From: a virus
Reading direction: 5' to 3' (one strand)
Virus record (IMG/VR): IMGVR_UViG_3300045988_122854
Length of the DNA: 64,000 nt
In this document: in pieces, positions 1 through 64,000 of the stretch
Numbering within the stretch: the stretch's first letter is position 1
How the letters are laid out: the number at the start of each line of letters is the position of its first letter
Notes under the pieces: model-generated
Told to the model about the DNA's origin: nothing
Databases searched by the model: none
What the model saw: only the letters and a program-made list of their open reading frames with translations
Made by a program: the position numbers and the translations under genes

Positions 1-20
1 CTCCAAAGTAAATGTTTTGG

Positions 21-102
21 CAAGAGGGCAGGGACTCGAACCCTGGTGGGTATTAACCGTCGGTTTTGGAGACCGATGCAATCGCCGCTATGCGACCCCC
101 TT
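21..102 (-). tRNA. tRNA with anticodon CCA (Trp-type by anticodon) and an unusually long 14-nt variable region; CCA tail encoded at 18-20
   Basis: Hand-folded cloverleaf on the minus strand. Acceptor AAGGGGG/CCCTCTT (one G-U pair). D-stem GCA/TGC with an 8-nt GG-containing D-loop. Anticodon stem TCGGT/ACCGA with loop CTCCAAA, giving anticodon CCA. T-arm CAGGG-TTCGAGT-CCCTG. Discriminator G. U8, A14 and A21 present. Confidence 0.7.
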
Positions 103-126
103 GTATAAAACAAGACCTTAACTTTG

Positions 127-196
127 TCCGGAAAATGGATTTGAACCATTAACTTAATCTTAAATGATTATGACCTAACCTTTAGTCTATTCTGGA
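127..196 (-). ncRNA. tRNA-like cloverleaf (possible pseudo-tRNA or aberrant tRNA) with a 6-nt anticodon loop and an A-C mismatch in the acceptor stem
   Basis: T-arm AATGG-TTCAAAT-CCATT is canonical. D-stem GACT/GGTC with loop AAAGGTTA. Acceptor TCCAGAA/TTCCGGA pairs 6 of 7. Anticodon stem TAATC/GATTA closes a loop ATTTAA of only 6 nt, so no anticodon can be assigned. Confidence 0.4.
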
Positions 197-220
197 AGTT
201 ATTTTGCTGTAAAGGTCTTT

Positions 221-270
221 CTTTATTTTATAAATATATTATATATTATTTTTTTAAAAATGTCAAAAAA
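221..270 (-). promoter_or_regulatory. Copy of the conserved AT-rich phage promoter (minus-strand TTGACA-N17-TATAAT) positioned to drive the tRNA / tRNA-like pair
   Basis: On the plus strand, tgtcaa lies at 261-266 and attata at 238-243 with a 17-nt spacer. Same 45-bp motif as the other copies (13716, 15205, 16860, 18985, 19340, 22120, 24185, 25800, 29150, 31695, 34660). Confidence 0.6.
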
Positions 271-273
271 TTT

Positions 274-1152
274 TTAAGCCAAACCAACATTAAGCAACTG
301 GCAAAAACCTTCTAATTGATATTCTGGCTTAAAGAAATATGGAGTAATAGATTTCGCGCAATGATCTGCGCAATTGCGCCCAGAAATCTTAAAATTATTA
401 TATCCTTTTGGTAAATAAGTATTTAAAATTTCATCCATATAAATCATATCTTTATTATCAATTTCAGGAAAAATCGCTCCATTATTTTTCATAGTGGTAC
501 AATTACGCTGAGATTCATCAATCTTTTTAAATAAACTAAAATTTGCGAAAACATTATAATGAGTATAAAGACGAGGACAATCAATAGGACAACTTTCATC
601 TGCCAGAATTTCAATTCTTCCTCTTTTATCTTCTGGAATAGAATCAAGAAGTTCCCAATTTCTATTATGACGACGCGGAAGAACGATACTTTCATAATCA
701 TCAAGTGCTTTTACAAAATCATAATCTTCTTTTGCTGCTATGATGCTTTTAGTCAATTTATAATTAGGAAACTTATCTCGAAGATAACGCTCAAGAATAG
801 GAGAATTAACAATAATTTCATTAATACCATTATCAAAAAGTTTTAACATTTCATTACAGTATCTATCATAAACATCAGTTTCCTCCAAAAGCGGATTAGT
901 TAGTGTAAAACGCAAGATAATATTATTCTTTTCATAAAAATCACGCATCGCACAGAGATAATCAATATTATGTTCTGGGCGTCCATCCATAAATCCGCCA
1001 CCATTCCAAATCATATTAGGAAGACAACCATATACATATTTTACCTTGGCTTCTGGATAAAAAGCTTCTGGAGCAATTTCTTGTAATTCAAAAAGTTTAT
1101 CATATACTTCAAGCCCGTAATAAAATTCAGGGCAATTAAAATTAATATCCAT
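274..1152 (-). CDS. Hypothetical protein, last gene of the RiPP-like operon
   Basis: Intact 292-aa ORF immediately downstream of the YcaO gene, same strand, 11-nt gap. No recognisable motif. Confidence 0.55.
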   Translation of the reverse strand: MDINFNCPEFYYGLEVYDKLFELQEIAPEAFYPEAKVKYVYGCLPNMIWNGGGFMDGRPEHNIDYLCAMRDFYEKNNIILRFTLTNPLLEETDVYDRYCNEMLKLFDNGINEIIVNSPILERYLRDKFPNYKLTKSIIAAKEDYDFVKALDDYESIVLPRRHNRNWELLDSIPEDKRGRIEILADESCPIDCPRLYTHYNVFANFSLFKKIDESQRNCTTMKNNGAIFPEIDNKDMIYMDEILNTYLPKGYNNFKISGRNCADHCAKSITPYFFKPEYQLEGFCQLLNVGLA

Positions 1153-1163
1153 ATAATCTCCTA

Positions 1164-2810
1164 TTAATAATTTTTAATCATTTCTTTAAAATCTTTACTT
1201 CTAAATATATCATACATAGGCTCTAAAATACATTTTTCTACTAAGTATTTTCTATCAGTAATATGTTTAAAATCTTCATCAGTAAAAATATAATCAAATT
1301 CTTTAAAAATTTTAATCATATCTTCTTTACTATATTTTCTACTATGAACGTATGCTAATAAAGTTAAATATTTTTTATAATAAGGATAAAAACAACTAAC
1401 TGAAATATCTAAAGAAAATTCTTGATTTTCTAACAAATATCCTGTAGCATCTACATAAAGATTTTTAACGAACATCTCATTGGGTGTTAATAATACATTC
1501 TTATTGTTATAAGCCACTAATTGATCTCCATGAGTAAGCAAGCCACAGAATCTATCTACAATTTTATCAAAAGTAATATTATAATAATCAAGACAATATT
1601 TAATTACATCATATACTTTATTCTTATTTTTAAGATAGTTCTTAATAGCTAAATGTTTATTTTTAGTTATAGAAATTGCCTCTCCTGTTTCTTTAACCTC
1701 TTGGCATCTATCAAAAAAAGATTTCCACAAGCCATCAAGATTATCTACATAAATACTAATGGCAGTGATACCATCAATTAAAGACATATCAGCACAATAA
1801 ATATCAGCTCCAATATTAGTAGCAATCTTTTTATTATGCTCTAAAATTTCGTCATTGGAATAACTTTTATCAGTATAAGATAAAAATACATCTTTATTAA
1901 CAGTATCTACAAATTTCTTATTTAAAAATAAACTCTCAGGAAAAGTATTGAGATTCGTAATACAAGAACCACCATCCATAACCATATCTTCTTTATTTAA
2001 AGAATAATATGGAGATATAACTGAAGTCTTTCTTGTATCAAAAGAAAAACAATTTTGATACATTTCAGTACAAACACGTTCAACAGCAATCTCAAAAACT
2101 GGAAAAGCACCAAAATTAATAGCTACAGTGCCACTATATTTATTAATTAAAATTGCTACCATAACAGGAACATTATAAGTTCTTGACATATCAATAATAT
2201 AAAAATTATTATTATGAGACTTAATCGCACTAATAATATTTTTTAATTTTTCATCTTTAATACTATCTATATCATAAAAATAAAAATCTTTATTATCAAT
2301 ATCAATATAAAAATTACTTAAAACATAATGCTCGAAAATTTCAGATAAGCCTTGATTTAAGGCTTCATTAAAAGTATTGCCTGCTGCCATTCCCGAACTA
2401 CCATGATAACGTTGAAGAAGACGAGGATCCATATATAAAGTTTTATTAATGTTAACTCCTTTAAATGGCACTCCAAAAAATTCATTATTATAAATAGTTT
2501 TAAAATAATCCTCTAATAAACCATTATCTTTTTTATTTAAACGATCAAAAAGTTTATATAAAAGAGTATCTTTTCCCCCAAGTGCTTCTTCATAACTTAA
2601 AGGCTTTTCATTTTTAAATAAAGAATAACCATAATTTTTTTTATTTGATTCAATTTTTTCTGCACAAAGAAAAGGATTACAAAGATAGTGCATTCCATTA
2701 CAAAAACGTTCATACATTTCCGCATAACCAGAAGCTCTAGCAAATTCTTTCGTAACACCTTTACCATAAGTCTTTAATACAAAATGTCCTTTATATTCAA
2801 GGCTTAGCAC
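1164..2810 (-). CDS. YcaO-domain protein (cyclodehydratase / amide-activating ATP-dependent enzyme family)
   Basis: N-terminal KTYGKGVTKEFARASGYAEMYERF matches the YcaO signature GKGxT...A.AS..E..ER. 548 aa, GTG start at 2810 with GGAG 4 nt upstream. The in-frame upstream stretch also looks coding, so the true start is uncertain. Confidence 0.7.
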   Translation of the reverse strand: MLSLEYKGHFVLKTYGKGVTKEFARASGYAEMYERFCNGMHYLCNPFLCAEKIESNKKNYGYSLFKNEKPLSYEEALGGKDTLLYKLFDRLNKKDNGLLEDYFKTIYNNEFFGVPFKGVNINKTLYMDPRLLQRYHGSSGMAAGNTFNEALNQGLSEIFEHYVLSNFYIDIDNKDFYFYDIDSIKDEKLKNIISAIKSHNNNFYIIDMSRTYNVPVMVAILINKYSGTVAINFGAFPVFEIAVERVCTEMYQNCFSFDTRKTSVISPYYSLNKEDMVMDGGSCITNLNTFPESLFLNKKFVDTVNKDVFLSYTDKSYSNDEILEHNKKIATNIGADIYCADMSLIDGITAISIYVDNLDGLWKSFFDRCQEVKETGEAISITKNKHLAIKNYLKNKNKVYDVIKYCLDYYNITFDKIVDRFCGLLTHGDQLVAYNNKNVLLTPNEMFVKNLYVDATGYLLENQEFSLDISVSCFYPYYKKYLTLLAYVHSRKYSKEDMIKIFKEFDYIFTDEDFKHITDRKYLVEKCILEPMYDIFRSKDFKEMIKNY

Positions 2811-3007
2811 AAGACTCCAAGTAGTTGATTGTTCTTGACGTAAAGCTTCCTCAACACAAGTAAATCCGCGTCCCTCTAAAAAGTTTTTAATATTATTAAC
2901 TGTATCAATAGGACTTATTTCTTTATAATGTTGACTATAATTATTCGTATAAACACACCCTTTTCATTTATCTTATAATTATAATACATTATTTTTTATC
3001 AAAAATC

Positions 3008-3034
3008 AATTAAAACCTACTATAAAAGTAGGTT
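3008..3034. terminator. Hairpin aaaacctac-tataa-aagtaggtttt flanked by A/T runs; likely bidirectional terminator
   Basis: Perfect 9-bp inverted repeat with T-runs on both sides. Confidence 0.4.
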
Positions 3035-3041
3035 TTAATAA

Positions 3042-3584
3042 TTATTTATTTAATTTTAATAAATAATAACAATTAGGACATAAATATTTATTATCATTTG
3101 TTTTAAAAAATGGAATATTCTATCCATTAGATTTAGACTTTAAACCACACATTTCACATATTTTATTATCCTATTGTACTATTGGAATATTTACCGTAAT
3201 ATCAGGTTCAAAAATATTAGTAAGATTATTAAATATTTTTTCACTATAATTTAAAATCAAATTTTCATCATTCTAATAATCATACTAACAAATCTAATAA
3301 CTTATCCAAATACAATCTTTTAAATTAGATAGATCTATTTTCTCTATCGGTATAATTGTATTAAAGTTTATTTCATTAACTTCTTTAAAATTTATTTTTT
3401 CTTTTAAAATATACTATACCTAATAAATAATAAATCTGTCTTTCCTAATAATACCTAACTAAAAATAAATAAATAAAACCCAAAAATCATAAATACTATT
3501 CGGATCAAACCTTAATAGAAATTCTTTTAATAAAGTCCAAAAGTCAGACTCTACCTATCCAAAATGATGATCGGTAAATCTCAT
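3042..3584 (-). CDS. Hypothetical 180-aa protein with a C-terminal zinc-ribbon-like CxxC...CxxC; contains 9 in-frame TAG codons
   Basis: Frame checked codon by codon: ATG at 3582-84 overlaps the upstream stop as TAATG; TAA at 3042-44. In-frame plus-strand cta (minus TAG) at 3555, 3459, 3420, 3414, 3294, 3285, 3273, 3171, 3120. No TAA or TGA in between. Confidence 0.5.
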
Positions 3585-3784
3585 TAGCTTTCTCCTTTAT
3601 CAGATTTATTAAAACAAAAATGTAAATATTTATTTAAATCAGGAAGATTACCTAATTTTGGAGGTACATTAAATAAATAAGGTTTATCTCCTTTAGTAAA
3701 ATCTAAAAAATTATTTAGAAGAAAATAAACTTTTTCTTTATATTCTTGATAAGTTTCAATCATAAATACTTTCTCCTTTTCCAT
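3584..3784 (-). CDS. Small hypothetical protein (66 aa)
   Basis: ORF with ATG at 3782-84; overlaps the upstream gene's stop in an ATGATTGA arrangement. Confidence 0.4.
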   Translation of the reverse strand: MEKEKVFMIETYQEYKEKVYFLLNNFLDFTKGDKPYLFNVPPKLGNLPDLNKYLHFCFNKSDKGES

Positions 3785-5852
3785 CTAAATAATTTAAAAA
3801 CCATTCATAAGTAGGCACATAACACAATTCATTATTAAGATAATTTAATAATGAATAAATTTCATTTTTAATATCATCAAAATTAGTTATACATTCTCCT
3901 CTTAAAAGATTAAACTCAATTTTCTAATTTTTAATATCTTCTATAATCTGTTTATCTAAATTACATAAATTAGGAATATTATTAAAATCTTCTTTATTAT
4001 TAGATAAATTATACATAGTATATAATATATAATAAATTAAAAGAATAATCTTTTCTAAAAAATAATTATTTTCATATCCATAAAAAGAAGAATCTAAATC
4101 ACTTATTAATTTTATTTCATTAATAATTCTATAAAGATTTCGTCTTAAAGTACTTTGTTTGCGGTTTTCATCAATATTTTCCAATTTCAAAATATCAATA
4201 AAATTAGCAAAAAATACAATTATTTTATTAATATATCCTGTAATTACCATATTAGAATTAGAATGAGATAAACAATTAGGATTATCTTCTAACTAAGTTA
4301 TATAAAGACCTAAATTCTAATCTTCTAACTCATAAGATTCACCATAAATATCGCATCTATCTAAGAATATACTATCTTCTCCAAAGAAAAATTTTGAATA
4401 TTTTATATTATTCTTATTAAGAAAATCTCTTTTAAGAATTAAATTAATCTTTTCAACTGATTTATCAGCATTAACTATTTTAAATACCCCAAAATTTTCT
4501 TTGCTATATTTTATTGAATTATATAAAATTTCTAAAACATTATCATTTGAAAATAAATCATCAGAATCCCAAAATAACACATATTTATTAAAAGAATATT
4601 CTAGTCCTAAATTGCGAGTTAGACCAGGCCCTTTTCGTTTTAAATTCTTAAAAAAGAAACAAGGAAAATTTGCTTCATCAAATACTTCAATAAGTTTTTT
4701 ATCATAGAAAGAATGGTCACTAATAAAATATACACAACAATCTTTTATAATTGTTTGGGTAGATAAATTATTATACAAATTAATAATTTGCTAATCATTC
4801 ATATTATAATAAGGTATTATAATATCCATTTTTCCATCAATAAAACGAGTAAAACATTTTTTTAAATAATAAGTATTATATCTAAATTCAATTGGGCATC
4901 TATTTTCTTTAAATAGCTAATAATTTTCTAAAAAATTTTCTTTATCATTAACTAATTTTAAATAAAAATCATAATCTCTAAAATAAGCATCTTCCATTGG
5001 AACTATAAATTCTGATTTTGTATCATAATATTTGTGCCAAATCCAAGAAGCTTCAGACATAGTCCCATCGCAATATCTACAAATATTTTTAGGTTTAAAA
5101 ATGAAATTATGTAAATCATCTAAACTATTTATATCCTCTAACTGCAAATAATCGCTTTCGTCTTCTGGGATATTTACATTATATTTCTTTCTATAAATAT
5201 CCAAGTGTGCAGAAAATGGACATATATAAATTTTATAATTTTTTAAAGTAAAACAAGGTAACTAATGCGGACATTTATGAAAATATACTTCATTTATATC
5301 AGTAGTTCCTGCTTCATTTACAAGCTATTGTCGCATAAATAATCTTGAATTATGATTAAAACCTAAACCATGACTGTCTAGATACTCTATCGCTTTATGA
5401 TCGGTATATTTTCCATAAGTAGTAACATCAAATATTACTCCCATATCTTTATATTCTTTCTCATGTTTAAAAGCATCTTGTAAATGACACCCATTGCTTA
5501 ATATTTTAATTTCCACCTTATCTTTTGGGAAAACTTCTCTAGCAATCTAACATATTTCAAATAATTTTGGATGTAAAGTAGGTTCTCCACCTAAAATCAT
5601 AAAAAGTTTTATATTTGGAATTTTTTTATAAGCAAAAGTAATCTGATTGCGGAAATCATCTAAATCAATATACCAAGGTTCTGCTAAAGGGGAAAAATGA
5701 TTACATCCTGCGCAGTTAAGATTACAATGATCTACAATATGCATTTCTAAACTAACCCCATCATAGACCGATTTCCATACTGGATTAGTATAAGGAGGAA
5801 TCCCTTGATAATTTTTAGTTCTATCTATTTCCATATTTATTCTCCAAAACAT
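3756..5852 (-). CDS. Radical-SAM (N-terminal) / family-2 glycosyltransferase (C-terminal) fusion, or two translationally fused genes, read through at least 8 in-frame TAG codons
   Basis: N-terminus has CNLNCAGC (CxxxCxxC) and GGEP. From about 4836 downward: MDIIIPYYN ... KGPGLTRNLG ... FWDSDD (GT-A fold, DxD motif). One continuous frame from ATG 5850-52 to TGA 3756-58. The only internal stops are TAG at 5547, 5325, 5262, 4917, 4791, 4317, 4293, 3924. Confidence 0.6.
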
Positions 5853-6396
5853 TTATAATATTTCTATTATAATTAACTAGTTCTTTTATTTGGTTATCTC
5901 TTTCCTACAAAAAACATCCCGTGCAAATTTCATTTATATCATTTAAATCACTATGAAAAAATTCACAACGATGTATTTTTCTATTTAACTATTCACAATT
6001 TTTATCACACTTTAAAATCTATTCTTCTTTATCGTAAATAATTGGATGTTCTTCTTCAAATCGTAAAGTTAAATATAATTTAAATTCTAATTGTCCCTAA
6101 CTTGAATATAACATTGTTCTATAAAAAATAGATTTTACTGTAGATTCAAATGTAAATTTTTGTTTTTGACTAAAAATTAACTCAATAATTTTTATATCTT
6201 TATATTCTAAATCTTTTAATTGACTATATAGATAATTTAATGAAGAATATTCTATATCATTTGAATTATTTACAATTTTGCAAAAAGTAATTTCTTTTGG
6301 AAAATTTAATCCAAAAACAATATCATTACATTCACGCTCGTCAAACTTTACTGTTCTTAGTAAAGTTTGACGAGCATTATATAAATTAATTAACAT
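5813..6396 (-). CDS. Cys-rich hypothetical protein (about 194 aa) with one in-frame TAG
   Basis: ORF 6097..6396 continues through TAG at 6097-99 into a CDKNCE...HRCEFFH...CTGCF segment. TAA at 5813. Overlaps the radical-SAM gene start by about 40 nt in another frame. Confidence 0.4.
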
Positions 6397-6704
6397 TAAT
6401 GATTACGCCAATAGCCAGGAATTTTATATCCTAAAAAATGACGATAAATTAAATAATCTTCACTCATATTAGGACCTTCGTCTTCATTACAATTATCACA
6501 ATCGCAATTATCATTATCATTAATGCTAGAATTAACAATTTTTTTAATTAAATTATCAATAAGAGAATTAACTTCTTCATTTTCTCCATTATTTTCAATC
6601 CAATTTAAATAAATTACATATAATAAATCTTTATAATCTCCAACATTAGAAAGATCAAAAGTATCATCTAAATGCTGAATTTGTTTTTTCATTTCTTCAA
6701 TCAT
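6396..6704 (-). CDS. Small acidic hypothetical protein (102 aa)
   Basis: ORF; TAATG overlap with the next gene; ATGATTGA overlap with the upstream radical-SAM gene. Confidence 0.5.
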   Translation of the reverse strand: MIEEMKKQIQHLDDTFDLSNVGDYKDLLYVIYLNWIENNGENEEVNSLIDNLIKKIVNSSINDNDNCDCDNCNEDEGPNMSEDYLIYRHFLGYKIPGYWRNH

Positions 6705-8100
6705 TATAATACCCCAACTGACGGCATAAAGTAAGCCATTTTTCTTTGTCTACTTCACTCTTAAAATAATTTTTTTCAACTGCAATTTTAGTTAATCCCA
6801 ACTCGCAATAGGTCTTTGCCAAGAAAGTTAAATGTGTTTTATGTAATTTACAAACACTTTCCCCAGGAACAAATAAATCACCTGTTGCTTCATATTGAGC
6901 GCCTAAACATCCTTTTAAACAATAAGGATCAAAAGGACAAGTCGGACAGGCAATATTCATATGTGTATTATTCATTTTAATTACACTATATACAGTAGGA
7001 TTAATCGCAGTAATACCAACTACTTTATCATCTTTTACATCAAGACGTCCACCAAGGAATTGAGGGTAAGAAGTTCTATGACAAGGCGCAAATTCAAAAC
7101 TTGCTACATAAAAACAAGTCTGGTGTGAAATCGCACAAGTGTATTCTTCACTATCCCAAGTAGAAGTTAATCCAAGAGGATCATAATTTCCAAGACAAGG
7201 TAAAGAACCTTCTTCTCCATCTCCTAAGAAAATATGTCTTGCCAATTTATCTACAGACTCACCATTTTTATGGAATCTTACTTCAAACATATGAGTTAAA
7301 AATTCAAGATAATGATCTAATTTTTCATCAGTCCATTCATCATTACGGACTTCCAAATACATAGGTTGAAAATCATGAATGTCTTCACCAGCAAGATTAT
7401 ACTTTTCATATTGTTCGTCCCACCAATCAAAATTCTTAATAGCACTCTCAATATTACTTGGAGAAATCATAGGATGAATACCACAAGGATTTCTTTGAAG
7501 AAACTCAAGAATTTTAGTATAATAGCTATCATCTTTATCGCGCTCGCGCACACTATTATAAGGTCCATCTACCGAACAAGAAAGACTTATCTCCATATTA
7601 ATAGTTTTAAATCTAGTTAAAAGCTCTTCCATTCTTTCAGCTTTTTTATCATCAGTAGCAAAACTAAAATTATTTGGCATTACGATACGAGGATGAATAT
7701 TAAAAAGATTAGGATGTTCGTCATACAATTCTTTATAATATTTAAACATTAATTCAAATATTTCAAATCCAATATCATCATAAAATAAATCTCCAGCAAA
7801 AAGTTCCATTTCATGAAATAAAACTTTTCTTTCTTTGAAAATATAATTTAAAATAATATCAGTATTATGAATTAAAGTTTTATTGTTAGCCCGCTTTTCC
7901 ATGGGGTAAAGTTTATCTCCATACCGCGCGACATAACAATATTCACATTGTTGATTGCACTCAGGTCTTATAATAAGCTCAAAAGACTCCCCATTAATCC
8001 AGTATCCTTCCTCTTGATGGTCCCTATTAAAAATATAATTATCTACAAATTTTTCAAAGTATTTATTATTATCTAACTGACAACCTTCACTAATATTCAT
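6697..8100 (-). CDS. Radical-SAM / SPASM-domain enzyme (peptide-maturase type)
   Basis: CNQQCEYC (CxxxCxxC) near the N-terminus. C-terminal CPTCPFDPYCLKGC matches SPASM CxxCx5Cx3C, with additional Cys. 467 aa. TGA stop. Confidence 0.8.
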   Translation of the reverse strand: MNISEGCQLDNNKYFEKFVDNYIFNRDHQEEGYWINGESFELIIRPECNQQCEYCYVARYGDKLYPMEKRANNKTLIHNTDIILNYIFKERKVLFHEMELFAGDLFYDDIGFEIFELMFKYYKELYDEHPNLFNIHPRIVMPNNFSFATDDKKAERMEELLTRFKTINMEISLSCSVDGPYNSVRERDKDDSYYTKILEFLQRNPCGIHPMISPSNIESAIKNFDWWDEQYEKYNLAGEDIHDFQPMYLEVRNDEWTDEKLDHYLEFLTHMFEVRFHKNGESVDKLARHIFLGDGEEGSLPCLGNYDPLGLTSTWDSEEYTCAISHQTCFYVASFEFAPCHRTSYPQFLGGRLDVKDDKVVGITAINPTVYSVIKMNNTHMNIACPTCPFDPYCLKGCLGAQYEATGDLFVPGESVCKLHKTHLTFLAKTYCELGLTKIAVEKNYFKSEVDKEKWLTLCRQLGYYND

Positions 8101-9599
8101 TAATTACTTTCTCCTCTATATTCATTCATATTTTCAGTATTTTGGAACCATTCTTCTTCAGGTTTAAGTAAATTATTTTCTCTATCTACATACATAAATA
8201 GTGCTGATTGAGTTCTTAAAGTGCCTACACTTCTTAACAACGCACTACCAGAAGAAATAAAATTATTATAAGTACAAGCATCAATTTTTGTTGCAATTAA
8301 TGCCAATCTTAATAATTTATCAGGATTATATTTGTAAATAGAATTTAATTGATTACATTCATTTAGCATTTGTAAAGTATTTACAGTTGCTTGGAACATA
8401 AATGGGAAGGAATGTGTTTTATACATATCATATTTATATATAACTTTATTAATATCTTCTTCGCTATCAGTTAAAAGATTAACACAATCAGTTTTAGTGC
8501 GACGGGTATCTTTTCTTAATTGTGCGCCAATAGTTCCATCATCTTTAACATTATTGCCATCAAGATCAAACATAAAATTCTGGCAAGACATCATAGTACC
8601 ATCATAAAGTAATTTTAATTCATTAAAATTACCGCTACAGAAATTATTTCTAGAAGCTACAGTAATTGCTTCTTGATTTCCTTCCATAACCAATTTCATC
8701 AATTCTTTTGACGTAATAGGACGATCTTCTCCAGTAAATCCATGTAAATCTGAAAATACTTCTTCATATAAATGACGATAACCAATAATGATACCAACTG
8801 GAAGATGCGGGTCATGGAAATCACTTACATCAATATTAACAAGACGTTGTAAAAAAGACTCATATTCAATGCGTTCATCAACTGATCCATCTCTTGGATT
8901 CTCAGGACAAATTGATACACTACTATTTACTTCGACTCTTTGATTAAGATTAATATCAGCGAGTTCAAAACCAAAATTATCCAAATCTTTATAATAATCA
9001 TGAACTTTTTGAATTGTATCAAGTTCATGAATTAAAGCTCCAGAAAGAACACCATGTAATTGAATAGATACATTTACATTATGAAATTTAATTTTATTTA
9101 ATTCTTTAATTACAGTTGAAGCAGTCTCAAAGATTTTTTCATTATTAGCATTTCTAATATTATTGGTTGAGTAAGTGCCATCGTAAGAAAATTGAACTTC
9201 TAAAGCAAGTTCATTATTTGCTAATTCATCAACCTTTTTAATAAAATTAACAGTTCTTTCAGGAAAATCCATCCCATTGGTAGAATAATCAATATGATTA
9301 ATATTCGGGAAATAATTAAACCAATCTTCCAAATGATCGGTAAGAAGATGCAAGGTCAATGTAGGTTCTTGACCCCATAAAGTAAAACATTCTATTTTAT
9401 ATCTGTTAAGATTTAAACGCTTAAAAATACCTTTTACATTATTTAAAAAAGTACCATCGTTTAAAGCTTTAATAGTTTCATGTTGTAAATTTGCAGAGCA
9501 ATTATTTAAAGTATTTTCAATAAGACAATATTTACAATGTAAATTACATCCACATGAAGACACTAAAGATACTGCTCTAATATCCATTTCTTTAAACAT
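8100..9599 (-). CDS. Radical-SAM enzyme (second maturase; possible twitch/SPASM-like C-terminal Cys)
   Basis: CGCNLHCKYC motif and GQEP. 499 aa. Stop and start abut the flanking genes. Confidence 0.75.
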   Translation of the reverse strand: MFKEMDIRAVSLVSSCGCNLHCKYCLIENTLNNCSANLQHETIKALNDGTFLNNVKGIFKRLNLNRYKIECFTLWGQEPTLTLHLLTDHLEDWFNYFPNINHIDYSTNGMDFPERTVNFIKKVDELANNELALEVQFSYDGTYSTNNIRNANNEKIFETASTVIKELNKIKFHNVNVSIQLHGVLSGALIHELDTIQKVHDYYKDLDNFGFELADINLNQRVEVNSSVSICPENPRDGSVDERIEYESFLQRLVNIDVSDFHDPHLPVGIIIGYRHLYEEVFSDLHGFTGEDRPITSKELMKLVMEGNQEAITVASRNNFCSGNFNELKLLYDGTMMSCQNFMFDLDGNNVKDDGTIGAQLRKDTRRTKTDCVNLLTDSEEDINKVIYKYDMYKTHSFPFMFQATVNTLQMLNECNQLNSIYKYNPDKLLRLALIATKIDACTYNNFISSGSALLRSVGTLRTQSALFMYVDRENNLLKPEEEWFQNTENMNEYRGESN

Positions 9600-9640
9600 T
9601 TATATTATAAAACTCCTTTTTCTCAAAAGAATTAAGAACG

Positions 9641-10378
9641 CTATCTACCAGCGCCACTACGGTTTGTGCTATTAGAAGTATAAGCTCCTCTATTAGAACC
9701 TCTATAAGCACTTCTATAACCGTTATTACTACCATAATTAGAAGAACGATTACTATTATTACTACTATAATTAGAGCTTCTTACGCCATTATTACTTGAA
9801 TAATTAGCAGTATAATAGGTATAATTACTTGAATAATTTGAACTTCTATGACCATTATTACTTGAATAGTCTGAAGAGCGTTGAGCATTATTACTTGAAT
9901 AGTCTGAAGAGCGCTGAGTATTATTGCTTGTATAATAAGAACTATTATAACTATTATTACTTGAATAGTCTGAAGAACGCTGAGTATTATTGCTTGTATA
10001 ATAAGAACTATTATAACTATTATTACTTGTATAATCTGCACCACGATAACTATTATTACTTGTATAATTCGCTCCGTTATAGGCACAAATGCCATTTATT
10101 GTATCAAGTTTACTTCTAATTTCCTCTAAGGGGACTCGTTTCATAAGCTCACTAGCTCTTGGAGCGGTAAAATTAGAAAAAGTAGCCTAAGTTCCTACAT
10201 AAGAAACATTTCTTAAATTTTCAATTTCATTTTTTAAAGTAGTAATATCACTTTGTCTCGCATGACGCTCCCCATTTAAGGGAGCGGTCGTGCGAGTTTG
10301 AGAAAAACGAGTCTAAGCAGTATTTAAAGTATCATATAGAGCGCGAACATCACTCCATGAAATACGACTACCAGCCAT
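9641..10378 (-). CDS. Candidate RiPP precursor peptide: about 100-aa leader plus a Tyr/Ser/Asn-rich tandem-repeat core; 2 in-frame TAG in the leader
   Basis: ATG at 10376-78 preceded by AAGGAGAG at 7 nt. In-frame through TAG twice, into ...MKRVPLEEIRSKLDTINGICAYNG, then repeats of YTSNNSY / DYSSNN / RSSNYSSNN. The DNA shows 36- and 57-nt tandem repeats at 9780-10100. Lies directly upstream of two radical-SAM genes on the same strand. Confidence 0.55.
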
Positions 10379-10391
10379 TTATATTCTCTCC

Positions 10392-10808
10392 TTAATTTAC
10401 AGCCTCGGGAGTATAAGTTATATTAAGTTCTGCTACAGTATTATAACTATTAGCATATGACTTATCTCCAATATCATTATTATATTCAAAGACCATTTCA
10501 GCGATATTGGCAACATTTTTTTCAAAAACTTTTCTATAATCATTAGAAATAGTTAAATAATATACACCAATTTTAGCAACCTTTGAACGATCAAAATTTT
10601 CAATAAGTTGAGCAGAAACTTTAGGTAAACTTAAAGTTTCAACATCATAGCCTTCTGAATATTCACGAAGTCTAAAAGCATATTTAACTCCATTAGTTTC
10701 TCCATTAATACTTGTAGAAAAAACAACGGGACCAGTTATAATACTTTCAGTCTCCTTGCCTTCATTGTCAATAACAACTACCTTAAAGGTATTATTTAAT
10801 TCAGCCAT
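10392..10808 (-). CDS. Hypothetical protein (138 aa)
   Basis: ORF; its stop overlaps the precursor RBS. Confidence 0.5.
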   Translation of the reverse strand: MAELNNTFKVVVIDNEGKETESIITGPVVFSTSINGETNGVKYAFRLREYSEGYDVETLSLPKVSAQLIENFDRSKVAKIGVYYLTISNDYRKVFEKNVANIAEMVFEYNNDIGDKSYANSYNTVAELNITYTPEAVN

Positions 10809-10947
10809 TATTAAAATTCCTCCTAATAAAATAAATAATTAGGATATTATATATCCTATTTTTATTAAAAATTTATTTTATTTTATTTTTTAGTTTCGGT
10901 TAAACTAACTATTTATCATTTTTACTAAATAAATAATAACAAAAAAA

Positions 10948-10979
10948 AAGAGTAATGTCAAATGACATTACTCTTTAAA
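10948..10979. terminator. Hairpin agagtaatgtca-aa-tgacattactct in an A/T context
   Basis: 12-bp perfect inverted repeat just downstream of gene 10980..11285. Confidence 0.45.
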
Positions 10980-11285
10980 TTAATTCAATCCCAATCTCGC
11001 CATTAGGTCGGCGACATTTTTCTTTTCATCCACAGTAATTTCAACCTGCGTTTCTCCACCTGCGGTTGCCCCATCTTCAAAATTCAAAACATTTGAATCC
11101 GCGGTTGCACCTGCTTCACCGACCGGAGTCTTTGGGCATGTCATACTAATAGCAATCTGAATTCGCTCGCCATTTTCATTAGCCCAAAGGTAATACTTTT
11201 TATCTCTCTCGCCGATCCAGTCAGCGCCAAATGTTTCTGCCATTTTCTTGGCAATTTGTTCCTTTGCTACTGCGCCTTTAGCCAT
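10980..11285 (-). CDS. Hypothetical protein (101 aa); GC-rich gene in an AT-rich context
   Basis: ORF; local GC clearly above its surroundings. Confidence 0.5.
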   Translation of the reverse strand: MAKGAVAKEQIAKKMAETFGADWIGERDKKYYLWANENGERIQIAISMTCPKTPVGEAGATADSNVLNFEDGATAGGETQVEITVDEKKNVADLMARLGLN

Positions 11286-11297
11286 ATCTAATTCTCC

Positions 11298-12728
11298 TTA
11301 ACTAAAATTATGTATAAAGTCTTTTAAAGACTTAAAATTATCAACTTTTTCTTCACCAGCATCTCTAAAACACCAAGGACATAAATACATATCAGTCCCT
11401 TTGTGATAGTGAATATCTTGCGTATAATATAAATTATTACAACACTCACATCGTTTACAATAAGTGTCCGCACAACTATCGCAAACTAATTCATTCTCAT
11501 CGCCTACGGAATTTGCTTCATCAATAATTATACGAGAACCACAACAAGAGCAATAACCATAATTATCGTCCTCGTCTACTCCATAACTAAATTCACAATC
11601 TCCACATCGCATATATTCCCCATTTTCAATCATAGTCTTACCGCACTGTAAGCAAGGGACATCCCCACCAATAGACCAATGAGGAAGATCACCCTCTCGT
11701 GGATAATAATATAATTTTAAACTATAAATAGGTAAATAACAAGAAGAATAAAGCAAATCATTATAGTGAAGAGTATAATAACCCGCATCATCAACAATCT
11801 CACTAATAGGATACAAGCGAGATAAAATGAGAATCCACGTTTCCGCTAATCCAATAGTCTCTTCACCAAAAGAAGTAGCACTCATTCTATTAGGGATACT
11901 ATTAATGCCCCCATCTACCCATTCGCGCAACTGAAAAGTCTTATCAAAAGTATTGATAATATCTTTAATCTTAATTAAAGCATTAGTTGTCATAAAAGGA
12001 TACTGGCGCCCGGCCATCAGACCGCGTCGCTTATCTTCCATATATAAAAGCATACGCCACTTCTTAGAATTCCAAAGAACATCTTCAGGGAAATGCGGAA
12101 GCTTCTGATTGTCCGCTCCGCGCAAATAGCAAATAAAAGTGCTTTTATCTACCATGTAAGATAAATTTCCTGCTCTATATTCGCCGTCAAGCGCATGACA
12201 AGAGCGCCAATTGTAAGTATTTTCACTCACACTTAAAAAATCCAAAGGATGAACTGAGAAACATAACGTTCCTTCAATCTTATCCTCTTGGATAATGCGA
12301 CTTGCGTAATTCTGAATATCTTCCAAAGAACGCGGATTCTCTTCAAAATACTTAAAAGCCTTAACTAATTTCATTCCTCTTGGAATCTTTTTATCCTTAT
12401 AAAAATAAGTGTCAATAACTGTATTATCAAAAAATCCTTCTTTGTTTGTAAAAATAAAATCTTTTAAGTCTTCATTATTATAAGTATAATTAATTGTTTC
12501 AAGAAACTCTTCAAGACGATGCTCTTTAGTTTTATCATCTAAGGAAAAAGATACCCTTTCCGGCCATTCATAAATTAAATGGCCATGGAAAAATTTAATT
12601 AAGTCTTTTTTGGCTTCGAGGAATCTTTCGAATAGTTCTTCTGTTTTTGGATTACTGATTCCTTGGGAGTAACTGATGACTTTGTTGAACTGTTCTCTAA
12701 TGCTTTCGATGTCGAAGTCATATGACAT
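11298..12728 (-). CDS. Large hypothetical protein with a C-terminal cluster of zinc-ribbon motifs (paralog of 15237..16841)
   Basis: Start taken at ATG 12726-28 with GGAGGA upstream. C-terminus CLQCGK...CGDCE...CSCCGS...CDSCADTYCKRCECC...CPWC. Shares a WNSK(K/R)WR(M/E)L and ...GEYR.G... core with 15237..16841. Confidence 0.6.
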   Translation of the reverse strand: MSYDFDIESIREQFNKVISYSQGISNPKTEELFERFLEAKKDLIKFFHGHLIYEWPERVSFSLDDKTKEHRLEEFLETINYTYNNEDLKDFIFTNKEGFFDNTVIDTYFYKDKKIPRGMKLVKAFKYFEENPRSLEDIQNYASRIIQEDKIEGTLCFSVHPLDFLSVSENTYNWRSCHALDGEYRAGNLSYMVDKSTFICYLRGADNQKLPHFPEDVLWNSKKWRMLLYMEDKRRGLMAGRQYPFMTTNALIKIKDIINTFDKTFQLREWVDGGINSIPNRMSATSFGEETIGLAETWILILSRLYPISEIVDDAGYYTLHYNDLLYSSCYLPIYSLKLYYYPREGDLPHWSIGGDVPCLQCGKTMIENGEYMRCGDCEFSYGVDEDDNYGYCSCCGSRIIIDEANSVGDENELVCDSCADTYCKRCECCNNLYYTQDIHYHKGTDMYLCPWCFRDAGEEKVDNFKSLKDFIHNFS

Positions 12729-13705
12729 TTGACTAATCCTCCAATACAATCTTTACAATACTCACTGTGTGGGTTCGCAGGGTCAATTTCAAATGCCTCT
12801 TCACACTCCGCACACCATTCAACATTACTGGGAATACAATCAGGGCAATAAAAACATGTATGTCCATCTAGTCCCTTTACTGGAAATGTTTCATATTCAC
12901 TAAATAACTGACCGCATCCTTTACAATGAACGTAGAATCCATCGCCATCAGTTGGAAAATTCTTACAAATATTATCGAACCAAATACTATGATAATCACG
13001 ATAATATTCAAAATCAGGAATATCTTTCTCTTGGAGCATGCGGATTACCTTATTAATTGTGTCAAAAAGAGCACCCGCATTTAATGTTTCAATGCGATTA
13101 TGTTCGTTTTTATAACCTACTGAAAGATTTACACCACAAATTTTCCATTCGGGACATAAAATACTAATATCGCTAAACGTGCCAAAATCCTCTACAAATC
13201 CAAAAGACTCAATGTAGTCCATAAACTTAGGATTGTAAAGGTCATAAAACACACAATCATTTGTGCCTTGTCTATCTAATTGAATAATATATTTCAAATC
13301 AGGAAACGGACAATCAAAATACTGTAATACTAATGCTTCGGCGCCTAATCCACCAATTTCTTCATCAGTGGTAAAAATAATAGAAGGGCGCAAAGACGTA
13401 TTCCTCAAAATATGAAGAATTGCATATACTCCCGCTCTATCATCCGCACCAAGACCATCGGGCGACCAAAGCACATTTTTTCTTGTGTCATAATATAAAT
13501 CTTTGACCGGTTTCTCAAACACAGTATCAAGATGAGCTACTAAGGCAATCGGAATATCGCCGACCGCACAAACATACTCTTTAGTAATAACTACTTCGGT
13601 ATATTTAGATTTCAATACATCGGCAACATATTCTCTTAACTCTTCTTGTGTTGAGCGAACCAGATATTCAAATAACCAAAGTTCATTAGTTTTAAAACCT
13701 CTCAC
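12599..13705 (-). CDS. M20/M28/M42-family metallopeptidase-like protein with C-terminal zinc ribbons
   Basis: HLDTVF and GADDRAG motifs typical of dinuclear zinc peptidases. C-terminal HCKGCG...CFYCPDC...CAECEE...CKDC. Its 3' end overlaps the next gene by about 130 nt in another frame. Confidence 0.5.
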   Translation of the reverse strand: MRGFKTNELWLFEYLVRSTQEELREYVADVLKSKYTEVVITKEYVCAVGDIPIALVAHLDTVFEKPVKDLYYDTRKNVLWSPDGLGADDRAGVYAILHILRNTSLRPSIIFTTDEEIGGLGAEALVLQYFDCPFPDLKYIIQLDRQGTNDCVFYDLYNPKFMDYIESFGFVEDFGTFSDISILCPEWKICGVNLSVGYKNEHNRIETLNAGALFDTINKVIRMLQEKDIPDFEYYRDYHSIWFDNICKNFPTDGDGFYVHCKGCGQLFSEYETFPVKGLDGHTCFYCPDCIPSNVEWCAECEEAFEIDPANPHSEYCKDCIGGLVKCHMTSTSKALENSSTKSSVTPKESVIQKQKNYSKDSSKPKKT

Positions 13706-13715
13706 AGTTTATTCT

Positions 13716-13766
13716 CCTATCTTTTATCTTATATTTATATTATAACATTATTTTTTTTATTTGTCA
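13716..13766 (-). promoter_or_regulatory. AT-rich TTGACA-N17-TATAAT promoter (minus strand)
   Basis: Plus-strand tgtcaa and ttataa with a 17-nt spacer. Confidence 0.5.
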
Positions 13767-13801
13767 ATTGAGTCCTCTTCCGCCTCGGAGATAGGATTAT
13801 T

Positions 13802-14557
13802 CTACTTACTCTCTTGAACTGCTTTATCTATAACACGAGAGAATATAAACGCGGTTTCACAATAATGGCAAGTGCCTTGACGCTGACAGCGCTGACCGCA
13901 ATTGATGCGGTTGGGGCCAAAATCTTCGGGAATTCCACGGTTATCCGCATTATAATTTAGGTTCGTTAATAAAAGGTTTAGATTACCTTGCCAATGACCG
14001 CTTTGATAAATATCCAAAAGCACGGCTTCCTTAGAGAGCGCGGGCTCGTCAAATTCTAATGTCGAGACATATGTTCCGTAATAATCTACATCTTCCGGTC
14101 GGACGTAGGAACCGCATATTCCATTTTCTCTTGGAAGGTTATCATCATAGCATTTATTCGCAATCATACGAATTGGAACTTTTGCTTGCTGATTTAATTG
14201 TCTCAGATCAAACGTAAGCGGTGCCCCGATGAAAAGTTCACTAACTCCAAGATCAAGGAGAACGCGGACTTCCGCCCATGTAGTAGCAGGATAAGCGAAA
14301 TAATACTTTACATCAATATTACATCCATTGCGGGTAAGCATATCTTCAAATGCTACAATAAGATCGACTTTATCTTTAAATGAATCGATCTCTTCCCAGT
14401 TTACTTCTTCACCTTTGCGGATTCGGATAATATATCGTTTATCAGGGAATTTCTAAATCATATCATACATAATGTTTATATCATTATAATTAACCATAAG
14501 CTCATCAGCCTTCTCGCGGACAACATCAGGTTGACGCACGGAAACACAATATTTCAA
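13802..14557 (-). CDS. Hypothetical protein (about 251 aa) with one in-frame TAG
   Basis: ORF 13802..14341 extends in frame through TAG at 14453-55 to a TTG at 14555-57 with AAGGAG 9 nt upstream. TGA just upstream. Confidence 0.4.
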
Positions 14558-14687
14558 ATTATATCACTCCTTTATAATATAATTATAACAAAAAACTCCA
14601 ATTTTGTCAAGAAAATTCTAAACGGCTTTTTACTTTTGGACTTTCGGTATATGCGGCCAGCACCGGTCGGAGTAGATGGCAAGAAAA

Positions 14688-14728
14688 AATGAGCTGAAAA
14701 AACTTTCAGCTCATTTAATCATTTAGTT
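14688..14728. terminator. Hairpin atgagctgaaa-aaac-tttcagctcat
   Basis: 11-bp inverted repeat immediately 3' of gene 14730..15146. Confidence 0.5.
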
Positions 14729-14729
14729 C

Positions 14730-15146
14730 TCAGTCCTCGAAAGCGACCTTACGATAAGCCACTTTCTTTGAAGCCTTACCGCCATCAGCGCCCGGAACGG
14801 AAACCTCAGTCTTCTCCGCGCGGTTCTCGCTCACAAGAGTGCGGAGACGATAGCTGGCACGCTGCGCGGAAACGCTCTCATCGCCGAGAGCCTTGACGAT
14901 CTCAGGGATGGTCATAAACTCATCGTCATAAAGAACATTATAAATCTGCTCAGTCAGCTCATCGCCCTCAGCACGCTTGGCGGCTGCACGCTCCTTAGCC
15001 TTGGCAGTCTTCTTATCAAGCAACTCAATCTCATGCTCGCAAAATGCGATCACGTCATTGGGATCATACTTGATCTCGCCAGTCTTCATAGCCTCGATAA
15101 TTGCGGTCAGATAGTCGCGCTTAGATACTTTAATTTCATTAGTCAT
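14730..15146 (-). CDS. Hypothetical protein, member of a 3-copy paralog family (with 36212..36589 and 38831..39211); GC-rich
   Basis: Shared blocks: KRD(Y/R)..A(I/L)(I/L), (V/M)(I/V)AF(C/I)EHEIELL.KK and ...SAQRASYRLRTLV versus ...SNQRVSALLRQMI. Confidence 0.55.
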   Translation of the reverse strand: MTNEIKVSKRDYLTAIIEAMKTGEIKYDPNDVIAFCEHEIELLDKKTAKAKERAAAKRAEGDELTEQIYNVLYDDEFMTIPEIVKALGDESVSAQRASYRLRTLVSENRAEKTEVSVPGADGGKASKKVAYRKVAFED

Positions 15147-15236
15147 AATTTTTACCTTAACCTTTCATAAATAACAATTTTATTTTTAGGAAGTATTTCT
15201 TCCTTTACCTTACATAAATATTATATATTATTTTTT

Positions 15237-16841
15237 TTAAAAAATCAAAGAAGGTCTTTGATTTGGGTTAGTGCCATTAACCCAAGAAATAAATTCCTTT
15301 TCATTAATGTCAAAGAGGTCTCTGCCCTTTTCAGTGAGAGTTTCTCCATCGACATAATAATTGGTGCGCCAACCATCTCTATCTTCTTCAATTTCACCAG
15401 TGAAGAAAGTCTTTACTTTTTTATCTTCACAACAATCCCAACAAATATCCGCATAAAATCCGACTGGCTTCTTCTGGAATCGAAGGCGGATTTGTTTCAT
15501 ATCATCATAATCTTTGCGGACTTCACAACAAGGACAAACTTCTGTGCTTTCATCATAACAATAAACACAATAAGTTTTTCCATTGACATTATAAGTGTCA
15601 TCGATATAAACAATATCGCCACACTTATCACACTTTGTCGCACCAGAACAACTCGGGCAAACAGTCATTTCCGCGTTATTCTCTCTATCATCGAAGAGAG
15701 AGTCATCAAGAAGCTCTCCGCAACACATACACTCAGATTCACCCGAATAATTAAGGTCAATACTATCATCAGCACAGACCTTAGTGGAAATATAAGCGTT
15801 ATGATCTCCGTAGATGTCATTATACATAAAATTGGTGTCAAGATTGAAATATACACTTGCATCAAGCTCACCAATAAAGTTAATGCTATAATTATGAATC
15901 TGATTCAGATACTGAGTATAAGGACCAAAACCAAGATTCTTCTCAGTAAGTTCCTTAATCCAAGAAAGACAAATGCTTTCAAGATTTTCATTACAATAAG
16001 GATAACCCTTAATACCAAGAATAAGGTGCTCGTCTACGATGAAGAGCTCGCGCCAACGCTTACTATTCCACATAACAGGCTGACCGTTCTTATACCAAAG
16101 TTCCATATCCTTATCAGATTTGAGATAAGCTTCAAGGATAATAGGAGAGTTCATCATTTCAACGGTTCCCTGACGATACTCACCACCGCCATTCTGCCAT
16201 CTCATACAAGAGTCCCAGCCGCAGTTATTATCACTCATAGTGATATAATCGAGAGGATGGATAGAAAGACAAAGCTCACCAGAAATATTCTTCTGATTAA
16301 GGAACTGAGAATGAGCGATACGGAACTTCTCATAAATATCGCGGTCAATATTCAAAATATCACTCATCTTACCAAGCATCTTACTAAGCTTCATACCCTG
16401 ATTAATCATAAGAGTTTTATTGTTATAGGTAAGTTTAAAAGACTCCCTATCATAAATGTTAGACATTAAAGCCTCAACATTCAAAAGATTTGCCATAGTA
16501 AAATATTGGTTATCAGTAAGAGCCCCCTCACGATAAAGATTCTCTACTCCCTCATAAAAAATATTTCGGAATTCATACCCATCGCCATTTCGACCGAAAT
16601 AATCATAATAGTCATCGCTCATATCTTCATAGGTGCGAGAATAATTTACCTTACGAGAAATGATAAGATTATTTCCAAGCATCTTATAAAGACTCTGCTT
16701 ATTATAAGACCAAAAGCGAAGAATATAATCAAGCGATGCTTTCATATCAGAGCTATCTCCGCCAAGTCCCGCAAAATTGCGGATATACCATTCAATCTTT
16801 TCGCAATCTTCTTCGGAAAGGAGTTCAAATAAATTAGCCAT
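15237..16841 (-). CDS. Large hypothetical protein with C-terminal multi-zinc-ribbon (paralog of 11298..12728)
   Basis: 534 aa. C-terminus CMCCGE...CPSCSG..CDKCG...CVYC...CPCCE...CWDCCEDKK. Confidence 0.6.
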   Translation of the reverse strand: MANLFELLSEEDCEKIEWYIRNFAGLGGDSSDMKASLDYILRFWSYNKQSLYKMLGNNLIISRKVNYSRTYEDMSDDYYDYFGRNGDGYEFRNIFYEGVENLYREGALTDNQYFTMANLLNVEALMSNIYDRESFKLTYNNKTLMINQGMKLSKMLGKMSDILNIDRDIYEKFRIAHSQFLNQKNISGELCLSIHPLDYITMSDNNCGWDSCMRWQNGGGEYRQGTVEMMNSPIILEAYLKSDKDMELWYKNGQPVMWNSKRWRELFIVDEHLILGIKGYPYCNENLESICLSWIKELTEKNLGFGPYTQYLNQIHNYSINFIGELDASVYFNLDTNFMYNDIYGDHNAYISTKVCADDSIDLNYSGESECMCCGELLDDSLFDDRENNAEMTVCPSCSGATKCDKCGDIVYIDDTYNVNGKTYCVYCYDESTEVCPCCEVRKDYDDMKQIRLRFQKKPVGFYADICWDCCEDKKVKTFFTGEIEEDRDGWRTNYYVDGETLTEKGRDLFDINEKEFISWVNGTNPNQRPSLIF

Positions 16842-16914
16842 ATCTTATCAACCTCTTTTTAATATCTTTCTTAACCTTATAAATATATTATAATATATTT
16901 TTTTATAAAAATAA

Positions 16915-16950
16915 AGAAAGCCCTTTGCGGTCAATCAAAGGGCTTTCTTC
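16915..16950. terminator. Hairpin aaagaaagccctttg-cggtcaat-caaagggctttctt
   Basis: 14-bp perfect inverted repeat downstream of gene 16971..18323 and upstream of a promoter-motif copy (16860-16910). Confidence 0.55.
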
Positions 16951-16970
16951 TGAAAGGGGTTTTATTATAT

Positions 16971-18323
16971 TTACTTACAAAGATTACCCATGAACATGAG
17001 CGGAAGAAGATCATCCGCGTTCTTGGAGTCCTTCATAAGGAAATACATCATCATAGGATTCTTAGAAAAATCCATACCACTCTGACCGCCCATCATAGAG
17101 AGCATCAGCATGGTGTTCATATCGAACTCGCCACTATTCTCACTCATCATGAGGAAGGGGAGCATATTGCCAAACGGCGCATCCGGAGTGGGCGCATCAG
17201 AAGTCATGTTAAAGAGAGACACGACCTTCGTTGCGAAGTTGAAACCAAACGGAGACTTGGTAAGCAGAATCTTCTTCTCCTCACCAGCCTGCGGGTCAAT
17301 CGCGGCCATACCCGTCTCAGCGACCTCAATCACAAACATTGCCTTGCGGTTGTGAATCACAATGTCGCCAACCTTAACGTCCTTGATGGCAACCGGCATC
17401 TTGTAAAGGAACTTACCGCCATCAAAGTTGAAGATATCAACGTCGATAATCTCCTTACTCTCAGGGTTGTAAGAAACCCAAGTGCCATTCGCGTTCTTTA
17501 CGGCCAGGCCATACATAGACATACGAATGTTATCAGTGGTACAGGGGCCAAAATCAAAATTAAACGCCTTCATTTTCTTATTTCCTTTCTTATCATCAAC
17601 ATTATTATTAAATGTATTTTGTTCGTTCAAAACTTTATTGATTCGATCATCAATATAATCGTTATCAATCATGGCGCACTTATCTTCAATTGCGTCAATT
17701 CGACCACCAAGTGTAGTAGTAGCAATATTACCACCTGCAAAAATTGTGTTAGAATCAATTGAAGCAACCTTTCCAGTTATACAATCATCATCAGAGACTA
17801 CTGTAATAGGTGTGGCATTTAATTCTCCAAGAATCTTCTGAGCTTCTTCATCGGAAATAGTATTCGCACAAGAAAATTCTGTGCTCCATGTTCCCTTGTC
17901 ATACACTTTAATATAATCAAGGTTATCACAGGTTTTTCTTATATTATTATTCTTTTCAGTAGTCTTCTTTGCCCTACGCATCTTATATTCAAGAAACTTT
18001 TCAGAACATTCAATCGCATAATCATTCGTAAAAATATTACAAACATTATCAGCTAAAAATTCACCAAAAGAACCGTCATCAGCATTGGCAAAGAAAGAAT
18101 TCATAATGTAAGTATCAGGAAAAACATCAAAGAAAATTTTGCCATTAAGATCAGATTTAACGACAATCCTAACGCTATTCTTAGAAGTCTTTAACTTACG
18201 CCAAAAGACATAATCAAGCTTATGATACTTACCATCTTGAACTGCTTGACTAAATTTATCTAAAATTTTATCAAAAATATTAGGTGGGAATTTATAAGTT
18301 CCCATTACATTAGTTTCAGCCAT
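16971..18323 (-). CDS. Hypothetical 450-aa protein with a methionine-rich C-terminus
   Basis: C-terminal 55 aa contain about 14 Met (MNTMLMLSMMGG...MMMYFLM...MFMGNLCK). Confidence 0.55.
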   Translation of the reverse strand: MAETNVMGTYKFPPNIFDKILDKFSQAVQDGKYHKLDYVFWRKLKTSKNSVRIVVKSDLNGKIFFDVFPDTYIMNSFFANADDGSFGEFLADNVCNIFTNDYAIECSEKFLEYKMRRAKKTTEKNNNIRKTCDNLDYIKVYDKGTWSTEFSCANTISDEEAQKILGELNATPITVVSDDDCITGKVASIDSNTIFAGGNIATTTLGGRIDAIEDKCAMIDNDYIDDRINKVLNEQNTFNNNVDDKKGNKKMKAFNFDFGPCTTDNIRMSMYGLAVKNANGTWVSYNPESKEIIDVDIFNFDGGKFLYKMPVAIKDVKVGDIVIHNRKAMFVIEVAETGMAAIDPQAGEEKKILLTKSPFGFNFATKVVSLFNMTSDAPTPDAPFGNMLPFLMMSENSGEFDMNTMLMLSMMGGQSGMDFSKNPMMMYFLMKDSKNADDLLPLMFMGNLCK

Positions 18324-18744
18324 TTAGTCTCCTCTCCACTTCTCGTCGGATATATTCCATATCACTATCCGTCAGAGTGAGTTCAGTCTGAAAACTTGTG
18401 GCGCCCGCACTAATTTCCTTGATAATTCTTTCAAGTTCCTCAGTATGATTCGCATAACACATAAACAAATTATCCATTACTCCATCCACTCCAATGTATC
18501 TTTATCGTCCCAAAAGAAATCAAACTCAGTATGCGCTTTGCCGTCCTTATCTTTCTTAATAAGGATATCCATCATATGAGCATGAATACCATCTTCGGGA
18601 TAATCCACTTCCCAAATTTCACGAATCTTATAACGAGAATCGTGCGGAATAGCTAAATGGGTAATGAATTCCTCGGGAGTCCAAGTTTCAGTAGCCGTGC
18701 AAAACACCAAGCCATAGTGCTCACTATGAATTGCGATTACTCTT

Positions 18745-18981
18745 TCAATCATTGTTATCCTCTCCTAATATATCACAAATTGCCTGATGACTAAATATAA
18801 TCTTTGCTCCAAAATAAGGAGCAGTTTCATCATCAGTGATAATAATTTCCGCGAAAGCAATATCGTATTTATAAAAAATTACAATACGCTTAATTGCTTC
18901 TAAATAATCAGAGGCTACCATTACACCCTGAAATTCTTTTTCTTCTGGATCGGTTGTATGGACTATGTAATAATACTTCAT
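18745..18981 (-). CDS. Small hypothetical protein
   Basis: ORF behind a promoter-motif copy at 18985-19050. Confidence 0.4.
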   Translation of the reverse strand: MKYYYIVHTTDPEEKEFQGVMVASDYLEAIKRIVIFYKYDIAFAEIIITDDETAPYFGAKIIFSHQAICDILGEDNND

Positions 18982-19050
18982 TACAAATAACCTCTTTTCT
19001 TATTTTCTATATATATTATATATTATTTTTTTAAAAATGTCAAAAAGATC

Positions 19051-19335
19051 TTACCAATCACAACACACAAGCATACTTTTGTAATCAGTATAACAAAAGA
19101 ACTTGCGAAGTTCCGCATAAACGCGGTTCACATTGGCAAAAATTTCAAATTCATCTTCATCGCAGGTAGACAAATCTTCATCATTATCCACAAAATGAAT
19201 TTCTACATAACTATCATAGTCAAGAAGAAATTCCACCACATCATTTATATCATCCTCAGTCCAATCAGGAAAAGTGTCATGAAGCCATTCAATGAACTGG
19301 TCATAACGCACAACCGGCTTAGAAATATAAGTCAT
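19051..19335 (-). CDS. Small acidic hypothetical protein
   Basis: ORF behind a promoter-motif copy at 19340-19400. Confidence 0.4.
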   Translation of the reverse strand: MTYISKPVVRYDQFIEWLHDTFPDWTEDDINDVVEFLLDYDSYVEIHFVDNDEDLSTCDEDEFEIFANVNRVYAELRKFFCYTDYKSMLVCCDW

Positions 19336-19416
19336 ATAAAAAAAGTCCTTTCTTAACTTTCTATAAATATTATATAATAATATTTATAAAAAATCAAAAA
19401 AGGACTTTTAATTTAT

Positions 19417-20088
19417 TTAATTATTGAATAAATCAGTATCAATGATGGCGAAGTTCGCACGATGGATATATACTGCCTTACCATCAATCATCAACTGAGT
19501 AGTCTTAGGAAGATTCTTCGGAATGTCCCAAGAGACGTTATCCCCTACAAACATACAAATGGGGTCGCCCATCTGGGACTGAATTACCACAATCTTACTG
19601 CCGGAATCCGCATTGTTTAAATTCTTAGACTTCAAATACCACCAAGAAAGATCCCAATAATCATTCCAACGGCGGTCGGTAGGCGTGGAAATGCTAGCTC
19701 CATTGCCACTATTAGTCGAGACTTCCGCAGGAATGTCTACATCATACTGAGTGAGACGGCTATCAGCAAAAACAATAGTAGAACCGCAACTCTCAATACT
19801 CTTACCATCAATATCGACGCTTACAATGGACGAAAGAGAATAAGAACTAACCCAATGACCGTCCGTGCTATAAGCCCATTCCTTTACCTTATTGGGCTTA
19901 ATGTCAAAGGTCTCACCCTCGCATTGAAGCCACTGAGTACCATAATTGTCATAAAAGGTAGCAAGGAAAGAAAGCTTAACATCGCCATCTTCCGGCTCAG
20001 CAGTGATTGTAGTTGCTTCTGGACCACCGCACGCAGTCAATGAAAGGCAAAGGATAATTGCAATAATACCACAAATAAATTTCTTCAT
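19417..20088 (-). CDS. Putative lipoprotein (223 aa)
   Basis: N-terminal MKKFICGIIAIILCLSLTACGG: signal peptide with an L-T-A-C lipobox. Confidence 0.6.
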   Translation of the reverse strand: MKKFICGIIAIILCLSLTACGGPEATTITAEPEDGDVKLSFLATFYDNYGTQWLQCEGETFDIKPNKVKEWAYSTDGHWVSSYSLSSIVSVDIDGKSIESCGSTIVFADSRLTQYDVDIPAEVSTNSGNGASISTPTDRRWNDYWDLSWWYLKSKNLNNADSGSKIVVIQSQMGDPICMFVGDNVSWDIPKNLPKTTQLMIDGKAVYIHRANFAIIDTDLFNN

Positions 20089-20261
20089 AATTTAATGCTC
20101 CTTCGGATTATTTTCCATATACTTCTTGATACGTTCACCATTGAATCGAGAGGGACATTTGAGACAAATATAACTATTATAATAGTCGCACCAGTGCTTC
20201 TCTGTCCCATCAGGATTCAGAGTAGGATTCAGCGTATCATACGCACAATACATCTTATCAG

Positions 20262-20984
20262 TCATTGTTTTACCTCACTACATCTTGTTAATGTGTTAAT
20301 CTTTACATTCTTACGAACATCTTGCGACTTCACAGTTCCGCGAATGTGATAAGTATTTCCAACAATCCAATCACTCTTGGAAGAAGTAATCCACATAAAC
20401 TGATTACCGTCGGCATCGCTCATAGAATAAGCAATAGTATGACCATATTTGCTTTCAAGAGCGTGCTTATCATCAATTTTCACGGTAATGTCAATGCGGT
20501 CGCCGATATTACCGATCCACTGAGCCAAGCTTTCGTCATACACAAGGGCATCAACCGCGTGCTTTACCACTTCTTCACGATAAAGTTCGCCGTCTGCTCC
20601 GCCGACCTTATCCCAATCAAGACGAATCGGTTCAACGTCTGCGGGAAGCGCAGGAATCTCATCACATGAGCGGAAATACCAACCCCACAACCGCGTATAA
20701 CGTGCGGAACTCATCTTGAACCAATCATTCTCTTCATCACAATTACCTTTGAAAATCGTGATGTAGCCCGCGTTGCCAAATCCAAGAACTTGACGATGCG
20801 GAGCCATCTTAGTTGCTACCTCTTGGGATTTTTCAGGGTAAAGCTTAGCATACTCCGCGTCTTCATACCATCGAACTTGTCTCACATTAAGAGTTCGGGG
20901 ATGCTGAACCTGAATATACTTTTTGCCACCGGAAATATAAACATCACCGATCACTTTATACGACTGAAAACTCGGAGCTACCAT
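20262..20984 (-). CDS. Hypothetical protein (240 aa)
   Basis: Intact ORF. Confidence 0.45.
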   Translation of the reverse strand: MVAPSFQSYKVIGDVYISGGKKYIQVQHPRTLNVRQVRWYEDAEYAKLYPEKSQEVATKMAPHRQVLGFGNAGYITIFKGNCDEENDWFKMSSARYTRLWGWYFRSCDEIPALPADVEPIRLDWDKVGGADGELYREEVVKHAVDALVYDESLAQWIGNIGDRIDITVKIDDKHALESKYGHTIAYSMSDADGNQFMWITSSKSDWIVGNTYHIRGTVKSQDVRKNVKINTLTRCSEVKQ

Positions 20985-22378
20985 ACTTTACACCTCCCAC
21001 ATGCTATGTATATTAAAATGTTTTTCGTACTGTAAGATATAAGCTTCAAGTGTTTCATACTTCTTAGAGCTATTATACTTATTATATAGCTCAAAAGAGC
21101 ATTTCATATCATCAAAATAATCTTCAATGGACAAATCATGATAAACACAAGTCCAAAGGAAATCTTCATAAGTTCTTTCTTCATAAAAAGAAAGAAGCAT
21201 TTCATATGCGTCTGAAAGATCACTGCAAGCTAAAATGGGATAAAACTCATTATATACTAAGTGAACTCTTTTCATAAGATTGTCTGCTCCTCAATATAAT
21301 ATTCATGGCTCTTAAACTGAATTGCAAAACCTTCGGTTGTGATATAGGGAGACTGCATTGCTTGAAGCTTGCCATACCAATCTTTCAAATCAGCAACCTC
21401 ACTCCACCACTTTTCCGGCTTAATGGTAAGATAAGAGCTGGTGAATCGGACGGTATCACTAAGGAATCGCTCATACATTGCTTCCTCTTGGAGAGAAAGA
21501 ACTGTCTCCTGAGCGTCATCAATAGTTTCTGTAAGAAGAACAATCTCCTCGGTCTCATTATCCCTAATAGCGTAAATCGTTTTCATAATTAAAACTCCTT
21601 ATACTTTTCATATTCTTCTTCCGAGACTTCCCAAACATTGTATCCACATTCGGCAAGATAAGCATCATACTCATCATGGAAGTCTTCTTCGCTTTGCTGA
21701 TCCCACCATTCCATAGCATCATCTTCAACACAAGACTCCGCGTATCGCTCCATATCTCTTTCAGTACCTTTGAAGAAGTGATCCATAGTCTCACCGCAGT
21801 AGCAGGTATATGTTTGAATATGGTAAAATTTAATTTCCATATTAATCCTCCATCAGATAATCAAATCCATAACCGCACAAATGACCTTCCTCAATCCAAG
21901 AGACAAAGCAAGCACCGCCTTCTTTATTAGGCCATTCGGAGCAAGAGAGATTCCATTGCTGAGATGCACGTTTAGCCTGAAAGTATTCAAGAATTTTATC
22001 AACTGCGCTCTCGTCGCAAGTCATTACATCATAACCGCCATGGCCATACTCAACGCAAATATTCTCAATATCTTCTTCAATTTTAGAATAAGGAATATTA
22101 ACAGTGCCAAGCATAAGCGTCTCTCCTTTTTTTATCTTCTCTTTAACTTTCTATAAATATTATAATATATTTTTTTATAAAAATAAAGAAAGACCTTATG
22201 ATTTACATAAGGTCTTTAATCATCGCCATATTTATCATCGTAAGCGTTCCAAAAACAGCAGAATGCCAGAACCAACCAAGTAATTAGCGCGAGAACCGCA
22301 ATCTCTACGCCGACACCTTCCATAATATTAAGGCAAGCACCGGCGCATAAAACAGAAAAACAAAGCCCGCCTAAAATA

Positions 22379-22564
22379 TTACTTTTCATCAGGAGGGTCC
22401 TCCGTGTCTTTTTCTTCGGCGATAAAGTCATACCAATAGATAAAAGCAATAGCACCAGACAAAAGTACCGGAGTAATCCAAGGAATAGGATGCCCATGAA
22501 TTCCCTCTAAAAGAAGGAACGTTGTAAGAAAAGTATAACACCCAGCAATAAGAAATTTTGTCAT
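22379..22564 (-). CDS. Small membrane protein
   Basis: Hydrophobic 61-aa ORF; a second hydrophobic ORF (22216..22386) follows. Confidence 0.35.
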   Translation of the reverse strand: MTKFLIAGCYTFLTTFLLLEGIHGHPIPWITPVLLSGAIAFIYWYDFIAEEKDTEDPPDEK

Positions 22565-23017
22565 AAATTAATTCCTCCGACAATCGCTAGCATCAAGAAA
22601 ACCAGAAGCAGAAATTATTCCGGCAAAAGCTACGGTAATAGGCCAAGGGATAGTGTCTCCTGACGCCCCAACAAAGGTAAAAAAGATAGCCAGAAGTCCA
22701 TAAGCAACGCCAATTACAATACCAACTTTCACAGCTCAAACCCTCCATACATCATAGCCTGAGAAGAGAAGCGAAGCAAACCAGCGATCATTTCGCGGTT
22801 CTTAATATCTTTTTTGAGAGTCTCAGGGCAACAACCCGTGGTTTCCTCGACATAGGAGACAAGTTCCGCATTGAGCTCACGAGCTTCCGCGAGTTCTTTC
22901 TTCGCGGTTTCCAGTTCCTTTTGGGCTTCCGCGAGTTCGCGACAAAGTTGAAGATTACGCGCTTGAAGCTTAGTCTTTTCGCGTTCAAAAGCGAGATCCT
23001 TCGCGCTCTTCTTATAC

Positions 23018-23620
23018 TTACTCGTTGCCATTAAGGTTCATCTCCTCTTCATAAAGTTCCTTATAAATCTGAGTGGTTTCGGGATAGCAAAACACATTAT
23101 ATTGATTATAATACTCAGTAGCAAAGTGTTCCTCAAATGTTTCAATCTGAGCGTCAATCTCAGTATTAGAATATCCACTTACTTTGATAAACACAGGATC
23201 GCCAACACGATTGCGAGTCAAAGAATTAAAATAATCAATGCGATAATACTCAGTCCGCATTTCTTCATTATCCTCTTTATCGTCAAGGCCGTTGGCTCGA
23301 TCCCAAAGAGTATCAAGCATCTGCCCGTAAGGGAAGAACCCAAACTCAGGGAACTTCTTACCGAAGACCATTTCAATGCCTTCGGGATACTCTTCAAACT
23401 CAGACGTCTCAAAGGCGCTAAGGAAATCATCGACATTGTCATATTCAATTTCCTCATTGGAGCCGACGTAATAGATAAACGGCTGACCGCACTCCATGTC
23501 CGCAATAATCGCATTTACGGTTGCAACATAATGTTCATATTCCTTTTCGTCCATAATGGAGAAACCTTCAACGGTCATTTCATCAGCCCAGCTATCAGTA
23601 TAACGAACACAATAAAACAT
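23018..23620 (-). CDS. Acidic hypothetical protein (200 aa)
   Basis: Intact ORF. Confidence 0.45.
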   Translation of the reverse strand: MFYCVRYTDSWADEMTVEGFSIMDEKEYEHYVATVNAIIADMECGQPFIYYVGSNEEIEYDNVDDFLSAFETSEFEEYPEGIEMVFGKKFPEFGFFPYGQMLDTLWDRANGLDDKEDNEEMRTEYYRIDYFNSLTRNRVGDPVFIKVSGYSNTEIDAQIETFEEHFATEYYNQYNVFCYPETTQIYKELYEEEMNLNGNE

Positions 23621-24417
23621 ATTGATTACCCCTTTACAATCTTAATAAACATCAATGCCTTCAACCGCATTTTTGCAATTCCAAAGAATTTCAAAAGCCT
23701 TTTTGATATTTTCAGTGTTAACTAACTTGGCAGAAGAGAGATCTATTGCATCAAAAGCTTCTACGGCTTTATCTTCTTCAAGGTCTTCATAATGAACAGT
23801 CTTAGCAAGATAAGTATCACAATGTCGGAACGCAATCTTATTAACGAAAGAACAAAAACTATACTTATGAGTAATATTTTCATAAACGACAAATTTATCG
23901 TGATAGCCATCATCAAAAACAATTACACGAATAATATTATCCATAATAGCAATATTCTCCATAATTATCATTCCCTTTCTTTCATTAACATTTGTTGCTT
24001 ATTCCTTTACAGACCTAATAAAACTTTCAAGAATTGAAATGTTCAAAGTAAGTTCGTCAAGCTCATCACTATCAATGACACCTTGCCAATCAAGCATATC
24101 AACATAGGTGTCAATTGTTTCAAGAGCCTTAACCGCATCTTCCTTAGTAAAGGGCTTTTCTACCAACTTCATAATTATCATTCCCTTTCTTAACTTTCTA
24201 TATATATTATATATTATTTTTTATAAAAAATCAATAAAACTCTTTTTTGGAGGTATCATACATCAAGAGCCACAGCGTATATAATATAGCCTATTCAAGT
24301 TTGTTAGCAGAACTATCATACCCACTTATAATCTAACCTTATTGAATAGCACCCTTGGGCGGTATGGACTGAAACTTTATCCTATTGGGGAAGAGAATGC
24401 CCTTCCAGAGTTTTATA

Positions 24418-24981
24418 TTAAGTATCAATTTTTACCCCTTTACTTCTATTACATTTCCAGCAAAGAGTTTGAAGATTTTCAGGCACTGAGGCTCCCCATT
24501 TAGATACAGGAATAATATGATCTACTTCAAGAAGAAGATTAGGTTCTTTGGCAAGAGAATTACCACACTTTTGACAAGTATAGTTATCTCTTGCCAAAAT
24601 CATAGGACGTAATTTTTTTGCTTTATTACGTTCTTGCTTAATCCACTCAGGTGGAGGGGTAATATCCATTTCATCATCATTGTCATTACGGACTTCGCCT
24701 TTATTATTTATATAATAATAATGATTAATTACCTTAGGAGGTTTTTCTTTTTTAGTTGGATACATACCTTTTTCTTTTAACTTTTTACAAATAAAATAAG
24801 TTAAAGAAACTGAACCAACTAATAAAATACAAGTTCCAAAATCAGTAGCTTGTCCCTCGATGCAAAAAGGAGCTCCAATAAAATACATAGGAGCCATAAC
24901 TACCGCAGTAGAAAATATCCAAATAAAAAACCACATATTTAATACCTCCAATATTAAGTATTGTGGATATCTACACAACAA
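24418..24981 (-). CDS. HNH endonuclease with an N-terminal transmembrane segment
   Basis: CQKCG...EVDHIIPVSKWG...ENLQTLCWKCNRSKG (HNH motif). Confidence 0.75.
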   Translation of the reverse strand: MLCRYPQYLILEVLNMWFFIWIFSTAVVMAPMYFIGAPFCIEGQATDFGTCILLVGSVSLTYFICKKLKEKGMYPTKKEKPPKVINHYYYINNKGEVRNDNDDEMDITPPPEWIKQERNKAKKLRPMILARDNYTCQKCGNSLAKEPNLLLEVDHIIPVSKWGASVPENLQTLCWKCNRSKGVKIDT

Positions 24982-25893
24982 TACTCGTCAATAAAGAGAC
25001 TTCTACCGAGGTTCGCAAATTCGCAGTCAAGCTCACTAACGGAAAGCCCAGTGTTATCGCGGACAGGCCAAACTTCCCATTCAATGCCTTCCTCTACCTC
25101 TTCTAGGTCGTAATCCTCAAAGGCATGACTATAACCGTCGATTACATCATAAGCCATTCCTTTGCCAATATCATCAGCTTCTGCGACACTATCAACCTCA
25201 AAGACACCACCAGTATTGATACCGTGGAGTCCGCAATAGACGCTTTCATAAGCATAAATCATTACAACCATTAGGTAATTTCCTTATCAACTTCCATAAT
25301 CTTTACATAGTAGTCGCCGTAGCCGTGAACGAAAAACCCATCAAATGAAGGCTTTTTACAATATGAGATAGACTTATTTTTTTCCCAACGTTCTTGCGCT
25401 TCCTTTTCTCTCTTTCGTCCTGCTTCAAAAGCCTTTTCCTCAGTAGAATAAAGGCCAAGCACCGCGGTATCATCACCGCCAAAACTATCATAATGATAAC
25501 AAAGAGCATAAACAGTCATTAATGACATACCTCCGTATAATAAGTTCCAAGAGAGCCATCTGCATTAATCCAAGAGACAATCAGCACATAGACCATTTCG
25601 ATGCCGATTGTATCGAAAACGCAGGGAATTTCAATATTATATTCGCGGATTCGGCCTTCACCCTTAGCCTTAGAGAAAAGAATCTCAACCGCGTTGGCGA
25701 TATGAACGCCATCCTTAGAAACGAGCATTGCGTATTCATCATCTTCTGGATCAGTATACTTTCTACCAATCAGATCCCAAAGCTCTACATACATAATTTT
25801 TATTTTCCTTTCCTTAACTTTCTATATATATTATATTATATTTTTTTATAAAAATAAAATAAGGACTTATGAATTAACATAAGTCCTTATTAC

Positions 25894-26304
25894 TTAATTC
25901 AGCTCAATAAATTCAAGCCGATCAACATATTCTCCGGAATAGATCTTCAACCAAGGGTTTGCGCGATTAGCTTTTGCGCTCGCAAGGTCTTCATTATATT
26001 CCTGAATTTCTTTATAAAGTTCAGTTGCGCCAATGTTGTTATCATTATCAGTATAATCCTGTTCGAGTCGCCATTCAAGAGCTTCTCGACGAGTTGTATA
26101 TTTCTCATAAAGAGCATCACTATACACATTTTCATTGATAACCACAACAGTAGAAAATACCATTACGATTCCAAAGATAATAGTGCCAATGATGCCGATA
26201 ATCGAACTAATACAACCAAGAGCAGAATATTTATCCAAACCCCAAGCTGCAAGAGCGATAAAGCCCGCAAGCACAAGAATAAAAACTACATAAAGCATAA
26301 CCAT
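25894..26304 (-). CDS. Membrane protein (136 aa)
   Basis: Two predicted transmembrane helices at the N-terminus. Confidence 0.4.
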   Translation of the reverse strand: MVMLYVVFILVLAGFIALAAWGLDKYSALGCISSIIGIIGTIIFGIVMVFSTVVVINENVYSDALYEKYTTRREALEWRLEQDYTDNDNNIGATELYKEIQEYNEDLASAKANRANPWLKIYSGEYVDRLEFIELN

Positions 26305-26752
26305 CTTCTCCTTAATGAATAAAATATTGAATTACTCCATACACTCCTGATATGATTGGGAGCGTAGAGATTATAAGTAGCAAACTTCCAGTAATGACAC
26401 AAGTGTTAATTAAAAACGTATCTTCAAAAGGATCAGCACCATCGGCAAGCTTGAAGATATATAAAGCAAGCCTTATTACGATTAATCCAAGAATAATTTC
26501 TATAATAAATCCTACCATATATCCTCCTCCTTAATCTAAGTCATCAAACAAAACGGATAAAATGCCAAGAGCGCAAAAACAAAGAACTATTACTTTAAGC
26601 ATAAAAGACTGACTGAATAAAGCCGGCAAACAGGCAAAGCAACATGCCCATACCGCAGTAATAATACTTCTCTTTGAGAGACATAGTATCATCATTCAGC
26701 AAATCCATATACATAAAGCCGAAAAATACTAATATAATAAATAGCATAATAA

Positions 26753-27493
26753 TCATTTCTCCCATATCTTTTTACCTCCTCGCTTCTGCTTTCTCTTGGT
26801 CGCGGTGTCAATCGTCTTTCTATGGACGCTCCCGATCTTCGCAGTCGGACCATTTTTCATGAACTGATTCAAGTTTAAAGGGGCGGGGCCAAACACATCC
26901 ACACAAACATTCTTATGATAGATGTCCGTCTCTTTATGATTGTGGTCGTGGCCGTGAAGATCGAGAGCCCAGTCCTGCTTAATCGGTTCGTGAGAAAGCA
27001 TAAGTTTCTCACCAATAAGGAGCGCGCCATCATATACCTCGTCAAAAAGACCGTTATCTGCGGAAATCTCCCAATATTCAAAGGGAGTATGGAAATCAAA
27101 TCCCGAATCAATAGAATACTTACAATCAGGATAAAGACGCTTCATTTCCATAAGCGCTTCGTCCTTTTGATACTGATCCATAGGGAACTTTTTCTTGATG
27201 ATTTTGCGCTTATAGTTTTCAGATCCCGCGTCGTGGTTGCCTTTGATAAGAACCTTATAACCGGCGCGCAGTTTCCGCACATAGGAGATCGCACCTACGT
27301 CACCGAGATGAATTAATAGATCGCTTCGACCGCTCTTAGAATTAATTATTTTAACAATTTCTTCGTCGGAAGGACGATTATGAATTCCCTGATGAAGATC
27401 TTCGTCTCCAAAATGAGTATCACTAATAACCCAACAAGTTTGTAGATTTTTCCATCTATCTAAAAAACTTTCATAGACACCAGGTAAATTCAT
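26753..27493 (-). CDS. Calcineurin-like metallophosphoesterase (lambda PPase / NinI-like Ser/Thr phosphatase)
   Basis: ISDTHFG (DxH), LGDVG and GNHD motifs in canonical order. Confidence 0.75.
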   Translation of the reverse strand: MNLPGVYESFLDRWKNLQTCWVISDTHFGDEDLHQGIHNRPSDEEIVKIINSKSGRSDLLIHLGDVGAISYVRKLRAGYKVLIKGNHDAGSENYKRKIIKKKFPMDQYQKDEALMEMKRLYPDCKYSIDSGFDFHTPFEYWEISADNGLFDEVYDGALLIGEKLMLSHEPIKQDWALDLHGHDHNHKETDIYHKNVCVDVFGPAPLNLNQFMKNGPTAKIGSVHRKTIDTATKRKQKRGGKKIWEK

Positions 27494-27505
27494 AATTATT
27501 ACTCC

Positions 27506-28435
27506 TTAACAAATTCTAAAAGTTGTTGTATCCAATTTCAAATCATTAATTGATAATTTATCTAAATGAAAATATGGGATTCTAATTAACGGGATGTTAT
27601 TTTCTTTACACCATTGATTTTTAAAAGCATCATGTTCTTTTGTTTTTTCAAACTTTTCTAATGTATTCCAACCAGTTCCAGATTGATAATGCTATATTCC
27701 ATCAAATTCAATTAAATAAGAATTATCAATATAAAAATCAAATTTAGCTTTATGGTTAGTATCCTAAAATTTACAATTTTCAAAAGTTTTTTCACAAATA
27801 TACTAAATATTATGTTCTTTTAATAAAGAGATAATTTTTTCCTAACCTGCTGATTGTAAACAACCACAAGATTTACTTTGTCCTTTTCTTAAAGTAGTTC
27901 CTGATACAATTTTTTGATTGCCACAAGAGCATTGGCATAACCACATAGCAGTATTATGCTAATTAGATCCACTACGTTTTAACACTGTCCATCGACCAAA
28001 AGTTTGTCCTGTTAAATCAATTGTTGTAAGTTCACCGATCTTTTTATGAATATAACAACCACATGAAATAACGGCGCCACTTACTAAACCATCTTTACGA
28101 ATACTTTTAATAGTTCCACAATCACACTAACATTTCCAATAAGTATGCCCTTTTCCTTCTGTTCTATCATATCCTAAAACTGTTAGCATACCGAATTTTT
28201 TGCCTGTTAAATCTTTTAACAATTTTAAACGTTTCTAACATCCGCATGAAGTGGTATGATTTGAAGTTAAATGAGACGCAGAAACTACTGTTTTATTACC
28301 ACATTCACATTGGCATAACCAATATGGTCCGTTCCTTGGGTCTTCAACTCGATATAAAACTGTTAATTTTCCAAAATGCTAATTAGTCAAATCTTTTGCT
28401 CGGCCTACTGGAATCTATTTATAAATTTTTTCCAT
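27506..28435 (-). CDS. Three zinc-finger repeats plus a C-terminal DUF559/Vsr-like PD-(D/E)xK endonuclease domain; 9 in-frame TAG (homing-endonuclease-like)
   Basis: ATG 28433-35 with AAGGAG upstream; TAA at 27506-08. Three repeats of LTVL...YW.CQC.CG...SCGC. C-terminus KFDFYIDNSYLIEFDGI[TAG]HY resembles the DUF559 FDF...IE.DGxQH motif. No minus-strand ORF of 60 aa or more is called here, because TAG occurs every 60 codons or fewer. Confidence 0.5.
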
Positions 28436-30020
28436 AAAATCACTCCTTTTCTATTATATGTATAAATAGAAAAGGATAAAATAATAAAATTTGTCCGAAA
28501 TCGCCAACCTGATTATTCAACCGGCCTCCTTAAAATGTGTAAGCATTAAATTTATACATATAAAACTCGCCATCCATAAGAAGAAGTCTATCAGCTTCTT
28601 TTCGATGATCAATCATCCACCAGCCAGGCTTAGGAAGAGGGAGATCGAAGTATTCGATTCGTTGCGTTTCCATAATATCTTCTTCAATTGCGCCTTGAAG
28701 GAAAGCGAGGTAAAGTTCTTGCGCTTCTGCTTCCGAAATGTTGGCGAAGGTCCAAGACTTACTGGTCATTTCATCTTCGATTTTATAACAAGTAATTTCT
28801 TTCATAAGTCCTCCTTACATTTCAACCGCATCAACGAAATCAATGAAAACATCATCGGCGACGTTATTCATCATATTAAGATAAGAAGAGAATCTCTTAG
28901 TCCAATCGCCGGTCATCTCGCCGTGGTAGTGATACCAATCATAATCGGAATCTTTCTGAATTGCTTCAAACTGATGTTCCATAAGGCTATCATCGACCAT
29001 ATCTCGACAATACTCCATAAACATTTCCTGCATATCGGCTTCGGACGCATTCAGGAAATAGAAATTATGGTCTCCGGCCGTATCACAAAGAATACCAATG
29101 GAATGAATTTTAATATTAGAATTAGAAGTAGTCATAATTTTTATTTCCTTTCTTTACTTTATATATATATTATATATTATTTTTTATAAAAAATCAAAAA
29201 AGGATTTGCGGTTTGCGCAAATCCTTTTAAAGATTAGAGAACGGGAGCATAATTATAATAAATAATCATATCTTCCAATGCATCTTTGTAAAGTCTTGTA
29301 TCAAATTTATGACAGTGGAATCGTTTCTCGACATTCTCTTCGATTGCGGACATAGCGATTTCGAGAGCGTCAGATTCACTTACGTTTGTAGCACAGTAAA
29401 TCTCATCATAAGGCGCGTCATAAACGAATACGACAGGCATATGCTTCATATATTATTCCTCCATTAATTGATTTTACCCAAAATTTTTGTTATAATATAT
29501 TTAGAAATTAAAAGATTTCAATCGCGTTTTCAAAAAGATTGAGGAATTCATCAGCCACTTCGGAAGTTGCGAGAAGGCTTGTAGAAGAACCGCCATACCA
29601 ATCAATATGAATGCGCGTGAGTGGACTACCGCCCGCCTCCGCAATCTCATCCGCATACTGTTCAGAGTCAACCGCGGAAAAGCTAACGCTATTGATGTTG
29701 TTAGTATTGATAAGATACTTAATACCGCGGAAGTTGCGTAAAATTACAGTCATATAAATGCCTCGTCAGATACAAAATTTTTGAATTGCTTTATAACTGC
29801 GGTGCCATAGGGATCACCATCGGAAAAAGTGTATTCATAATGAGATTTATCTCTCATATAGATTTCAAGGTCTATTCCAGGAGTCTCGGTAGAGATATCA
29901 TCATCATCTGAGTTATCCATAGTGATGCGATTAGCCACGATCGAGATAATTTCGTTTATGTTAAGAAAAACGAAGTCGCCGTTAGACATTTTTAAATAAA
30001 TTAATTCACCTTTGTTCATT

Positions 30021-30620
30021 TCACTTCTCCACAATATAGTCTTTCGCTACATCTGTTCCTTCTGGAATATAAAGATAAACCCGCGCTGATTTAGAACAGA
30101 TAAAGAACCACTCTCTCCAATCGCCATAACGAGGGATACGCTTTTCAACGTGCGGAACCTGATTAGAGTAAACAACTACTGTATCATTCACGGGATAATT
30201 CTTAGTGCTTGTAATGCCATCAGCGCTAAGCGTAAGATAAGTGTAGTAAACACTTTCACCCTCGAATGCGCGGTAAGTATAGATACAGCCATCATCATCC
30301 ATACTTGTTAGCTCTTGGGCTTCCGTAATCGTATAATCGTATTTGGAATAATCCTCTTTAACAGAAGACATCATAACTCCACCAAACATACCTACGGCAA
30401 GATAAAGACAAACGCCGATCCAAAAGGCAGGAATAATTTGACGGGGAATCTCAACGCGGTCGCGGTGAGACCAATTGCGGAAGCGCTTGGCCTTAGGATC
30501 GGAAAGAGTGCTGTAATAGCCATAACTACAATATGCAGAATGAATGGCGAAAATCAGAAAAATAATTAAGGTCGGTAGAACAAATCCGCCCACGAGCGTT
30601 TTCAAGAAGAAGATAAGCAT
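30021..30620 (-). CDS. Membrane protein (199 aa)
   Basis: Multiple hydrophobic segments. Confidence 0.45.
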   Translation of the reverse strand: MLIFFLKTLVGGFVLPTLIIFLIFAIHSAYCSYGYYSTLSDPKAKRFRNWSHRDRVEIPRQIIPAFWIGVCLYLAVGMFGGVMMSSVKEDYSKYDYTITEAQELTSMDDDGCIYTYRAFEGESVYYTYLTLSADGITSTKNYPVNDTVVVYSNQVPHVEKRIPRYGDWREWFFICSKSARVYLYIPEGTDVAKDYIVEK

Positions 30621-30634
30621 ATTTAAAAACTCCT

Positions 30635-31084
30635 TTAAAGAATAGGTTTAAGTTTATCGCAACAATTGAAATCTCTCATACAGCCATTTTCTTCGCTGAA
30701 ACAAGGACAACCATTTTGGCAAGTATTACGAACAATGTCGGGATTACGGACATTCATAACGGTTTGCATATTTCCAACGATTTCTCGCTTTTGGATCATT
30801 TTCGGTGTGTCGGGAGAATCATTAAACGCGCAGTTCACATTTTGTTCACAATTTGCGCATGTGCTAAGTTTTGCCCAACATTTATCGCAATAAGTGTTGC
30901 CTTGATCGTCGATGATCATTTGCTTATGGAAAATTGGAGTATGACATGCTTTACAAGTGTAATATTCACCGCAAAGAAAATTATCGCAGATCGCATGATT
31001 TGGGTCCATAGTGTTGCCTGTGATTTGACATAATCCGGTCGTTGGCCGGTAATAACCGCAGTTATTACAATAAAAAGTCATCAT
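30635..31084 (-). CDS. Cys-rich hypothetical protein (about 25 Cys in 149 aa)
   Basis: Multiple CxxC pairs; no radical-SAM CxxxCxxC motif. Confidence 0.45.
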   Translation of the reverse strand: MMTFYCNNCGYYRPTTGLCQITGNTMDPNHAICDNFLCGEYYTCKACHTPIFHKQMIIDDQGNTYCDKCWAKLSTCANCEQNVNCAFNDSPDTPKMIQKREIVGNMQTVMNVRNPDIVRNTCQNGCPCFSEENGCMRDFNCCDKLKPIL

Positions 31085-31350
31085 AGCGTTTTAGCAGAAT
31101 ATGGAGCATCTTCGCCGTCAAACTTTAAAATCTTATCGGCGAGTTCGCGGTTAACGCGCAAAGGGCCATCTTCAAGAGGAGTAAATGCGATAGTGATAAG
31201 ATCGTCGAAGTATTCTTCGGCCCAACGACCAGCTTCTGCGAGGGTTTCCGCGAAGATAAAACCGCACGTGAATCTATCTATTTTGTCATCTTCGTCCCAA
31301 TAACGTGCTTCATAATAAACAGGATACTGCTTCATATTATTCTCCTTTCT

Positions 31351-31701
31351 TTAAGAGATTGTAGAGATTAGAAAAATCTCGGGATCATCAAGGCTTTCGA
31401 TGGGGATTTTAAGAAACTTCGCGTATGCTTCTTTCATTGTGTCATTAAGGCGATAATATTCCTGCGGAGCAATGAAGATGTTGTCGATGCGGACGGCCTC
31501 TCCCGCGGAAGACTCACCGAGAAGATAACCGAAGATAGGATTTTCGTCGTTGTCATAGTAGCTTGCGCGATGCCAATAACCTTCCTCGGTAAGCTGTTCG
31601 ATAGCCTCAGTCATATTGTCATAATTTTCAAGAAGGTTCTTGGGGACTTTATAACCGCACACGAGCTTAGAACCAAAATCAACAGACATATTACTTATCA
31701 C
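31351..31701 (-). CDS. Hypothetical protein (116 aa); first gene after the divergent junction
   Basis: ORF with a promoter-motif copy at 31695-31760. Confidence 0.45.
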   Translation of the reverse strand: MISNMSVDFGSKLVCGYKVPKNLLENYDNMTEAIEQLTEEGYWHRASYYDNDENPIFGYLLGESSAGEAVRIDNIFIAPQEYYRLNDTMKEAYAKFLKIPIESLDDPEIFLISTIS

Positions 31702-31841
31702 CTTTCAATAGTTTTTCTTTATTTTATATTTATATTATATATTAAAATTTAATAAAAATCAATAAAGAATAATTTTGTAGGACAAATTAAGATAAAGTTG
31801 TAAGAAGTATTTTTATGTATTAATGAAAGGATGTGAATAAA

Positions 31842-31994
31842 TTGAATAATGGTGATATGACTACTATGACAATTAGAATTTCATAGAGTGATAAAGATAT
31901 TCTCACTGAGATGGGGAAAGAATTAGATTTGAGTTTGTCTTATATTGTAAGACAAGCGCTTAAAGAATATATAGCAAATCATAGCAAATAAAGG
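31842..31994 (+). CDS. Ribbon-helix-helix (CopG/Arc/ParD-like) DNA-binding protein, about 50 aa, 1 in-frame TAG
   Basis: ...ISQSDKDILTEMGKELDLSLSYIVRQALKEYIANHSK: a beta-strand followed by two helices, typical RHH. Start TTG 31842 or ATG 31857. Confidence 0.5.
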
Positions 31995-32008
31995 AAGGTA
32001 TTGAACAA

Positions 32009-32209
32009 ATGGAAAATCAAAATACAAAGAAGAATATGATAGTATATTCTCTTAAAGTAATGGAAAAATTAGTGGAAAGAGGACATTTCCCTTTGTAGAT
32101 GATGCCGAACCCGAAGTTCCCGCAATATAATTGTTGGATATTCTCCGTCGACGAGAGCTTTTTAGCTGACTTTGAGGAGGTTTAGGGGGAGGGGAAACCG
32201 CGTGAATAA
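32009..32209 (+). CDS. Small hypothetical protein (66 aa, 2 TAG)
   Basis: AAGGAAGG RBS 10 nt upstream of ATG 32009; TAA at 32207-09. Confidence 0.4.
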
Positions 32210-32771
32210 TCATTTTACGTTTTGGGAAAATATGAAAGATAGTATAGATTTATATGATGATAACCCTGTTCTTAAATGTGAATTATATGATACTTTAATT
32301 GAGTTTGGTTTATATGGAACTATGCCCGAAGAGGGTGAATCAAATTATCGAGATAAAATGGTATTAATTTAGAGTTTAGCACCTTCTATTGAGAATTCCC
32401 GCAATTATATTAAAAATGCTTCTGAGAGTGGTAAAGCTGGTGGGAAGAAAACTAAATATGATGGTGATGATATAGTTAGAGCTGTTAAAGAAGCAACTAA
32501 AAGAAAAAATAGAGTTCCAACTCGTCAAGAAGTAGTTGATGTTTTTGCTGAGTTGACTGGATAGACTATGAATGTTAGAACTTTTTCTCGTAGATGTAAA
32601 GATGAAGAGAAATATAGAATCAGTCAAGAAGTTCTTAGAGGGACATCAGGGACATTGGGGACAAAAGAAATGTCCCTAGGGACACGAGAGACATTAGGGA
32701 CGTCAGAGACGTCAAGGGACATTGGGGACATTTTGAGGGACACGAGAGACACAAACACTTGGGAATTTTAA
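32202..32771 (+). CDS. HTH-containing protein (about 189 aa, 2 TAG). Its 3' third encodes GT(S/R)ETLGT repeats from a GGGACAT heptamer array; possible replication-initiator or partition-type DNA-binding protein
   Basis: GTG 32202 preceded by GGGGGAGGGG. Helix-turn-helix-like VPTRQEVVDVFAELTGQTMNVRTF. Same frame through TAG at 32373 and 32562 to TAA at 32769. Confidence 0.45.
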
Positions 32772-32930
32772 TTAATTTTAAATGAGAGGGACACGAGAGA
32801 CATGAGGGACATGAGAGACAAAAGCTTTAGTAAGTAGAGATTATGTCCCTATGTCCCTCATGTCCCTAACGGGACAAGAGAGACATGAGAGACATAATGT
32901 AATAAGTTATGTCCCTGACGTCCTTCGGAC
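32640..32930. repeat. Array of about 20 copies of the heptamer GGGACAT / ATGTCCC (variants GAGACAT, GGGACAC, GGGACGT) in both orientations; candidate origin, iteron or centromere-like site
   Basis: Direct reading: gggacatcagggacattggggac...atgtccctagggacacgagagacattagggacgtcagagacgtcaagggacattggggacat, followed after the stop by the inverted orientation (atgtccctatgtccctcatgtcccta). Confidence 0.6.
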
Positions 32931-32975
32931 GCAGGAACAATATGGAGATTTTTTTGAGAGTAAAAGGAGTAAAAT

Positions 32976-33272
32976 ATGAGTTATAGTTATACAGATATAA
33001 GAGGCGGAAAAGGGAACCCGTCTATTGTTAAATTTAGAAGAGGAACACAAGAATAGTTTGATAAGTTAGATAAGACAGGTATGATAAAACCTGATTTATA
33101 TATGAAAGATGATACTCTTTATTTAGTTATTCCAGATGATATGAAACCAATAAAGGTAAAGTATGACGATAGAAAAGTAGAATGGGATAAATCAGGTGTA
33201 GGAACTTTAATTAAAAATAATGATAAACCTGAATCAATAGAAGAGAATCCATTCCTACAAGATTATATTTAA
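32976..33272 (+). CDS. Hypothetical protein (98 aa, 1 TAG)
   Basis: AAAAGGAG RBS; ATG 32976; same frame as ORF 33081..33272. Confidence 0.45.
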
Positions 33273-33497
33273 CTCGGATACTACGTATCCTCGTTGATAG
33301 GGGTATTATTGACTTCGGGCATAAATGCCCTCGTTTATAGGGGTATTATTTGATTTATAATAAATAATATATTATAATATAAATAATAAAAGAAAGAAAT
33401 AGAATTTTGAAGTGGAATACCGGGGTAGATTATTTCTACATAGAGTAGGGGTATTTACTCCGGGAAGCATTTTAAATAATGAAATGAAAGTAAGGAT

Positions 33498-33905
33498 TTG
33501 AAAACTGAAATGAAATTTACGATTGAAGAATTAAAGAAGAATAATGGAGAAAAGGTAGGCGTCTTCCGCAATTGGAATGTAATTGCTACTACTAAGAAAG
33601 AGTTTTTTAATAGGGAGAATACGCAAGGCGCATATCTTATCTGGGACGATTGTAATAAGTTGGTTTTTAATGGTAAGGTTGTTGGTCGAATTACCGAGAA
33701 TGGTAAGGTTGAATATATCGAGAGTGAATATAGATATGTGAAGCCTGTATTAGAGGAGAAACCGCAGGTTATGAATTCTGTTGCTCCTGGATCTGATGAT
33801 GTGGATCTTAGTAAGAGAACGCTTGCCGATGACATTCTTGATAGTGCGTTTAAAACAAAGTTGGAGGAGTTGCTTGTAGATTCGAACACTACGTGTTCTC
33901 ATTGA
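33498..33905 (+). CDS. Hypothetical protein (135 aa)
   Basis: Intact ORF. Confidence 0.45.
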   Translation: MKTEMKFTIEELKKNNGEKVGVFRNWNVIATTKKEFFNRENTQGAYLIWDDCNKLVFNGKVVGRITENGKVEYIESEYRYVKPVLEEKPQVMNSVAPGSDDVDLSKRTLADDILDSAFKTKLEELLVDSNTTCSH

Positions 33906-33916
33906 GGAGGGTATTA

Positions 33917-33991
33917 TGACTAGTGTTATTTGTTTTTTAATTGGTGTAGCTGTTGGATATTGTATATGGAACGCTGGAAGAGATCGATAAT
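33917..33991 (+). CDS. 24-aa hydrophobic peptide (MTSVICFLIGVAVGYCIWNAGRDR)
   Basis: Strong GAGGAGGG RBS 5 nt upstream of ATG; single predicted transmembrane helix. Confidence 0.35.
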
Positions 33992-34172
33992 AGATCTATA
34001 TTGGTTGATTCGCTTCTGGATAACAATTAAGCTGATGGGTTCGGAATCGGAAGACGTGGAATAAAATTAATATAATTAATTAAGATTGTTGAAAATCGTG
34101 GTTGTGCCCTGCCGATCGGTTTAACCAATCACCAACCACATTTCCTCGTCTCCGTCTCCGATCTCCGAACAT

Positions 34173-34212
34173 AAAAAAAAAGAGAGACTTTTTTCAGTCT
34201 CTCTTTTTTTTT
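34173..34212. terminator. Bidirectional rho-independent terminator aaaaaaaaagagagac-ttttttca-gtctctcttttttttt
   Basis: 8-bp GC-containing stem flanked by A9 and T9 runs; lies between convergent gene blocks. Confidence 0.7.
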
Positions 34213-34276
34213 ATTAAGCAATTCTTGGTGAAATTGTCAATTCTTAGGATGAAAAATATCTCACCCGACACATTGT

Positions 34277-34654
34277 TCACTTATTGATGAAAGTATTCAA
34301 AAAATCGGCAATTACATCATCATCGGTTTTCTTGACCTTCTTAACCTTTACCGGCTCACTCTTGGGGAAAAGCACGTCAAGAAGATCGTTAACCCCGGTC
34401 ATAAGACCGTAAACCTCAGCAAAGATATTCTCCACATCAGATGCGGTCAATGCGGAATCCTTGTAGCCATTAAGAGCAGCATACTCGTTAATCCGATCGG
34501 CGATTTCCTGCGCGAGCGCAGTCTTCCGATCGGCCTGCTTGGATTCCTTCTCCACCTGCTTAACCGCAGCATTCAGAGACTTAGCCATCTCGTCCGCAAT
34601 AGTCTGAGCGTCCTCACCATTCTTCAAACGAGCAATAATATCATTCATATCCAT
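34277..34654 (-). CDS. Hypothetical protein (125 aa)
   Basis: ORF behind a promoter-motif copy at 34660-34725. Confidence 0.45.
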   Translation of the reverse strand: MDMNDIIARLKNGEDAQTIADEMAKSLNAAVKQVEKESKQADRKTALAQEIADRINEYAALNGYKDSALTASDVENIFAEVYGLMTGVNDLLDVLFPKSEPVKVKKVKKTDDDVIADFLNTFINK

Positions 34655-35170
34655 ATGAATACCTCTTTTCTTATTTTCTATATATATTATATACTATTTT
34701 TTTAAAAATGTCAAGATTTTTTTGGATGAAAACATACGTGTGAAACAATGTAAGGACGAAGCAATTTTTAATTAATTATAAAGGCATATGATCCTACGCG
34801 GGCTTAAAAAAGTCTTTTTTTACTATTATAACATATTTTTTATAAAAAGTCAATTTTCGGGATTTTTTTGGGCCATATGAGAGGGTGCTAGAAGTATGAA
34901 AAATTTTGCATATGGGTATACCGATCGGAAACTCGGCCCGCGACGTTCCACCGCGGGCCGGCCAAATAGACTGAGTATTCCGGGATTTTAGTCTGAGTCT
35001 ATTTTAAACACTTTTTTCGCGCGAAATTTGCTAAACCTATAATTATTCCGAAATTCCGCCCGGAGCGTCAGTGATCGGGCGGTCCATTATACCACATTTT
35101 CCGATCGGTGTCAATAGGCAAAACGCACAAAAAAATCAGCAGGTTTTTAGTCAACCTGCTGATTGAATAT

Positions 35171-35587
35171 TTATGCAAGAAATGCGTTTACAATTTCATC
35201 GAAAACCGTGGGGTTAATGTCCACGTTAAAAAAGCGGTCGTTCTTGCGGAACGCTTTGGGGTATCGTCTAATCAGTTCCGCACGCAATGCGCTTTCCGCG
35301 CCCTCGGCGGGATAATCGCCACAAGAACGGATTCGATGAACTTCCACGCGCGTGATAGAATACTTTTTCGCGTATTCGCCGATTTCATCACGCAAGCGCC
35401 CTACAACGTCTTTTGCGGAAGTGCCTACCTTGTTAAATTCAAGTTCATTGTTGTTGTAAAACTTGAAAAAGTAGACCGCTTGAACGTCTTTCAGATTCTC
35501 GCCACAATTAGGCATAAACTCCATTGAAACAGGCGGTCTACCGTCCTTAAATCGGCGTAGCTTAATAGTAATTTCTTCCATTGACAC
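35171..35587 (-). CDS. Hypothetical protein, possible T5orf172 / GIY-YIG-like domain
   Basis: VYFFKFYNNNELEFNKVGTS...VVGRLRDE pattern; weak. Confidence 0.35.
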   Translation of the reverse strand: MSMEEITIKLRRFKDGRPPVSMEFMPNCGENLKDVQAVYFFKFYNNNELEFNKVGTSAKDVVGRLRDEIGEYAKKYSITRVEVHRIRSCGDYPAEGAESALRAELIRRYPKAFRKNDRFFNVDINPTVFDEIVNAFLA

Positions 35588-36211
35588 AAAATCCTCCCTA
35601 TTGATTGAGGTTTACCATCGTTCTCTCAACCATTATTTTTTGCACTTTTTGACTTGTTTTTGGGTGAAAAACCGCATTTTTCAGCGGTTTTTCACCCTTT
35701 TTCATCAGTTTTTGGGCTTTCGCTTCTGAATCAGGGTCAATTCGTAGTCATTTTCGCCCACATGGAACGCAATCATGCGCTCCACATTCGTAATTTCTAC
35801 GTTTTCGCACGCATTTTCGCTGTTTTCTCGCAAAAAAGTTGCAAGTTCAGCGATAATCGAGCGTTTTGTGGGGTTTTCCTTGCGCTGTCGCTTCTCAAAT
35901 TTATAAGCGGTCGGCGCTTTGCGTGTTCCGGTTTTAGAATACTTGTTAGCTTCTTTGAGCTTTTCCGCAGACAGGTCAAAGTCTTTGGCGATTCCATGGT
36001 CAATGTCATCATCGTCCATGAGAATTTCTTTTGCTTCCTCGGCAGTACAATCTAACTTTTTCATCAGATTGTCAATCTTTGCCTGAAAGTCCTTTTCACT
36101 CATTTTAGGCATTTTCTTTGCCCCCTTTCAAGTATGATTATAACACCGCCGTTAGCAAATGTCAAGAGAAATTTTTGGGAGCGCCTGATTTTTTTCAGGC
36201 GCTCCCCTGAA

Positions 36212-36589
36212 TCAGTGGGCGAGACGGAAGTAGGACTTGCGCTTGTCCACAATCTTCTCGACGCCGTTCGCTTCAATCATCTGACGCAGAAGAGCGGAAA
36301 CGCGCTGATTGGTGAGGTCGCCCAGACCGTCCACATTCTTGATGAGTTCGGTCACAGTGTAGAGCTTGTCAGGATTCGCGGACAGCTCGGCAAAGATAAT
36401 GTCCTTGTAGCCGTCGTTCGCAATCTGATTCGCGGTCGGCTTCTTATCACCGGCGTTCTTGCGAGCCAACAGGTCAATCTCGTGATTGATAAACTCAACC
36501 ATGGCGGGGTCAGCCTGAACCTCGCTCATTTTGAGCAGAGCCTCGAAACGGTCGCGCTTGGTGAGCTTCTTAACAGTAGAAGTAGACAT
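36212..36589 (-). CDS. Paralog-family protein (125 aa), copy 2
   Basis: About 70% identical to 38831..39211 over its full length. Confidence 0.55.
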   Translation of the reverse strand: MSTSTVKKLTKRDRFEALLKMSEVQADPAMVEFINHEIDLLARKNAGDKKPTANQIANDGYKDIIFAELSANPDKLYTVTELIKNVDGLGDLTNQRVSALLRQMIEANGVEKIVDKRKSYFRLAH

Positions 36590-36599
36590 AGTATCAATT

Positions 36600-37160
36600 C
36601 CTTTCTTTGCGGTAGGTCGCTACCCTTTTGATATATTGAGTATACTACATTTTAGAGTGCTTGTCAAGAGGTTTCGCAAACTTTTTACACGAATTACTAC
36701 CCCGACCTGACGGATAATTTATTGTTTGTTGGTTCAATCTATCTGTCAGCGAAAATCGCTTCGAGTATAGTTGGCTCAATCAAACTCACTTTCGCGTTCA
36801 ACGTTTGGCTTTACAACGTGGTGTATTATGTTTACTTCCTGTACTTTCTCAAGGTCGCGCGCCCTCGGATTTCTTGGGCTACTCCCTCTTGACATTTTCT
36901 ATTGTAGCACACTCGCTGGGATTTGTCAAGAGGTTTTCAAGAAAAAACTCATGAATTTTTTCTTTTATCCCGTGCGTTCCGCTCCGAAGAGACCTTAACG
37001 TAATAGGTGAACGGTCTATTGCTACTTCCAACCGTAGCCCCACACCGACCTGTGGCTCAGGGGTTTCCCTCTTGACATTATTCATTATAGCAGATTCCAC
37101 ATAGATTACAATTGACAAAATAACCAAATTACGGGAAAAAATTTTCTTCACTTTTGTGCA
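36600..37160 (-). promoter_or_regulatory. 560-bp non-coding leader with at least 3 tandem minus-strand promoters (TTGACA...TGcTATACT/TACAAT) and GC-rich structured segments
   Basis: No credible ORF (the 172-aa call 36879..37397 has implausible composition). Repeated ccctcttgacatt...tatagca blocks at 36880, 37060, 37170. Confidence 0.45.
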
Positions 37161-37313
37161 ACTTTTCTCTTGACAAAATTGGCGGGGTGTGGTATAATGG
37201 TGAATTCGGCCCGCTTTGGGCGTTAGCGGGCCGACCATTTTAACACAAAAATCCGCGTTTGTCAATAGGTAAAATAGACAAAAAAAACTGCCCATTTTTG
37301 GGCAGTTTTTCAT
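37070..37313. repeat. Face-to-face promoter / GC-hairpin module, copy A
   Basis: Plus TTGACA 37170-75 and TATAAT 37193-98. Hairpin cggcccgc...gcgggccg at 37207-33. Minus -10 (plus atttta 37237-42) and -35 (plus tgtcaa 37260-65), each with a 17-nt spacer. Terminator ctgccca-ttttt-gggcag at 37283-37311. Confidence 0.55.
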
Positions 37314-37314
37314 T

Positions 37315-37560
37315 TTAGTCCAGCAGGTTAATTTCTCCTGGAATTCTGAAAGAATCAGCGTCCAGTGTGGAATTGTAGTCCTCGGTAAAGAGTTCAATCA
37401 TTCCACATTCCATGACGTAATTCTGAACCGACCGCCGAACATTGTTCCAGAGGTCAGTCTTTCGGCTTTCCGCTCGGGCTTCCTTGGCTTCCTTTGCCTG
37501 AGCGATGAGTTCGTCCAGTTCTTCGTCAGTCATGTAATTAAAATCCAAATCCATTTTCAA
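37315..37560 (-). CDS. Small acidic hypothetical protein
   Basis: Intact ORF. Confidence 0.45.
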   Translation of the reverse strand: MKMDLDFNYMTDEELDELIAQAKEAKEARAESRKTDLWNNVRRSVQNYVMECGMIELFTEDYNSTLDADSFRIPGEINLLD

Positions 37561-37862
37561 AACTCCCCCTTAATGGCTTCTTTCCACGCGTCCCAGCCGA
37601 ACTTTCCCTCACTATCCAGCTTTTTGCCGATGCCTTTTGCGGTCAGTAGGTCAAGCTCGTCCGCGATTTCCTCTTCAAAGTTTACCCAAGAGTCGTAGGT
37701 CTGAATAATGACAATTTCGTCGGCTTCAAAGACGCCACCGCACTCGGCACAGATAACATAGTCATGGTCGATTAAAATGCCCATGTGAGGGTCATTGTCA
37801 TCAGGGACTACAAAAAGGACTTGTTTAGCGTTCATGTGAAACACCTCTTTCATTTGATACAT
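37557..37862 (-). CDS. Hypothetical protein (101 aa)
   Basis: ORF with 4-nt overlap to the next gene. Confidence 0.45.
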   Translation of the reverse strand: MYQMKEVFHMNAKQVLFVVPDDNDPHMGILIDHDYVICAECGGVFEADEIVIIQTYDSWVNFEEEIADELDLLTAKGIGKKLDSEGKFGWDAWKEAIKGEF

Positions 37863-37912
37863 TGATTATACCATAGGGAATAGGACTTGTCAAGCCCTAT
37901 TCCCTATTTTTT

Positions 37913-38689
37913 TTAGCCCATGTTTACAACGGGATTTTCCTTAATGTTTCGCATGAGCGCGCGCTGAAACTCGGTCGGCTTGGGGCGTTCCACCGTGGGA
38001 GTTTTGAAAAGGGACTTTTCCATAGTCTTGTGCTGTCGAACGCAATAGCGCAAAATCTCAACTTCAATGAGAACGTCTTCAAGTCCCGTATGCGATTCAT
38101 CAAAAGTGTCTTCGCCGCTGATAAAGCGATAGAGAATTTCTGCGGTAAAGCGGAGTTGTCCGTTCTTGGTCTTATAGCCGTTCTTTTCGCAATAGTCGCG
38201 ATAAGTAGGCATTTTGCCGATGACCTGTCGCGCCATTTTCAACGTGTCCCATATTTCAAGGTCGTAGGGGAAAAAATAGCGATACTTGCTTTTCGTGTCC
38301 CATCTTTGCGCGTTGTTGCAAGCGTTAAGGTCGAACCGCATATTGTGAGCGCACACAAAAGAACAGTTATAACGCTCGACGCAATCACAAAATGCCTTGC
38401 GGATTTCGTAAAGGTCAGCCATCACGCGCGAACCGTTCTTAATGTCCTCAACATAGCGGGGAATCTTGTCGGCGTAGTATGCGGACTGCATGAGGTCGCG
38501 CTCGTAGCAGAAAATATCTCGATTCACAAAGGAATAAGTTTCATAAACATTGCCCTTGGAATCAATAACCGCCCAGCCGAAGTCATAGGGAAGAACATTT
38601 GACATATCCAGCTTATCGCCGTCCTGAATGGTGTTCGCAGTTTCCGTGTCAAGCATAATACCGTAGTTTTTGCGCCTATCAATACCCAT
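37913..38689 (-). CDS. DEDDh 3'-5' exonuclease (DnaQ/epsilon-like)
   Basis: Exo I MLDTETA, Exo II VCAHNMRFDLNA, Exo III SHTGLEDVLI. Confidence 0.75.
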   Translation of the reverse strand: MGIDRRKNYGIMLDTETANTIQDGDKLDMSNVLPYDFGWAVIDSKGNVYETYSFVNRDIFCYERDLMQSAYYADKIPRYVEDIKNGSRVMADLYEIRKAFCDCVERYNCSFVCAHNMRFDLNACNNAQRWDTKSKYRYFFPYDLEIWDTLKMARQVIGKMPTYRDYCEKNGYKTKNGQLRFTAEILYRFISGEDTFDESHTGLEDVLIEVEILRYCVRQHKTMEKSLFKTPTVERPKPTEFQRALMRNIKENPVVNMG

Positions 38690-38830
38690 CTTATCGTCTC
38701 CTATTGGAAAAGTAGATTGAGGTTTACCATCGTTCTCTCAACCTCTGATAATAGTATAGCACTTTGCTATTGGTTTGTCAAGAGTTTTTTAATAGGGCAG
38801 GGGATTTTTTTATCCCCTGCCCTTTTCCCT

Positions 38831-39211
38831 TTACGCGAGGGAGAAGTAGGACTTGCGCTTGTCAACCGTCTTGACAACGGTGTTCGCGTCAATCATCTGA
38901 CGCAGAAGAGCGGAAACGCGCTGGTTAGAATACTCCGCAAGCTCGGGAACACCCTTGATGAGGTCGGTCACGGTATACAGCTTGTCAGGGTTGGCGGTCA
39001 TTTCGTCCAGAATGACCTGCTTCACAGCGTCATTCTCCATCTGCTTGGCCGTGGGCTTCTTATCACCCGCGTTCTTCTTGGCGAGCAGTTCAATCTCGTG
39101 CTCGATGAACGCCACCATGTCAGGATTCGCCTGAACCTCGCTCATTTTGAGCAGAGCCTCGAAACGGTCGCGCTTAGTGAGCTTCTTAGTCGTAGTAGTA
39201 GAAGTAGCCAT
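38831..39211 (-). CDS. Paralog-family protein (126 aa), copy 3
   Basis: See 36212..36589. Confidence 0.55.
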   Translation of the reverse strand: MATSTTTTKKLTKRDRFEALLKMSEVQANPDMVAFIEHEIELLAKKNAGDKKPTAKQMENDAVKQVILDEMTANPDKLYTVTDLIKGVPELAEYSNQRVSALLRQMIDANTVVKTVDKRKSYFSLA

Positions 39212-39229
39212 AGTATCAATTCCTTTCCG

Positions 39230-39620
39230 GTTTTTAAGACTGTCCTTGTCTTTGATGTAGTTATTATATCATAGGCGGAGCAGGCTGTCAATAGTTTTTG
39301 TAGATTTTTTTTAGGGGCGGTCGCGAGGTTTATTACTATACATCTTGTTTATACCTACCTTTATCTATAATCATAAACCAATTCATTTTACTAAACCAAA
39401 TCAATCTTTAAGGCGGTGGGCGAGCATCAGAAATCATCTTGTTTACCTCTTTTATTTGATGTATTCATTATACCCTACGTTGAGCGGTTTGTCAAGGGGT
39501 TTTTCAAACTTTTTTGAAAGTTTGTTCGGCACGCCACGCTTGGAACATTCCGTCGGATTTTGGTATAATGGCCAAGGGAACTGCCTTTCCGCAGGTCTTA
39601 CTCTTTCCTCCTGACATTAT
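39230..39620 (-). promoter_or_regulatory. 390-bp non-coding leader with tandem promoters, two mini-ORFs (10 and 9 aa) and a GC-rich structured segment
   Basis: Minus strand: TTGACA-N17-TATAAT at about 39250-39285; ext-10 TGCTATACT at about 39600; aggtaaacaagATG...taa (MISDARPPP) and aggtataaacaagATG...taa (MYSNKPRDRP). Confidence 0.4.
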
Positions 39621-39852
39621 GTAGTATAGCAGATTGGTATTGATTTGTCTATTGGCAAAATAACCAAATAACGGGAAAAAATAAAATTGAAATTTGTGCA
39701 AAATTTCTCTTGACAAAAATGCTGGCGGGGTGTATAATGGTAAATTCCGGCCGCGACATGCGTTGGCGGCCGGCCATTATATCACATTTAGATGGTTTTG
39801 TCAATAGTCAAATTAAACAAAAAAATCTCCCCAAAATTGGGGAGATTTTCAT
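39620..39852. repeat. Face-to-face promoter / GC-hairpin module, copy B
   Basis: Plus TTGACA 39710-15 and TATAAT 39733-38. Hairpin ccggccgc...gcggccgg at 39747-74. Minus TATAAT (plus attata) and TTGACA (plus tgtcaa 39799-804). Terminator at 39820-39850. Confidence 0.55.
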
Positions 39853-40128
39853 TTGAAATTAGTCAATGATACTAACTTCGGTCTTGACAGGCGTTACCAT
39901 CTTTTCGCGCGGGAACTCGCGAATCTGACCCGTTTCGAGGTTGACCGCATAGCAAAACTGCCAACCTCTTGATTTGAGGAACGGGGCTTTGTTGTTCCCA
40001 TCAATTTTAAGATACATACCCATTCCGCCCTCGCTTCTCAGTGTGGTGAACGTGCCACCGCACAGGATATTCATAATTTGGAGCTGACCCTTATCGCCAA
40101 AATTTACTTTCATTTTTTACTTCCCCTT

Positions 40129-40443
40129 TCAAAATTCTTCTAAGAAATGAATCGGTTTGTGATTTGGTCTGAAAAATGCCATTCCCTCATTGTAAAGAGA
40201 ATTAAACAAAAATTCGGGCACTTCAAACCATTCCGTACCACTAATGCGAATACCTAACTCATTTAAAGTCTGATGACAAGCATTTTCCATGTCTCGACTG
40301 CCCGCACAAGTGCTACGCATTATTGCTTTTGGATTGTGGCTATAATAGCTTTTGCGACGCTTTGAGAGGTTTTTAGTGCCATCGGAATAGCCAACTTTTA
40401 CTAAATGGCTATTGGCTAAATTATCCATCATCAAATACAGCAT
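40129..40443 (-). CDS. Hypothetical protein (104 aa)
   Basis: Intact ORF. Confidence 0.45.
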   Translation of the reverse strand: MLYLMMDNLANSHLVKVGYSDGTKNLSKRRKSYYSHNPKAIMRSTCAGSRDMENACHQTLNELGIRISGTEWFEVPEFLFNSLYNEGMAFFRPNHKPIHFLEEF

Positions 40444-40599
40444 TTTTACCTCACAGCAGATGGGTATTAACCCATTCTGCGGTCACAAGTCCAATTTCCT
40501 TAGAGACAACCGTTTCATAACGGTAATTACCACCGGCAGTTCGTCCGGTCACTTTGGCGAGAACGCCAAGGGTAAGCCAAAAATAAGGCATCATTTTTA

Positions 40600-40806
40600 T
40601 CACCCCTTTGAACCGACCGTAAAGAGCGAACGCAGAAGCAACAGAACAATCCAAATTGCGAGTGCCAGCTTCCACGAGAACACGATGACGAAAGTGCCGA
40701 TTGCGGTGATGCCGAGGGCGGGAAGAAGCCAGCAGAGAAGCCAGACAAAACCAGAGGTAAGCAGGAACGAAATTGCGAGAGACAACAGAATCAAAAGAAC
40801 AAACAT
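40600..40806 (-). CDS. 68-aa membrane peptide (two transmembrane helices); a 47-aa ORF (40451..40594) follows
   Basis: Hydrophobic sequence MFVLLILLSLAISFLLTSGFVWLLCWLLPALGITAIGTFVIVF... Confidence 0.35.
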   Translation of the reverse strand: MFVLLILLSLAISFLLTSGFVWLLCWLLPALGITAIGTFVIVFSWKLALAIWIVLLLLRSLFTVGSKG

Positions 40807-40861
40807 TTTATTTTCCCCTTTTCATTTGATGTATTTATTATACCATTGGAGTAGGGCTTTG

Positions 40862-41362
40862 TCAAGCCCTTTTCTCCAAAAGTTCCGAAAGTTTTTCGAT
40901 AATGTTTACTGCGGTCGGGTCGATGGTAGCGCCCAAGTGCCAACCATTCCGAACCTTTTCATTATCGTCAACCAAGATGGATACGTCGTAGCGGTCGCGC
41001 ACGCTGTCGGCCTTAGTCGCGCCATACTGGACGCCGTGGAAGTGGTCATAGTGGAAGCCCTGTTCTTCAAGCCACGCGCGCTTTGCTTCACGAACGGCGT
41101 TCTTGTATTCCTCGCTTGAATCCTTAGAGAGCCAAGTAATGATATTGATTTCCCAACCCTCGGCGCGGAGAAGTTCGCAAACTTCATTCAGTTCAGCCAT
41201 ATCACACATAGGAACGGCAGTTCGATAGGGCTTAGGATTTTCCGAACGGAGAAGCGCAAGCCAATCCTTGACGCCGTAGAGGTCAGCAATAGTGCCGTCC
41301 ATGTCAAAGTTAATGGAACGTCGAGTGGCTACAACGTGGGACTTGATGTAAATAATTTTCAT
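40862..41362 (-). CDS. HAD-superfamily 5'(3')-deoxyribonucleotidase-like protein
   Basis: Motif I FDMDGTIADL (DxDGT) and motif IV ILVDDN. Confidence 0.6.
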   Translation of the reverse strand: MKIIYIKSHVVATRRSINFDMDGTIADLYGVKDWLALLRSENPKPYRTAVPMCDMAELNEVCELLRAEGWEINIITWLSKDSSEEYKNAVREAKRAWLEEQGFHYDHFHGVQYGATKADSVRDRYDVSILVDDNEKVRNGWHLGATIDPTAVNIIEKLSELLEKRA

Positions 41363-41954
41363 AGATATTTACCCCTTTCCTTTACTGTATCTGTATTATA
41401 TCATACGTTTGCGCAGTTGTCAAGAGAAATTTTAGCAATTTTTCGCTTTATTTATCCATTCTTTCCATTGGTCTTCGGCAAACTTTTTATGCTCTTCCTG
41501 CCAAAGACCGCGTGCGATAACGTCTTTTACCGCGTCGTCAATGGAGAGATATTGGTCGAGAAGAACAAAGTCCTCGCAAAAGAACCGAGTTCGACCAAAG
41601 AATTTGCGGTTAGGGCGGATAACTTCATATACATAGATGAATAAAAAATCCCTATACGCTTCTTCACTGTACGCCTTGACCTCAAAGGTTCTTCCCTCAT
41701 ATTCATAAGTTTTCGGCTTACTCATAGTGCTTACCCCTTCCTTTACTATGCTTGTATTATACCACTATTGGATTTGCTTGTCAAGTGTTTTTTTCAAAAT
41801 TTTCGCGGTCTTTCTCAATACACGAAAGATAAGAAATTAAGCAAAATCAACACAGGAATAGCGTATACGATATTGAAAGAGTCCCACCCGAGACTTTCAC
41901 AGGAATAAGCAAAAATAAAGCCAAAAACGAGGCCAAAAATGCCGATTAAAATAA

Positions 41955-42218
41955 TCATTCTAAATCCTCTATATGACCGTAGTGTTCGTTGATATGCCAT
42001 TCAAGATAGGCATTAGTCGCAATCTGAATTTCTATATCTAACCAGTTATAAAAATCCTCGGGGTCGCGGGCCATGCGTTCATTAATAATATCAGCAAGAG
42101 AAACGCGATGAGCAAGGAATTCCGAAATATCAAGAGAATCCATAGAAGAAAGAAGCTCTTCCACACATTCTCCGCGAGTAGAGAACTTCTCAGTAGAAAA
42201 ATCGTGAGTGTAATACAT
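41955..42218 (-). CDS. Small acidic hypothetical protein (87 aa)
   Basis: Start taken at MYYTHD with AAAGGAAAGGGGA RBS; the upstream part of the longer ORF call is promoter/leader. Confidence 0.45.
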   Translation of the reverse strand: MYYTHDFSTEKFSTRGECVEELLSSMDSLDISEFLAHRVSLADIINERMARDPEDFYNWLDIEIQIATNAYLEWHINEHYGHIEDLE

Positions 42219-42239
42219 TGTTTGTATCCCCTTTCCTTT

Positions 42240-42485
42240 ACGGTAATCATAGTATAGCAGATTATTACATTCTTGTCTATTGGTAAAATGCCCAAATTCG
42301 GGAAAATAATTAGTTGGACTTTTGGCTAAATTTCCTATTGACAAATTGCTGGGATGGTGGTATAATGGAATTTCCGGCCGTGGCAGGCGCAAACGGCCGG
42401 CCATTTTATCACACTATTGGATTTTTGTCAATAGGCAAAATAAATAAAATTTTGAGACGAGATTTGGTTATCTCGTCTCAAAATA
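42240..42485. repeat. Face-to-face promoter / GC-hairpin module, copy C
   Basis: Plus TTGACA 42338-43 and TATAAT 42361-66. Hairpin ccggccg...cggccgg at 42375-42401. Minus -35 (plus tgtcaa 42426-31). Terminator at 42452-84. Confidence 0.55.
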
Positions 42486-42488
42486 TTT

Positions 42489-42941
42489 TTAACGTTCGGA
42501 CACAATGCTAAGGTAGCGGACAATCATGTCCATTTCGCAACCCTTGTCCTGCTGGTCGCAAACCGCATAACCAATGAGTTCGCCGTCTGCGGTAATCGGG
42601 TAAACGCCATAAGTGTTATTGAAAACAAACGGCTTTCTTTCGTATTCCCATTGGGTCGGAACATAGGCCGGATAGTTTTCCATACCCCGCAGTTTCACGG
42701 TAGTATCATAGATTGCGATGGGACGCAGGCCGGAATTCGACGCCATTGTAATAGCGGTTCGCAGAGCTTCTTCGGTCAGCGAACCAAGCACCGAATATCT
42801 CTTGAAGCAAACGCAGTCGTTGTCTTCAATGAAGATTTCGAGCGGGTCGCCCTCGCGAATCTTCAAAGTCCGGCGAATCTCTTTCGGGATAACCACACGT
42901 CCAAGGTCATCAATTCTGCGAATAATACCAGTAGCTTTCAT
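42489..42941 (-). CDS. AbrB/SpoVT/MazE-family (swapped-hairpin) DNA-binding regulator
   Basis: N-terminal MKATGIIRRIDDLGRVVIPKEIRRTLKIREGDPLEIF. Confidence 0.7.
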   Translation of the reverse strand: MKATGIIRRIDDLGRVVIPKEIRRTLKIREGDPLEIFIEDNDCVCFKRYSVLGSLTEEALRTAITMASNSGLRPIAIYDTTVKLRGMENYPAYVPTQWEYERKPFVFNNTYGVYPITADGELIGYAVCDQQDKGCEMDMIVRYLSIVSER

Positions 42942-43005
42942 TTTAATTTTCCCCTTTCACTTGATACGTTAAGTATAGCAGAACAAAAGGCTTTTGTCAA
43001 GCCCT

Positions 43006-43494
43006 TTATTCAAGATTTTTACTCTCATAAGCAGAAATTTTTCCATCACACTTATGTGCGATTTCCTTAACTGCTTTCGTCTGCTCTTGCGTGGAGCAAT
43101 AGCAATTAAACATCGTCCACTTACCCGCATAGAAGTAATTACAAGGAATGTCATAATCACTTACCATTAACTTTACAAGGTCGGCATTGTAATCTGCGGG
43201 AACGGCAAATTCGACTTTCCAAAGTTTATCTTTGCGGGCTTTCTCTTCAATCCACTTGACAAGGTAAACGCCTACGAAATTACAAACGGCAGTAATAGCC
43301 ATTTTTACCCAAATAGGCATACCGTCCGCGGAAGTCAGCACAATCACATAGGAATAAAAACCGTATGTAATAGCGTTGATGAAAGACGCGCTAAACTTTC
43401 CGCCCTTGACAGTCAAAATGCTTTTGATAGTTGACAGAATCACATTCACCGCCGTACAAAGCGCGAACAGAAGAATTGTATTCATTATTATCAC
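43006..43494 (-). CDS. Membrane protein (162 aa)
   Basis: 3-4 predicted transmembrane helices. Confidence 0.45.
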   Translation of the reverse strand: MIIMNTILLFALCTAVNVILSTIKSILTVKGGKFSASFINAITYGFYSYVIVLTSADGMPIWVKMAITAVCNFVGVYLVKWIEEKARKDKLWKVEFAVPADYNADLVKLMVSDYDIPCNYFYAGKWTMFNCYCSTQEQTKAVKEIAHKCDGKISAYESKNLE

Positions 43495-44039
43495 CCTTTC
43501 CTTTTTCTATTATAATAATAACATACTATAATAGAAATGTCAATAAAGAGTTTTTAATTTACTCTTTTAATTTTTCTAATAGGTCATCAGCACATTCATA
43601 GCTGATGCTCCGGCGGTCGCACTCGTTGGACAAAGGGCAACAGGCGCAGTCATTAAAAGTATCTACCCACATTCGAAGCCAATCTTCGAGCATATAGGTA
43701 TTGACTTCTTCATACATCATTCTTGACGCCATCTTTCCATTTTAGCTTCATAAGCCTGATGTTGTTTTTCCAGTTCAAAACCGCGCGCTATGGCAGACCG
43801 CGCAATATCGCTGATTTCTTCAAAATCTTCCGTGCAATAGATATTCTGATAGAAATATCTCGTTTTGAAAAACTTGCGGTTAGGGTGTACGACCTCGCGC
43901 ACGACTACATCAACCAAGCCATATCCACACCCTTCAACATAGACGCGGAATGTGCGGTTATTGAACTCATAAGTGCTGAACTTTTTCATTTTGTATTCCC
44001 CTTTCCCTTTGATGGTACTATCTTACCAAATTTTGGGAA

Positions 44040-44216
44040 TTTTGTCTATTGGCATTTTACACAAAAATTCGTGTGAAAATTTGTTGAACTTACCTCTTGA
44101 CAGAAAACTCGGCGCGCCACAGTCGTCCGCGCGCCGCCAATTTTATCACATTCAAGGAACTTTGTCAATAGTGAAATTAAACAAAAAAAATCTCCCAAAT
44201 TTGGGAGATTTTTCAT
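44040..44216. repeat. Promoter / GC-hairpin module, copy D (variant subtype)
   Basis: ttgaacttacctcttgacagaaaactc, then hairpin cggcgcgcc...ggcgcgccg at 44110-36, then tgtcaatag at 44163 and terminator at 44184-44215. Confidence 0.45.
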
Positions 44217-44749
44217 TTAGTTTTCTACGGCTTCGAGGTCGGCGAGAATGGGGACGAGCTTGTCTTCAAGAAGCGCGACACGTTCAATCATGTCATTTGC
44301 TTCTGCACCGCCCGATGGGTATCTCTTCTGAATACCGTATCGAGCCATTCTGCACACCGTTTCAACAACCTCGCTCAGTTTCTCATTCTTCATTTTTTTT
44401 ATCTCCATTCAATTTATTTTTTGGAAAGGGTGGCGGTTGTTTCAGGCACAACCGCCAAAGCCATAGGAAAGGGGGAGAAAAACACGAACAAAAGTTCGGT
44501 TTTGTCAAGGGATAATGAGTTCCGCGTCATAGACAGGCCGAACCATGCAAGGTGCGCCAAAGCAGTCGAGATTGTAAGTGTCCAAATTGAGAGCGTTCCA
44601 TTCTTCTGCGCCGGTATCTTCATCAACCACTGACGCGGTTTTGATGTAATAGACGTTTCCGGAAGCAGGGTCTTGAAAAATCATACCCTCGGGGAGGTCT
44701 TCAAATGCAACCATTTTGTTGCTATGCTTAACAGTAATTTTCATTTTAT

Positions 44750-45103
44750 TCACCCTTTATAATAGTATTTGTAAGCCCATTCAATGATTTCATGGCTCGT
44801 GGTAGTCCATTTTTCTTTATGGTTGTCAAACTTTTCCGCGCTTTTTTCAACATAATCATTATATTCCATGCGCGCGGTGTCGTATGCTCCAATAGCTACA
44901 AGCAAAGATTGTTTTGCTTTTTCAGCGTCAGACACGGCTTTCTTGCGGTCAGCGCCATCGGGGTAGAGGTTAATCACCCCTACGCGCGTAATGACTTGCC
45001 TTGTCTTTTCATAAAGGCGGTCGCGCTCTTCCCAAACTTTATAAATCAAATCGTCTGCATGACTTTCATATGGGTTGAAAGGCTTCTTTTTCTTACCGAA
45101 CAT
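44750..45103 (-). CDS. Hypothetical protein (about 117 aa)
   Basis: Start at MFGKKKK. The upstream part of the ORF call overlaps 45093..45431 in another frame. Confidence 0.4.
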   Translation of the reverse strand: MFGKKKKPFNPYESHADDLIYKVWEERDRLYEKTRQVITRVGVINLYPDGADRKKAVSDAEKAKQSLLVAIGAYDTARMEYNDYVEKSAEKFDNHKEKWTTTSHEIIEWAYKYYYKG

Positions 45104-45431
45104 TTTTCTTTTTCTCCTTTTCCTGTTTATTCCACATTTTATCGAAGAACGCATTTGCGAGGACACGCTTGTAAAGGTTGTCAGGCATGGGGCGCTCGCC
45201 GTGCTTGTTTCTCCATATTGCGGTGATTTTATCAATATCCGCGATATAGGCGGTAATGAGCGTGCCGTCCTTAGCGCTACGAATAAGCAGAATACCGGTC
45301 GTAGTGATAGTGTAAAGAACATCGTCCTCAACGCTGTCGATATACGGTTCGCCGATTCCTACATTATCGTAGATGAAGAGCAGGCGGTCAATGCGGTCTT
45401 GCGTGGCGTGTTTTGACATTTTGATAAGCAT
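45093..45431 (-). CDS. Hypothetical protein (112 aa)
   Basis: Intact ORF. Confidence 0.45.
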   Translation of the reverse strand: MLIKMSKHATQDRIDRLLFIYDNVGIGEPYIDSVEDDVLYTITTTGILLIRSAKDGTLITAYIADIDKITAIWRNKHGERPMPDNLYKRVLANAFFDKMWNKQEKEKKKNVR

Positions 45432-45722
45432 TTGTTTTACCTCTTTCTTTTCCTCTTGGATTGATTATATTATACCATATGGGGAGGGGCTTGTCAAGCC
45501 CCTTTAATATAATTGTTCCCCATCGTGGTAGCGCTCATATTCCGCTTCAAGGAAGTCGAGAATAGTTTCAAAGTCGTCTGCGTCTGCGGGGTCTGCAAAG
45601 GTCTTTTCAAGAACTTCGTTAGTGTGTCTATTGTAAACTCGAACCATATCCATTTTATTTACCTCTTTCTTGATTGTATATGTATTATACCATGCGGAAG
45701 GGTTTTTGTCAAGCCCTTTTTA

Positions 45723-45929
45723 TCAGAAATGATAATTTCTGATGATGGCGTCGAATTTGGGAGCATATACCTTTTCCCACTGTTCTTCAAGTGTCTGGTC
45801 ATTCGTACGATATAATTCCCACTGAACCGCGCCATAAGCGTTGTGCTTGAAAAGCTCGGCGTCGCTGGGCATCTGCTCGGCATAGAGAAGCTGGGTCTTG
45901 ATAAAAGAGTGAATGTTGTAGTTAGTCAT
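45723..45929 (-). CDS. Small hypothetical protein (68 aa)
   Basis: Start at MTNYNIH with GAGGT RBS; the upstream part of the ORF call translates the conserved promoter (CYTIIVPRE). Confidence 0.4.
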   Translation of the reverse strand: MTNYNIHSFIKTQLLYAEQMPSDAELFKHNAYGAVQWELYRTNDQTLEEQWEKVYAPKFDAIIRNYHF

Positions 45930-45987
45930 TTTATTTACCTCATCTTTCTGTTCCCTTGGAACAATTATAGTATAGCAAATGCTTAGG

Positions 45988-46195
45988 CATTTGTCTATTG
46001 ACGGATCGCACAAAATTGGGAAAAATAATTTGTGCAAATTTTCACAACTTTTTGCTTGACAAATTGCTGGCCCTGTGATATAATGGAAATTCCGGGCGCG
46101 TGGGCCGTGCGCGCCCGGCCGAATGACCATTGTTAAAATTTTAACAAAAATGAAATAGAAAGGGCGCGGTAATTATCGGCTACCGCGCAAACCAT
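45988..46195. repeat. Promoter / GC-hairpin module, copy E, plus a second hairpin
   Basis: Plus TTGACA 46055-60 and TATAAT 46078-83. Hairpin ccgggcgcg...cgcgcccgg at 46091-118. Second hairpin gcgcggta...taccgcgc at 46163-90. Confidence 0.5.
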
Positions 46196-46332
46196 AGTAT
46201 GAAAAATTTGTTTACTACTTCAAGAGGCTTACCATTTCCTCTTGACAAGATTATAATACCACAACGGGGCGAGTTTGTCAATAGTTTTTTGAAAAAAATT
46301 TTCAGGCGAGATAATTAAATCTCGCCTGAAAA

Positions 46333-46614
46333 TTACACGTCCCACATGGCTTCCGCAATCCAGAAGTATTCATAGCGGAGTTTGGACTGAATCGCAAACA
46401 AGGCGTCCGCAAGTTCTCCGCCGTCTCTATAATCTTCCTCGTCTGAAAGTTTCTGACTTTCTTTTGCAATTCTTTGAGCCAATTTTTCAATGGCGTCTGC
46501 CTGTTCTCTCAAAGCCTGCGGGATAGGTTTTTCATTCATTATTTGTTCCCCCTTTTCACATTTAACGCATTGAGCGTGTGTTCCGCACTTTCTATCACAA
46601 TAAGGACATTCCAT
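46333..46614 (-). CDS. Small protein with a C4 zinc-ribbon N-terminus (93 aa)
   Basis: MECPYCDRKCGTHAQCVKCEKG. Confidence 0.45.
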   Translation of the reverse strand: MECPYCDRKCGTHAQCVKCEKGEQIMNEKPIPQALREQADAIEKLAQRIAKESQKLSDEEDYRDGGELADALFAIQSKLRYEYFWIAEAMWDV

Positions 46615-46810
46615 TTTAGTTCCCCTTTCTCAACTCTTTTTTGAGTTCTTCCCATTCACCCGGATAAAGTTCAATGTTAGTGTTATCAATACACTTTCCA
46701 ATGAATTCAATCTGCTCCTCAGTAAATTTCATTTTCTTGTTTCCCTTTCCTTTGATACATTAAGTATAGCAGAAAAAGGGCTTTTTGTCAAGCCCTTTTT
46801 CTTATTTTTT

Positions 46811-47173
46811 TCAACTTTCTTTTCTAATGGAGTAGTAGCCCCTTTTTCCTTTTCCAGGCTTGTAAATCAACTTTCTATCAGTCCAGCAAAGCTGACTACA
46901 ATACCATGAAACGGTGGAGCAAGAATATTCCTTGCCGGTCTCACGGTAAAGAATAAACTGAATTTCCGTGGGGCGCAGGGGTTTTTCTGCCTTTGAGAGG
47001 ATATCGAGCATCATGTTTTTCATCATGGTGTTGCGGATTTCCTGTTTTCGCCTCTGCTCTTCTCTGGCTTCTTCGAATTTCTGGCAAGCCCGTTCCGCCT
47101 GAAATGCGTCCATTCCTGTAAAAGTGCCATTATCAAGGCATTTTCTCAAAAGACTATAAACTTCAAAGTTCAT
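46811..47173 (-). CDS. Hypothetical protein (120 aa)
   Basis: Intact ORF. Confidence 0.45.
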   Translation of the reverse strand: MNFEVYSLLRKCLDNGTFTGMDAFQAERACQKFEEAREEQRRKQEIRNTMMKNMMLDILSKAEKPLRPTEIQFILYRETGKEYSCSTVSWYCSQLCWTDRKLIYKPGKGKRGYYSIRKES

Positions 47174-47625
47174 CGTATCAACATTCCCTTTCCTTTATTA
47201 TGCCTTTATTATAACATCTGCTTTTGGATTTGTCAAAGGCCTTTTGGAAAAAGAGGGAAAAATTTTCCTTCTTTATTTATCCCCAATAGATCGAAAGAAC
47301 GTTTTCAATGTAGCTGGCTTTATAACCATAATTCTGCATGATATCTTTGCAAGCCTGCCTGACCTTCTTGTCATTTATTGAAGCAAGAGAACATTCGTAA
47401 AGTGTTTCTCCCGTTCCTGCTACTCGCTCAATTTCTGGCATGATATGGTCTTCGATGAATGCCCGCGCAAGGGCATTGTTTTTAGCTTGAATTTCTTTGC
47501 GGACTTCTTCGGCTTTGCGCGTCATTTCATAAGCATATTTAATTTCCATGGTGTTTTTCCCTTTCCTTTGATGTTTTTATTATAGCATATAGGGCTTGTT
47601 TTGTCAAGCCCTATATGCTATTTTT

Positions 47626-47934
47626 TTAGCAATAGGCGAGATTCCCGCGCGCCCAGCCATATACGCTAATTTGATTGCACGCCTTGCCAATTTCAAGCGC
47701 CTGCTTCTTGGTCTGCACCCTCTTAGACTTGTCAACATAATAGATGCCGTTCGCAAGCCACACACCGCAGTTTCCGCCGAAGTCCTTAACCGCGTTAATA
47801 GCTTCGCGGGCGGTCTTGCACTCTACGCCGTTGGTAGCGACCTGCCAGCCGGACTTGTAGTTGACTTTCTTGCCATATTTAAGGGTCATGCCGTCGTTTT
47901 CAGCGAGCTTGCGAATAGAACGAATGTTAATCAT
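47626..47934 (-). CDS. Hypothetical protein (102 aa)
   Basis: Start at MINIRSIRK with GGAAAGGGA RBS; the upstream part of the ORF call is promoter. Confidence 0.45.
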   Translation of the reverse strand: MINIRSIRKLAENDGMTLKYGKKVNYKSGWQVATNGVECKTAREAINAVKDFGGNCGVWLANGIYYVDKSKRVQTKKQALEIGKACNQISVYGWARGNLAYC

Positions 47935-47989
47935 GTTGTTATCCCTTTCCGGTTTGGTAGGTTTTCCTTCCCTTACTGTGATTATAGTA

Positions 47990-48175
47990 TAGCACCGATT
48001 CGGGATTCTGTCTATTGACATTATGCACAAAGGTTTGCCATAAAAATTGTTGAACTTGCCTATTGATACAAAATTCCGGCCGCGCCTGGCGTGCACGGCC
48101 GGCCGAATGAATATGCAAAATGGAGCGTATAAAAATTCAGCGGATTTTTATGCAATCCGCTGAATTTTTATTTTT
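47990..48175. repeat. Promoter / GC-hairpin module, copy F (variant subtype)
   Basis: Hairpin ccggccg...cggccgg at 48077-108; terminator aaaaattcagcggattttt-atgca-atccgctgaattttt at 48135-72. Confidence 0.45.
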
Positions 48176-48179
48176 ATTT

Positions 48180-48419
48180 TCAGCCATCAACGTAAATGAT
48201 AAGAACATCATCTTTGGCTTTCAAACCGCTAACCGGCAGTCCCAGCACCCATTCTTCACTTGCGCCCAAAACATCGCCGTTCAAAGTCATGCGACCTTTG
48301 CGGTCTTTGAGATAGCGACCGCAAGTGTTTTCATTTATCACTTCAATGCCGTTTCCCTCATAGAACATCAGCGCGCCCTTTACCAGACCAATCACATTTT
48401 TAACCATGCCCAAAGTCAT
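48180..48419 (-). CDS. Small hypothetical protein (79 aa)
   Basis: Start at MTLGMV with GAAAGAGG RBS. Confidence 0.4.
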   Translation of the reverse strand: MTLGMVKNVIGLVKGALMFYEGNGIEVINENTCGRYLKDRKGRMTLNGDVLGASEEWVLGLPVSGLKAKDDVLIIYVDG

Positions 48420-48847
48420 TTTTGTCAGCCTCTTTCGTTTTAATGTTGTTCCCCTTGGAACGATTATAGTATAGTATAAACTATAACAAAAGTCAATAGG
48501 TAAAATGACAAAAAGAATCGGCAGGATTTTGTGTATCCTGCCGATTTTTTTAATCTTCCCAACTCTCAATGACTTCACCGGTCATTGCATTGATAATGTC
48601 AACCGAGAGGACGTTGTCCGCGTCCATAAACTTCTGTCCGAGGGCATATGCGTTTTCCTGTCCCGCGACAGACACTTCATAGCGATAGCGGTTGTTATCA
48701 CCAGCCTTGTAGTTGTAGTAGTTGACAGAAACAATAAATAACATTTGGTTTATCCCCTTTCTTTTTATACTCTTATTATACCATAGATTCGGGATTTGTC
48801 AATAGGTTTTTCAAATCTTTTCAAAAAAAATAAGGGCGTTTCCGCCC

Positions 48848-49105
48848 TTAATTTTCATAAATAATAACATTATTTTGTAGCAGTTTCACGCGAGAATCTT
48901 CACAAAAGTGATAGGTAAAACTCACGGAGAGATGTTTGAGAAATTCGCGTCTCCATGTGCGGGACTTCGGTTCTAATTCAAAGAGAATGTAAAGCGTTTC
49001 CTCTAACCGGTCGAGGAAGTTTTCAGTGTCCGCGACGTTGAACTTGCCCGCGAATTTCGGAATAGGATTAGAAGTCCCAATAGTAATAATGTTGTAAGTT
49101 GTCAT
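48848..49105 (-). CDS. Hypothetical protein (85 aa)
   Basis: Start at MTTYNI with AAAGGAG RBS. Confidence 0.4.
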   Translation of the reverse strand: MTTYNIITIGTSNPIPKFAGKFNVADTENFLDRLEETLYILFELEPKSRTWRREFLKHLSVSFTYHFCEDSRVKLLQNNVIIYEN

Positions 49106-49904
49106 GGAAAAAATCTCCTTTTCATTTGATGCTTTTATTATACATGATAGTGTGGAACTTGTCAATACTTAAAATAGAAAAAAGAGAAGTTTTTCAACTT
49201 CTCTTTTTCAGTTTCTTTTCTGCCCATTCAATGAGCGCGCCCGCGGCGATTGTGCCAGTATAAATGAAAAGTAAAACTAAACCGTCATGTAAACTCATTT
49301 TAATATTCCTCCACATACTCTGTAAAAACAAGCTCCCAATCAGGGCCAAGATCCGGAGCTTTGCAGTATCGCGACTGTCGAATGTCATGCTCATTAGTAA
49401 TTTTGTTGATAAACTCGAATTCATACATTGTTGTTATCTCCTTTTCTTTATTGTATCTACATTATAGCAGATAACAGGGCATTTGTCAATACCATTTATA
49501 AAAAAATGTACGAGGTTTAATCCTCGTACATTTCCATTAATGATTTGATTTTTTCAATTGTATTCTCAATTTCTTCTACATAGTCGGCTTGCTCCTCACT
49601 TGCGCGCATTGCTTGTTCATATGCGTCATAGATAGCTTCGCACTGTTCACGGGTATATTCTTCTTCTGGCGCGTGCTCCATAGTGACGACTGCCGCCCAT
49701 GCAAGCGTTTCCGTATCGTCAAGATCATCGGCCTTTTCCGTGGCAGCGGTGAGTTCATGTTCGAGGCGCGTCTTTTCGAGCGAGAGGGTCTTGAGAAAAT
49801 CCTTGTTAGTCATTGTGGTGTATCTCCTTTTCTTTTGATACCTCTATTATAGCACTTCTGGACTGAATGTCAATAGGTTTTTGAAAAAAATATTTATTCA
49901 TCAG

Positions 49905-50130
49905 GGCTGTATAAATATTCATGTATAAATATTCATTTTCGGGTGCATAAAGGCGACTGGCATAATGCACAAATTCGTCTGAAAATTTTTGTGCAACTTG
50001 CCTATTGCAAAACTCGGCGCGCCGCGGCCCACGTCGCGCCGCCCAAATGAATATGTATGAATATGCAATGAATATTCATATGAATATTTATGAATCAAAA
50101 TGAAAAATAAAGAGAGAAGCTTAATAAGCT
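49905..50130. repeat. Promoter / GC-hairpin module, copy G (variant subtype), with about 9 AATATTCAT / ATGAATAT repeats
   Basis: tgtataaatattcatgtataaatattcat at 49905-32; hairpin cggcgcgccg...cgcgccg at 50013-40; atgaatatgtatgaatatgcaatgaatattcatatgaatatttatgaatc at 50043-98. Confidence 0.45.
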
Positions 50131-50480
50131 TCTCTCCATACCTTAATGATAACATCATCTGAAAAGTCATCATATGTATCATTGTCATTTATCCACAGCA
50201 ACAGGAAGTCATTATCATCAATATTCATATGTTCGACTTCCCACAGGTTACCCTGCTCGTCCAGTAGTGTGATAACGTCCTCATTTCGGGATTCGACTTC
50301 TGCGCCGACAAAACGAATACTTCCGCGTTCTGTGCCTGCGCCGCACCAATTGTCAATAACAGTGAGGTCATATGACTGCGGCGCTTCCTCACACGCTTCG
50401 GTGGTCTGGTTATGAGATACGAACATAGTAGCACTAATCAGAAGCGCAATAGCGAGCATATAGTTGATGATGTTTTTCAT
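50121..50480 (-). CDS. Secreted protein (119 aa) with an N-terminal signal peptide
   Basis: MKNIINYMLAIALLISATMFVSHNQT. Confidence 0.45.
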   Translation of the reverse strand: MKNIINYMLAIALLISATMFVSHNQTTEACEEAPQSYDLTVIDNWCGAGTERGSIRFVGAEVESRNEDVITLLDEQGNLWEVEHMNIDDNDFLLLWINDNDTYDDFSDDVIIKVWREAY

Positions 50481-50661
50481 GGTTCTTTCCTTTCTTCATT
50501 AAATGATAGCAATGAGCGACAAAAGAGCGACAGTGCTGGCAATGGCGCGAGCGGGCTTCTTACTGTCTACGCTATACACAAAATTATAAGCGCAGATAGA
50601 AGTAAGACAGATAATAGCAATAGTAGACATAATATACACCTCTTTTTATGGAGCGAGTGGG

Positions 50662-51141
50662 TTAAACCCACTCGCTAAACAGGTCGCGGATAACGTCTTC
50701 CCGCTCATCGTCGGGAAGCTGGTCAATCCCACATTCATAGGTGGTCAGAACGGTCAAGCGGTTGCCCACGCTGGCGTTCTCGCGTTCAAACTTGGCGCGC
50801 TCGCCCTCGCCGTGGAAGTAAGCAACATAATCGTAGATATCACCGAACTCATTATCCATGACGCTATACTCTACCACGATAAAGCGCGTGGTGTTCCATA
50901 CACTCGCAATAACTGCAAGGTCGCTGGCGAGTTCCTGCTCATAGCGCAAGCATTTAAGCGCGGTCGCAATATTGACCTTTTCTTGTTTGGCGCTGGCTTT
51001 TAACCATGTGCCCGTCATAGCTTGATATTTGGTCATGTGGTCAGTCACTTTGCGCTGACCCTCGCGCACCATATCGCGCGCCTTTTCTGCCATGTTGTTG
51101 ATATCTGCGCAAGTGTAAGAAGTGAGATTGATGATTTTCAT
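50662..51141 (-). CDS. Hypothetical protein (159 aa)
   Basis: Intact ORF. Confidence 0.45.
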   Translation of the reverse strand: MKIINLTSYTCADINNMAEKARDMVREGQRKVTDHMTKYQAMTGTWLKASAKQEKVNIATALKCLRYEQELASDLAVIASVWNTTRFIVVEYSVMDNEFGDIYDYVAYFHGEGERAKFERENASVGNRLTVLTTYECGIDQLPDDEREDVIRDLFSEWV

Positions 51142-51202
51142 AGTATGACCCTTTCCGCGCTATCGCGCTAATACGTTATTATTCTTCTGAATGGGAGAGA
51201 GG

Positions 51203-51583
51203 TTAACCTCTCTCCGCAATTTCCGTTTCCTGCTTGGCGCTCGCCCATGCGATGCTTGTGCGGGTGTTGCCTGCCTTGCGATATTCCTCTGCGCCTGCCG
51301 GAGTGCCGCCTAACGCGAGGGCATACGCCTGCCAGTCAATAGCGCCTTTTGCCGCCGTTTCGGTGTAAACAACGTGCTTGACTTCCCCTTGCTTTTGCAA
51401 AGAAAGCGTCAGAAAATCGGACTTTTCACTTGCCTTGTATTCCTTGCCCAAGTCCGCAAATAAATCTTTTGCGGCGGCTTTTGCGGCTTTTTCAGCCTTG
51501 CTTGCAATGTCCAGTGCTTCTTTTGCGTCAAGGTAGTTAATAAGCACGGCGCGCTGTTCATTCTTAATATCGACTTTTTTCAT
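51203..51583 (-). CDS. Ala/Lys-rich hypothetical protein (about 126 aa)
   Basis: Start at MKKVDIK. Confidence 0.4.
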   Translation of the reverse strand: MKKVDIKNEQRAVLINYLDAKEALDIASKAEKAAKAAAKDLFADLGKEYKASEKSDFLTLSLQKQGEVKHVVYTETAAKGAIDWQAYALALGGTPAGAEEYRKAGNTRTSIAWASAKQETEIAERG

Positions 51584-51867
51584 GGTGTTCAACCTCGTAT
51601 CATGTATTTGCTGTTCGGCGCTTGCGCCGTTCAGCATGGTTACATGGTAGCAGATTCAACCACGGAATACAAGTGGCAGATTGCACAAAAGTTTCTATTG
51701 ACGGGGGTCTGTTTTTGTGCAGCTCGACGAGCGCGGTTCGCTTGTAGTATACCTTTGCATTATTATCCAGCAGAGAATGAATAAAACCTGCATAGGGCGG
51801 GGTGTATTTCGGGAAAAATAAATTTTTATTCATCGTTTTTTCTTTTGCCTGATCAAAACGCAATCTA

Positions 51868-51965
51868 AATCAATTTTCAATTTCAAAATACGGGGAAAAA
51901 TAATAAATCAATTTTCAATTTCAGATTACGAAGAATAATTACTTAATTTTAAATCACGAAAAAAT
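51868..51965. repeat. Iteron-like direct repeats at the junction between the island and the AT-rich block
   Basis: tcaattttcaatttcaaaatacgggg / tcaattttcaatttcagattacgaag / taattttaaatcacgaaaaaa / taattttacgatttc. Confidence 0.45.
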
Positions 51966-52064
51966 AATTTTTAATTTTACGATTTCTTCTTCCTGCCCCT
52001 TTTAGGCTTCTCACCCCACATAAGAGTGTATAATCCAGAAGTGGCAGAATAAGTGGCTTTCTGC

Positions 52065-52440
52065 TGATACTTTTTAGCAACTGCCTTCAAGGGACTAAGT
52101 GGTTTCCGCATTTAATTTTTCCTCCATATATTTGATTAATTTATCTTTATATTTACAACTATCAATATATCTATTAATAGTATCTATATCATATTTTTCC
52201 ATTAAGTGTTCTAATATATATTTGTATTTGTTTAACTGGTATTCTTCTTGTTCTTCTTTGGTGCTTAATTGAGCCTTTTCCGCGTCTGATAAAGGTCTAT
52301 AAGTAATTGTTCTTGATCCATTATCTTTTTGCTCAATACGTATTGTTTTAAATAACTTCCAATCTCTTACAAAAGGGTCTTTATCTCTTGTTGCGTTAAA
52401 ATATTCTTGTTCTAATCTAAATATTACCGCATTTATCCCT
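52065..52440 (-). CDS. Hypothetical protein (about 125 aa) with 2 in-frame TAG
   Basis: Hand translation ...ITYRPLSDAEKAQLSTKEEQEEYQLNKYKYILEHLMEKYDIDTINRYIDSCKYKDKLIKYMEEKLNAETTQSLEGSC with TAA at 52065-67. The start was not located, so coordinates are approximate. Confidence 0.3.
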
Positions 52441-52977
52441 CTTACTTCAAAAGGCTAGTTCCGCCTCATCTTCAATATCCTCCCATTCAAATGTTCCATC
52501 ATCTAATTCATACACAAATGCTTGTTTATAAAATGATGAAACAATTCCATCATTTGTAATTCCTTTTGGACTATTTTTCGCATCATGAAAACAATTATAA
52601 ACAATTAGTCCTTGCGTTTCATATCGCGAAAAATCTACTGCCCTTCCCTCAAAATCATAATTATAAAATATGTTTAACAATAGCATACACTCATATTGCG
52701 CGATTGGCCATTTATTTAATTCTTTTTGCTAATTTGCCATTTTTTGGTATAATATCCAAAAAGCTTTTCTATATAACCATAAAAAAAGGAGTGATGCTAC
52801 TAATGCATAACTCAATAATACGATAAAAATAATTTCCATAAATACTCCTTTTCTTTTTCTTATAATAATAATAAAATAAAAATAAAGAAATGTCAAGTCG
52901 TAGCGCGTGCTTGGGCAAAAGTTATTTGTTTTGTTAAAAAAATTTTTAAATATAAAAAGAAAAAATTTTAAATGAAA

Positions 52978-53006
52978 CTTGACAAAAAAAATTTTTTCGA
53001 GTATAA
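52978..53006 (+). promoter_or_regulatory. Perfect consensus TTGACA-N17-TATAAT promoter for the rightward late/structural module
   Basis: TTGACA 52978-83, 17-nt spacer, TATAAT 53001-06, then GGAGGT RBS and ATG 53031. Confidence 0.65.
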
Positions 53007-53030
53007 TATAAATATAGACTGGAGGTAAAA

Positions 53031-54086
53031 ATGATAAAACTTGATTATTCTTTACAAACTCCAGAAGAAAGAAATCAATTAGTCGAACAAATTTTGGCTG
53101 ACAATCCAGATCCGCCTGAGAAATATTTAGAAATTTTAGCAGACTATTTGGTTCTTTGTATGGAGAAACAAGAAAAAAAGGAGAAAAAATTATTAACTGA
53201 TAATCGTATGGCTACAGTTAATAAGCGTGAGACTTCTTTTGAAGGTCTTGTTTCCCAACTCGAAAATGGCGAAGATGGAATTTATAATTTAATTACAGAT
53301 AATAGAAATACAATATTTCAACCACATATTACAATTACAAAAAAAGATTTAGAAGAGATACCAAGTTTAAATTAGTTAAGAGAAGCCATTAATGTTTGGG
53401 AGGCTAAATTAAAAGTAACAGAAGGCAAAGATGCTTTTGTTATTAAAAAGGCTCTTATTGAAATGCGTAAAGATTAGTATGTTATGAAAAATGCTTATCG
53501 TCGTCCAATAGTGCCTACAAAATTAACCAGATCAAAGTCTTATATTCCATTAGATGATAAAACATTTATTTTTGATGATGATGGTTTTCCCATTCCTGAT
53601 GGAATTAGTTTACTAAGACCTGAAATATGTTCTGCGGTTTTATGTAATTATTCCCGATTAAAGCAAGATAGTTGGGGCGAATATGATAAAGATTTATGGT
53701 ATTTAATGGAGGATTTTGATAAGCTTTGTGATAAAGCTTTAGCTAATTATCCTCTTTATGATAGAATCGTTGAATATAAAATTGATGGTTTACAAAATAT
53801 TGACATTCAAGAGAAAATACAAATGGAATTTGGTATTAAGCATAGTCTTGAATATATTTCAAGTTTATGGCGTAATAAAATTCCAAAATTAATTGCTTCG
53901 ACTGCGGAAGACGAATATTTAGATAATTATTATTTAAATGTTGAAAAAGGCAAATATAAAAAATGTAGTCGTTGTGGTAAAATAAAATTGGCTCATAATA
54001 AATATTTTAGTAAAAATAAAACAAGTAAAGATGGCTTTTATAGTATTTGTAAAAGTTGTCGAAATTCTAAGGCCAAAAAATCTTAA
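53031..54086 (+). CDS. Hypothetical protein (351 aa, 2 in-frame TAG) with a C-terminal zinc ribbon
   Basis: ORFs 53031..53375 and 53484..54086 are in one frame, joined through TAG at 53373 and 53475. CSRCGK...CKSCR at the C-terminus. Confidence 0.5.
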
Positions 54087-54135
54087 TATTGTCCTTTTGT
54101 TTATAATAAATAGTTGAAAGGAGAATATTTTATTT

Positions 54136-55323
54136 ATGGCTGAAACATATTATTGTGAAAAATGTAATCGTACAATGAATGGCACGGAATTCTATTCATC
54201 TAATAATTTAGAAAAATATCCTAATGATGGTAAATTTCCTGTGTGCAAAAAATGTATGACAATGCACGTCGATAATTGGAATCCAGATACTTATTTATGG
54301 ATTTTACAAGAAGCGGATGTTCCTTATGTTCCAGATGAATGGAATAAATTAATGGAAAAATATGGGCGCGATCCGCAGTCTATGACCGGTATGACAATTC
54401 TTGGACGTTATTTGTCAAAAATGAAACTCAAATAGTTTAAAGATTATCGTTGGAAAGATACAGAATTTTTATAGTAGATGGCGAATAATAAATTAGAACA
54501 AACTATGAAACGTCAAGGATATGATGCTCAATAGATTGCAACCGCTATTGAAAAAAGTTCTATTGCTATTCCAGAAGGAGAACTAAAAGAGCCGGTTTAT
54601 GCTCCACCACCTAATGCCCCTACGGAAGATTATTTTGCACAATAGAGTGGGGAAGTGGAACAAGAATTAGACTTAACTGATGAAGACCGCACTTATTTAA
54701 GACTTAAATGGGGTAAGACTTATAAACCTGAAGAATGGGTTAAGCTTGAATAGTTGTATGAAGAAATGATGGCTTCTTATGATATTCAAGGCGCCGGACA
54801 TAAAGATACGCTAAAATTAATATGTAAAACATCTTTAAAGGCAAATCAATTGATCGATATTGGTGATATTGAAGGTTTCCAAAAGATGAGCAAAGTATAC
54901 GATAGCTTAATGAAGTCTGGTAAATTTACCGCTGCTCAAAACAAAGCAGAATCAGGTGAATTTGTTGATTCAATTGGCGAATTAATTGAATTATGTGAAA
55001 AAGAAGGATATATTGAAAGATATTATGTTGAATAGCCACATGATAAAGTGGATTTAACTATTCAAGATATGCAACGTTATACTCGCACTCTTATCGAAGA
55101 TGAAACTAATATTAGCACAATGGTAGAAAAGGCTTTGCGCGAAAATGCCAAAGAAGATGAAGAGAAAGCAAAGAACGCGGAAAGCGATATCGTTGATGAT
55201 GCTGATTTAAGTATTGAAGAACTTGAAAAAACTATTAAAGATAGTGATTACGCGGATTTTGAGGAATTTAAAGAATAGGAATCTGCACAAGATAATGAGT
55301 TCTTATAGGGCTTGGATAAATAA
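54136..55323 (+). CDS. Hypothetical protein (about 395 aa, about 9 in-frame TAG); by position a possible small terminase subunit
   Basis: ORFs 54136, 54754 and 55048 are all in frame 1. TAA at 55321. N-terminal CEKCN...CKKCM zinc ribbon. Confidence 0.4.
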
Positions 55324-57062
55324 TGGCATTACAAGATTTACTGTAGTTAAGTGATAGCCGTAGAAAAATAGGGTTATCACCGGAGCGAGTAGAAGCGGTA
55401 ATGCCCACTATTCGCAAATACGTTGCCTTTTGGAGAGAATATCCTGATTTATTTGTAGATTTTATGGTGCGAGGAAGACGCACTGAAATAAAAGATGGAG
55501 AATTTAATTTTTATTTTTATTAGAGAGTATTTCTCCGTTCTGTTATGCGTTATTAGTATGTTTACGCGGTTTTCCCTCGTGCTTATTCTAAATCATTCTT
55601 GTCTGTTATGGCATTAATGATTAGATGTATTTTATATCCTGGTGCGCATTTGTTCGTTACTTCTGGAGGTAAAGAGCAAGGTGCTAGCATTCTTCATGAT
55701 AAAGTTCAAGAAATATGTGAACTTATTCCAAGCTTTAATCGAGAAATTGATTGGAGCCGAGGAAAAACTCTTGAAGGAAAAGATAAAGTTAGATATGTGT
55801 TTAAAAATGGTTCAGTTTTGGATAACCTTGCAGCTCGTGAAAGCACTCGTGGTTAGCGTCGTCATGGTGGACTAATGGAAGAATGTGTTGGTATTGATGA
55901 TGCCATTCTTCGTGAAGTTATTATTCCTGTTATGGCAATTTCTCGTAGAGCTAAAGATGGCACTACCAATGAACAAGAGCCATTAAACAAATCACAAATC
56001 TATATTACTACTGCTGGTTATAAGGGCACATTCCCTTATGATAGACTTATTGGTTTCTTAGTTCGTATGGTAACTTAGCCTGATCGTTGTATGGTATTAG
56101 GTGGAACCTGGCGAACTCCTGTTGCAGTAGGATTACAAAGTAAAACATTTATTACTGACCAAAAGAATGAAGGAACTTATAATGAAGCGTCATTCGAACG
56201 TGAATATGAATCTAAATGGTCAGGAACGGTCGAGGATGCTTTCTTTAATGGAGAGCATTTTGATAGAAATAGAAAACTGTTATAGCCTGAATATGAAGCT
56301 TCTGGACGTGCGGGCGCGCAGGCTTATTATGTGCTTTCTGTAGATGTAGGTCGTAAAGGATGCGATTCAGTAGTTTGTGTATTTAAAGTAACACCACAAG
56401 CTCAAGGTCCAGCTATTAAATCATTAGTAAATATGTATACTATGTCAGATGACCATTTTGAAGATTAGGCTATTAAATTAAAGAAATTATTTTATAAATA
56501 TAAAGCTAAAACTTTGGTTATAGATGGTAATGGTTTAGGTATTGGACTTTTAGATTATATGGTAAAATCTCAAAATGATGAAGATGGTGAATTTTTACCT
56601 GATTTCGGTGTTGAAAATGATGATGATGGATATTATAAAAAATATCGCACACCAAATACTCAATTTGATGCTATGTATGTTATTAAAGCAAATGCTCCAA
56701 TAAATACTGAATGTCATGCTAATGCTTAGACTCAATTACAGGCGGGTAAAGTAAAATTCTTAATAGATGAGAGAACAGCTAAAGAAAAATTATTAGCTAC
56801 TCAAAAAGGTTCAAAAATGACTCCTGAACAAAGGGCAGATTATTTAAAACCATTTACTTTAACCTCCATATTAAAAGAAGAAATGATGAATTTACGCGAA
56901 GAAAATGAAGGTATTAATATTATCCTAAAACAGGCGAATCGCGGAATTCGTAAAGATAAATTTTCGGCTTTTGAATATGGATTATATTATTTAAAACTTG
57001 AAGAAGATAAAAAGAAAAAACGTAAAAAGTTTAATGCGGCTGATTGGTGCTTTTTAAATTAA
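55323..57062 (+). CDS. terL: Terminase large subunit (about 579 aa, multiple in-frame TAG)
   Basis: ORFs 55599, 55875, 56091, 56514 and 56817 are all in frame 0. ...ARESTRG[TAG]RRHGGL... and a C-terminal RNase-H-like block LVIDGNGLGIGLLDYM. Lies immediately upstream of the portal gene. Confidence 0.55.
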
Positions 57063-57074
57063 GGAGGGTGGAAA

Positions 57075-57431
57075 ATGCGTGCTTCAAGAGGAGAAATTAA
57101 AATTGAAGAAATCTTAGAAGAAGCAGGACTACCTTTTAAAATGGAATATATCTTTCCAGATTTAAAAAGCCCAAGCGGGCGTCCGCTTCGTTTTGATTTT
57201 GTTATATTTGATGATGATGGAAAAATTGATTTCATTATTGAGTATTAGGGAAAATAGCATTATGAAGCCAGTTCTAAATTTGGCGGAAAACGCGGTTTAT
57301 ACCAGTAGCAATATAATGATAATCAAAAAAGACGTTTTTGCGCTTTACATGATTTTAGATTAATAGAGATTCCATATACCGACGAAAACCTTATTTCTTA
57401 TGATTATATAATGAAATTAGCAGGTTATTAA
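57075..57431 (+). CDS. Small DUF559/Vsr-like PD-(D/E)xK endonuclease (about 118 aa, 4 in-frame TAG) inserted between terL and the portal gene
   Basis: PLRFDFVIFDDDGKIDFIIEY[TAG]GK[TAG]HYE, homologous to the C-terminus of gene 27506..28435. Confidence 0.5.
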
Positions 57432-57444
57432 AGGAGGTGGAACT

Positions 57445-59094
57445 TTGGATACGCAAGATCGTAATGATTAGATTCATGCTAAAGGTTTTGATATTTATAA
57501 TGGTCGTTATGAATATAATTATAATGACACTATGGATTATGCCAATAGAAAAATAAAAGTTGGCACAAAAACTTTAGATGATGCTATTTTAAAACTTGGT
57601 GATTATAGTAAGATTAGATACCCAGGTCAAACTCGTATTATCACGAAACCTGATGTGCTTTGCGCGCTTGCGGAAAGAGATTTAAATGCTTTACGATATA
57701 TTTCTAATTTTTATTATGACATAAGTGGTGTATATCAACGAGTTTGTAATTATGTTGCTTTTTTATACCGCTATGATTGGTATATTGCAGCCGAAACTTA
57801 TGATGATAGTGTAAAAGAAGAAAAAGTTTTAAAAGATTTTTATAGAATGTTGAATTATTTTGATAATAGTTATATTAAAAAGATTTGCGGAGATATTGCT
57901 TTACAAGTCGTTAAAAATGGATGCTATTATGGATATATAGTTCCTTCAGAAAAAAATCTAATTTTACAAGAATTGCCAGTTAGATATTGTAGAACACGTT
58001 ATAGTGTAAATAATACCCCAGTTGTCGAATTTGATATGCGATTTTTTGATACTTTTAGAGATATGAATTACCGCTTAAAAGTATTAAAATTATTCCCAGA
58101 AGAATTTGCTAAAGGTTATGTTTTATACAAGCAAGGAAAACTTGCTCTAGAAGAAGCGGTTGGATGCTAGCATACTGGTAGTTGGTATGTTCTTGAGCCA
58201 GAAAATTGTATTAAATTTAATATTAATAATAGTGATGTTCCTATTTTTGTAAATTCCATTCCTACTATTATGGATTTAGATGCAGCGCAAGATCTTGACC
58301 GCAAGAAACAAATGTAGAAGTTGCTTAAAATTTTAGTCCAAAAGCTCCCAATGGATAAAAATGGTGATTTGATATTTGATGTTGATGAAGCTAGAGATAT
58401 CCATAATAATGCCGTTTAGATGTTATAGAGGGCTATTGGAGTAGATGTTTTAACTACATTTACTGATGTAGATTCTATTGATATGTCTGATAAGAATACT
58501 ACTACAACGACAGATGATTTAGCTAAAGTTGAACGTAGTGTTTATAATTCATTAGGTATTTCATAGAATTTATTTAATACTGATGGTAATATGGCTTTAG
58601 AAAAATCAGTATTAAATGATGAATCTACAATAAGAAGTTTAATTTTATAGTTTAATATATTCTTTAATAGGATTATTGAAAAAAAGAGTAGTAATAAAAA
58701 ATATAATTTTAGATTTTATTTATTAGAAACTACTCAAAATAATTATCAAACACTTTCTAAAATGTATAAAGAACAAGCGCAAATGGGACAATCAAAACTA
58801 TTGTCTTAGATTGCTCTTGGACATTCGTAGAGTTTTATTCTTAATGCAGCTCATTTTGAAAATGAGATTTTACATTTAAGTGAAATTATGATTCCTCCTC
58901 TTATGAGTTCTACTATGGGTAGTGAAGATATTTTGGGTTTAAAAGGTTCATCATCTAATAATAAAACTCAAAATAATTCAGGAAGCTCAGGTTCTGGAAC
59001 TGCTAAAGCTTCTAATGGCGAGGCAGGACGTCCGGAGAAACCTGATGATTAGAAAAGTGAAAAAACTATTCAAAATAAAGAAGCAATGAAATAA
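57445..59094 (+). CDS. Portal protein (about 549 aa, about 10 in-frame TAG)
   Basis: AAGGAGGTGG RBS then TTG 57445 (or ATG 57532). Single frame to TAA at 59092. Size and position after terL. Confidence 0.5.
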
Positions 59095-59103
59095 GGAGGA
59101 TTT

Positions 59104-60690
59104 ATGAAACATACAAGTATTAAATTAAATACACCTTGTGAGTTTATAAATATAACTCCTGTAAATCCTTTAATTTCTAAATGTCAAATTAAGGTTTGTT
59201 ATGTAGATGATAAACCTAATCGTAACAAAAGCGTAATTACTAAAGATGTAGCGACTGAGATGGCTAATAGCCTTCCTGGTAGTCCTATTGTTGGCTTTTT
59301 TAATGAGAATGCTGAAGATTTTGAAGAACATAATAGGATAATTGAATTATCTAACGGCGAATTTAGAATGAGAGATAATACTCGCCCTTATGGTTTCGTT
59401 GATCTTGGAGCTAAAGTTTGGTTTTAGAAATTTTTGGATGATGGTGTTGCCGAACGTGAGTATTTAATGACTGAAGGTTATCTGTGGACTGGTTAGTATC
59501 CTGAATGTAAACGTGTAGTTGATAAAGGGAATAATCATTCTATGGAGCTTGATGAAAAAACATTAAATGCTACGTGGGCAAAAGATAGTAATGGAAAGCC
59601 TTAGTTTTTTATTATAAATAAGGCAATTATTTCTAAACTTTGTATTTTGGGAGAAGAAAATGAACCTTGTTTCGAAGGTTCCCAAATCAATGTGAATTTT
59701 TCATTCGATGATGGTTTTAAGAACACTTTGTTCTCCATGATGAATGAACTCAAAGAATTTATGAAAGAAGGAGGACCCAAAGTGTTTACACAATATGCTG
59801 TTGAAATTGGCGATAGTTTGTGGAATTCTCTCTGGTCTTATGTTGAGACTAAATATCCTGGCGAGCCTAGTAGTTATTGTTCTATTTATCGCATTGAAGG
59901 CGTTTATGAAGATGCTGGACAAAAGTTTGCTATTCTTCAAAATAGACAAGACCAAAAATATTATCGCATGGACTTTTCTCTTACCGATGTAGAAGGCTTT
60001 GTTCCTTCTGACGCTTTAACTGAAGTAACTAAGTCTTATACTCCGGCAACAGAGCCTCAGTTTGCTCTTGCTGATATTGAAGCTTTTGAGACTGATTATG
60101 CTTCAAAGAAAAAGGCTGAGGAAGAGGACAAAAATAATAAATCTAACGGCCAAAACCCTGATAATAAATCAGAGGGCAATGATAATAAAAAGAACCCTGA
60201 TAACGGGGAACCCTCTAATAAGTCTGATAAAGGCGACAATGGCGAGAATGATGATGATAAAAAGAAAAAGAAAAATTATTCTCTTGAGGACGTTGTTGAA
60301 TATACTGAACTTAAAGCTCAGTATGATGAATTACAGACTAAATTCGCGGCTCTTGAAACTGAAAATAATAGCTTGAAAGAGCAAATTGCTCCACTTGCTG
60401 AATTTAAAAATGCTGCTGAAAAGAAAGATAAAGAAGATATGATTGCTAAATTCTATATGCTTTCTGATGAAGATAAAGCTGATGTTGTTGAAAATATTGA
60501 TAAATATTCTCTTGATGATATTGAAGCTAAATTATCTGTTATTTGTGTTCGCAACAAGGTGAGTTTCGACCTTGACGAAAATAATAAGCCCAATGGTGCT
60601 ACTACTTTTAATTTGAACAATAATGGTTCAGAAGATGATGATATGCCCGCTTGGGTGAAGGCGGCTTTTGCTACCGCCAACAAAAATTAA
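59104..60690 (+). CDS. Head morphogenesis / scaffold-like protein (about 528 aa, 3 in-frame TAG) with an acidic, K/D-rich coiled-coil C-terminal half
   Basis: ORFs 59104 and 59647 share a frame. Low-complexity KAEEEDKNNKSNGQNPDNKSEGNDNKKNPDNGEPSNKSDKGDNGENDDDKKKKK. Confidence 0.4.
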
Positions 60691-60707
60691 TAAGGAGGAC
60701 ATACTAA

Positions 60708-61625
60708 ATGTTTAAAGACTTTTTGAATAAGAATCTTCCTATTAAGTCTCAGGCAAAGTATGTTGAGTTTGGTTACGGTCAGGTCGAGCCTAATCACCTT
60801 TCCGCACAAAGAAATGCTCAAATCTATGCTCAACTTCCTGCCAATAAAGACATTGAGATTCTTGAAAACGGTCAGTTTGTAAAGTATGACTATGCTGCTA
60901 ATGGTAATGGTATTGGCGAAGTCAACTTCACTGGCGAAGGTGAATGGATGCTCGTTTATAACGAAATTAAGCTTTATCGTGATCATTATGATGGCAGTAA
61001 GCAGTGGGATTGTGAATTTGCTATGATTAAAGATGACTATCAGGCTCGTGTTTATAGTCCTTATGATTGGGAGCATACCGAGGTTGAATATGGTGGTCGT
61101 TTTTGGAATGGCGTTGATGAGAAGGGTCAAACCTATAAGTTAATCAATCAGACCGTTTCCGCAGATCAAGGTTTAAAGACTGTTACTATTGCTGGTCGTG
61201 TTTATGATGTTGATGAAACCGGCAAGTTTACTTATGATGGTAATGAATATACTCTTGATAGTAATCATCAGGTTGCTAATGTTCCTGTAAAGTATTATTA
61301 TGATAAGCTTCTTACTGATGTTCCTGATATGTATGAAATGAATTGGACTAATGATCCATACCATAAGTTAGGTATTTATCATGAGAAGTTCATGGAATCT
61401 GGCACTTCTATGGTTCCTCGTGTATTTAAGACCATGATTGGTGATCTTTATACTACTAATATGATTAATGAAGAGACTCTTGCTGTTGGAGATAAGCTTT
61501 CTCCTTCTGCTGCTACAAAGGGTATTCTTAGCAAAACTGGCGACGATTCAATGACCTGGCAGGTTGTTAAGGTTTATACTATGCCTGATGGTCAAAAGGG
61601 CGTCAAGGTAATGCGTATTAAGTAA
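60708..61625 (+). CDS. Structural (head) protein (305 aa, no TAG); strong RBS
   Basis: TAAGGAGG 8 nt upstream of ATG; codon usage is GC-richer than its neighbours, as expected of highly expressed genes. Confidence 0.4.
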   Translation: MFKDFLNKNLPIKSQAKYVEFGYGQVEPNHLSAQRNAQIYAQLPANKDIEILENGQFVKYDYAANGNGIGEVNFTGEGEWMLVYNEIKLYRDHYDGSKQWDCEFAMIKDDYQARVYSPYDWEHTEVEYGGRFWNGVDEKGQTYKLINQTVSADQGLKTVTIAGRVYDVDETGKFTYDGNEYTLDSNHQVANVPVKYYYDKLLTDVPDMYEMNWTNDPYHKLGIYHEKFMESGTSMVPRVFKTMIGDLYTTNMINEETLAVGDKLSPSAATKGILSKTGDDSMTWQVVKVYTMPDGQKGVKVMRIK

Positions 61626-61642
61626 GAAAGGAGAAAAGGATA

Positions 61643-62749
61643 ATGTTAGATAAAAATAATTTAATTGCTCTTATGAAGCAAGTTGCTAAGGCTGATCCTT
61701 CTGCTCCTGTTGCTTATAGTTATGAGGGAAAAAATCTTAGTTATGAAGCCTTAAATGAAACTCTTCGTAATGAAATGAATGAGTTGGCTGGTACTTATGC
61801 TCTTTATCGTGAAAATAAGAATCTTATTTTCTCTATGATTGAGCAAACTCTTGATGAGGTTCTTCCTAAGAAAGTTATTCAGCAATATGATCAGTTTGCT
61901 GAGGTTAAGACTTTCGCTCAGGGTGATAAGCCTATTTTCCGTCGTCCTCTTAATAATCGTGCTCGTGCTAAGCAGTTTGTAACTCGCGTTGGTCTTGCTG
62001 GTATTTATGAAGTCTTCAAGCTCGGACCTAAAGAGAATGAAGCCTTCGAGGTACGTACTAGCGCTATCGGCGGAGCTGCTCAGATTGGCTTCGAAGAGTT
62101 CCTTGATGGTCGTGTTGATTTCGGCGAAGTAACCAAGATCATCATGGATGGTATGGATGAACTTATTTATAAAGAAGTTGCTGCTGCTCTTAGATCTTCT
62201 ATCAATCAGCTTCCTCCTGCTAACCGCGTTGCGGCTGCCGGATTTGATGAAGCTGCTATGGATCGTTTGATCACTATTGCTTCTGCTTATGGTACTCCTA
62301 CTATTTATTGTACTTATGAGTTCGCTGTTAAGATGATTCCTCATGAGGCTTGGAGATATACTGAAGCTATGAAGAATGAGCTTTGGAATAATGGTCGTCT
62401 TGCTACCTACAAGGGCACTAAGGTTATTATTCTTGAGCAGGGCTTCGAAGATGAAACCAATACTCGTAAGGTTATTGATCCTGGTTATGCTTGGGTTATT
62501 CCTACGGGCGCTGATGGTAAGCCTGTAAAGATTGCTTTCGAAGGTGGTACTATTGTTGACGAGTTCAATAATTATGACCGTTCTCGTGAGATTCAGGTTT
62601 ACAAGAAAGTTGGCGTAGTTTGTATGCTTGCTAATAACATCTGTGCTTACGTTGATACTTCACTTCTTGGTCAGATGTATACTTGGAATTATGATGGAAT
62701 TACTGGTAAGGTTATCACTTATGATGGTCGCCTTGACGGTACTGTCTAA
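61643..62749 (+). CDS. Putative major capsid protein (368 aa, no TAG)
   Basis: Position downstream of the portal and scaffold genes, strong RBS, size; no motif-level confirmation possible by eye. Confidence 0.35.
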   Translation: MLDKNNLIALMKQVAKADPSAPVAYSYEGKNLSYEALNETLRNEMNELAGTYALYRENKNLIFSMIEQTLDEVLPKKVIQQYDQFAEVKTFAQGDKPIFRRPLNNRARAKQFVTRVGLAGIYEVFKLGPKENEAFEVRTSAIGGAAQIGFEEFLDGRVDFGEVTKIIMDGMDELIYKEVAAALRSSINQLPPANRVAAAGFDEAAMDRLITIASAYGTPTIYCTYEFAVKMIPHEAWRYTEAMKNELWNNGRLATYKGTKVIILEQGFEDETNTRKVIDPGYAWVIPTGADGKPVKIAFEGGTIVDEFNNYDRSREIQVYKKVGVVCMLANNICAYVDTSLLGQMYTWNYDGITGKVITYDGRLDGTV

Positions 62750-62835
62750 TTTAATATAAATTATTCCATGGGGAGAAGGGATTAAACTCCCTCTCCCCAT
62801 ATTTTTGTTTTATGAGTAAAAGGAGAAATTGAATA

Positions 62836-63429
62836 ATGATTAATAATGAAGATATTTATAATGTAAAAAATAGAAGCACTAGTGTAGTTGTTTATACTAT
62901 TCCTGATACTAATTTGCGTCGTGAATTTGCGCCCGGTGAGACTAAGCGTATTCCATTTGGTGAGTTAGAGAAATTAACTTATCAGGCAGGTGGTCGCGAA
63001 TTAATTGCTAATTTTTTACAAATTTTAGAGCCAGAAGTAACTCATACTCTTAATGTTCATACTGAACCTGAATATAATATGTCAGAGCAACAAGTTGCTG
63101 ATTTAATTCTTAATGGCTCATTAGATGCTTTCTTAGATGCTCTTGATTTTGCTCCTATTGGAATTATTGACTTAATCAAGAATTTATCTGTTAGCCTTCC
63201 TATTACTGATATTAATAAGCGTAGAGCTTTGAAGGAAAAAACTGGGTTTGATGTTGATAAAGCTATTGCTAATGATATCGCTAGTAAAGAAGAAGATACT
63301 ATTGTAGAGAAAGAGCCCGCGGTTAAGCGTCGTGTAGTAAGAGAAGAACCTACTACTCAAGGTCGTCGCACAAGCGGTTCTGGATATAAAGTAATTAATA
63401 AAACCGAGGAAACTTCCTCCAAGAAATAA
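62836..63429 (+). CDS. Hypothetical structural protein (197 aa)
   Basis: Intact ORF in the late module. Confidence 0.4.
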   Translation: MINNEDIYNVKNRSTSVVVYTIPDTNLRREFAPGETKRIPFGELEKLTYQAGGRELIANFLQILEPEVTHTLNVHTEPEYNMSEQQVADLILNGSLDAFLDALDFAPIGIIDLIKNLSVSLPITDINKRRALKEKTGFDVDKAIANDIASKEEDTIVEKEPAVKRRVVREEPTTQGRRTSGSGYKVINKTEETSSKK

Positions 63430-63449
63430 TTTATAGGAGGGCGATTAAG

Positions 63450-64000
63450 TGGGAACATTATTCTCAACTGTTTATAATCGCTTTCTAAACAAGGTTACTG
63501 ATGATATGTATCTGGAATTAACTCCCGAAAATACTTTAAGAGATTTATAGAATCTTATAATAGATGCTATTCCTGGATTTGAATTTCCGCGAAAAAATCT
63601 TTTAGATTATAATTTAGATGTCGCTACTATTAATGAATCTGATGCTGCACCTGATGATTTCATTGTAGGAACAGTATGGGGAGAGCTTCCAGAACCGGGT
63701 GAAGAACCTCAAGTTTTAGTTGATAGATCCAGTTTTAATTGTGATCTAACTGAAGAAGAAATTAATATTCTAGCTATTTTAATGATGTGTGGTTGGACGC
63801 AAAGACAGGTCACTTCAATTGAGAATACTCGAATGAAATATAGTGGCTCTGATTTTAAATTTACTTCTTAGGCAAATCATTTATCAAAGTTATTAAATTT
63901 GTTAGGTGAATGCCAAAGACAATCTCACCATATGTAGCGTTTATATAAACGTAGACGTTTAAACGACAAAGGTGAGTATGAATCTAACTGGGATGTATTT
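63450..64000 (+). CDS. Hypothetical structural protein (partial; continues beyond the window; at least 2 TAG)
   Basis: GTG 63450 after a GGAGGG RBS; reading continues to the window end through TAG codons. Confidence 0.35.

What the first reader, a model, noticed from the sequence alone, without database searches (positions are those of the whole stretch)
1..64000. TAG is a sense codon (probably Gln) throughout the element; TAA and TGA remain stops
At least 15 genes on both strands are continuous in one frame except for TAG. Examples: 3042..3584 (9 TAG), 3756..5852 (at least 8), 27506..28435 (9), 31842..33272, and essentially all late genes at 53-64 kb (terL, portal and others). Their ends are TAA or TGA.

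In two paralogous endonuclease domains the TAG falls at the position before His in IE.DG.[TAG]H. As I remember the DUF559 consensus (...DGGQH...), that position is Gln. Many long genes are TAG-free (YcaO, both standalone radical-SAM enzymes, the capsid-like genes, the whole GC-rich island). This fits the pattern reported for recoded gut phages, where suppression is tied to the expression programme.
Basis: seen in the sequence. Interest (0 to 1): 0.7.

Follow-up and report, generated by a model that had tools for sequence, protein, structure and literature searches.

The report
Gut phage reads TAG as glutamine
This 64-kb piece of a roughly 195-kb human-gut phage uses the stop codon TAG as a glutamine codon in about one gene in six, which is real but is a phenomenon already described for several gut-phage lineages.

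Summary
Of 104 genes mapped onto the window, 17 carry 79 in-frame TAG codons. None carries an in-frame TAA or TGA. All 103 complete genes end in TAA (74) or TGA (29), never TAG.

TAG means glutamine. In sister phages with no in-frame TAG in any late gene aligned, plus three isolates, 341 of 569 residues aligned to window TAGs are Gln. That matches the conservation of true Gln codons, and Gln beats the next candidate by about 755 log-likelihood units. In TAG-using genes TAG takes the place of CAG.

No tRNA(CUA) lies in the window. All 12 closest relatives carry exactly one, in the tRNA array that starts at the window's left edge, about 10.2 kb beyond it. I could not read that spot in the window's own contig.

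The "expression programme" idea is only partly supported. Early-type small genes are TAG-free and most late genes use TAG. But the major-capsid module is TAG-free, and accessory biosynthetic genes and homing endonucleases are TAG-rich. TAG use also tracks low GC.

One cited example (31842..33272) is not a single gene, and the DUF559 assignment was not reproduced.

This is a new member of a known kind: TAG-to-Gln ("code 15") gut phages, SPbeta-like lineage, distantly related to phAss-1.

The parts
3042..3584 (-). 180-aa gene of unknown function in the YcaO/radical-SAM cluster; 9 in-frame TAG
   Evidence: Called as one gene in the public collection. TAG count. All 9 TAGs are kept in two 84-94% identical relatives.
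3756..5834 (-). 692-aa radical-SAM + glycosyltransferase-2 fusion; 8 in-frame TAG
   Evidence: The Pfam Radical_SAM (39-145) and Glycos_transf_2 (344-487) hits span TAG positions 96 and 348. A 41%-identical relative has CAA at position 191.
5815..6396 (-). 193-aa gene of unknown function; 5 in-frame TAG, the last one a single codon before the TAA
   Evidence: One position alternates TAG/CAG between relatives.
9632..10378 (-). 248-aa Ser/Asn/Tyr-rich repeat protein; 3 in-frame TAG, one of them 2 codons before the TAA
13757..14497 (-). 246-aa gene of unknown function; 2 TAG (codons 15 and 232). The table-11 ORF would be 13802-14341.
27506..28435 (-). 309-aa homing endonuclease with repeated Cys-rich modules and a C-terminal nuclease domain (IEFDGI[TAG]HY); 9 in-frame TAG
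   Evidence: Matches PHROG 374/559/9084, HNH/homing endonuclease. TAG count. The TAG before His aligns with CAA/CAG in relatives and with Gln in VRE9_4.
32009..33272 (+). Three small + strand genes (32009-32209, 32232-32771, 32976-33272) with 2, 2 and 1 TAG.
36849..37313 (-). 154-aa gene in the GC-richer early-type block with a single TAG 9 codons before the TGA. It is the best candidate for a TAG that still works as a stop.
53031..54086 (+). 351-aa sigma-factor-like protein, first gene of the late operon; 2 in-frame TAG
   Evidence: Matches PHROG 5767, sigma factor, E 3e-54. Both TAGs align only with TAG/CAA/CAG in about 72 relatives and with Gln in VRE9_4.
54136..55323 (+). 395-aa YonG-like late protein; 9 in-frame TAG
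   Evidence: PHROG 3314. Pfam YonG_N hit on the near-identical relative..
55323..57062 (+). Terminase large subunit, 579 aa; 8 in-frame TAG
   Evidence: PHROG 2. tblastn gives 44-47% identity to the TerL of Enterococcus, Geobacillus and Alicyclobacillus phages. Positions 68 and 383 are Gln in all three standard-code phages.
57075..57431 (+). 118-aa homing endonuclease between TerL and portal (IEY[TAG]GK[TAG]HY); 3 in-frame TAG
   Evidence: PHROG 559/9084. It sits at the same place as in phage VRE9_4. Positions 65 and 82 show only TAG/CAA/CAG in 89 alignments.
57532..59094 (+). Portal protein, 520 aa; 9 in-frame TAG
   Evidence: PHROG 2739, E 2e-79..
59104..60690 (+). 528-aa YonD-like protein with a coiled-coil; 3 in-frame TAG
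   Evidence: PHROG 3313. Pfam YonD_N hit on the relative..
60708..63429 (+). Capsid module with no TAG at all: 60708-61625, the major-capsid homologue 61643-62749, and 62836-63429
   Evidence: Homologues are annotated 'major capsid protein' in Bacillus phages PJN02, Kirov and Thrax1-3. The gene is TAG-free in almost every relative, even those with 12-14 TAG in TerL.
63506..64000 (+). Late gene cut by the window end; 3 in-frame TAG
   Evidence: PHROG 3853. The TAGs align with CAA/CAG in relatives.
18..196 (-). First two members of the phage tRNA array that continues beyond the left edge. They are tRNA-Trp(CCA) with an inserted variable region (18-102) and a tRNA-like gene with a 6-nt anticodon loop AUUUAA (126-196). 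Neither reads TAG.
   Evidence: ARAGORN. Rfam tRNA scores of 49.4 and 42.7 bits. Seventeen further tRNAs lie in the next 10 kb of the same contig.

Best explanation
The window is part of a roughly 195-kb SPbeta-like siphovirus from the human gut in which TAG is translated as glutamine. TAA and TGA terminate every gene.

Shown:
- TAG is an internal sense codon in 17 of 104 genes.
- It occupies Gln positions.
- It has taken the place of CAG in those genes.
- No gene ends in TAG.
- The lineage contains both TAG-using members and members with no in-frame TAG in the late genes.

Inferred:
- Decoding is done by a phage-encoded amber-suppressor tRNA(CUA) in the tRNA array that begins at the window's left edge. 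All 12 closest relatives carry one, about 10.2 kb beyond that edge.
- The tRNA is released by an HDV-like self-cleaving element directly at its 3' end.
- It is charged with Gln by the host enzyme. All three suppressor variants found in that slot share an unpaired 1-72 position, G2-C71, G73 and the loop CUCUAAA. From my own knowledge, this resembles the identity set of E. coli glutaminyl-tRNA synthetase and the classical Gln-inserting su+7 / su+3-mutant suppressors.
- Genes with TAG, including the late sigma-like factor, terminase and portal, can give full-length protein only once the suppressor has accumulated. The roughly 85 TAG-free small genes can be read by the unmodified host machinery.
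- The most abundant virion protein avoids TAG, presumably because suppression competes with release factor 1.
For: - Codon counts: 79 in-frame TAG against 0 TAA/TGA in 104 genes; stops are TAA 74, TGA 29, TAG 0.
- Relatives' codons: at 39 window TAG positions in 10 late genes, 80 IMG/VR relatives show CAA at 34 positions and CAG at 32. Gln is the commonest non-TAG residue at 26 of 39. Several positions show only TAG/CAA/CAG.
- Comparison sequences without in-frame TAG (16 sister loci plus three isolates): 341 of 569 aligned residues (60%) are Gln, against 54% self-conservation of real Gln codons. Log-likelihood is -922 for Gln and -1677 for Glu, the next best.
- Standard-code isolates alone: Gln is 19 of 85 aligned residues against a 3.9% background.
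- CAG replacement: TAG genes have CAG 18 and CAA 105; TAG-free genes have CAG 162 and CAA 113 (Fisher p = 2e-17).
- TAGs are evenly spread along genes (KS p = 0.67).
- A lysin-like NAGPA/SPOR gene just outside the window has 2 TAG at positions that are Gln in 16 and in all 20 of 20 homologues.
- Suppressor: one tRNA(CUA) in each of the 12 closest relatives. Rfam tRNA score 56 bits. An HDV-like match starts 1 nt after it (26 bits, E 0.006, whole model).
- Published precedent in related and unrelated gut phages: PMC10607447, bioRxiv 10.1101/2021.08.26.457843, PMC9523058, bioRxiv 10.1101/2023.06.13.544163.
Against: - No tRNA(CUA) is in the window. The window's own contig could be read only to about 460 nt short of the expected site, so its presence in this genome is inferred from relatives with about 92-96% DNA identity across the tRNA array (96-99% in the late region).
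- There is no protein-level evidence.
- The charging enzyme and the host are unknown. MAG bins that hold relatives disagree on taxonomy.
- The timing model is not clean. The capsid module is TAG-free, while accessory and homing-endonuclease genes on the early-type strand are TAG-rich. TAG share falls with GC (rho -0.52), so mutational C-to-T drift in AT-rich genes could explain much of the distribution.
- At a minority of TAG positions relatives have Glu, Lys or Asp, as expected for variable sites. That cannot exclude a small share of Glu insertion.
Confidence: 0.92

Rival explanations
1. TAG is sense, but its distribution among genes reflects mutation pressure and gene history rather than a regulatory switch. 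Once a suppressor exists, CAG-to-TAG transitions are nearly neutral. They then accumulate in AT-rich, weakly expressed or selfish genes and are purged from highly expressed ones.
For: - TAG share of Gln-type codons falls with GC (Spearman -0.52, p = 3e-5). Mean GC is 0.306 in TAG genes and 0.388 in TAG-free genes.
- The most TAG-dense genes are homing endonucleases and accessory cluster genes with 23% GC.
- The major-capsid gene is TAG-free in nearly all relatives.
- TAG counts per gene vary widely between close sublineages.
Against: - About 85 small early-type genes have essentially no TAG, although many are not GC-rich.
- The late operon opens with a TAG-containing sigma-like factor.
- The same late-gene bias is reported across unrelated recoded phages (bioRxiv 10.1101/2021.08.26.457843).
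- The two readings are not mutually exclusive.
Confidence: 0.4
2. TAG encodes an amino acid other than Gln: Glu through a non-discriminating GluRS without amidation, Trp, Tyr, Ser, Leu or pyrrolysine.
For: - ARAGORN labels the tRNA 'Pyl', but only because of its CUA anticodon.
- The commonest suppressor variant has a long variable region like Ser/Leu/Tyr tRNAs, and its nearest paralogue in the array is tRNA-Trp.
- Glu is the second most frequent aligned residue.
Against: - The likelihood ranking puts Gln about 755 units ahead of Glu and further ahead of the rest.
- In the late genes Trp, Tyr and Leu codons are essentially absent at TAG positions: TGG appears at one position that probably lies upstream of the true start, and TCT/AGT (Ser) only as minor variants at a few variable positions.
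- Positions invariant for Gln in standard-code TerL carry TAG.
- The tRNA lacks the features of tRNA-Pyl (very short variable loop, small D-loop; own knowledge), and two of the three variants in the slot are ordinary-length tRNAs.
Confidence: 0.04
3. The host itself reads TAG as sense and the phage simply follows its host's code.
For: No gene in the window ends in TAG, including the TAG-free ones.
Against: - 87 of 104 genes contain no TAG at all.
- Sister phages with 59-76% TerL identity have no TAG in any late gene aligned.
- The relatives carry their own tRNA(CUA).
- No bacterium with TAG = Gln is known to me.
- Borges et al. report partial use of this kind (26-71% of genes) for phages of standard-code hosts (bioRxiv 10.1101/2021.08.26.457843).
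Confidence: 0.03
4. The in-frame TAGs are assembly or sequencing errors, or the genes are pseudogenes.
For: None found.
Against: - Only TAG interrupts the frames, never TAA or TGA.
- The window is 100% identical over 62 kb to two independent ENA assemblies.
- The same TAG positions recur in dozens of contigs from other samples.
Confidence: 0.01

Closest known systems
phAss-1 / proposed 'Phassvirus' group (OQ749652; NCBI 'Caudoviricetes code 15 clade'; PMC10607447)
   Same: Both are human-gut siphovirus-type phages with a large tRNA array. Both have TAG-to-Gln in terminase, portal and other late genes and an intact TAG-free major-capsid gene. TerL identity is 44% and capsid identity 50%. The same wider family includes standard-code Enterococcus phages EF1 and VRE9.
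   Different: There is no nucleotide-level match (megablast found none). The genome is about 195 kb against 136 kb. phAss-1's Sup-CTA is an ordinary 74-nt tRNA with a U1-A72 pair. Relatives of this window carry one of three other suppressor bodies with an unpaired 1-72 position.
Recoded gut-phage clades of Borges et al. (bioRxiv 10.1101/2021.08.26.457843), especially the large TAG-recoded clades such as 'Sapphire'
   Same: A minority of genes use in-frame TAG; that paper reports 26% for Sapphire, and here it is 16%. Shared traits are a genome size near 200 kb, TAG in structural and lysis genes, a phage suppressor tRNA, code mixed within a clade, and samples from non-westernised gut cohorts.
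   Different: Membership of a named clade could not be tested because no reference sequences are held. No release factor or tRNA synthetase gene was seen in the parts read.
crAss-like code-15 phages with proteomic proof (PMC9523058)
   Same: The same reassignment, TAG read as Gln, concentrated in late genes.
   Different: It is an unrelated lineage (Crassvirales, Bacteroidota hosts). Here there is no proteomic evidence.
Theta (minimal HDV-like) ribozymes next to phage suppressor tRNAs (bioRxiv 10.1101/2023.06.13.544163)
   Same: In relatives, an HDV-like element with the CCUCCUCGCGG core starts 1 nt after the tRNA(CUA). It is retained while the tRNA body is swapped.
   Different: It is only a sub-threshold Rfam match (26 bits against a gathering score of 44). 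It lies outside the window, and cleavage was not tested.
Classical E. coli Gln-inserting amber suppressors (supE; su+7 from tRNA-Trp; mischarging mutants of su+3 tRNA-Tyr), recalled from my own knowledge
   Same: They share a CUA anticodon with U35, G73 and a weak or broken 1-72 pair, a combination that directs charging by GlnRS.
   Different: Those are laboratory mutants of host tRNAs. Here the tRNAs are phage genes, and their charging was not tested.

Membership tests
TAG-to-Gln ('code 15') recoded phage | In-frame TAG inside conserved, homology-supported genes, with no in-frame TAA or TGA | tested here: met
   79 TAG against 0 TAA/TGA in 104 genes. Domains and full-length homologies span the TAGs.
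TAG-to-Gln ('code 15') recoded phage | TAG aligns with glutamine in homologues translated with the standard code | tested here: met
   341 of 569 aligned residues are Gln, and Gln is the best candidate by about 755 log-likelihood units. Relatives show CAA/CAG at the TAG positions.
TAG-to-Gln ('code 15') recoded phage | TAA and TGA are retained as terminators and TAG is not used as one | tested here: met
   Stops are TAA 74, TGA 29, TAG 0. In about 5 genes a TAG lies 1-14 codons before the stop, so its role there is ambiguous.
TAG-to-Gln ('code 15') recoded phage | Phage-encoded suppressor tRNA with anticodon CUA | tested here: inconclusive
   It is absent from the window. It is present once in each of the 12 closest relatives, in the syntenic array. 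The site in the window's own contig lies about 460 nt beyond what could be fetched.
TAG-to-Gln ('code 15') recoded phage | Peptide evidence for Gln at TAG | not testable with these tools
   This needs metaproteomics.
Proposed genus Phassvirus (phAss-1) | High nucleotide identity to phAss-1 (about 80-86% between its members) | tested here: not met
   Megablast of 24 kb against the phage collection found no match. TerL is only 44% identical at the protein level.
SPbeta-like structural module | Syntenic YonG, YonF (TerL), YonE (portal), YonD, YonB, YomW/V/U genes | tested here: met
   Pfam YonG_N, YonD_N, YonB, YomW, YomV_2nd and YomU_Tube hits fall in order on a relative that is 96.5% identical. 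Best TerL hits include SPbeta-type and Enterococcus phages.
   There is no DUF559 hit even at E <= 1. The best hit is DUF2726 at 23.6 bits, below its 24.7 cut-off. PHROGs assign HNH/homing endonuclease.
Pyrrolysine system | tRNA-Pyl architecture and pylSBCD genes | tested here: not met
   The CUA tRNAs fit the general tRNA model and have either a normal or a long variable region. No Pyl-type conservation is seen at TAG sites. The pyl genes were not searched for genome-wide.

The most novel reading that the evidence does not exclude
The suppressor locus of this phage group is a swappable cassette. Among 12 near-identical phages the same slot (between tRNA-Val and tRNA-Tyr, followed by the same HDV-like element) holds three unrelated tRNA(CUA) bodies. 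All three have converged on an unpaired 1-72 position, G2-C71, G73 and the loop CUCUAAA.

The commonest body belongs to a wider phage family with an extra 3-bp variable arm supported by covariation and a conserved YUCUGMR loop. If that extra arm and the broken first pair are functional identity or anti-defence elements, this would be an undescribed structural class of natural Gln amber suppressor. Which variant the window's own genome carries is unknown.
Probability: 0.3. Interest if true: 0.5.

Novelty: new member of a known kind. Interest (0 to 1): 0.3.

Why it matters
For annotation, translating this genome with table 11 would shatter terminase, portal, the late sigma-like factor, a radical-SAM/glycosyltransferase enzyme and two homing endonucleases into fragments. 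Table 15 is the right choice.

Biologically it adds a large SPbeta-like gut lineage, present in hundreds of public assemblies, to the phages that switch the meaning of TAG. Within one TerL family (59-99% identity) it holds sublineages that use TAG and sublineages with no in-frame TAG in the late genes. That makes it a good natural series for studying how a codon reassignment starts and spreads.

The principle itself is already published, so the finding is confirmatory rather than surprising.

Tried and rejected
- Raw six-frame ORF coverage as a code test was rejected. Freeing TAA inflates coverage more than freeing TAG in this AT-rich DNA.
- Pfam on the late proteins gave almost nothing, and PDB sequence search of the capsid homologue gave nothing. 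Function came instead from PHROGs, from depositors' annotations and from Pfam hits stored with the public gene calls.
- Megablast against deposited phages found no match.
- The attempt to read the suppressor in the window's own contig failed. The 10-kb flank stops about 460 nt short. The homologue search returned only 97-98% identical representatives.
- Host identification through GTDB genomes failed. Relatives sit as whole phage contigs in MAG bins labelled Acutalibacteraceae, Lachnospiraceae, 'Mollicutes', Treponema, Bacteroidales and others, which points to binning noise, not prophages.
- The codon test in the YcaO/radical-SAM cluster was weak. Only three IMG/VR relatives exist and most of them keep the TAGs.
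- An origin of the long-arm suppressor from the phage's own tRNA-Gln, Tyr, Ser or Leu found no support. The nearest paralogue is tRNA-Trp, and only weakly.
- The apparent absence of one suppressor anticodon-arm 17-mer from the contigs of TAG-free relatives (compare) is only suggestive. Other CUA tRNAs would escape that pattern.
- No release factor or aminoacyl-tRNA synthetase gene was seen in the roughly 95 kb read. The whole genome was not scanned.

Full report
**What the window is**

The window has 36% GC overall, with blocks ranging from 23% to 45%. It is 100% identical over positions 1-30,984 to ENA contig ERZ5855999 scaffold_11 (194,410 bp, Peruvian gut sample). It is also 100% identical over 30,862-51,362 to ERZ1749166 NODE_10 (198,063 bp). 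It is therefore not a chimera, and it comes from a genome of about 195 kb.

PHROGs identify a late operon on the + strand from 53 kb:
- a sigma-factor-like protein at 53031-54086;
- a YonG-like protein;
- the terminase large subunit at 55323-57062;
- a homing endonuclease;
- the portal at 57532-59094;
- a YonD-like protein.

Stored Pfam hits on a 96.5%-identical relative name the module YonG/YonD/YonB/YomW/YomV/YomU, which is SPbeta-like. The best TerL matches among deposited phages are Enterococcus phages VRE9_4, H1 and EF1, Geobacillus E3 and Alicyclobacillus KKP_3916 at 44-47%, and phAss-1 at 44%.

Positions 0.3-31.7 kb and 34-51 kb carry about 85 mostly small genes of unknown function on the - strand. 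This block includes a YcaO/radical-SAM cluster at 0.3-10.8 kb.

**Checking the observation**

I mapped the public gene calls onto the identical stretches and added ORFs for 53-64 kb. This gives 103 complete genes and one gene cut by the window end. Seventeen of them contain 79 in-frame TAG codons. None contains an in-frame TAA or TGA. Terminal codons are TAA 74, TGA 29 and TAG 0.

In the two off-frames of the same genes, TAA plus TGA occur at 4% and 13% per codon. Frames of 500-700 codons interrupted only by TAG therefore cannot be chance. Read with table 11, the 17 genes fall into 96 pieces. TAGs are spread evenly along the genes.

The example 31842..33272 is wrong as a single gene: every frame there has TAA or TGA, and the called genes in that stretch are three small TAG-containing + strand genes. 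A crude ORF-coverage comparison is not informative here, because treating TAA as sense raises coverage even more than treating TAG as sense.

**Which amino acid**

Four tests agree on glutamine.

1. *Three cultured standard-code phages.* Gln is the residue most often aligned with a window TAG: 19 of 85 against a 3.9% background. TerL positions 68 and 383 are Gln in all three.

2. *80 IMG/VR relatives (TerL 67-99% identical).* I read the codon aligned to each of 39 window TAGs in ten late genes. CAA appears at 34 positions and CAG at 32. Gln is the commonest non-TAG residue at 26. Many positions show nothing but TAG, CAA and CAG. CAA is two substitutions away from TAG, so this pattern reflects synonymy, not mutational proximity.

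3. *Sister lineages without TAG.* The family contains sister lineages with no TAG at all in up to seven late genes. Using only those loci plus the three isolates, 341 of 569 aligned residues (60%) are Gln. True Gln codons of the window are 54% conserved in the same alignments. A Codetta-style likelihood gives Gln -922, Glu -1677, His -1732 and Lys -1835.

4. *Codon usage.* TAG-containing genes have 79 TAG, 18 CAG and 105 CAA. TAG-free genes have 162 CAG and 113 CAA (Fisher p = 2e-17). TAG has replaced CAG.

The codon before His in IEY.GK[TAG]HY is only ever TAG, CAA or CAG in relatives and is Gln in VRE9_4. The paralogue at 27506-28435 behaves the same way. The domain is not DUF559 by Pfam; DUF2726 is the nearest profile and falls below threshold.

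**The decoding machinery**

The window holds only two tRNA genes, at its left edge. One is tRNA-Trp(CCA). The other is a tRNA-like gene with a six-base anticodon loop.

The same contig continues with 17 more tRNAs in the next 10 kb, none of them CUA. Fetching the homologous region from close relatives showed one tRNA(CUA) between tRNA-Val(UAC) and tRNA-Tyr(GUA) in each of the 12 closest. These relatives are about 92-96% identical in DNA across this region. The position corresponds to about 10.2 kb left of window position 1, roughly 460 nt beyond what I could read of the window's own contig. Its presence in this genome is therefore an inference.

The slot holds three different tRNA bodies:
- 90 nt, in seven relatives;
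- 73 nt beginning UGAGGGG, in two relatives;
- 72-73 nt beginning CGAGGAA, in three relatives.

All three have a mismatched 1-72 position, G2-C71, G73 and the loop CUCUAAA. From my own knowledge, these are hallmarks of recognition by E. coli GlnRS and of the classical Gln-inserting suppressors. That is a lead, not a test.

The 90-nt form scores 56 bits on the Rfam tRNA model, with an inserted variable region. In eight divergent phage versions that region forms a 3-bp stem. Two of its three pairs show compensatory changes, and the loop is a conserved YUCUGMR. phAss-1's suppressor is an ordinary 74-nt tRNA.

One nucleotide after the tRNA begins a sub-threshold but full-length match to an HDV-type ribozyme, with the CCUCCUCGCGG core. 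It is retained whichever tRNA body occupies the slot. This matches the published association of 'theta' ribozymes with suppressor tRNAs of code-15 gut phages (bioRxiv 10.1101/2023.06.13.544163).

No release factor or synthetase gene was seen in the roughly 95 kb examined. The rest of the genome was not scanned.

**Which genes use TAG, and why**

The TAG users fall into three groups:
- Seven of ten late genes, plus a lysin-like gene just outside the window.
- Three genes of the AT-rich YcaO/radical-SAM cluster, the repeat protein at 9632-10378 next to it, one gene of unknown function at 13757-14497, three small + strand genes at 32-33.3 kb, and one gene (36849-37313) with a lone TAG near its end.
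- Two homing endonucleases, plus a GIY-YIG endonuclease outside the window.

The TAG-free genes are the roughly 85 early-type genes, YcaO, the stand-alone radical-SAM gene at 8100-9599 and the neighbouring unannotated 467-aa gene, and the whole capsid module. The major-capsid homologue stays TAG-free in almost every relative, even those with 12-14 TAGs in TerL. TAG share falls with GC (rho -0.52).

The published model says early genes are readable in standard code and late genes are gated by the suppressor (bioRxiv 10.1101/2021.08.26.457843). It fits in outline, and here the first late gene, a sigma-like factor, itself needs suppression. But selection against TAG in the most abundant protein, and drift in AT-rich or selfish genes, are needed to explain the rest. 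These parts are inference.

**Comparison with what is known, and novelty**

TAG-to-Gln recoding in gut phages is established computationally and by proteomics (PMC9523058). The nearest described group is phAss-1 (PMC10607447). This phage is not a member of that proposed genus: there is no nucleotide match and TerL is 44% identical.

Genome size, the fraction of recoded genes and the type of cohort resemble the large TAG-recoded clades of Borges et al. I could not test clade membership. The public protein collection already calls these genes through TAG, so automated pipelines have in effect recognised the code.

I rate the finding as a new member of a known kind, correct in its main claim and of modest interest. 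The suppressor cassette is the only part that might be new.

Noticed in passing
window 274-10808 (- strand): An AT-rich (23-28% GC) biosynthetic-looking cluster. It holds a U32-peptidase-like protein, YcaO, a radical-SAM + GT2 fusion, a second radical-SAM enzyme, several unknowns and a 248-aa Ser/Asn/Tyr-rich repeat protein (9632-10378, built from 33/66-nt tandem repeats). Only three IMG/VR contigs carry a relative of the rSAM-GT2 gene, so it is an accessory module.
   Followed up: partly
window 32630-32925: About 25 copies of a 9-nt unit AGGGACAYN / AGAGACAYN at 9-nt spacing, with inverted copies (TATGTCCC) at 32842-32923. The array lies where gene orientation switches and GC skew jumps to +0.35. 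It looks like an iteron array, possibly an origin or a binding-site array.
   Followed up: partly
window 18-102 (- strand): tRNA-Trp(CCA) with an insertion of about 11 nt in the variable region (85 nt; Rfam 49 bits). Relatives L090 and L091 have an ordinary 73-75-nt tRNA-Trp of different sequence at the same place.
   Followed up: partly
window 126-196 (- strand): A tRNA-like gene (Rfam tRNA 42.7 bits in a local search, missed by the whole-window scan) with a 6-nt anticodon loop AUUUAA. Counting from U33, this reads as UUA. In relatives L092 and L190 the loop reads as UCA. Both are stop-codon-complementary triplets, although TAA and TGA are the phage's terminators.
   Followed up: partly
L090 12489-12633 and the same slot in L089-L098, L190, L191 (about 10.2 kb left of the window): A suppressor slot with three interchangeable tRNA(CUA) bodies. 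All have a 1-72 mismatch, G2-C71 and G73, and each is followed directly by the same HDV-like (theta-type) element. The 90-nt body has an extra variable arm supported by covariation.
   Followed up: partly
L099-L105 (about 138-kb phages sharing the NAGPA/SPOR lysin-like gene at 72-75% identity): Arrays of 26-33 tRNAs. Two of the four scanned (L099, L103) also carry a tmRNA gene with tag peptide DNNYFDSHMAA. Several calls have 8-nt anticodon loops ('tgtt', 'taaa'). All four carry the 91-nt long-arm tRNA(CUA).
   Followed up: no
window 34000-52000: A GC-richer block (40-45% GC) of about 45 small - strand genes. It is not conserved in most 96-99% identical relatives, whose alignment with the window starts only at about 51.8 kb. 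It contains a diverged internal duplication of about 385 nt, 36227-36605 versus 38843-39227, at 79% identity.
   Followed up: no
window 57075-57431; L005 1794-2162: A homing endonuclease sits between terminase and portal both here and in the standard-code Enterococcus phage VRE9_4 (49% identity). This is an unusually stable position for a selfish gene.
   Followed up: no
L028/L041/L156 (IMGVR_UViG_3300032167_000002, 402,311 bp): One IMG/VR contig contains two different TerL relatives, 87% and 76% identical to the window's. It is probably a concatenation of two related phages.
   Followed up: no

Follow-up and report, generated by a model that had tools for sequence, protein, structure and literature searches.

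A tRNA-Trp with a class-II-like extra arm and an adjoining tRNA-like RNA at the putative head of a phage tRNA operon

The window, that is, the whole 64,000-nt stretch of IMG/VR virus record IMGVR_UViG_3300045988_122854 that was analyzed, opens with a promoter, a tRNA-like gene and a tRNA-Trp(CCA) gene, read in that order on the minus strand (Table 1). The original prediction had a promoter and two tRNA-shaped elements here, and these are confirmed. Its strand did not hold, and the tRNA-like gene ends at 126 rather than 127 once the discriminator is included, a shift of 1 nt. The promoter matches the sigma-70 consensus at 12 of 12 positions. Its 29-mer is repeated exactly at 19043..19015 (minus strand), and again at 34714..34686 (minus strand) with a single change, which agrees with the earlier statement that both elements sit behind a repeated phage promoter. 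Consensus-type promoters number 39 within the 64-kb window, against 1.2 expected, and the promoter of the tRNA genes is conserved in 16/16 related contigs with occasional single substitutions only. At the two other copies named above the same leader carries a Shine-Dalgarno sequence (AAAGAGGT) and an ATG; here, GACC replaces GAGG.

Table 1. Features at the left end of the window (all on the minus strand).
Feature	Position	Strand	Details
tRNA-Trp(CCA)	18..102	-	82 nt plus encoded CCA (20..18); anticodon 69..67; ARAGORN, Rfam, fold
Trailer/spacer	103..125	-	AGUUA and AGGUCUU (118..112) pair with leader
tRNA-like gene	126..196	-	71 nt; ARAGORN, Rfam, cloverleaf in minimum-energy fold
Transcribed leader	197..237	-	AAGACCU (219..213) and UAACU (201..197) pair with trailer
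Sigma-70 consensus promoter	238..266	-	-35 TTGACA 266..261; 17-nt spacer; -10 TATAAT 243..238

In relatives, the operon runs on past the window's left edge into about 20 further tRNA genes, with an amber suppressor last, and on the contig of locus L398 the whole tRNA array lies on one strand. We find that 266..18 is best explained as the head of a phage tRNA operon, at its promoter-proximal end. This AT-rich, 120- to 200-kb phage probably infects Firmicutes. When the first 6 kb and each tRNA were searched with blastn against 50,697 annotated phage records, no close relative emerged; all that the search returned were a Curtobacterium phage tRNA-Trp, matched weakly at 73%, and, for the tRNA-like gene, insignificant matches to tRNA-Glu and tRNA-Lys. 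A functional tie to the upstream YcaO/radical-SAM genes was considered and dropped, as contigs that bear the cassette differ in upstream context.

The larger gene combines a Trp anticodon with class II architecture, as the original prediction had it for its first cloverleaf. ARAGORN calls a tRNA-Trp(cca), and Rfam family RF00005 matches 21..102 with 49.4 bits (E=1.5e-7, whole window); both this gene and the tRNA-like gene reach the family's gathering score of 29 bits. The predicted length of 82 nt, which excludes the encoded CCA, is correct, and so is the variable (V) region (CGGUUAAUACCCAC, 59..46), with exactly 14 nt between the anticodon and T stems. In the minimum-energy fold the V region forms a hairpin, GGU-UAAU-ACC, with a 3-bp helix and a UAAU loop, and differs from the 4- to 5-nt variable loop of type-I tRNAs. 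The D stem has 3 bp, with C11-G24 and a U13-U22 mismatch. The anticodon loop is CUCCAAA, the T loop GGUUCGA, and the acceptor and T stems have 7 and 5 bp; the geometries of allo-tRNAs and tRNA-Sec (8/4, 9/3, 8/5, 9/4) are absent. The acceptor stem includes A1-U72, A2-U71, G3-C70, G4-U69 and G5-C68, followed by discriminator G73. Fold energies of the two genes are not unusual relative to shuffled sequences (z = -0.6 to -1.2). tRNAs commonly show unremarkable fold-energy z-scores, and we set fold energy aside as uninformative.

Long-V Trp genes are widespread among phages. A pattern search of IMG/VR that required 15 nt or more separating the anticodon arm from the T loop matched more than 120 viral contigs, which is a lower bound. 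Among the matches listed, 117/123 Trp genes measure at least 80 nt (at least 117 genes, 120 IMG/VR loci), and the long-V Trp genes comprise 86 distinct sequences with V regions of 10 to 22 nt. Across 14 homologues, all three pairs of the V helix are 100% paired, with changes on both sides of the pair in 8/14, 7/14 and 4/14 sequences, so that compensatory change occurs at all three pairs. The tRNA structure as a whole is 96.4% paired in these homologues, versus 68% in shuffles, and position 13:22 is unpaired in 12/14. Class II tRNAs likewise have a 3-bp D stem in which 13:22 is not a Watson-Crick pair. The window's gene thus shows both class II features: a helix-forming V region of at least 10 nt kept in evolution and a 3-bp D stem. 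We show on comparative grounds that selection maintains the extra arm as part of the structure in a lineage of class-II-shaped Trp tRNAs that is widespread among phages, although the arm could instead be neutral, tolerated and passed on by descent. Copying from a host tRNA is not supported: 596 Gb of genomes from bacteria and archaea yield only 56 matches, many of them within tRNA arrays of short, apparently phage-derived MAG contigs. Literature searches on long-variable-arm and V-arm phage tRNAs returned no description of a long-V phage tRNA-Trp, widespread as this type is.

The marks of bacterial tRNA-Trp are the CCA anticodon, G73, A1-U72 and G5-C68 (PMC9976931), and all four are present in the window's gene. 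Among the matches listed, G73 is kept in 77/86 long-V Trp sequences, and the 1:72 pair is A-U (42) or G-U (28), together 70/86; short-V Trp genes have G73 in 23/23 and A-U or G-U at 1:72 in 18/23. The serine set of G1-C72, G2-C71, A3-U70 and a long arm is replaced here by A1-U72, A2-U71, G3-C70 and a 3-bp, 14-nt arm; G73 is also common to tRNA-Ser. Phage tRNA-Ser genes have G1-C72 in 81/88 and G2-C71 in 81/88, with V stems of 4 to 7 bp and mostly 15 to 24 nt. Leu and Tyr are characterized by A73 (64/68 phage tRNA-Leu and 38/47 phage tRNA-Tyr genes), where the window's gene has G73. The tryptophanyl-tRNA synthetase (TrpRS) of B. subtilis prefers G2-C71 and G4-C69 (PMC9976931); the window's gene has A2-U71 and G4-U69, and charging efficiency is therefore uncertain. 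In an alignment of terminase homologues, UGG codons are matched by W or aromatic residues.

The slot held by this gene has varied occupants among relatives. Identical copies of the long-V tRNA-Trp fill it in L002, L003 and L326, and an ordinary type-I tRNA-Trp of 73 to 75 nt in L235, L246, L309, L314, L315 and L321. An HNH endonuclease gene stands in place of the Trp gene in L181, L223, L313, L317 and L324, and a GIY-YIG endonuclease gene adjoins the long-V Trp gene; these endonuclease genes carry in-frame TAG codons. Turnover of the slot through homing endonucleases is thus partly shown, with homing itself predicted.

The in-frame stop codons of long ORFs are TAG only. TGA and TAA terminate genes, TAA being the main true stop, and TAG aligns with Q at two conserved positions. 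TAG most likely encodes Gln, as judged from these alignments. Recoding of TGA was rejected as a cause of the odd Trp tRNA, as only TAG occurs in frame. The original prediction held that neither element is the expected CUA suppressor, and this is borne out: one has the anticodon CCA and the other is a tRNA-like gene with a 6-nt loop. The comparison that it proposed, with tRNA arrays of related recoded phages, located a dedicated 90-nt tRNA(CUA) in five relatives (contigs of L003, L171, L223, L235 and L246; gene loci L343, L350, L358, L393 and L398), at the opposite end of the array and outside the window. One suppressor-bearing relative has an identical copy of the window's tRNA pair. That the window seemed, puzzlingly, to have no suppressor is thus simply due to where it ends. 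In the largest survey, Borges et al. could detect a suppressor tRNA in just 40% of TAG-recoded phages, and they suspected that non-canonical ones exist.

The suppressors of this family share the anticodon-arm sequence and a long V arm with the window's tRNA-Trp. They differ in having CUA and a 7-nt V loop, CUUUGAA in the 90-nt tRNA(CUA), that resembles a Gln anticodon loop, where the window's gene has CCA and a plain V hairpin. In amber suppressors here and in many unrelated phages, the V arm reproduces the Gln anticodon loop (YU-CUG/UUG-AR); in opal suppressors, it reproduces the Trp anticodon arm. Such a copy may keep a tRNA recognizable to anticodon-reading synthetases after a change of anticodon.

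The tRNA-like gene is called by ARAGORN as "tRNA-???" with a 2-base anticodon, that is, a 6-nt loop. It scores 42.7 bits against RF00005 (E=5e-8) in a scan of a 320-nt region with lax filters; a default-filter Rfam scan of the whole window missed it. Its 7-bp acceptor stem has U1-A72 and an A4-C mismatch (193/130), its discriminator is C, and it has no encoded CCA. The D arm (GACU/GGUC) is Glu/Gln-like, the anticodon arm joins a 5-bp stem to the loop AUUUAA (165..160), the V loop has 4 nt and the T arm is AAUGG-UUCAAAU-CCAUU. ARAGORN, Rfam and the fold thus agree with the original description of a tRNA-like element with a 6-nt anticodon loop and an acceptor A-C mismatch. In the fold of 236..100, pairing between leader and trailer lengthens the acceptor stem (z = -2.6). 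The pairing segments are retained in the most divergent copy (L315), and no covarying changes were seen in this leader-trailer stem.

Across 16 contigs the tRNA-like gene differs at only 6 positions: three in the anticodon loop, one D-loop base, A72G (still paired) and the discriminator. The anticodon loop is the main variable site, with the forms AUUUAA, CUUCAA and CUCUAA, all of which keep U at position 2 and A at positions 5 and 6. From promoter to trailer, L002 and L326 (OJAW01000062.1) match the window's cassette at 100%, and in both the adjacent gene shows 99.3% identity to its counterpart in the window. The identical copies were drawn from a small number of samples, with one IMG dataset contributing many, and part of this conservation may reflect recent spread rather than selection. 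L171 shows 99.4% identity over the cassette and 80.1% in the adjacent gene. This pattern of change indicates that the tRNA-like gene is under constraint. A standard elongator tRNA has a 7-nt loop with U33 and a purine at 37; the loop here has 6 nt in 16/16 copies, which rules out a standard decoder. Most likely, the element is a specialized tRNA mimic or an unconventional tRNA, with the variable loop as its putative working part. The idea that the loop variant tracks the recoded stop codon was rejected, as the UCA-like variant occurs in a TAG-recoded phage. Replacement of a missing canonical tRNA was rejected for Glu, as the phage with CUUCAA has Glu(UUC) and Glu(CUC). A canonical tRNA-Lys was seen in none of the arrays examined. 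Literature on 6-nt anticodon loops and anticodon mimics gave no description of this element.

Three other accounts of the long-V gene bear on whether it serves as a tRNA-Trp. The original prediction suggested mis-insertion by a Ser- or Leu-charged tRNA; in its Ser form, the extra arm and G73 would make the RNA a substrate of SerRS, which would place serine at UGG codons. Serine identity does rest mainly on extra-arm size and G73, independently of the anticodon (PMC9976931), and the nearest bodies in our tRNA set after other long-V Trp genes are tRNA-Ser genes, with which the 3-bp D stem and C11-G24, both as in class II tRNAs, would agree. Set against this are A1-U72 and A2-U71, in contrast to the G1-C72 and G2-C71 of 92% of phage tRNA-Ser genes, an arm shorter than nearly all Ser arms, the joint retention of the Trp-type 1:72 pair, G73 and CCA across the long-V family, the ordinary tRNA-Trp in the same slot of relatives, and the alignment of UGG with conserved W in terminase homologues; we regard mis-insertion as highly unlikely. 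The same prediction raised a recent or decayed suppressor, with CUA and CCA separated by one change at position 35 and the gene not kept for UGG. The E. coli suppressor su+7 is a tRNA-Trp with CUA that inserts Gln. The anticodon arm of the family's suppressors, GGUCU-CUA-AAAACC, is common to Trp tRNAs, and a type-I tRNA(CUA) of L465 has the D arm GCAUAGCGGCAAAUGC, against GCAUAGCGGCGAUUGC in the window's tRNA-Trp, with 31/43 of the first nucleotides identical (hand count). This shared arm (GGUCU-NNN-AAAACC) and the near-identical D arm indicate that the long-V Trp and suppressor lineages are probably related, so that the suggested link stands. As a relic or precursor, the gene itself does not fare well: CCA is invariant in the four contigs that bear it, a CUA scan of the family's contigs found the separate 90-nt suppressor and no CUA copy of the Trp gene, the 1:72 pair is Trp-type A-U where suppressors have U-A, U-G, or U-U and A-C mismatches, ordinary tRNA-Trp genes fill the slot in relatives, and a dedicated tRNA(CUA) is already present at the array's other end. 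This account is likewise highly unlikely. It is also unlikely, less severely so, that the gene is a neutral oddity or pseudogene, with 9 extra nucleotides tolerated, or inactive cargo of the neighboring GIY-YIG endonuclease. The slot is dispensable, some relatives having no Trp gene there and L171 an aberrant Trp-like gene, and none of 10 Trp genes in an unselected by-catch of phage arrays has a long arm. On the other side, the V helix is maintained by compensatory changes across highly diverged phages and goes with the class-II-type 3-bp D stem, canonical tRNA features and the encoded CCA are intact, and Trp identity marks are conserved across 86 distinct sequences among the matches listed. 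We conclude that the gene is most likely a working tRNA-Trp rather than a mis-inserter or a decayed suppressor, a reading drawn from its Trp-type acceptor marks and from the ordinary tRNA-Trp in the same slot of sister phages.

The tRNA-like neighbor also admits more than one reading. As an unconventional stop-codon reader, with U33 at loop position 2 and A37 at position 6, the natural loops would present the anticodons UUA, UCA and CUA. The invariant U and A residues fit this, as do U1-A72, the Glu/Gln-like D arm, the 4-nt V loop, the first place in the operon behind a consensus promoter and the suspicion of non-canonical suppressors noted above. However, a regular tRNA(CUA) exists in the same genomes, the commonest variant (UUA) would read TAA, the main true stop, and the UCA variant occurs in phages whose ORFs need TAG, not TGA, as sense. 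Furthermore, UUA turns into either UCA or CUA by a single transition, so that chance could account for the pattern, a register that lacks U33 fits equally well and gives UUU, UUC and UCU (Lys, Glu and Arg), and a 6-nt-loop decoder was not found in the literature. A stop-codon reader is accordingly improbable. It is tentatively possible that the element is a non-decoding mimic or decoy, an abundant early RNA with a Lys-, Glu- or Arg-like loop minus one U, or else merely a 5' processing signal of the operon. A decoy might be directed at a host nuclease that targets tRNAs, at a modification enzyme, or at a sensor of tRNA, for instance a T-box. Its loops equal CUUUUAA (Lys), CUUUCAA (Glu) and CUUCUAA (Arg-UCU) minus one U, exactly for Glu and Arg, and with A for C at the first base of the window's Lys-like loop. 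The body is constrained while the loop varies, there is no encoded CCA, the acceptor mismatch is conserved, the acceptor stem is extended by leader-trailer pairing, and the phage with CUUCAA keeps canonical Glu tRNAs, which argues that the element is not a replacement decoder. tRNA-cleaving defenses and phage tRNA counter-measures are documented (PMC10264068, PMC11555353, PMC13096335). Against a decoy, the idea comes from shape alone, and the supporting stem lacks covariation.

We favor, with a probability of roughly 0.68, a tRNA operon head with a functional tRNA-Trp that reads UGG and has an arm selected across its lineage, plus a conserved 71-nt tRNA-shaped RNA. In this scheme the tRNA-Trp(CCA) would be transcribed from the consensus promoter, and the polycistron would be cut by host tRNA-processing enzymes to release it. 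Host TrpRS would then charge it through G73, A1-U72, G5-C68 and the CCA anticodon, and the charged tRNA would read UGG. The most likely roles of the arm would be a handle, or a shield that tells phage tRNA from host tRNA, toward host tRNA-targeting nucleases or a phage factor. A broader proposal is speculative: the V arm might be a functional module of a phage-specific, five-armed tRNA class, with the window's tRNA-Trp a member or derivative whose arm serves recognition or defense evasion, and the 6-nt-loop neighbor a non-decoding mimic that acts through its variable loop.

Ordinary type-I tRNA-Trp(CCA) shares the CUCCAAA loop, G73, A1-U72, G5-C68, 7/5 stems, GGUUCGA and an encoded CCA with the window's gene, but has 4 to 5 unpaired V nucleotides in place of the 14-nt V region, 3-bp helix and 3-bp D stem. 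Class II tRNAs (Leu, Ser, bacterial Tyr, Sec) share the paired extra arm and the 3-bp D stem, and the Tyr arms of the same phage data are closest in length to the arm here (3 bp, 14 nt). The window's gene differs from them in its Trp anticodon and acceptor, with G73 in place of A73, without the Ser pairs G1-C72, G2-C71 and A3-U70, and without the 8/5 stems of Sec. The nev-tRNAs of nematodes are V-arm tRNAs with Gly or Ile anticodons that are charged with Leu (PMC3333845). These and bacterial allo-tRNAs (PMC5389517) likewise join a class II shape to the anticodon of a class-I-type amino acid, but in them the body is that of Leu or Ser and the anticodon is "wrong", whereas here the acceptor end agrees with the Trp anticodon; allo-tRNAs also have 8/4 or 9/3 acceptor/T stems, where this gene has 7/5. 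The crAss-like phages and phAss-1, with tRNA-Sup(CTA) and TAG read as Gln (PMC10607447; bioRxiv 10.1101/2021.08.26.457843), are similarly TAG-recoded gut phages with a large tRNA array. T4-type tRNA clusters with SegB (PMC13096335) also have interspersed GIY-YIG/HNH genes and presence/absence polymorphism of single tRNAs; here, the endonuclease genes have in-frame TAG codons, and their activity and homing are predicted.

In textbooks and reviews, long variable arms are restricted to Leu, Ser, bacterial Tyr and Sec (PMC7609411, PMC9976931). A Trp tRNA that unites a matching acceptor identity with a class II body, in more than 100 phage contigs, breaks this rule; the earlier exceptions, nev-tRNAs and allo-tRNAs, have mismatched identity. 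This affects isotype calls, pseudogene flags and the detection of suppressors in recoded phages. How TrpRS accommodates or exploits an extra arm becomes a question as well, and the finding bears on the contest between phage and host over tRNAs that tRNA-cleaving defense systems create.

The window opens inside a tRNA operon on the minus strand. At its head, a perfect sigma-70 promoter precedes a 71-nt tRNA-like gene and a tRNA-Trp(CCA) with a long variable (V) region. The original prediction had drawn the Trp cloverleaf as 82 nt before CCA, with 14 nt between the anticodon and T stems, and the tRNA-like with a 6-nt anticodon loop and an A-C mismatch. All of these structural details are borne out; only the strand had to be added. 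With the Rfam tRNA model, the Trp gene scores 49.4 bits (gathering score 29); the tRNA-like scores 42.7 bits in a search of a small region with lax filters. The operon would be transcribed as a polycistron, which RNase P and 3' nucleases would then process. The three genes directly upstream of the tRNA cassette (promoter through the trailer after the tRNA-like) are not common to all cassette-bearing contigs.

Features of the window and of retrieved phage, metagenome and bacterial loci (L numbers)
Feature	Locus	Coordinates	Strand	Remark
Sigma-70 promoter	window	266..238	-	perfect: TTGACA, 17 nt, TATAAT
Leader, ~40 nt	window	between promoter and tRNA-like	-	
tRNA-like gene, 71 nt	window	196..126	-	42.7 bits with Rfam RF00005
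Spacer, 23 nt	window	between tRNA-like and Trp gene	-	
tRNA-Trp(CCA), 85 nt	window	102..18	-	own CCA end
Three upstream genes	window	274-5852	-	
Peptidase-U32-like ORF	window	274-1173	-	weak
YcaO cyclodehydratase homologue	window	1164-2963	-	
Radical-SAM + glycosyltransferase-2 fusion	window	3756-5852	-	8 in-frame TAG codons
ORFs restored only with TAG as sense	window	3042-6402; 27506-28453; 54118-60690	-; -; +	
Promoter-dense region	window	34600-49500		GC raised, 0.41-0.45
tRNA(CUA), 90 nt	L393; L343; L350; L358; L398	1688-1777; 7965-8054; 9078-9167; 3369-3458; 2988-3077	+; +; -; -; -	
tRNA(CUA), 73 nt, type-I	L465	2480-2552	-	contig 3300045988_132576
tRNA-Leu(UAG), 77 nt, type-I-shaped	L171; L181; L398	3073-3149; 4299-4375; 11336-11412		
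tRNA-Leu(UAG), 85 nt, class II	L002; L003	1952-2036; 8156-8240		
Homologous tRNA-like, second phage group	L055; L072; L106; L125	3320-3393; 9976-10050; 6574-6648; 5645-5717		

The Trp gene reads AAGGGGG-UC-GCAU-AGCGGCGA-UUGC-A-UCGGU-CUCCAAA-ACCGA-CGGUUAAUACCCAC-CAGGG-UUCGAGU-CCCUG-CCCUCUU-G-CCA. Compared with ordinary Trp tRNAs sharing its anticodon arm, all 9 extra nt lie in the V region, where a UAAU loop is predicted to be closed by GGU/ACC. The D stem comprises three Watson-Crick pairs plus a U13-U22 mismatch. We aligned 14 diverse long-arm Trp genes whose V regions are each 14 nt long. All three V pairs form in 14/14, with double-sided changes in 8, 7 and 4 sequences, and 13:22 is unpaired in 12/14. 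The whole cloverleaf is 96.4% paired in this alignment, versus 68% in shuffles, and the signal is lost when partner columns are slid. Thus, the extra arm is a maintained helix on a body of class II (long-V) rather than type-I (short-V) shape.

In sequence, the gene carries the features of a tRNA-Trp. Bacterial TrpRS recognizes the CCA anticodon, G73 and the first pair, G5-C68 being a minor determinant; SerRS does not read the anticodon but relies chiefly on extra-arm size, and also on G73 and acceptor pairs; and G73 of Escherichia coli tRNA-Ser blocks LeuRS and TyrRS (PMC9976931). The window gene has CCA, G73, A1-U72 and G5-C68, although A2-U71 and G4-U69 differ from the pairs preferred by Bacillus subtilis TrpRS. 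Among at least 86 distinct viral long-arm Trp genes (V regions of 10-22 nt), G73 occurs in 77/86 and the 1:72 pair is A-U in 42 and G-U in 28; the 23 short-arm Trp genes (V of 4-6 nt) all have G73, and 18 have A-U or G-U at 1:72. Ser genes (88) have G73 in 74, G1-C72 and G2-C71 in 81 each, A3-U70 in 70 and V stems of 4-7 bp, while A73 marks 64/68 Leu and 38/47 Tyr genes; some non-G discriminators in these counts reflect ARAGORN-output parsing that shifts a few genes by one base. In size, the window V arm (3 bp, 14 nt) resembles Tyr arms and falls below nearly all Ser arms, and terminase UGG codons match W or aromatic residues in standard-code homologues. Together, marks, arm size and terminase alignment make Trp the best-supported identity.

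Host TrpRS would thus be expected to charge the product, and the charged tRNA to read UGG. The gene would work like a tRNA-Trp, but its shape departs from type-I. It does not belong with the nev-tRNAs or the allo-tRNAs (PMC3333845, PMC5389517), because its acceptor identity fits its anticodon and its stems are 7/5. Speculatively, the extra arm could let host nucleases or phage factors distinguish phage from host tRNA. tRNA-Trp is a cleavage target of several Mycobacterium tuberculosis VapC toxins. For other isoacceptors, phage tRNAs that evade tRNA-cleaving defenses are documented (PMC10264068, PMC11555353, PMC13096335).

Among genomic arguments that the long-arm gene serves as a Trp tRNA, the strongest is its exchange with type-I Trp genes at one position, the slot after the tRNA-like cassette. 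We find the promoter-to-trailer stretch in 16 contigs (the window, 7 from IMG/VR and 8 metagenomic). The slot holds a long-arm Trp gene in the window, L002, L003 and L326; an ordinary tRNA-Trp of 73-75 nt in L235, L246, L309, L314, L315 and L321; an aberrant Trp-like gene in L171; and an HNH endonuclease gene without a tRNA in L181, L223, L313, L317 and L324. The usual occupant is a Trp(CCA) tRNA, whether long-arm or type-I. In L002 and L003, the gene directly 3' of the long-arm Trp encodes a GIY-YIG endonuclease. These differing occupants and endonuclease genes show that the slot turns over, probably via homing endonucleases, as in T4-type tRNA clusters. The L171 slot gene, ~90 nt downstream of the tRNA-like, receives no ARAGORN call. 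It has acceptor strands AUCAGGG/CCCUGGU, G73, a CCA end and a CUCCAAA loop, with ~26 nt between acceptor and anticodon stem that contain a 5-bp hairpin. The tRNA-Leu(UAG) of relatives shows the reverse of the Trp case, being class II in two loci and type-I-shaped in three.

Long-arm Trp genes are widespread among phages. A pattern placing the T loop 15-30 nt after the Trp anticodon arm (usual spacing 10) matched at least 120 loci in IMG/VR. ARAGORN called 123 tRNA-Trp(CCA) genes among the matches listed, 117 of them at least 80 nt long; these amount to at least 86 distinct sequences, from soil, marine, freshwater and gut samples. These counts are lower bounds biased to that arm, because the scans required an exact anticodon arm and T loop; furthermore, many relatives share one IMG dataset (3300045988). 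The type is a minority: of the Trp genes that turned up incidentally in 120 unrelated phage loci, none of 10 had a long arm. The same pattern gave only 56 matches in 596 Gb of bacterial and archaeal genomes, many on short MAG contigs within densely packed tRNA arrays; one match, from an Erysipelotrichia MAG, is closely related to the window gene. Phage arrays with long-arm Trp often include long-arm versions of His, Lys, Cys or Asn genes as well. Five single-copy bacterial genes (L273, L282, L290, L291 and L299; Dehalococcoidia, Bryobacterales, Hyphomonadaceae and Edaphobacter genomes) place CCA on a Leu-type body with A73, a GGCGGAAUUGGCAGAC-type D arm and a long V arm. Unlike the window gene, these are candidates for true identity/anticodon mismatches.

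TAG is a sense codon in this phage: three window ORFs are restored only on that reading, and long ORFs of all five analyzed relatives likewise need it. Terminase TAG falls at invariant Q in two conserved motifs (FYQRVFLR and HFxDQSIKLKK), so that it most likely codes for Gln. The nearest terminases are those of large Firmicutes phages and phAss-1, a gut phage with TAG recoded to Gln (PMC10607447). As originally predicted, neither window element is the expected amber suppressor, which is a separate gene in relatives. The same anticodon arm with CUA occurs in 84 viral contigs, including those of L003, L171, L223, L235 and L246. In these five, a 90-nt tRNA(CUA) flanked by tRNA-Val and tRNA-Tyr sits at the far end of the same array, which in L398 runs to 17 genes on one strand, Asn to Tyr. 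Since the L003 contig carries both a tRNA(CUA) and an identical copy of the window tRNA pair, the window phage almost certainly has a suppressor, 9-12 kb past coordinate 1. In L465, the suppressor slot holds a type-I tRNA(CUA), and thus this slot too alternates between long-arm and short-arm versions; its D arm, GCAUAGCGGCAAAUGC, nearly matches that of the window Trp gene. Arrays recovered from L002, L171, L181, L327, L328, L398 and L465 (up to 17 genes at a single locus and about 20 when overlapping loci are combined) contain no tRNA-Lys, Gln, Gly or Cys, although the genome is AT-rich and AAA codons would be expected to abound.

The tRNA-like (UCCAGAA-UA-GACU-AAAGGUUA-GGUC-A-UAAUC-AUUUAA-GAUUA-AGUU-AAUGG-UUCAAAU-CCAUU-UUCCGGA-C) is the operon's first gene in 16/16 contigs. 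The 164-nt cassette of L171 shares 99.4% identity with that of the window, versus 80.1% for the adjoining protein gene. The 71 nt of the tRNA-like vary only at three loop positions, one D-loop base, the discriminator and A72G, which retains pairing as U-G. Leader segments AAGACCU and UAACU pair with trailer segments AGUUA and AGGUCUU, lengthening the acceptor stem (z = -2.6). Two further copies of the same promoter instead have a leader with a ribosome-binding site and ATG. In addition, window region 34600-49500, which lacks any ORF over about 150 aa, has ~30 TTGACA-17-TATAAT promoters, perfect or nearly so, spaced ~100-1,500 bp apart and for the most part on the minus strand; several precede a ribosome-binding site and 42-126-aa ORFs. 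The region resembles a tightly packed series of short, probably early genes, each with its own promoter.

The tRNA-like loop is 6 nt throughout. Most contigs have AUUUAA, L223 and L313 have CUUCAA, and L315 has CUCUAA. Either of two reading registers fits as well as the other. With nucleotide 38 missing, the variants give UUA, UCA and CUA, all three stop anticodons, as a stop-codon reader would; however, a regular tRNA(CUA) is already present, the main true stop is TAA, and the UCA variant belongs to a TAG-recoded phage. With U33 missing, they give UUU, UUC and UCU, and removing one U from the canonical Lys, Glu and Arg(UCU) loops yields the variants (exactly for Glu and Arg, with a deviation at base 1 for Lys). 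The CUUCAA phage keeps both canonical Glu tRNAs, which speaks against a simple replacement decoder. The D arm and 4-nt V loop resemble phage tRNA-Glu genes. We conclude that the tRNA-like is a constrained, putatively expressed tRNA-shaped RNA rather than a standard decoder; with low confidence, we prefer a mimic or decoy working through its loop. A second, unrelated phage group has homologous tRNA-likes with loops of varied length and sequence (CAUUAA and CGUAGA, 6 nt; CUAGGUAA, 8 nt), and non-7-nt loops may recur in phage tRNA arrays. The full-text literature yielded no class-II-shaped phage Trp tRNAs and no 6-nt-loop tRNA-likes; both elements are provisionally undescribed, because subscription journals lay outside the search scope.

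Long V arms of phage suppressors are more than plain hairpins. The 90-nt tRNA(CUA) of the window's family has a U1-U72 mismatch, G73 and a V arm whose short covarying stem closes a 7-nt loop, CUUUGAA, matching the Gln(UUG) anticodon loop. Among 53 distinct long-arm tRNA(CUA) genes from IMG/VR (loci among L329-L408), 42 have YUYUGNN in the V arm, most commonly CUCUGAA. At least two pairs close it in 42/42 and 42/42, and the second covaries (GC 16, CG 20, UA 5, UG 1). A stricter Gln-like loop motif occurs in 35/53, versus 0/117 Ser, 1/107 Leu, 0/55 Tyr and 1/117 long-arm Trp(CCA) V arms; the window Trp V arm has no anticodon mimicry. Seven tRNA(UCA) loci (L460, L419, L420, L448, L425, L442 and L446) combine a Trp-type acceptor end (A1-U72, G73) with a CUCCAAA or GUCCAAA loop in a long V arm. 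Such loops are found in 13/32 tRNA(UCA) genes; at least some other matches are ordinary selC, and several bodies are selC-like. L460 folds with five arms, its V arm (ACGGU-CUCCAAA-ACCGU) a full copy of a Trp anticodon arm. The suppressor V arm thus looks like an anticodon-arm mimic, which we did not find described in the literature. It holds more potential than the Trp gene itself: such arms could preserve recognition by anticodon-reading synthetases, and the CUUUGAA type may keep Gln identity in suppressors.

Follow-up and report, generated by a model that had tools for sequence, protein, structure and literature searches.

The window analysed here is a 64,000-nt stretch of viral DNA (IMG/VR record IMGVR_UViG_3300045988_122854) from a gut phage in which TAG has been recoded from stop to glutamine. 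When TAG is read as Gln, positions 274-10808 hold 11 co-directional genes (g0-g9 plus g6b) on the minus strand, on which all features of this cassette given below lie. Four ORFs carry in-frame TAGs (nine in 3042-3584, eight in 3756-5852, five in 5815-6396 and three in 9632-10378) and have neither an in-frame TAA nor TGA. Moreover, Gln is over-represented in the homologue columns aligned to TAG. The proposal of the first-pass annotation that TAG is a sense codon, to be translated as Gln, therefore holds. That annotation also described ten co-directional, coupled genes. The common direction and the overlaps stand, with TAATG at the g2/g3, g4/g5 and g6b/g7 junctions and ATGATTGA at g3/g4 and g6/g6b. 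The count, however, is 11: the unit begins one gene earlier, with g0 (10392-10808), and takes in g6b (3584-3763), the latter encoding a 59-aa protein that is coupled to its neighbours via ATGATTGA and TAATG overlaps.

Nor do these genes form a single operon, as had been supposed. A hairpin terminator with a 13-bp stem is found 3′ of g7 (3009-3039), followed at 2980-3009 by a copy of a 30-nt phage promoter-like motif directly upstream of the YcaO gene, thus splitting off YcaO and g9. Five copies of this motif occur in the window, where none would be expected by chance. At the other end, the terminator hairpin of the upstream gene is overlapped by a sigma-70-like promoter (TTGACA-17-TATTAT with TG; 10933-10976), which is likely to be the start of a g0-g7 transcription unit. 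The GC content of the cassette is 23-28%, compared with 33-39% outside. In-frame TAGs are common to the cassette and the terminase, portal and capsid region, and in other phages the cassette lies between tail-fibre and endolysin genes; late expression of the cassette is therefore plausible.

Two adjacent genes encode radical-SAM (rSAM) enzymes. The product of g2 (8100-9599) is a 499-aa, twitch-type enzyme with a CX3CX2C motif at C18/C22/C25 and a twitch-like auxiliary-cluster motif, C321-x17-C339, plus C442; three Cys outside CX3CX2C are invariant. The product of g3 (6697-8100) is a 467-aa rSAM enzyme, probably of the SPASM type, in which the rSAM cluster (C48/C52/C55) is accompanied by seven more invariant Cys (C322, C340, C385-x2-C388-x5-C394-x3-C398 and C417). 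All seven SPASM Cys are invariant among 20 family members, at a TIGR04085 score of 18.9 bits against a cut-off of 27. CX3CX2C is invariant in the g2, g3 and g6 families, of which g6 passes the PF04055 cut-off (32.1 versus 29.5 bits) whilst g2 (28.4) and g3 (16.5) fall below it. Thus, the motifs by which g2, g3 and g6 had been called rSAM enzymes, and g3 a SPASM protein (CxxCx5Cx3C), are present. The specific HMM matches of g2 and g3 are all weak and are only to peptide maturases (PapB, SCIFF, Nif11-type, QhpD, HxsB and YhhB), which argues against the QueE/NrdG-type identity that had been raised as a counter-case. Nor do the same matches point to RimO or MiaB. In the PDB, neither sequence searches with g2, g3 and g9 nor a profile search with g3 gave a significant match. 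Among 1.84 billion representative proteins, the enzyme family forms a large, sharply delimited group of 553 clusters (50% identity), not one of which bears a functional name.

Upstream of this pair, g1 (9632-10378) encodes a 248-aa substrate-like protein with three in-frame TAGs read as Gln. Its end, previously placed at 9641, is the TAA at 9632; the final TAG is read through and aligns to V or S in relatives. Residues 1 to ~100 form a conserved helical N-domain and the remainder consists of about 11 units (11 residues each) of Y-[ST]-S-N-N-x-x-R-S-S, then a conserved tail, NRSGAGRxRS. Tandem Repeats Finder (TRF) recovers the array at 9716-10069 with a 33-nt (11-codon) period and 10.7 copies, confirming that the tandem-repeat precursor gene is real. 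Mean identity is 95% in the conserved N-domain versus 72% in the variable core (98-148 aa), as is typical of RiPP precursors. Across lineages, g1-type proteins are 170-364 aa long with cores of 70-300 aa, whose composition is conserved (13-20% aromatic and 17-32% Ser), although several lineages use Phe or Trp as the aromatic. In nine of ten lineages, the residue found most often at +2 from the aromatic is Ser (39-84%). The L005 clade differs, with Gly or Ala at that position and Ser one residue further on (+3), so aromatic-x-Ser spacing is not universal. AlphaFold2 models the helical N-domain of g1 at a pLDDT of 60-80 and leaves the core disordered at about 25. The N-domain is, moreover, a folded domain of ~100 aa, and in one member, P0097, it is found C-terminal to the repeats, which counts against a leader role. 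The first-pass annotation had suggested an NHLP/proteusin-type leader, but g1 matches nothing in Pfam, NCBIfam or PHROG, NHLP and Nif11 leader models included, and a fold search was likewise empty. The preceding gene, g0, encodes a 138-aa beta-rich protein with no family match and 40% identity to the L005 clade; in other lineages a small protein with a g0-like N-terminal pattern is found directly upstream of the repeat gene.

The comparison of related cassettes took in some 20 distinct loci, drawn from metagenomic phages and a single prophage. None lacks the g2-g3 pair, and in nearly all of them an aromatic/Ser/Asn-rich substrate-like protein adjoins it. A g1-type protein lies directly upstream of the pair in L003-L013, L017/22, L018 (twice), L021/25/26, L027 and L030, and more divergent aromatic/Ser/Thr/Asn-rich proteins adjoin it in L016, L019, L028 and L029. 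The pair in L020/23/24 has no recognisable substrate, which counts against g1 being the substrate. Homologues of the repeat protein (27-38% identity, and more distant ones) are always found beside the same two rSAM genes, so the co-occurrence on which the first-pass reading depended is borne out. These data support a putative dedicated substrate-enzyme module of repeat protein and rSAM enzymes. We hold, with moderate confidence, that the cassette is expressed late and matures a ribosomally made protein in a RiPP-like manner, the rSAM pair most likely modifying the repeat protein chemically. Counting against this, the analysis found neither an RRE/PqqD-like domain nor a leader peptidase or an exporter.

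The position after g3 is occupied by a small, non-homologous gene in nearly all lineages, here g4 (6396-6704), which encodes a 102-aa acidic helical protein. It is followed by g5 (5815-6396; 193 aa, five TAG codons, Cys-rich C-terminus), a semi-conserved accessory gene that L017, L021/25/26 and L027 share. The product of g6 (3756-5852, eight TAGs, true start likely the second ATG at 5834) fuses an rSAM domain, with C43/C47/C50 plus four further conserved Cys, to a GT2 glycosyltransferase and a helical C-terminal domain. The GT2 domain (residues ~340-490) scores 38.1 bits against PF00535 (cut-off 23.3) and its DSDD motif has invariant D429, D431 and D432; these Pfam matches and the motif agree with the rSAM/GT2 fusion with DxD reported previously. 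The last gene of the unit, g7 (3042-3584; 180 aa, nine TAG codons, C-terminal zinc-ribbon-like CxxC...CxxC), is restricted to the clade of the window phage. Outside the cassette, the gene at 12599-13705 had been called dinuclear-zinc peptidase-like; it does match M20/M28, but weakly (E 3e-4, below the curated cut-off). Its synteny with the cassette, seen in the window, L009 and L021/25/26, would suit a scheme in which g1 is a multi-copy precursor sacrificed to make a small molecule or cofactor from Tyr, on the lines of mycofactocin or PQQ. There, the rSAM/SPASM enzyme would modify Tyr, U32 or the M20/M28-like peptidase would excise the units and GT2 would glycosylate the phenol. The set of rSAM/SPASM, GT2, peptidase-like protein, small helper and Tyr-rich peptide does parallel MftC, MftF, MftE, MftB and MftA, and many identical units per precursor would provide stoichiometric amplification. 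However, neither MftC/PqqE nor the MftB/PqqD RRE is among the NCBIfam and Pfam matches of g2, g3, g4 and g0, Phe or Trp replaces Tyr in several lineages, minimal cassettes lack both GT2 and U32, and the fast divergence of the cassette is unexpected in a cofactor pathway. We therefore consider this scheme improbable.

Beyond the internal terminator, g8 (1164-2948, 594 codons) encodes the YcaO-domain protein already recognised (PF02624, the ATP-binding YcaO domain, 101.2 bits, cut-off 25.7). At the position homologous to the start codon of relatives (GTG or ATG), g8 reads ACG; its first canonical start in frame, a GTG, comes at 2810. Azoline formation, the function previously suggested, is not favoured, as E. 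coli YcaO rather than the SagD type is closest, the azoline-type model TIGR03604 gives 36 bits (cut-off 219), and neither a TOMM partner (E1-like/Ocin-ThiF) nor an FMN dehydrogenase is among the cassette proteins. The last gene, g9 (274-1152), which the first-pass annotation left unidentified, encodes a 292-aa TIM-barrel protein, probably with the peptidase-U32 fold, that scores 19.7 bits against PF01136, below the cut-off of 22.4. Three of its Cys (C188, C192 and C218) are invariant, and other lineages have one to three paralogues. YcaO occurs in three lineages, at different positions, and rSAM-GT2 in six. Both, like the U32 paralogues, come and go among loci; YcaO and GT2 are thus accessory and lineage-specific rather than the core parts they had been taken for.

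These accessory enzymes lend themselves to a different explanation, namely that they modify the translation apparatus or nucleic acids to suit the recoded code, by YcaO/RimO-like modification of ribosomal protein S12 or U32-type RNA hydroxylation for example, and that g1 is an unrelated low-complexity protein. The nearest relative of g8, E. coli YcaO, is an S12 methylthiotransferase accessory factor. Among U32 members, UbiU/UbiV function in ubiquinone synthesis and TrhP acts on tRNA. The characterised member RlhA is an rRNA hydroxylase that depends on prephenate and Fe-S (PMC5727448). Moreover, tRNA arrays flank the cassette in three lineages and a DAHP synthase adjoins it in L017. Against this, cassettes are also present in loci that have few in-frame TAGs or none (L012/13, L016, L017 and L019), YcaO and U32 are dispensable whilst the substrate-like protein and g2-g3 are constant, and the weak matches of g2 and g3 are to peptide maturases, not RimO/MiaB. 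We regard this explanation as very improbable.

The cassette is a sharp island of divergence and evolves as one unit. Between L001 and L005, nucleotide identity drops from ~0.93 to 0.57-0.75 exactly over g0-g9 and then returns to 0.99, i.e. about 93-99% in the flanks versus 57-75% inside. Its carriers are phages of gut Clostridia, and it was not seen in any cultured phage. One relative is integrated as a provirus in a bacterial contig of 429 kb, and the earlier description of a lytic-type phage is thus not established. A provirus in the assembled genome of Clostridiales Family XIII bacterium PM5-7 carries a homologous cassette with almost no in-frame TAG. Since the carriers are phages of gut Clostridia and the cassette diverges far faster than its flanks, the data point to a role in competition, host range or adhesion.

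Divergence of this kind is typical of host-range loci, and would fit a reading in which g1, acted upon by the same enzymes, is not a released peptide but a virion- or tail-fibre-associated adhesive or glycan-binding ‘whisker’. Its Tyr/Ser/Asn low-complexity region would then be cross-linked, hydroxylated and glycosylated, and so become sticky and protease-resistant in the gut. Tail-fibre-like or tropism-determinant genes are found beside the cassette in five lineages: the cassette directly follows tail-fibre-like genes and precedes endolysins in L028 and L019, directly follows a tail-fibre-like gene in L029, comes after very large DUF6273 and glycine-rich proteins in L007, and has an Mtd_N tropism-determinant-like gene nearby in L012. 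In all, endolysin genes adjoin it in two to three of these five. Such closeness to tail-fibre genes suits a structural role no less than a secreted product. The length of g1-type proteins (170-364 aa), with a folded N-domain at either end, and the lack of a leader protease and exporter are also in keeping with a structural role, as is the Tyr/Asn/Gly/Arg-rich composition, which we take to resemble that of adhesive proteins. In the window phage, however, the cassette adjoins a tRNA array some 45 kb from the terminase/portal/capsid module, and no similarity of the g1 N-domain to any structural protein was detected. We consider such a whisker possible but doubtful.

A more speculative extension is that g1 is a phage biomaterial whose Tyr/Phe-Ser-Asn repeats might all be radical-cross-linked, hydroxylated independently of O2 (U32-type, prephenate-dependent) and glycosylated. 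It might conceivably serve as a protease-proof adhesive or glycan-binding appendage, or as a lysis-released polymer, and its rapid diversification might tentatively be ascribed to an arms race over host or mucus binding. If true, g1 would be the first known case of a phage structural protein that matures through radical-SAM enzymes, and U32-type enzymes would have their first protein substrate.

Returning to the RiPP-like maturation system that we favour, none of the cassette enzymes scores above the cut-off for a named peptide-maturase family, the triceptide, TOMM, NHLP, mycofactocin and Hxs models included. The type of chemistry is therefore one that we infer, as are the substrate role of g1, the tailoring roles and the fate of the product. 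What the sequences show directly is the gene content, the motifs, the constant neighbourhood of substrate-like gene and enzyme pair, and the joint evolution of the cassette. Given its three in-frame TAGs, g1 would be translated only after TAG is decoded as Gln. Its helical N-domain of ~100 residues would act as a recognition, leader-like element, and g2 (one auxiliary cluster) and g3 (two auxiliary clusters) would use radicals derived from SAM to act on the repeated aromatic-x-Ser/Thr(-Asn-Asn) units, most likely by forming a side-chain cross-link, of cyclophane or ether type, in each of them. The chain would thereby become rigid, poly-cyclic and resistant to proteases. Lineage-specific tailoring might follow, with sugar addition and possibly remodelling by the rSAM-GT2 fusion, hydroxylation or trimming by the U32-fold Fe-S-type proteins, and ATP-driven activation of backbone amides by the E. 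coli-type YcaO. As no exporter is encoded, the product would be set free by lysis or borne on the particle.

An enzyme family tied to a single type of repeat substrate is a direct lead to uncharacterised radical chemistry and a RiPP-like class. Moreover, its partners (an rSAM-GT2 fusion, U32-fold proteins and an E. coli-type YcaO) have not been seen together before, and the natural substrate of E. coli-type YcaO is a long-standing question. The PM5-7 provirus cassette may offer an experimental handle, if the strain is cultured.

On present comparisons, this enzyme-substrate system appears to fit no described family. A precedent for phage-borne RiPPs is the sublancin locus of the Bacillus SPbeta prophage, where a ribosomal peptide encoded by the prophage (SunA) is modified by a GT2-family enzyme (SunS). 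Unlike the cassette, it has no rSAM enzyme and no repeats, but a single short, Cys-containing core, an exporter and an immunity gene. Mycofactocin (MftA-F) likewise clusters a Tyr-containing ribosomal peptide with an rSAM/SPASM enzyme, small helper, peptidase and GT2. At the sequence level, however, the two are unrelated. Its peptide has one C-terminal Val-Tyr, whereas the candidate substrate of the cassette has many repeats with Phe/Trp variants, and the cassette is hypervariable and phage-borne. E. coli YcaO (PDB 4q84) is the best match to g8 (E 5e-22, residues 15-299) and both stand alone without a TOMM partner; g8, however, resides in a phage cassette and scores 101 bits against the equivalog cut-off of 700. 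As in the U32 family (Mk0906; RlhA, TrhP, UbiU/UbiV), g9 has conserved Cys suited to an Fe-S centre, although only three are invariant, and the several U32 paralogues of some cassettes may act together as UbiU/UbiV do. To our knowledge, U32 members act on RNA or quinones, and a protein substrate is not firmly established for the family. The triceptide enzymes and the predicted Hxs system (HxsA with rSAM HxsB/HxsC) share with the cassette tandem short units, in which an aromatic or His is followed at +2 by a small polar residue, and a SPASM enzyme with all seven auxiliary-cluster Cys, as in g3; Hxs also has two adjacent rSAM enzymes, like g2-g3. The triceptide-type membership proposed initially is nevertheless not sustained. 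Cassette scores are 12-22 bits against cut-offs of 340-520, with 17.8 bits for YhhB NF041707 (cut-off 445) and 12.2 for AmcB NF041718 (425), over the CX3CX2C stretch only, and 17.6 bits for g3 with HxsB TIGR03978 (370). NCBIfam gave no HxsC match for g2, and a PDB profile search reached ChlB at E 0.017 across 25 residues. The cassette further differs in its phage context and in its recognition element, which is not an RRE but a folded domain of about 100 aa, attached to cores of 70-300 aa. Lastly, U32, rSAM-GT2 and E. coli-type YcaO are partners of the cassette and not of triceptide or Hxs systems.

The window lies on a 194-kb contig of a gut metagenome from Peru, and under the standard bacterial code its 2.8–6.1 kb stretch appears broken into fragments. 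When frames were cut only at TAA and TGA, long minus-strand ORFs with in-frame TAG were recovered at 9632–10378 (3 in-frame TAG codons), 5815–6396 (5), 3756–5852 (8) and 3042–3584 (9), each with no other stop. Gln is enriched in the homologue columns opposite TAG, and for g2 and g3 it is the most frequent residue there. TAG is also used in the terminase-, portal- and capsid-like genes at 53–64 kb of the window. Reassignment of UAG to Gln is known in gut phages (PMC10879173). Read in this way, the minus strand of 274–10808 carries 11 genes: g0 (138 aa), the repeat protein g1 (248 aa), the radical SAM (rSAM) enzyme g2 (499 aa), the rSAM/SPASM enzyme g3 (467 aa), g4 (102 aa), g5 (193 aa), the rSAM-GT2 fusion g6 (~692–698 aa), g6b (59 aa), g7 (180 aa), the YcaO protein g8 (594 codons) and g9 (292 aa). 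The gene overlaps described by the first-pass annotation are borne out, with TAATG at g2/g3, g4/g5 and g6b/g7 and ATGATTGA at g3/g4 and g6/g6b. However, the single operon it proposed resolves into two transcription units. 5′ of g0, a promoter (TTGACA-17-TATTAT) overlaps a terminator hairpin, whilst g7 is followed by a 13-bp hairpin terminator and then by a 30-nt promoter-like motif, TTGATTTTTTATAAAAAATAATATATAATA, found five times in the window (2980–3009, 15219–15248, 19368–19397, 24205–24234 and 29168–29197, all minus strand) against none expected by chance. Since one copy drives the YcaO-U32 pair (g8 and g9), these two genes may fall into another temporal class than g0–g7. For the small proteins g0, g4, g6b and g7 no sequence homology was found across lineages, and position alone is conserved.

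Phages whose flanking proteins are 93–98% identical share only 40–78% identity in their cassette proteins. In 500-nt windows, nucleotide identity between the window phage (L001) and a second locus (L005) is ~0.93 to the right of position ~10,900, 0.57–0.75 over g0–g8, 0.82 in g9 and 0.99 at the tRNA genes. Moreover, GC content is 23–28% in the cassette compared with 33–39% outside it. The extent of the module, g0 through g9, is therefore set by the island boundaries, which also indicate allele replacement or accelerated evolution, both of which are seen at conflict or host-range loci.

Adjoining tRNA-Trp(CCA), at 126–196 on the minus strand, is a tRNA-like gene (42.7 bits for the Rfam tRNA model) whose abnormal anticodon loop, AUUUAA, has 6 nt, or 8 nt with the closing pair open; ARAGORN assigned it no anticodon, and a similar unassignable tRNA was called in L005 and L009. 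Directly downstream of the cassette, L001 (17905–21248), L009 (15020–20649) and L010 (13869–15008) carry arrays of 7–14 tRNA genes, tRNA-Asn among them, and no suppressor tRNA with a CUA anticodon was found in these three stretches. Elsewhere in the window, several blocks of an iteron-like array (GGGACA/GAGACA every 9 nt) at 32630–32900 coincide with a change in GC-skew sign (about 30–33 kb) and thus mark a candidate replication origin. The 18 kb from 34000 to 52000 have a GC content of 41–45%, compared with about 35% elsewhere, and only short ORFs, mostly < 260 aa under either code.

At the DNA level a 33-nt unit is repeated 10.7 times in tandem within g1 and encodes x-Y-[ST]-S-N-N-x-x-R-S-S. 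Searches of Pfam, NCBIfam and other family models gave no family match. About 100 clusters of g1 relatives were found, none with functional annotation, and those on long contigs sit mostly on phage-sized ones of about 130–200 kb. An AlphaFold2 model of P0007, a family member 89% identical to the window g1, has three main helices in residues 8–95 (pLDDT 60–80) and a disordered remainder (~25); Foldseek matched it in the PDB to generic helical bundles only (E > 1), with no fold match. Within the window clade the N-terminal domain has a mean identity of 95% and the core, of 98–148 residues, one of 72%. In distant members (27–38% identity) the repeat sequences differ and the composition is unchanged, and in the circularly permuted member P0097 the repeats come first. 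Across lineages g1-type cores contain 13–20% aromatic residues and 17–32% Ser, with Ser the commonest residue at +2 from the aromatic in nine of ten groups. Two other candidate features were rejected. N-x-S/T sequons number 8–17 per 100 aa in most lineages, with values of 2.9 in the family members P0093/94 and 1.7 in L016, and are not a conserved feature of the repeats. Likewise, the junction cysteine C98 is not a universal site of cleavage or self-processing, being absent in L018, L027 and L030 and close to the C-terminus in P0097.

Every neighbourhood examined shows a repeat gene followed by g2-like and g3-like genes. In a jackhmmer map of 30 loci, about 20 of them non-redundant, the g2-g3 pair is invariant, nearly all loci have a g1-type protein immediately upstream of it, and a small non-homologous gene lies downstream of g3. 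The accessories vary: U32 paralogues number 0–3, the rSAM-GT2 fusion occurs in six lineages and g5 in five. More divergent substrates (L028, L029, L019 and L016) are rich in Y/T/S/N/K, Y/T/H, N/Q/G/Y or F/S/G, and loci of the L020 type have the enzyme pair and no recognisable substrate. L018 and L021/25/26 have two cassettes each; in L018 (84–13491) and in L021/25/26 these are tandem substrate-g2-g3(-U32) modules whose core sequence differs between copies. Beyond the cassette, 11298–12749 and 15237–16841 encode paralogous ~500-aa proteins that match no family and have several CxxC zinc-ribbon motifs towards the C-terminus; these two, an M20/M28-like protein (12599–13705) and the protein at 13757–14557 are also syntenic with the cassette in L009 and L021/25/26.

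Matches of g2 and g3 to family models are weak. Pfam Radical_SAM scores 28 bits for g2 and 16.5 bits for g3, both under the cut-off, and NCBIfam matches reach 12–22 bits against cut-offs of 340–520; these comprise peptide maturases (PapB, SCIFF, Nif11-type, QhpD, HxsB, YhhB, CbpB and FibroRumin) and the generic twitch-domain rSAM model and MoaA. Profile searches of the PDB with g3 and g9 returned nothing significant, nor did single-sequence searches with g2, g3 or g9. In the family alignments g2 retains the rSAM triad and three conserved cysteines (C321-x17-C339 and C442) in a twitch-like arrangement, whilst g3 retains the triad and exactly seven SPASM cysteines, CxxCx5Cx3C among them. What we infer most strongly from these sequences is that g1 is the probable substrate of the g2-g3 pair, because their adjacency is invariant over very large sequence distances, because a conserved recognition domain is joined to a variable but composition-constrained core, and because SPASM and twitch auxiliary clusters are typical of peptide-acting enzymes. 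Also in favour of g1 as substrate, the rSAM proteins resemble no rSAM enzyme of nucleotide or cofactor metabolism beyond generic matches, at the MoaA/NrdG level for the g6 domain. By analogy, the likeliest chemistry would be a cross-link between side chains in each aromatic-x-Ser/Thr unit, since the lineages share an aromatic and a following small residue and known SPASM enzymes perform such cross-linking on repeat precursors. The cassette genes require TAG suppression and no exporter is encoded; both points are consistent with expression late in infection and release by lysis.

The main rival leaves this enzymology unchanged, but under it g1 would be part of the virion or associated with fibres. 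In its favour, the cassette is flanked by tail-fibre-like genes and endolysins in L028 and L019, comes after a tail-fibre-like gene in L029 and after giant fibre-like proteins in L007, and has an Mtd_N-like gene nearby in L012. Two further alternatives are less likely: a cofactor-like product, and an unrelated function in which the enzymes modify the translation apparatus.

Around g1 as a substrate, the remaining enzymes may add further steps. In g6 (Pfam Radical_SAM 32 bits, GT2 38 bits; best PDB match of the rSAM domain, 7wzv), the rSAM triad, four further cysteines and D429/D431/D432 are invariant, and the GT2 domain would plausibly glycosylate the chain, which is rich in Ser, Asn or Tyr. 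The YcaO protein g8 (1164–2948; Pfam YcaO 101 bits) is nearest to E. coli YcaO (PDB 4q84, E 5e-22; NCBIfam YcaO_for_S12, 101 bits vs a 700-bit cut-off) and distant from the SagD type (36 bits vs 219); it would add ATP-dependent amide activation. YcaO is present in three lineages (the window clade, L009 and L027) at differing positions. At the homologous start g8 has ACG, where L003 has GTG and L005 ATG. This sequence is identical in contigs of two independent assemblies, so a sequencing frameshift was rejected; the ACG implies that initiation is non-canonical, that translation begins at the GTG at 2810 and the protein lacks 46 N-terminal residues, or that the gene is decaying.

The U32-fold protein g9 matches Pfam Peptidase_U32 weakly (19.7 bits), yields a confident TIM-barrel AlphaFold2 model (pLDDT 88.9) and has C188, C192 and C218 invariant in 28 homologues. 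In an Oscillospiraceae MAG (L014/L015, 1915–10933) a bacterial homologue is the final gene of an operon with four transglutaminase-core and two unknown proteins, which is a protein-modification context. In the provirus of Clostridiales Family XIII bacterium PM5-7 (L017), a DAHP synthase gene (14115–14972; PF00793, E 2e-72) lies between cassette U32 paralogues and terminase genes. Prephenate is a product of the shikimate pathway, and a link from this DAHP synthase to prephenate supply for U32-type enzymes is possible. The hydroxylase RlhA, a characterised U32 member, depends on prephenate and iron (PMC5727448); on that precedent, with the DAHP synthase suggestive, the U32 proteins could hydroxylate, or they could be peptidases.

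In a set of 1.84 billion representative proteins the g3 family forms 553 clusters at 50% identity, 263 of them with E < 1e-30; at 90% identity it has 234 clusters, with only generic names attached (‘AslB-like’, ‘SPASM’). Its longest contig (429 kb) is that of PM5-7, where the cassette lies inside a 114-kb predicted provirus beside terminase and portal genes and the DAHP synthase. MAG labels point to Clostridia hosts. Megablast of the region and tblastn of g3 against 50,697 GenBank phage records gave no match, the cassette occurring in none of them; nor did it turn up in literature searches on phage rSAM/YcaO/RiPP systems, U32 proteins in RiPP clusters, phage triceptides or rSAM genes near tail fibres.

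In HMM tests for triceptide, Hxs, mycofactocin, PQQ, NHLP and TOMM membership, the cassette fell into none of these classes. What the first-pass annotation had observed is real but needs correction. Its RiPP-like reading is supported in part: adjacency and the conserved N-domain with variable core support g1 as dedicated substrate of the rSAM pair, whereas the triceptide, azoline and proteusin assignments find no support. Compared with these known systems, the cassette probably represents a variant of rSAM/SPASM maturation, acting on a peptide or protein, that is restricted to phages, has unusual partners and had not been described before.
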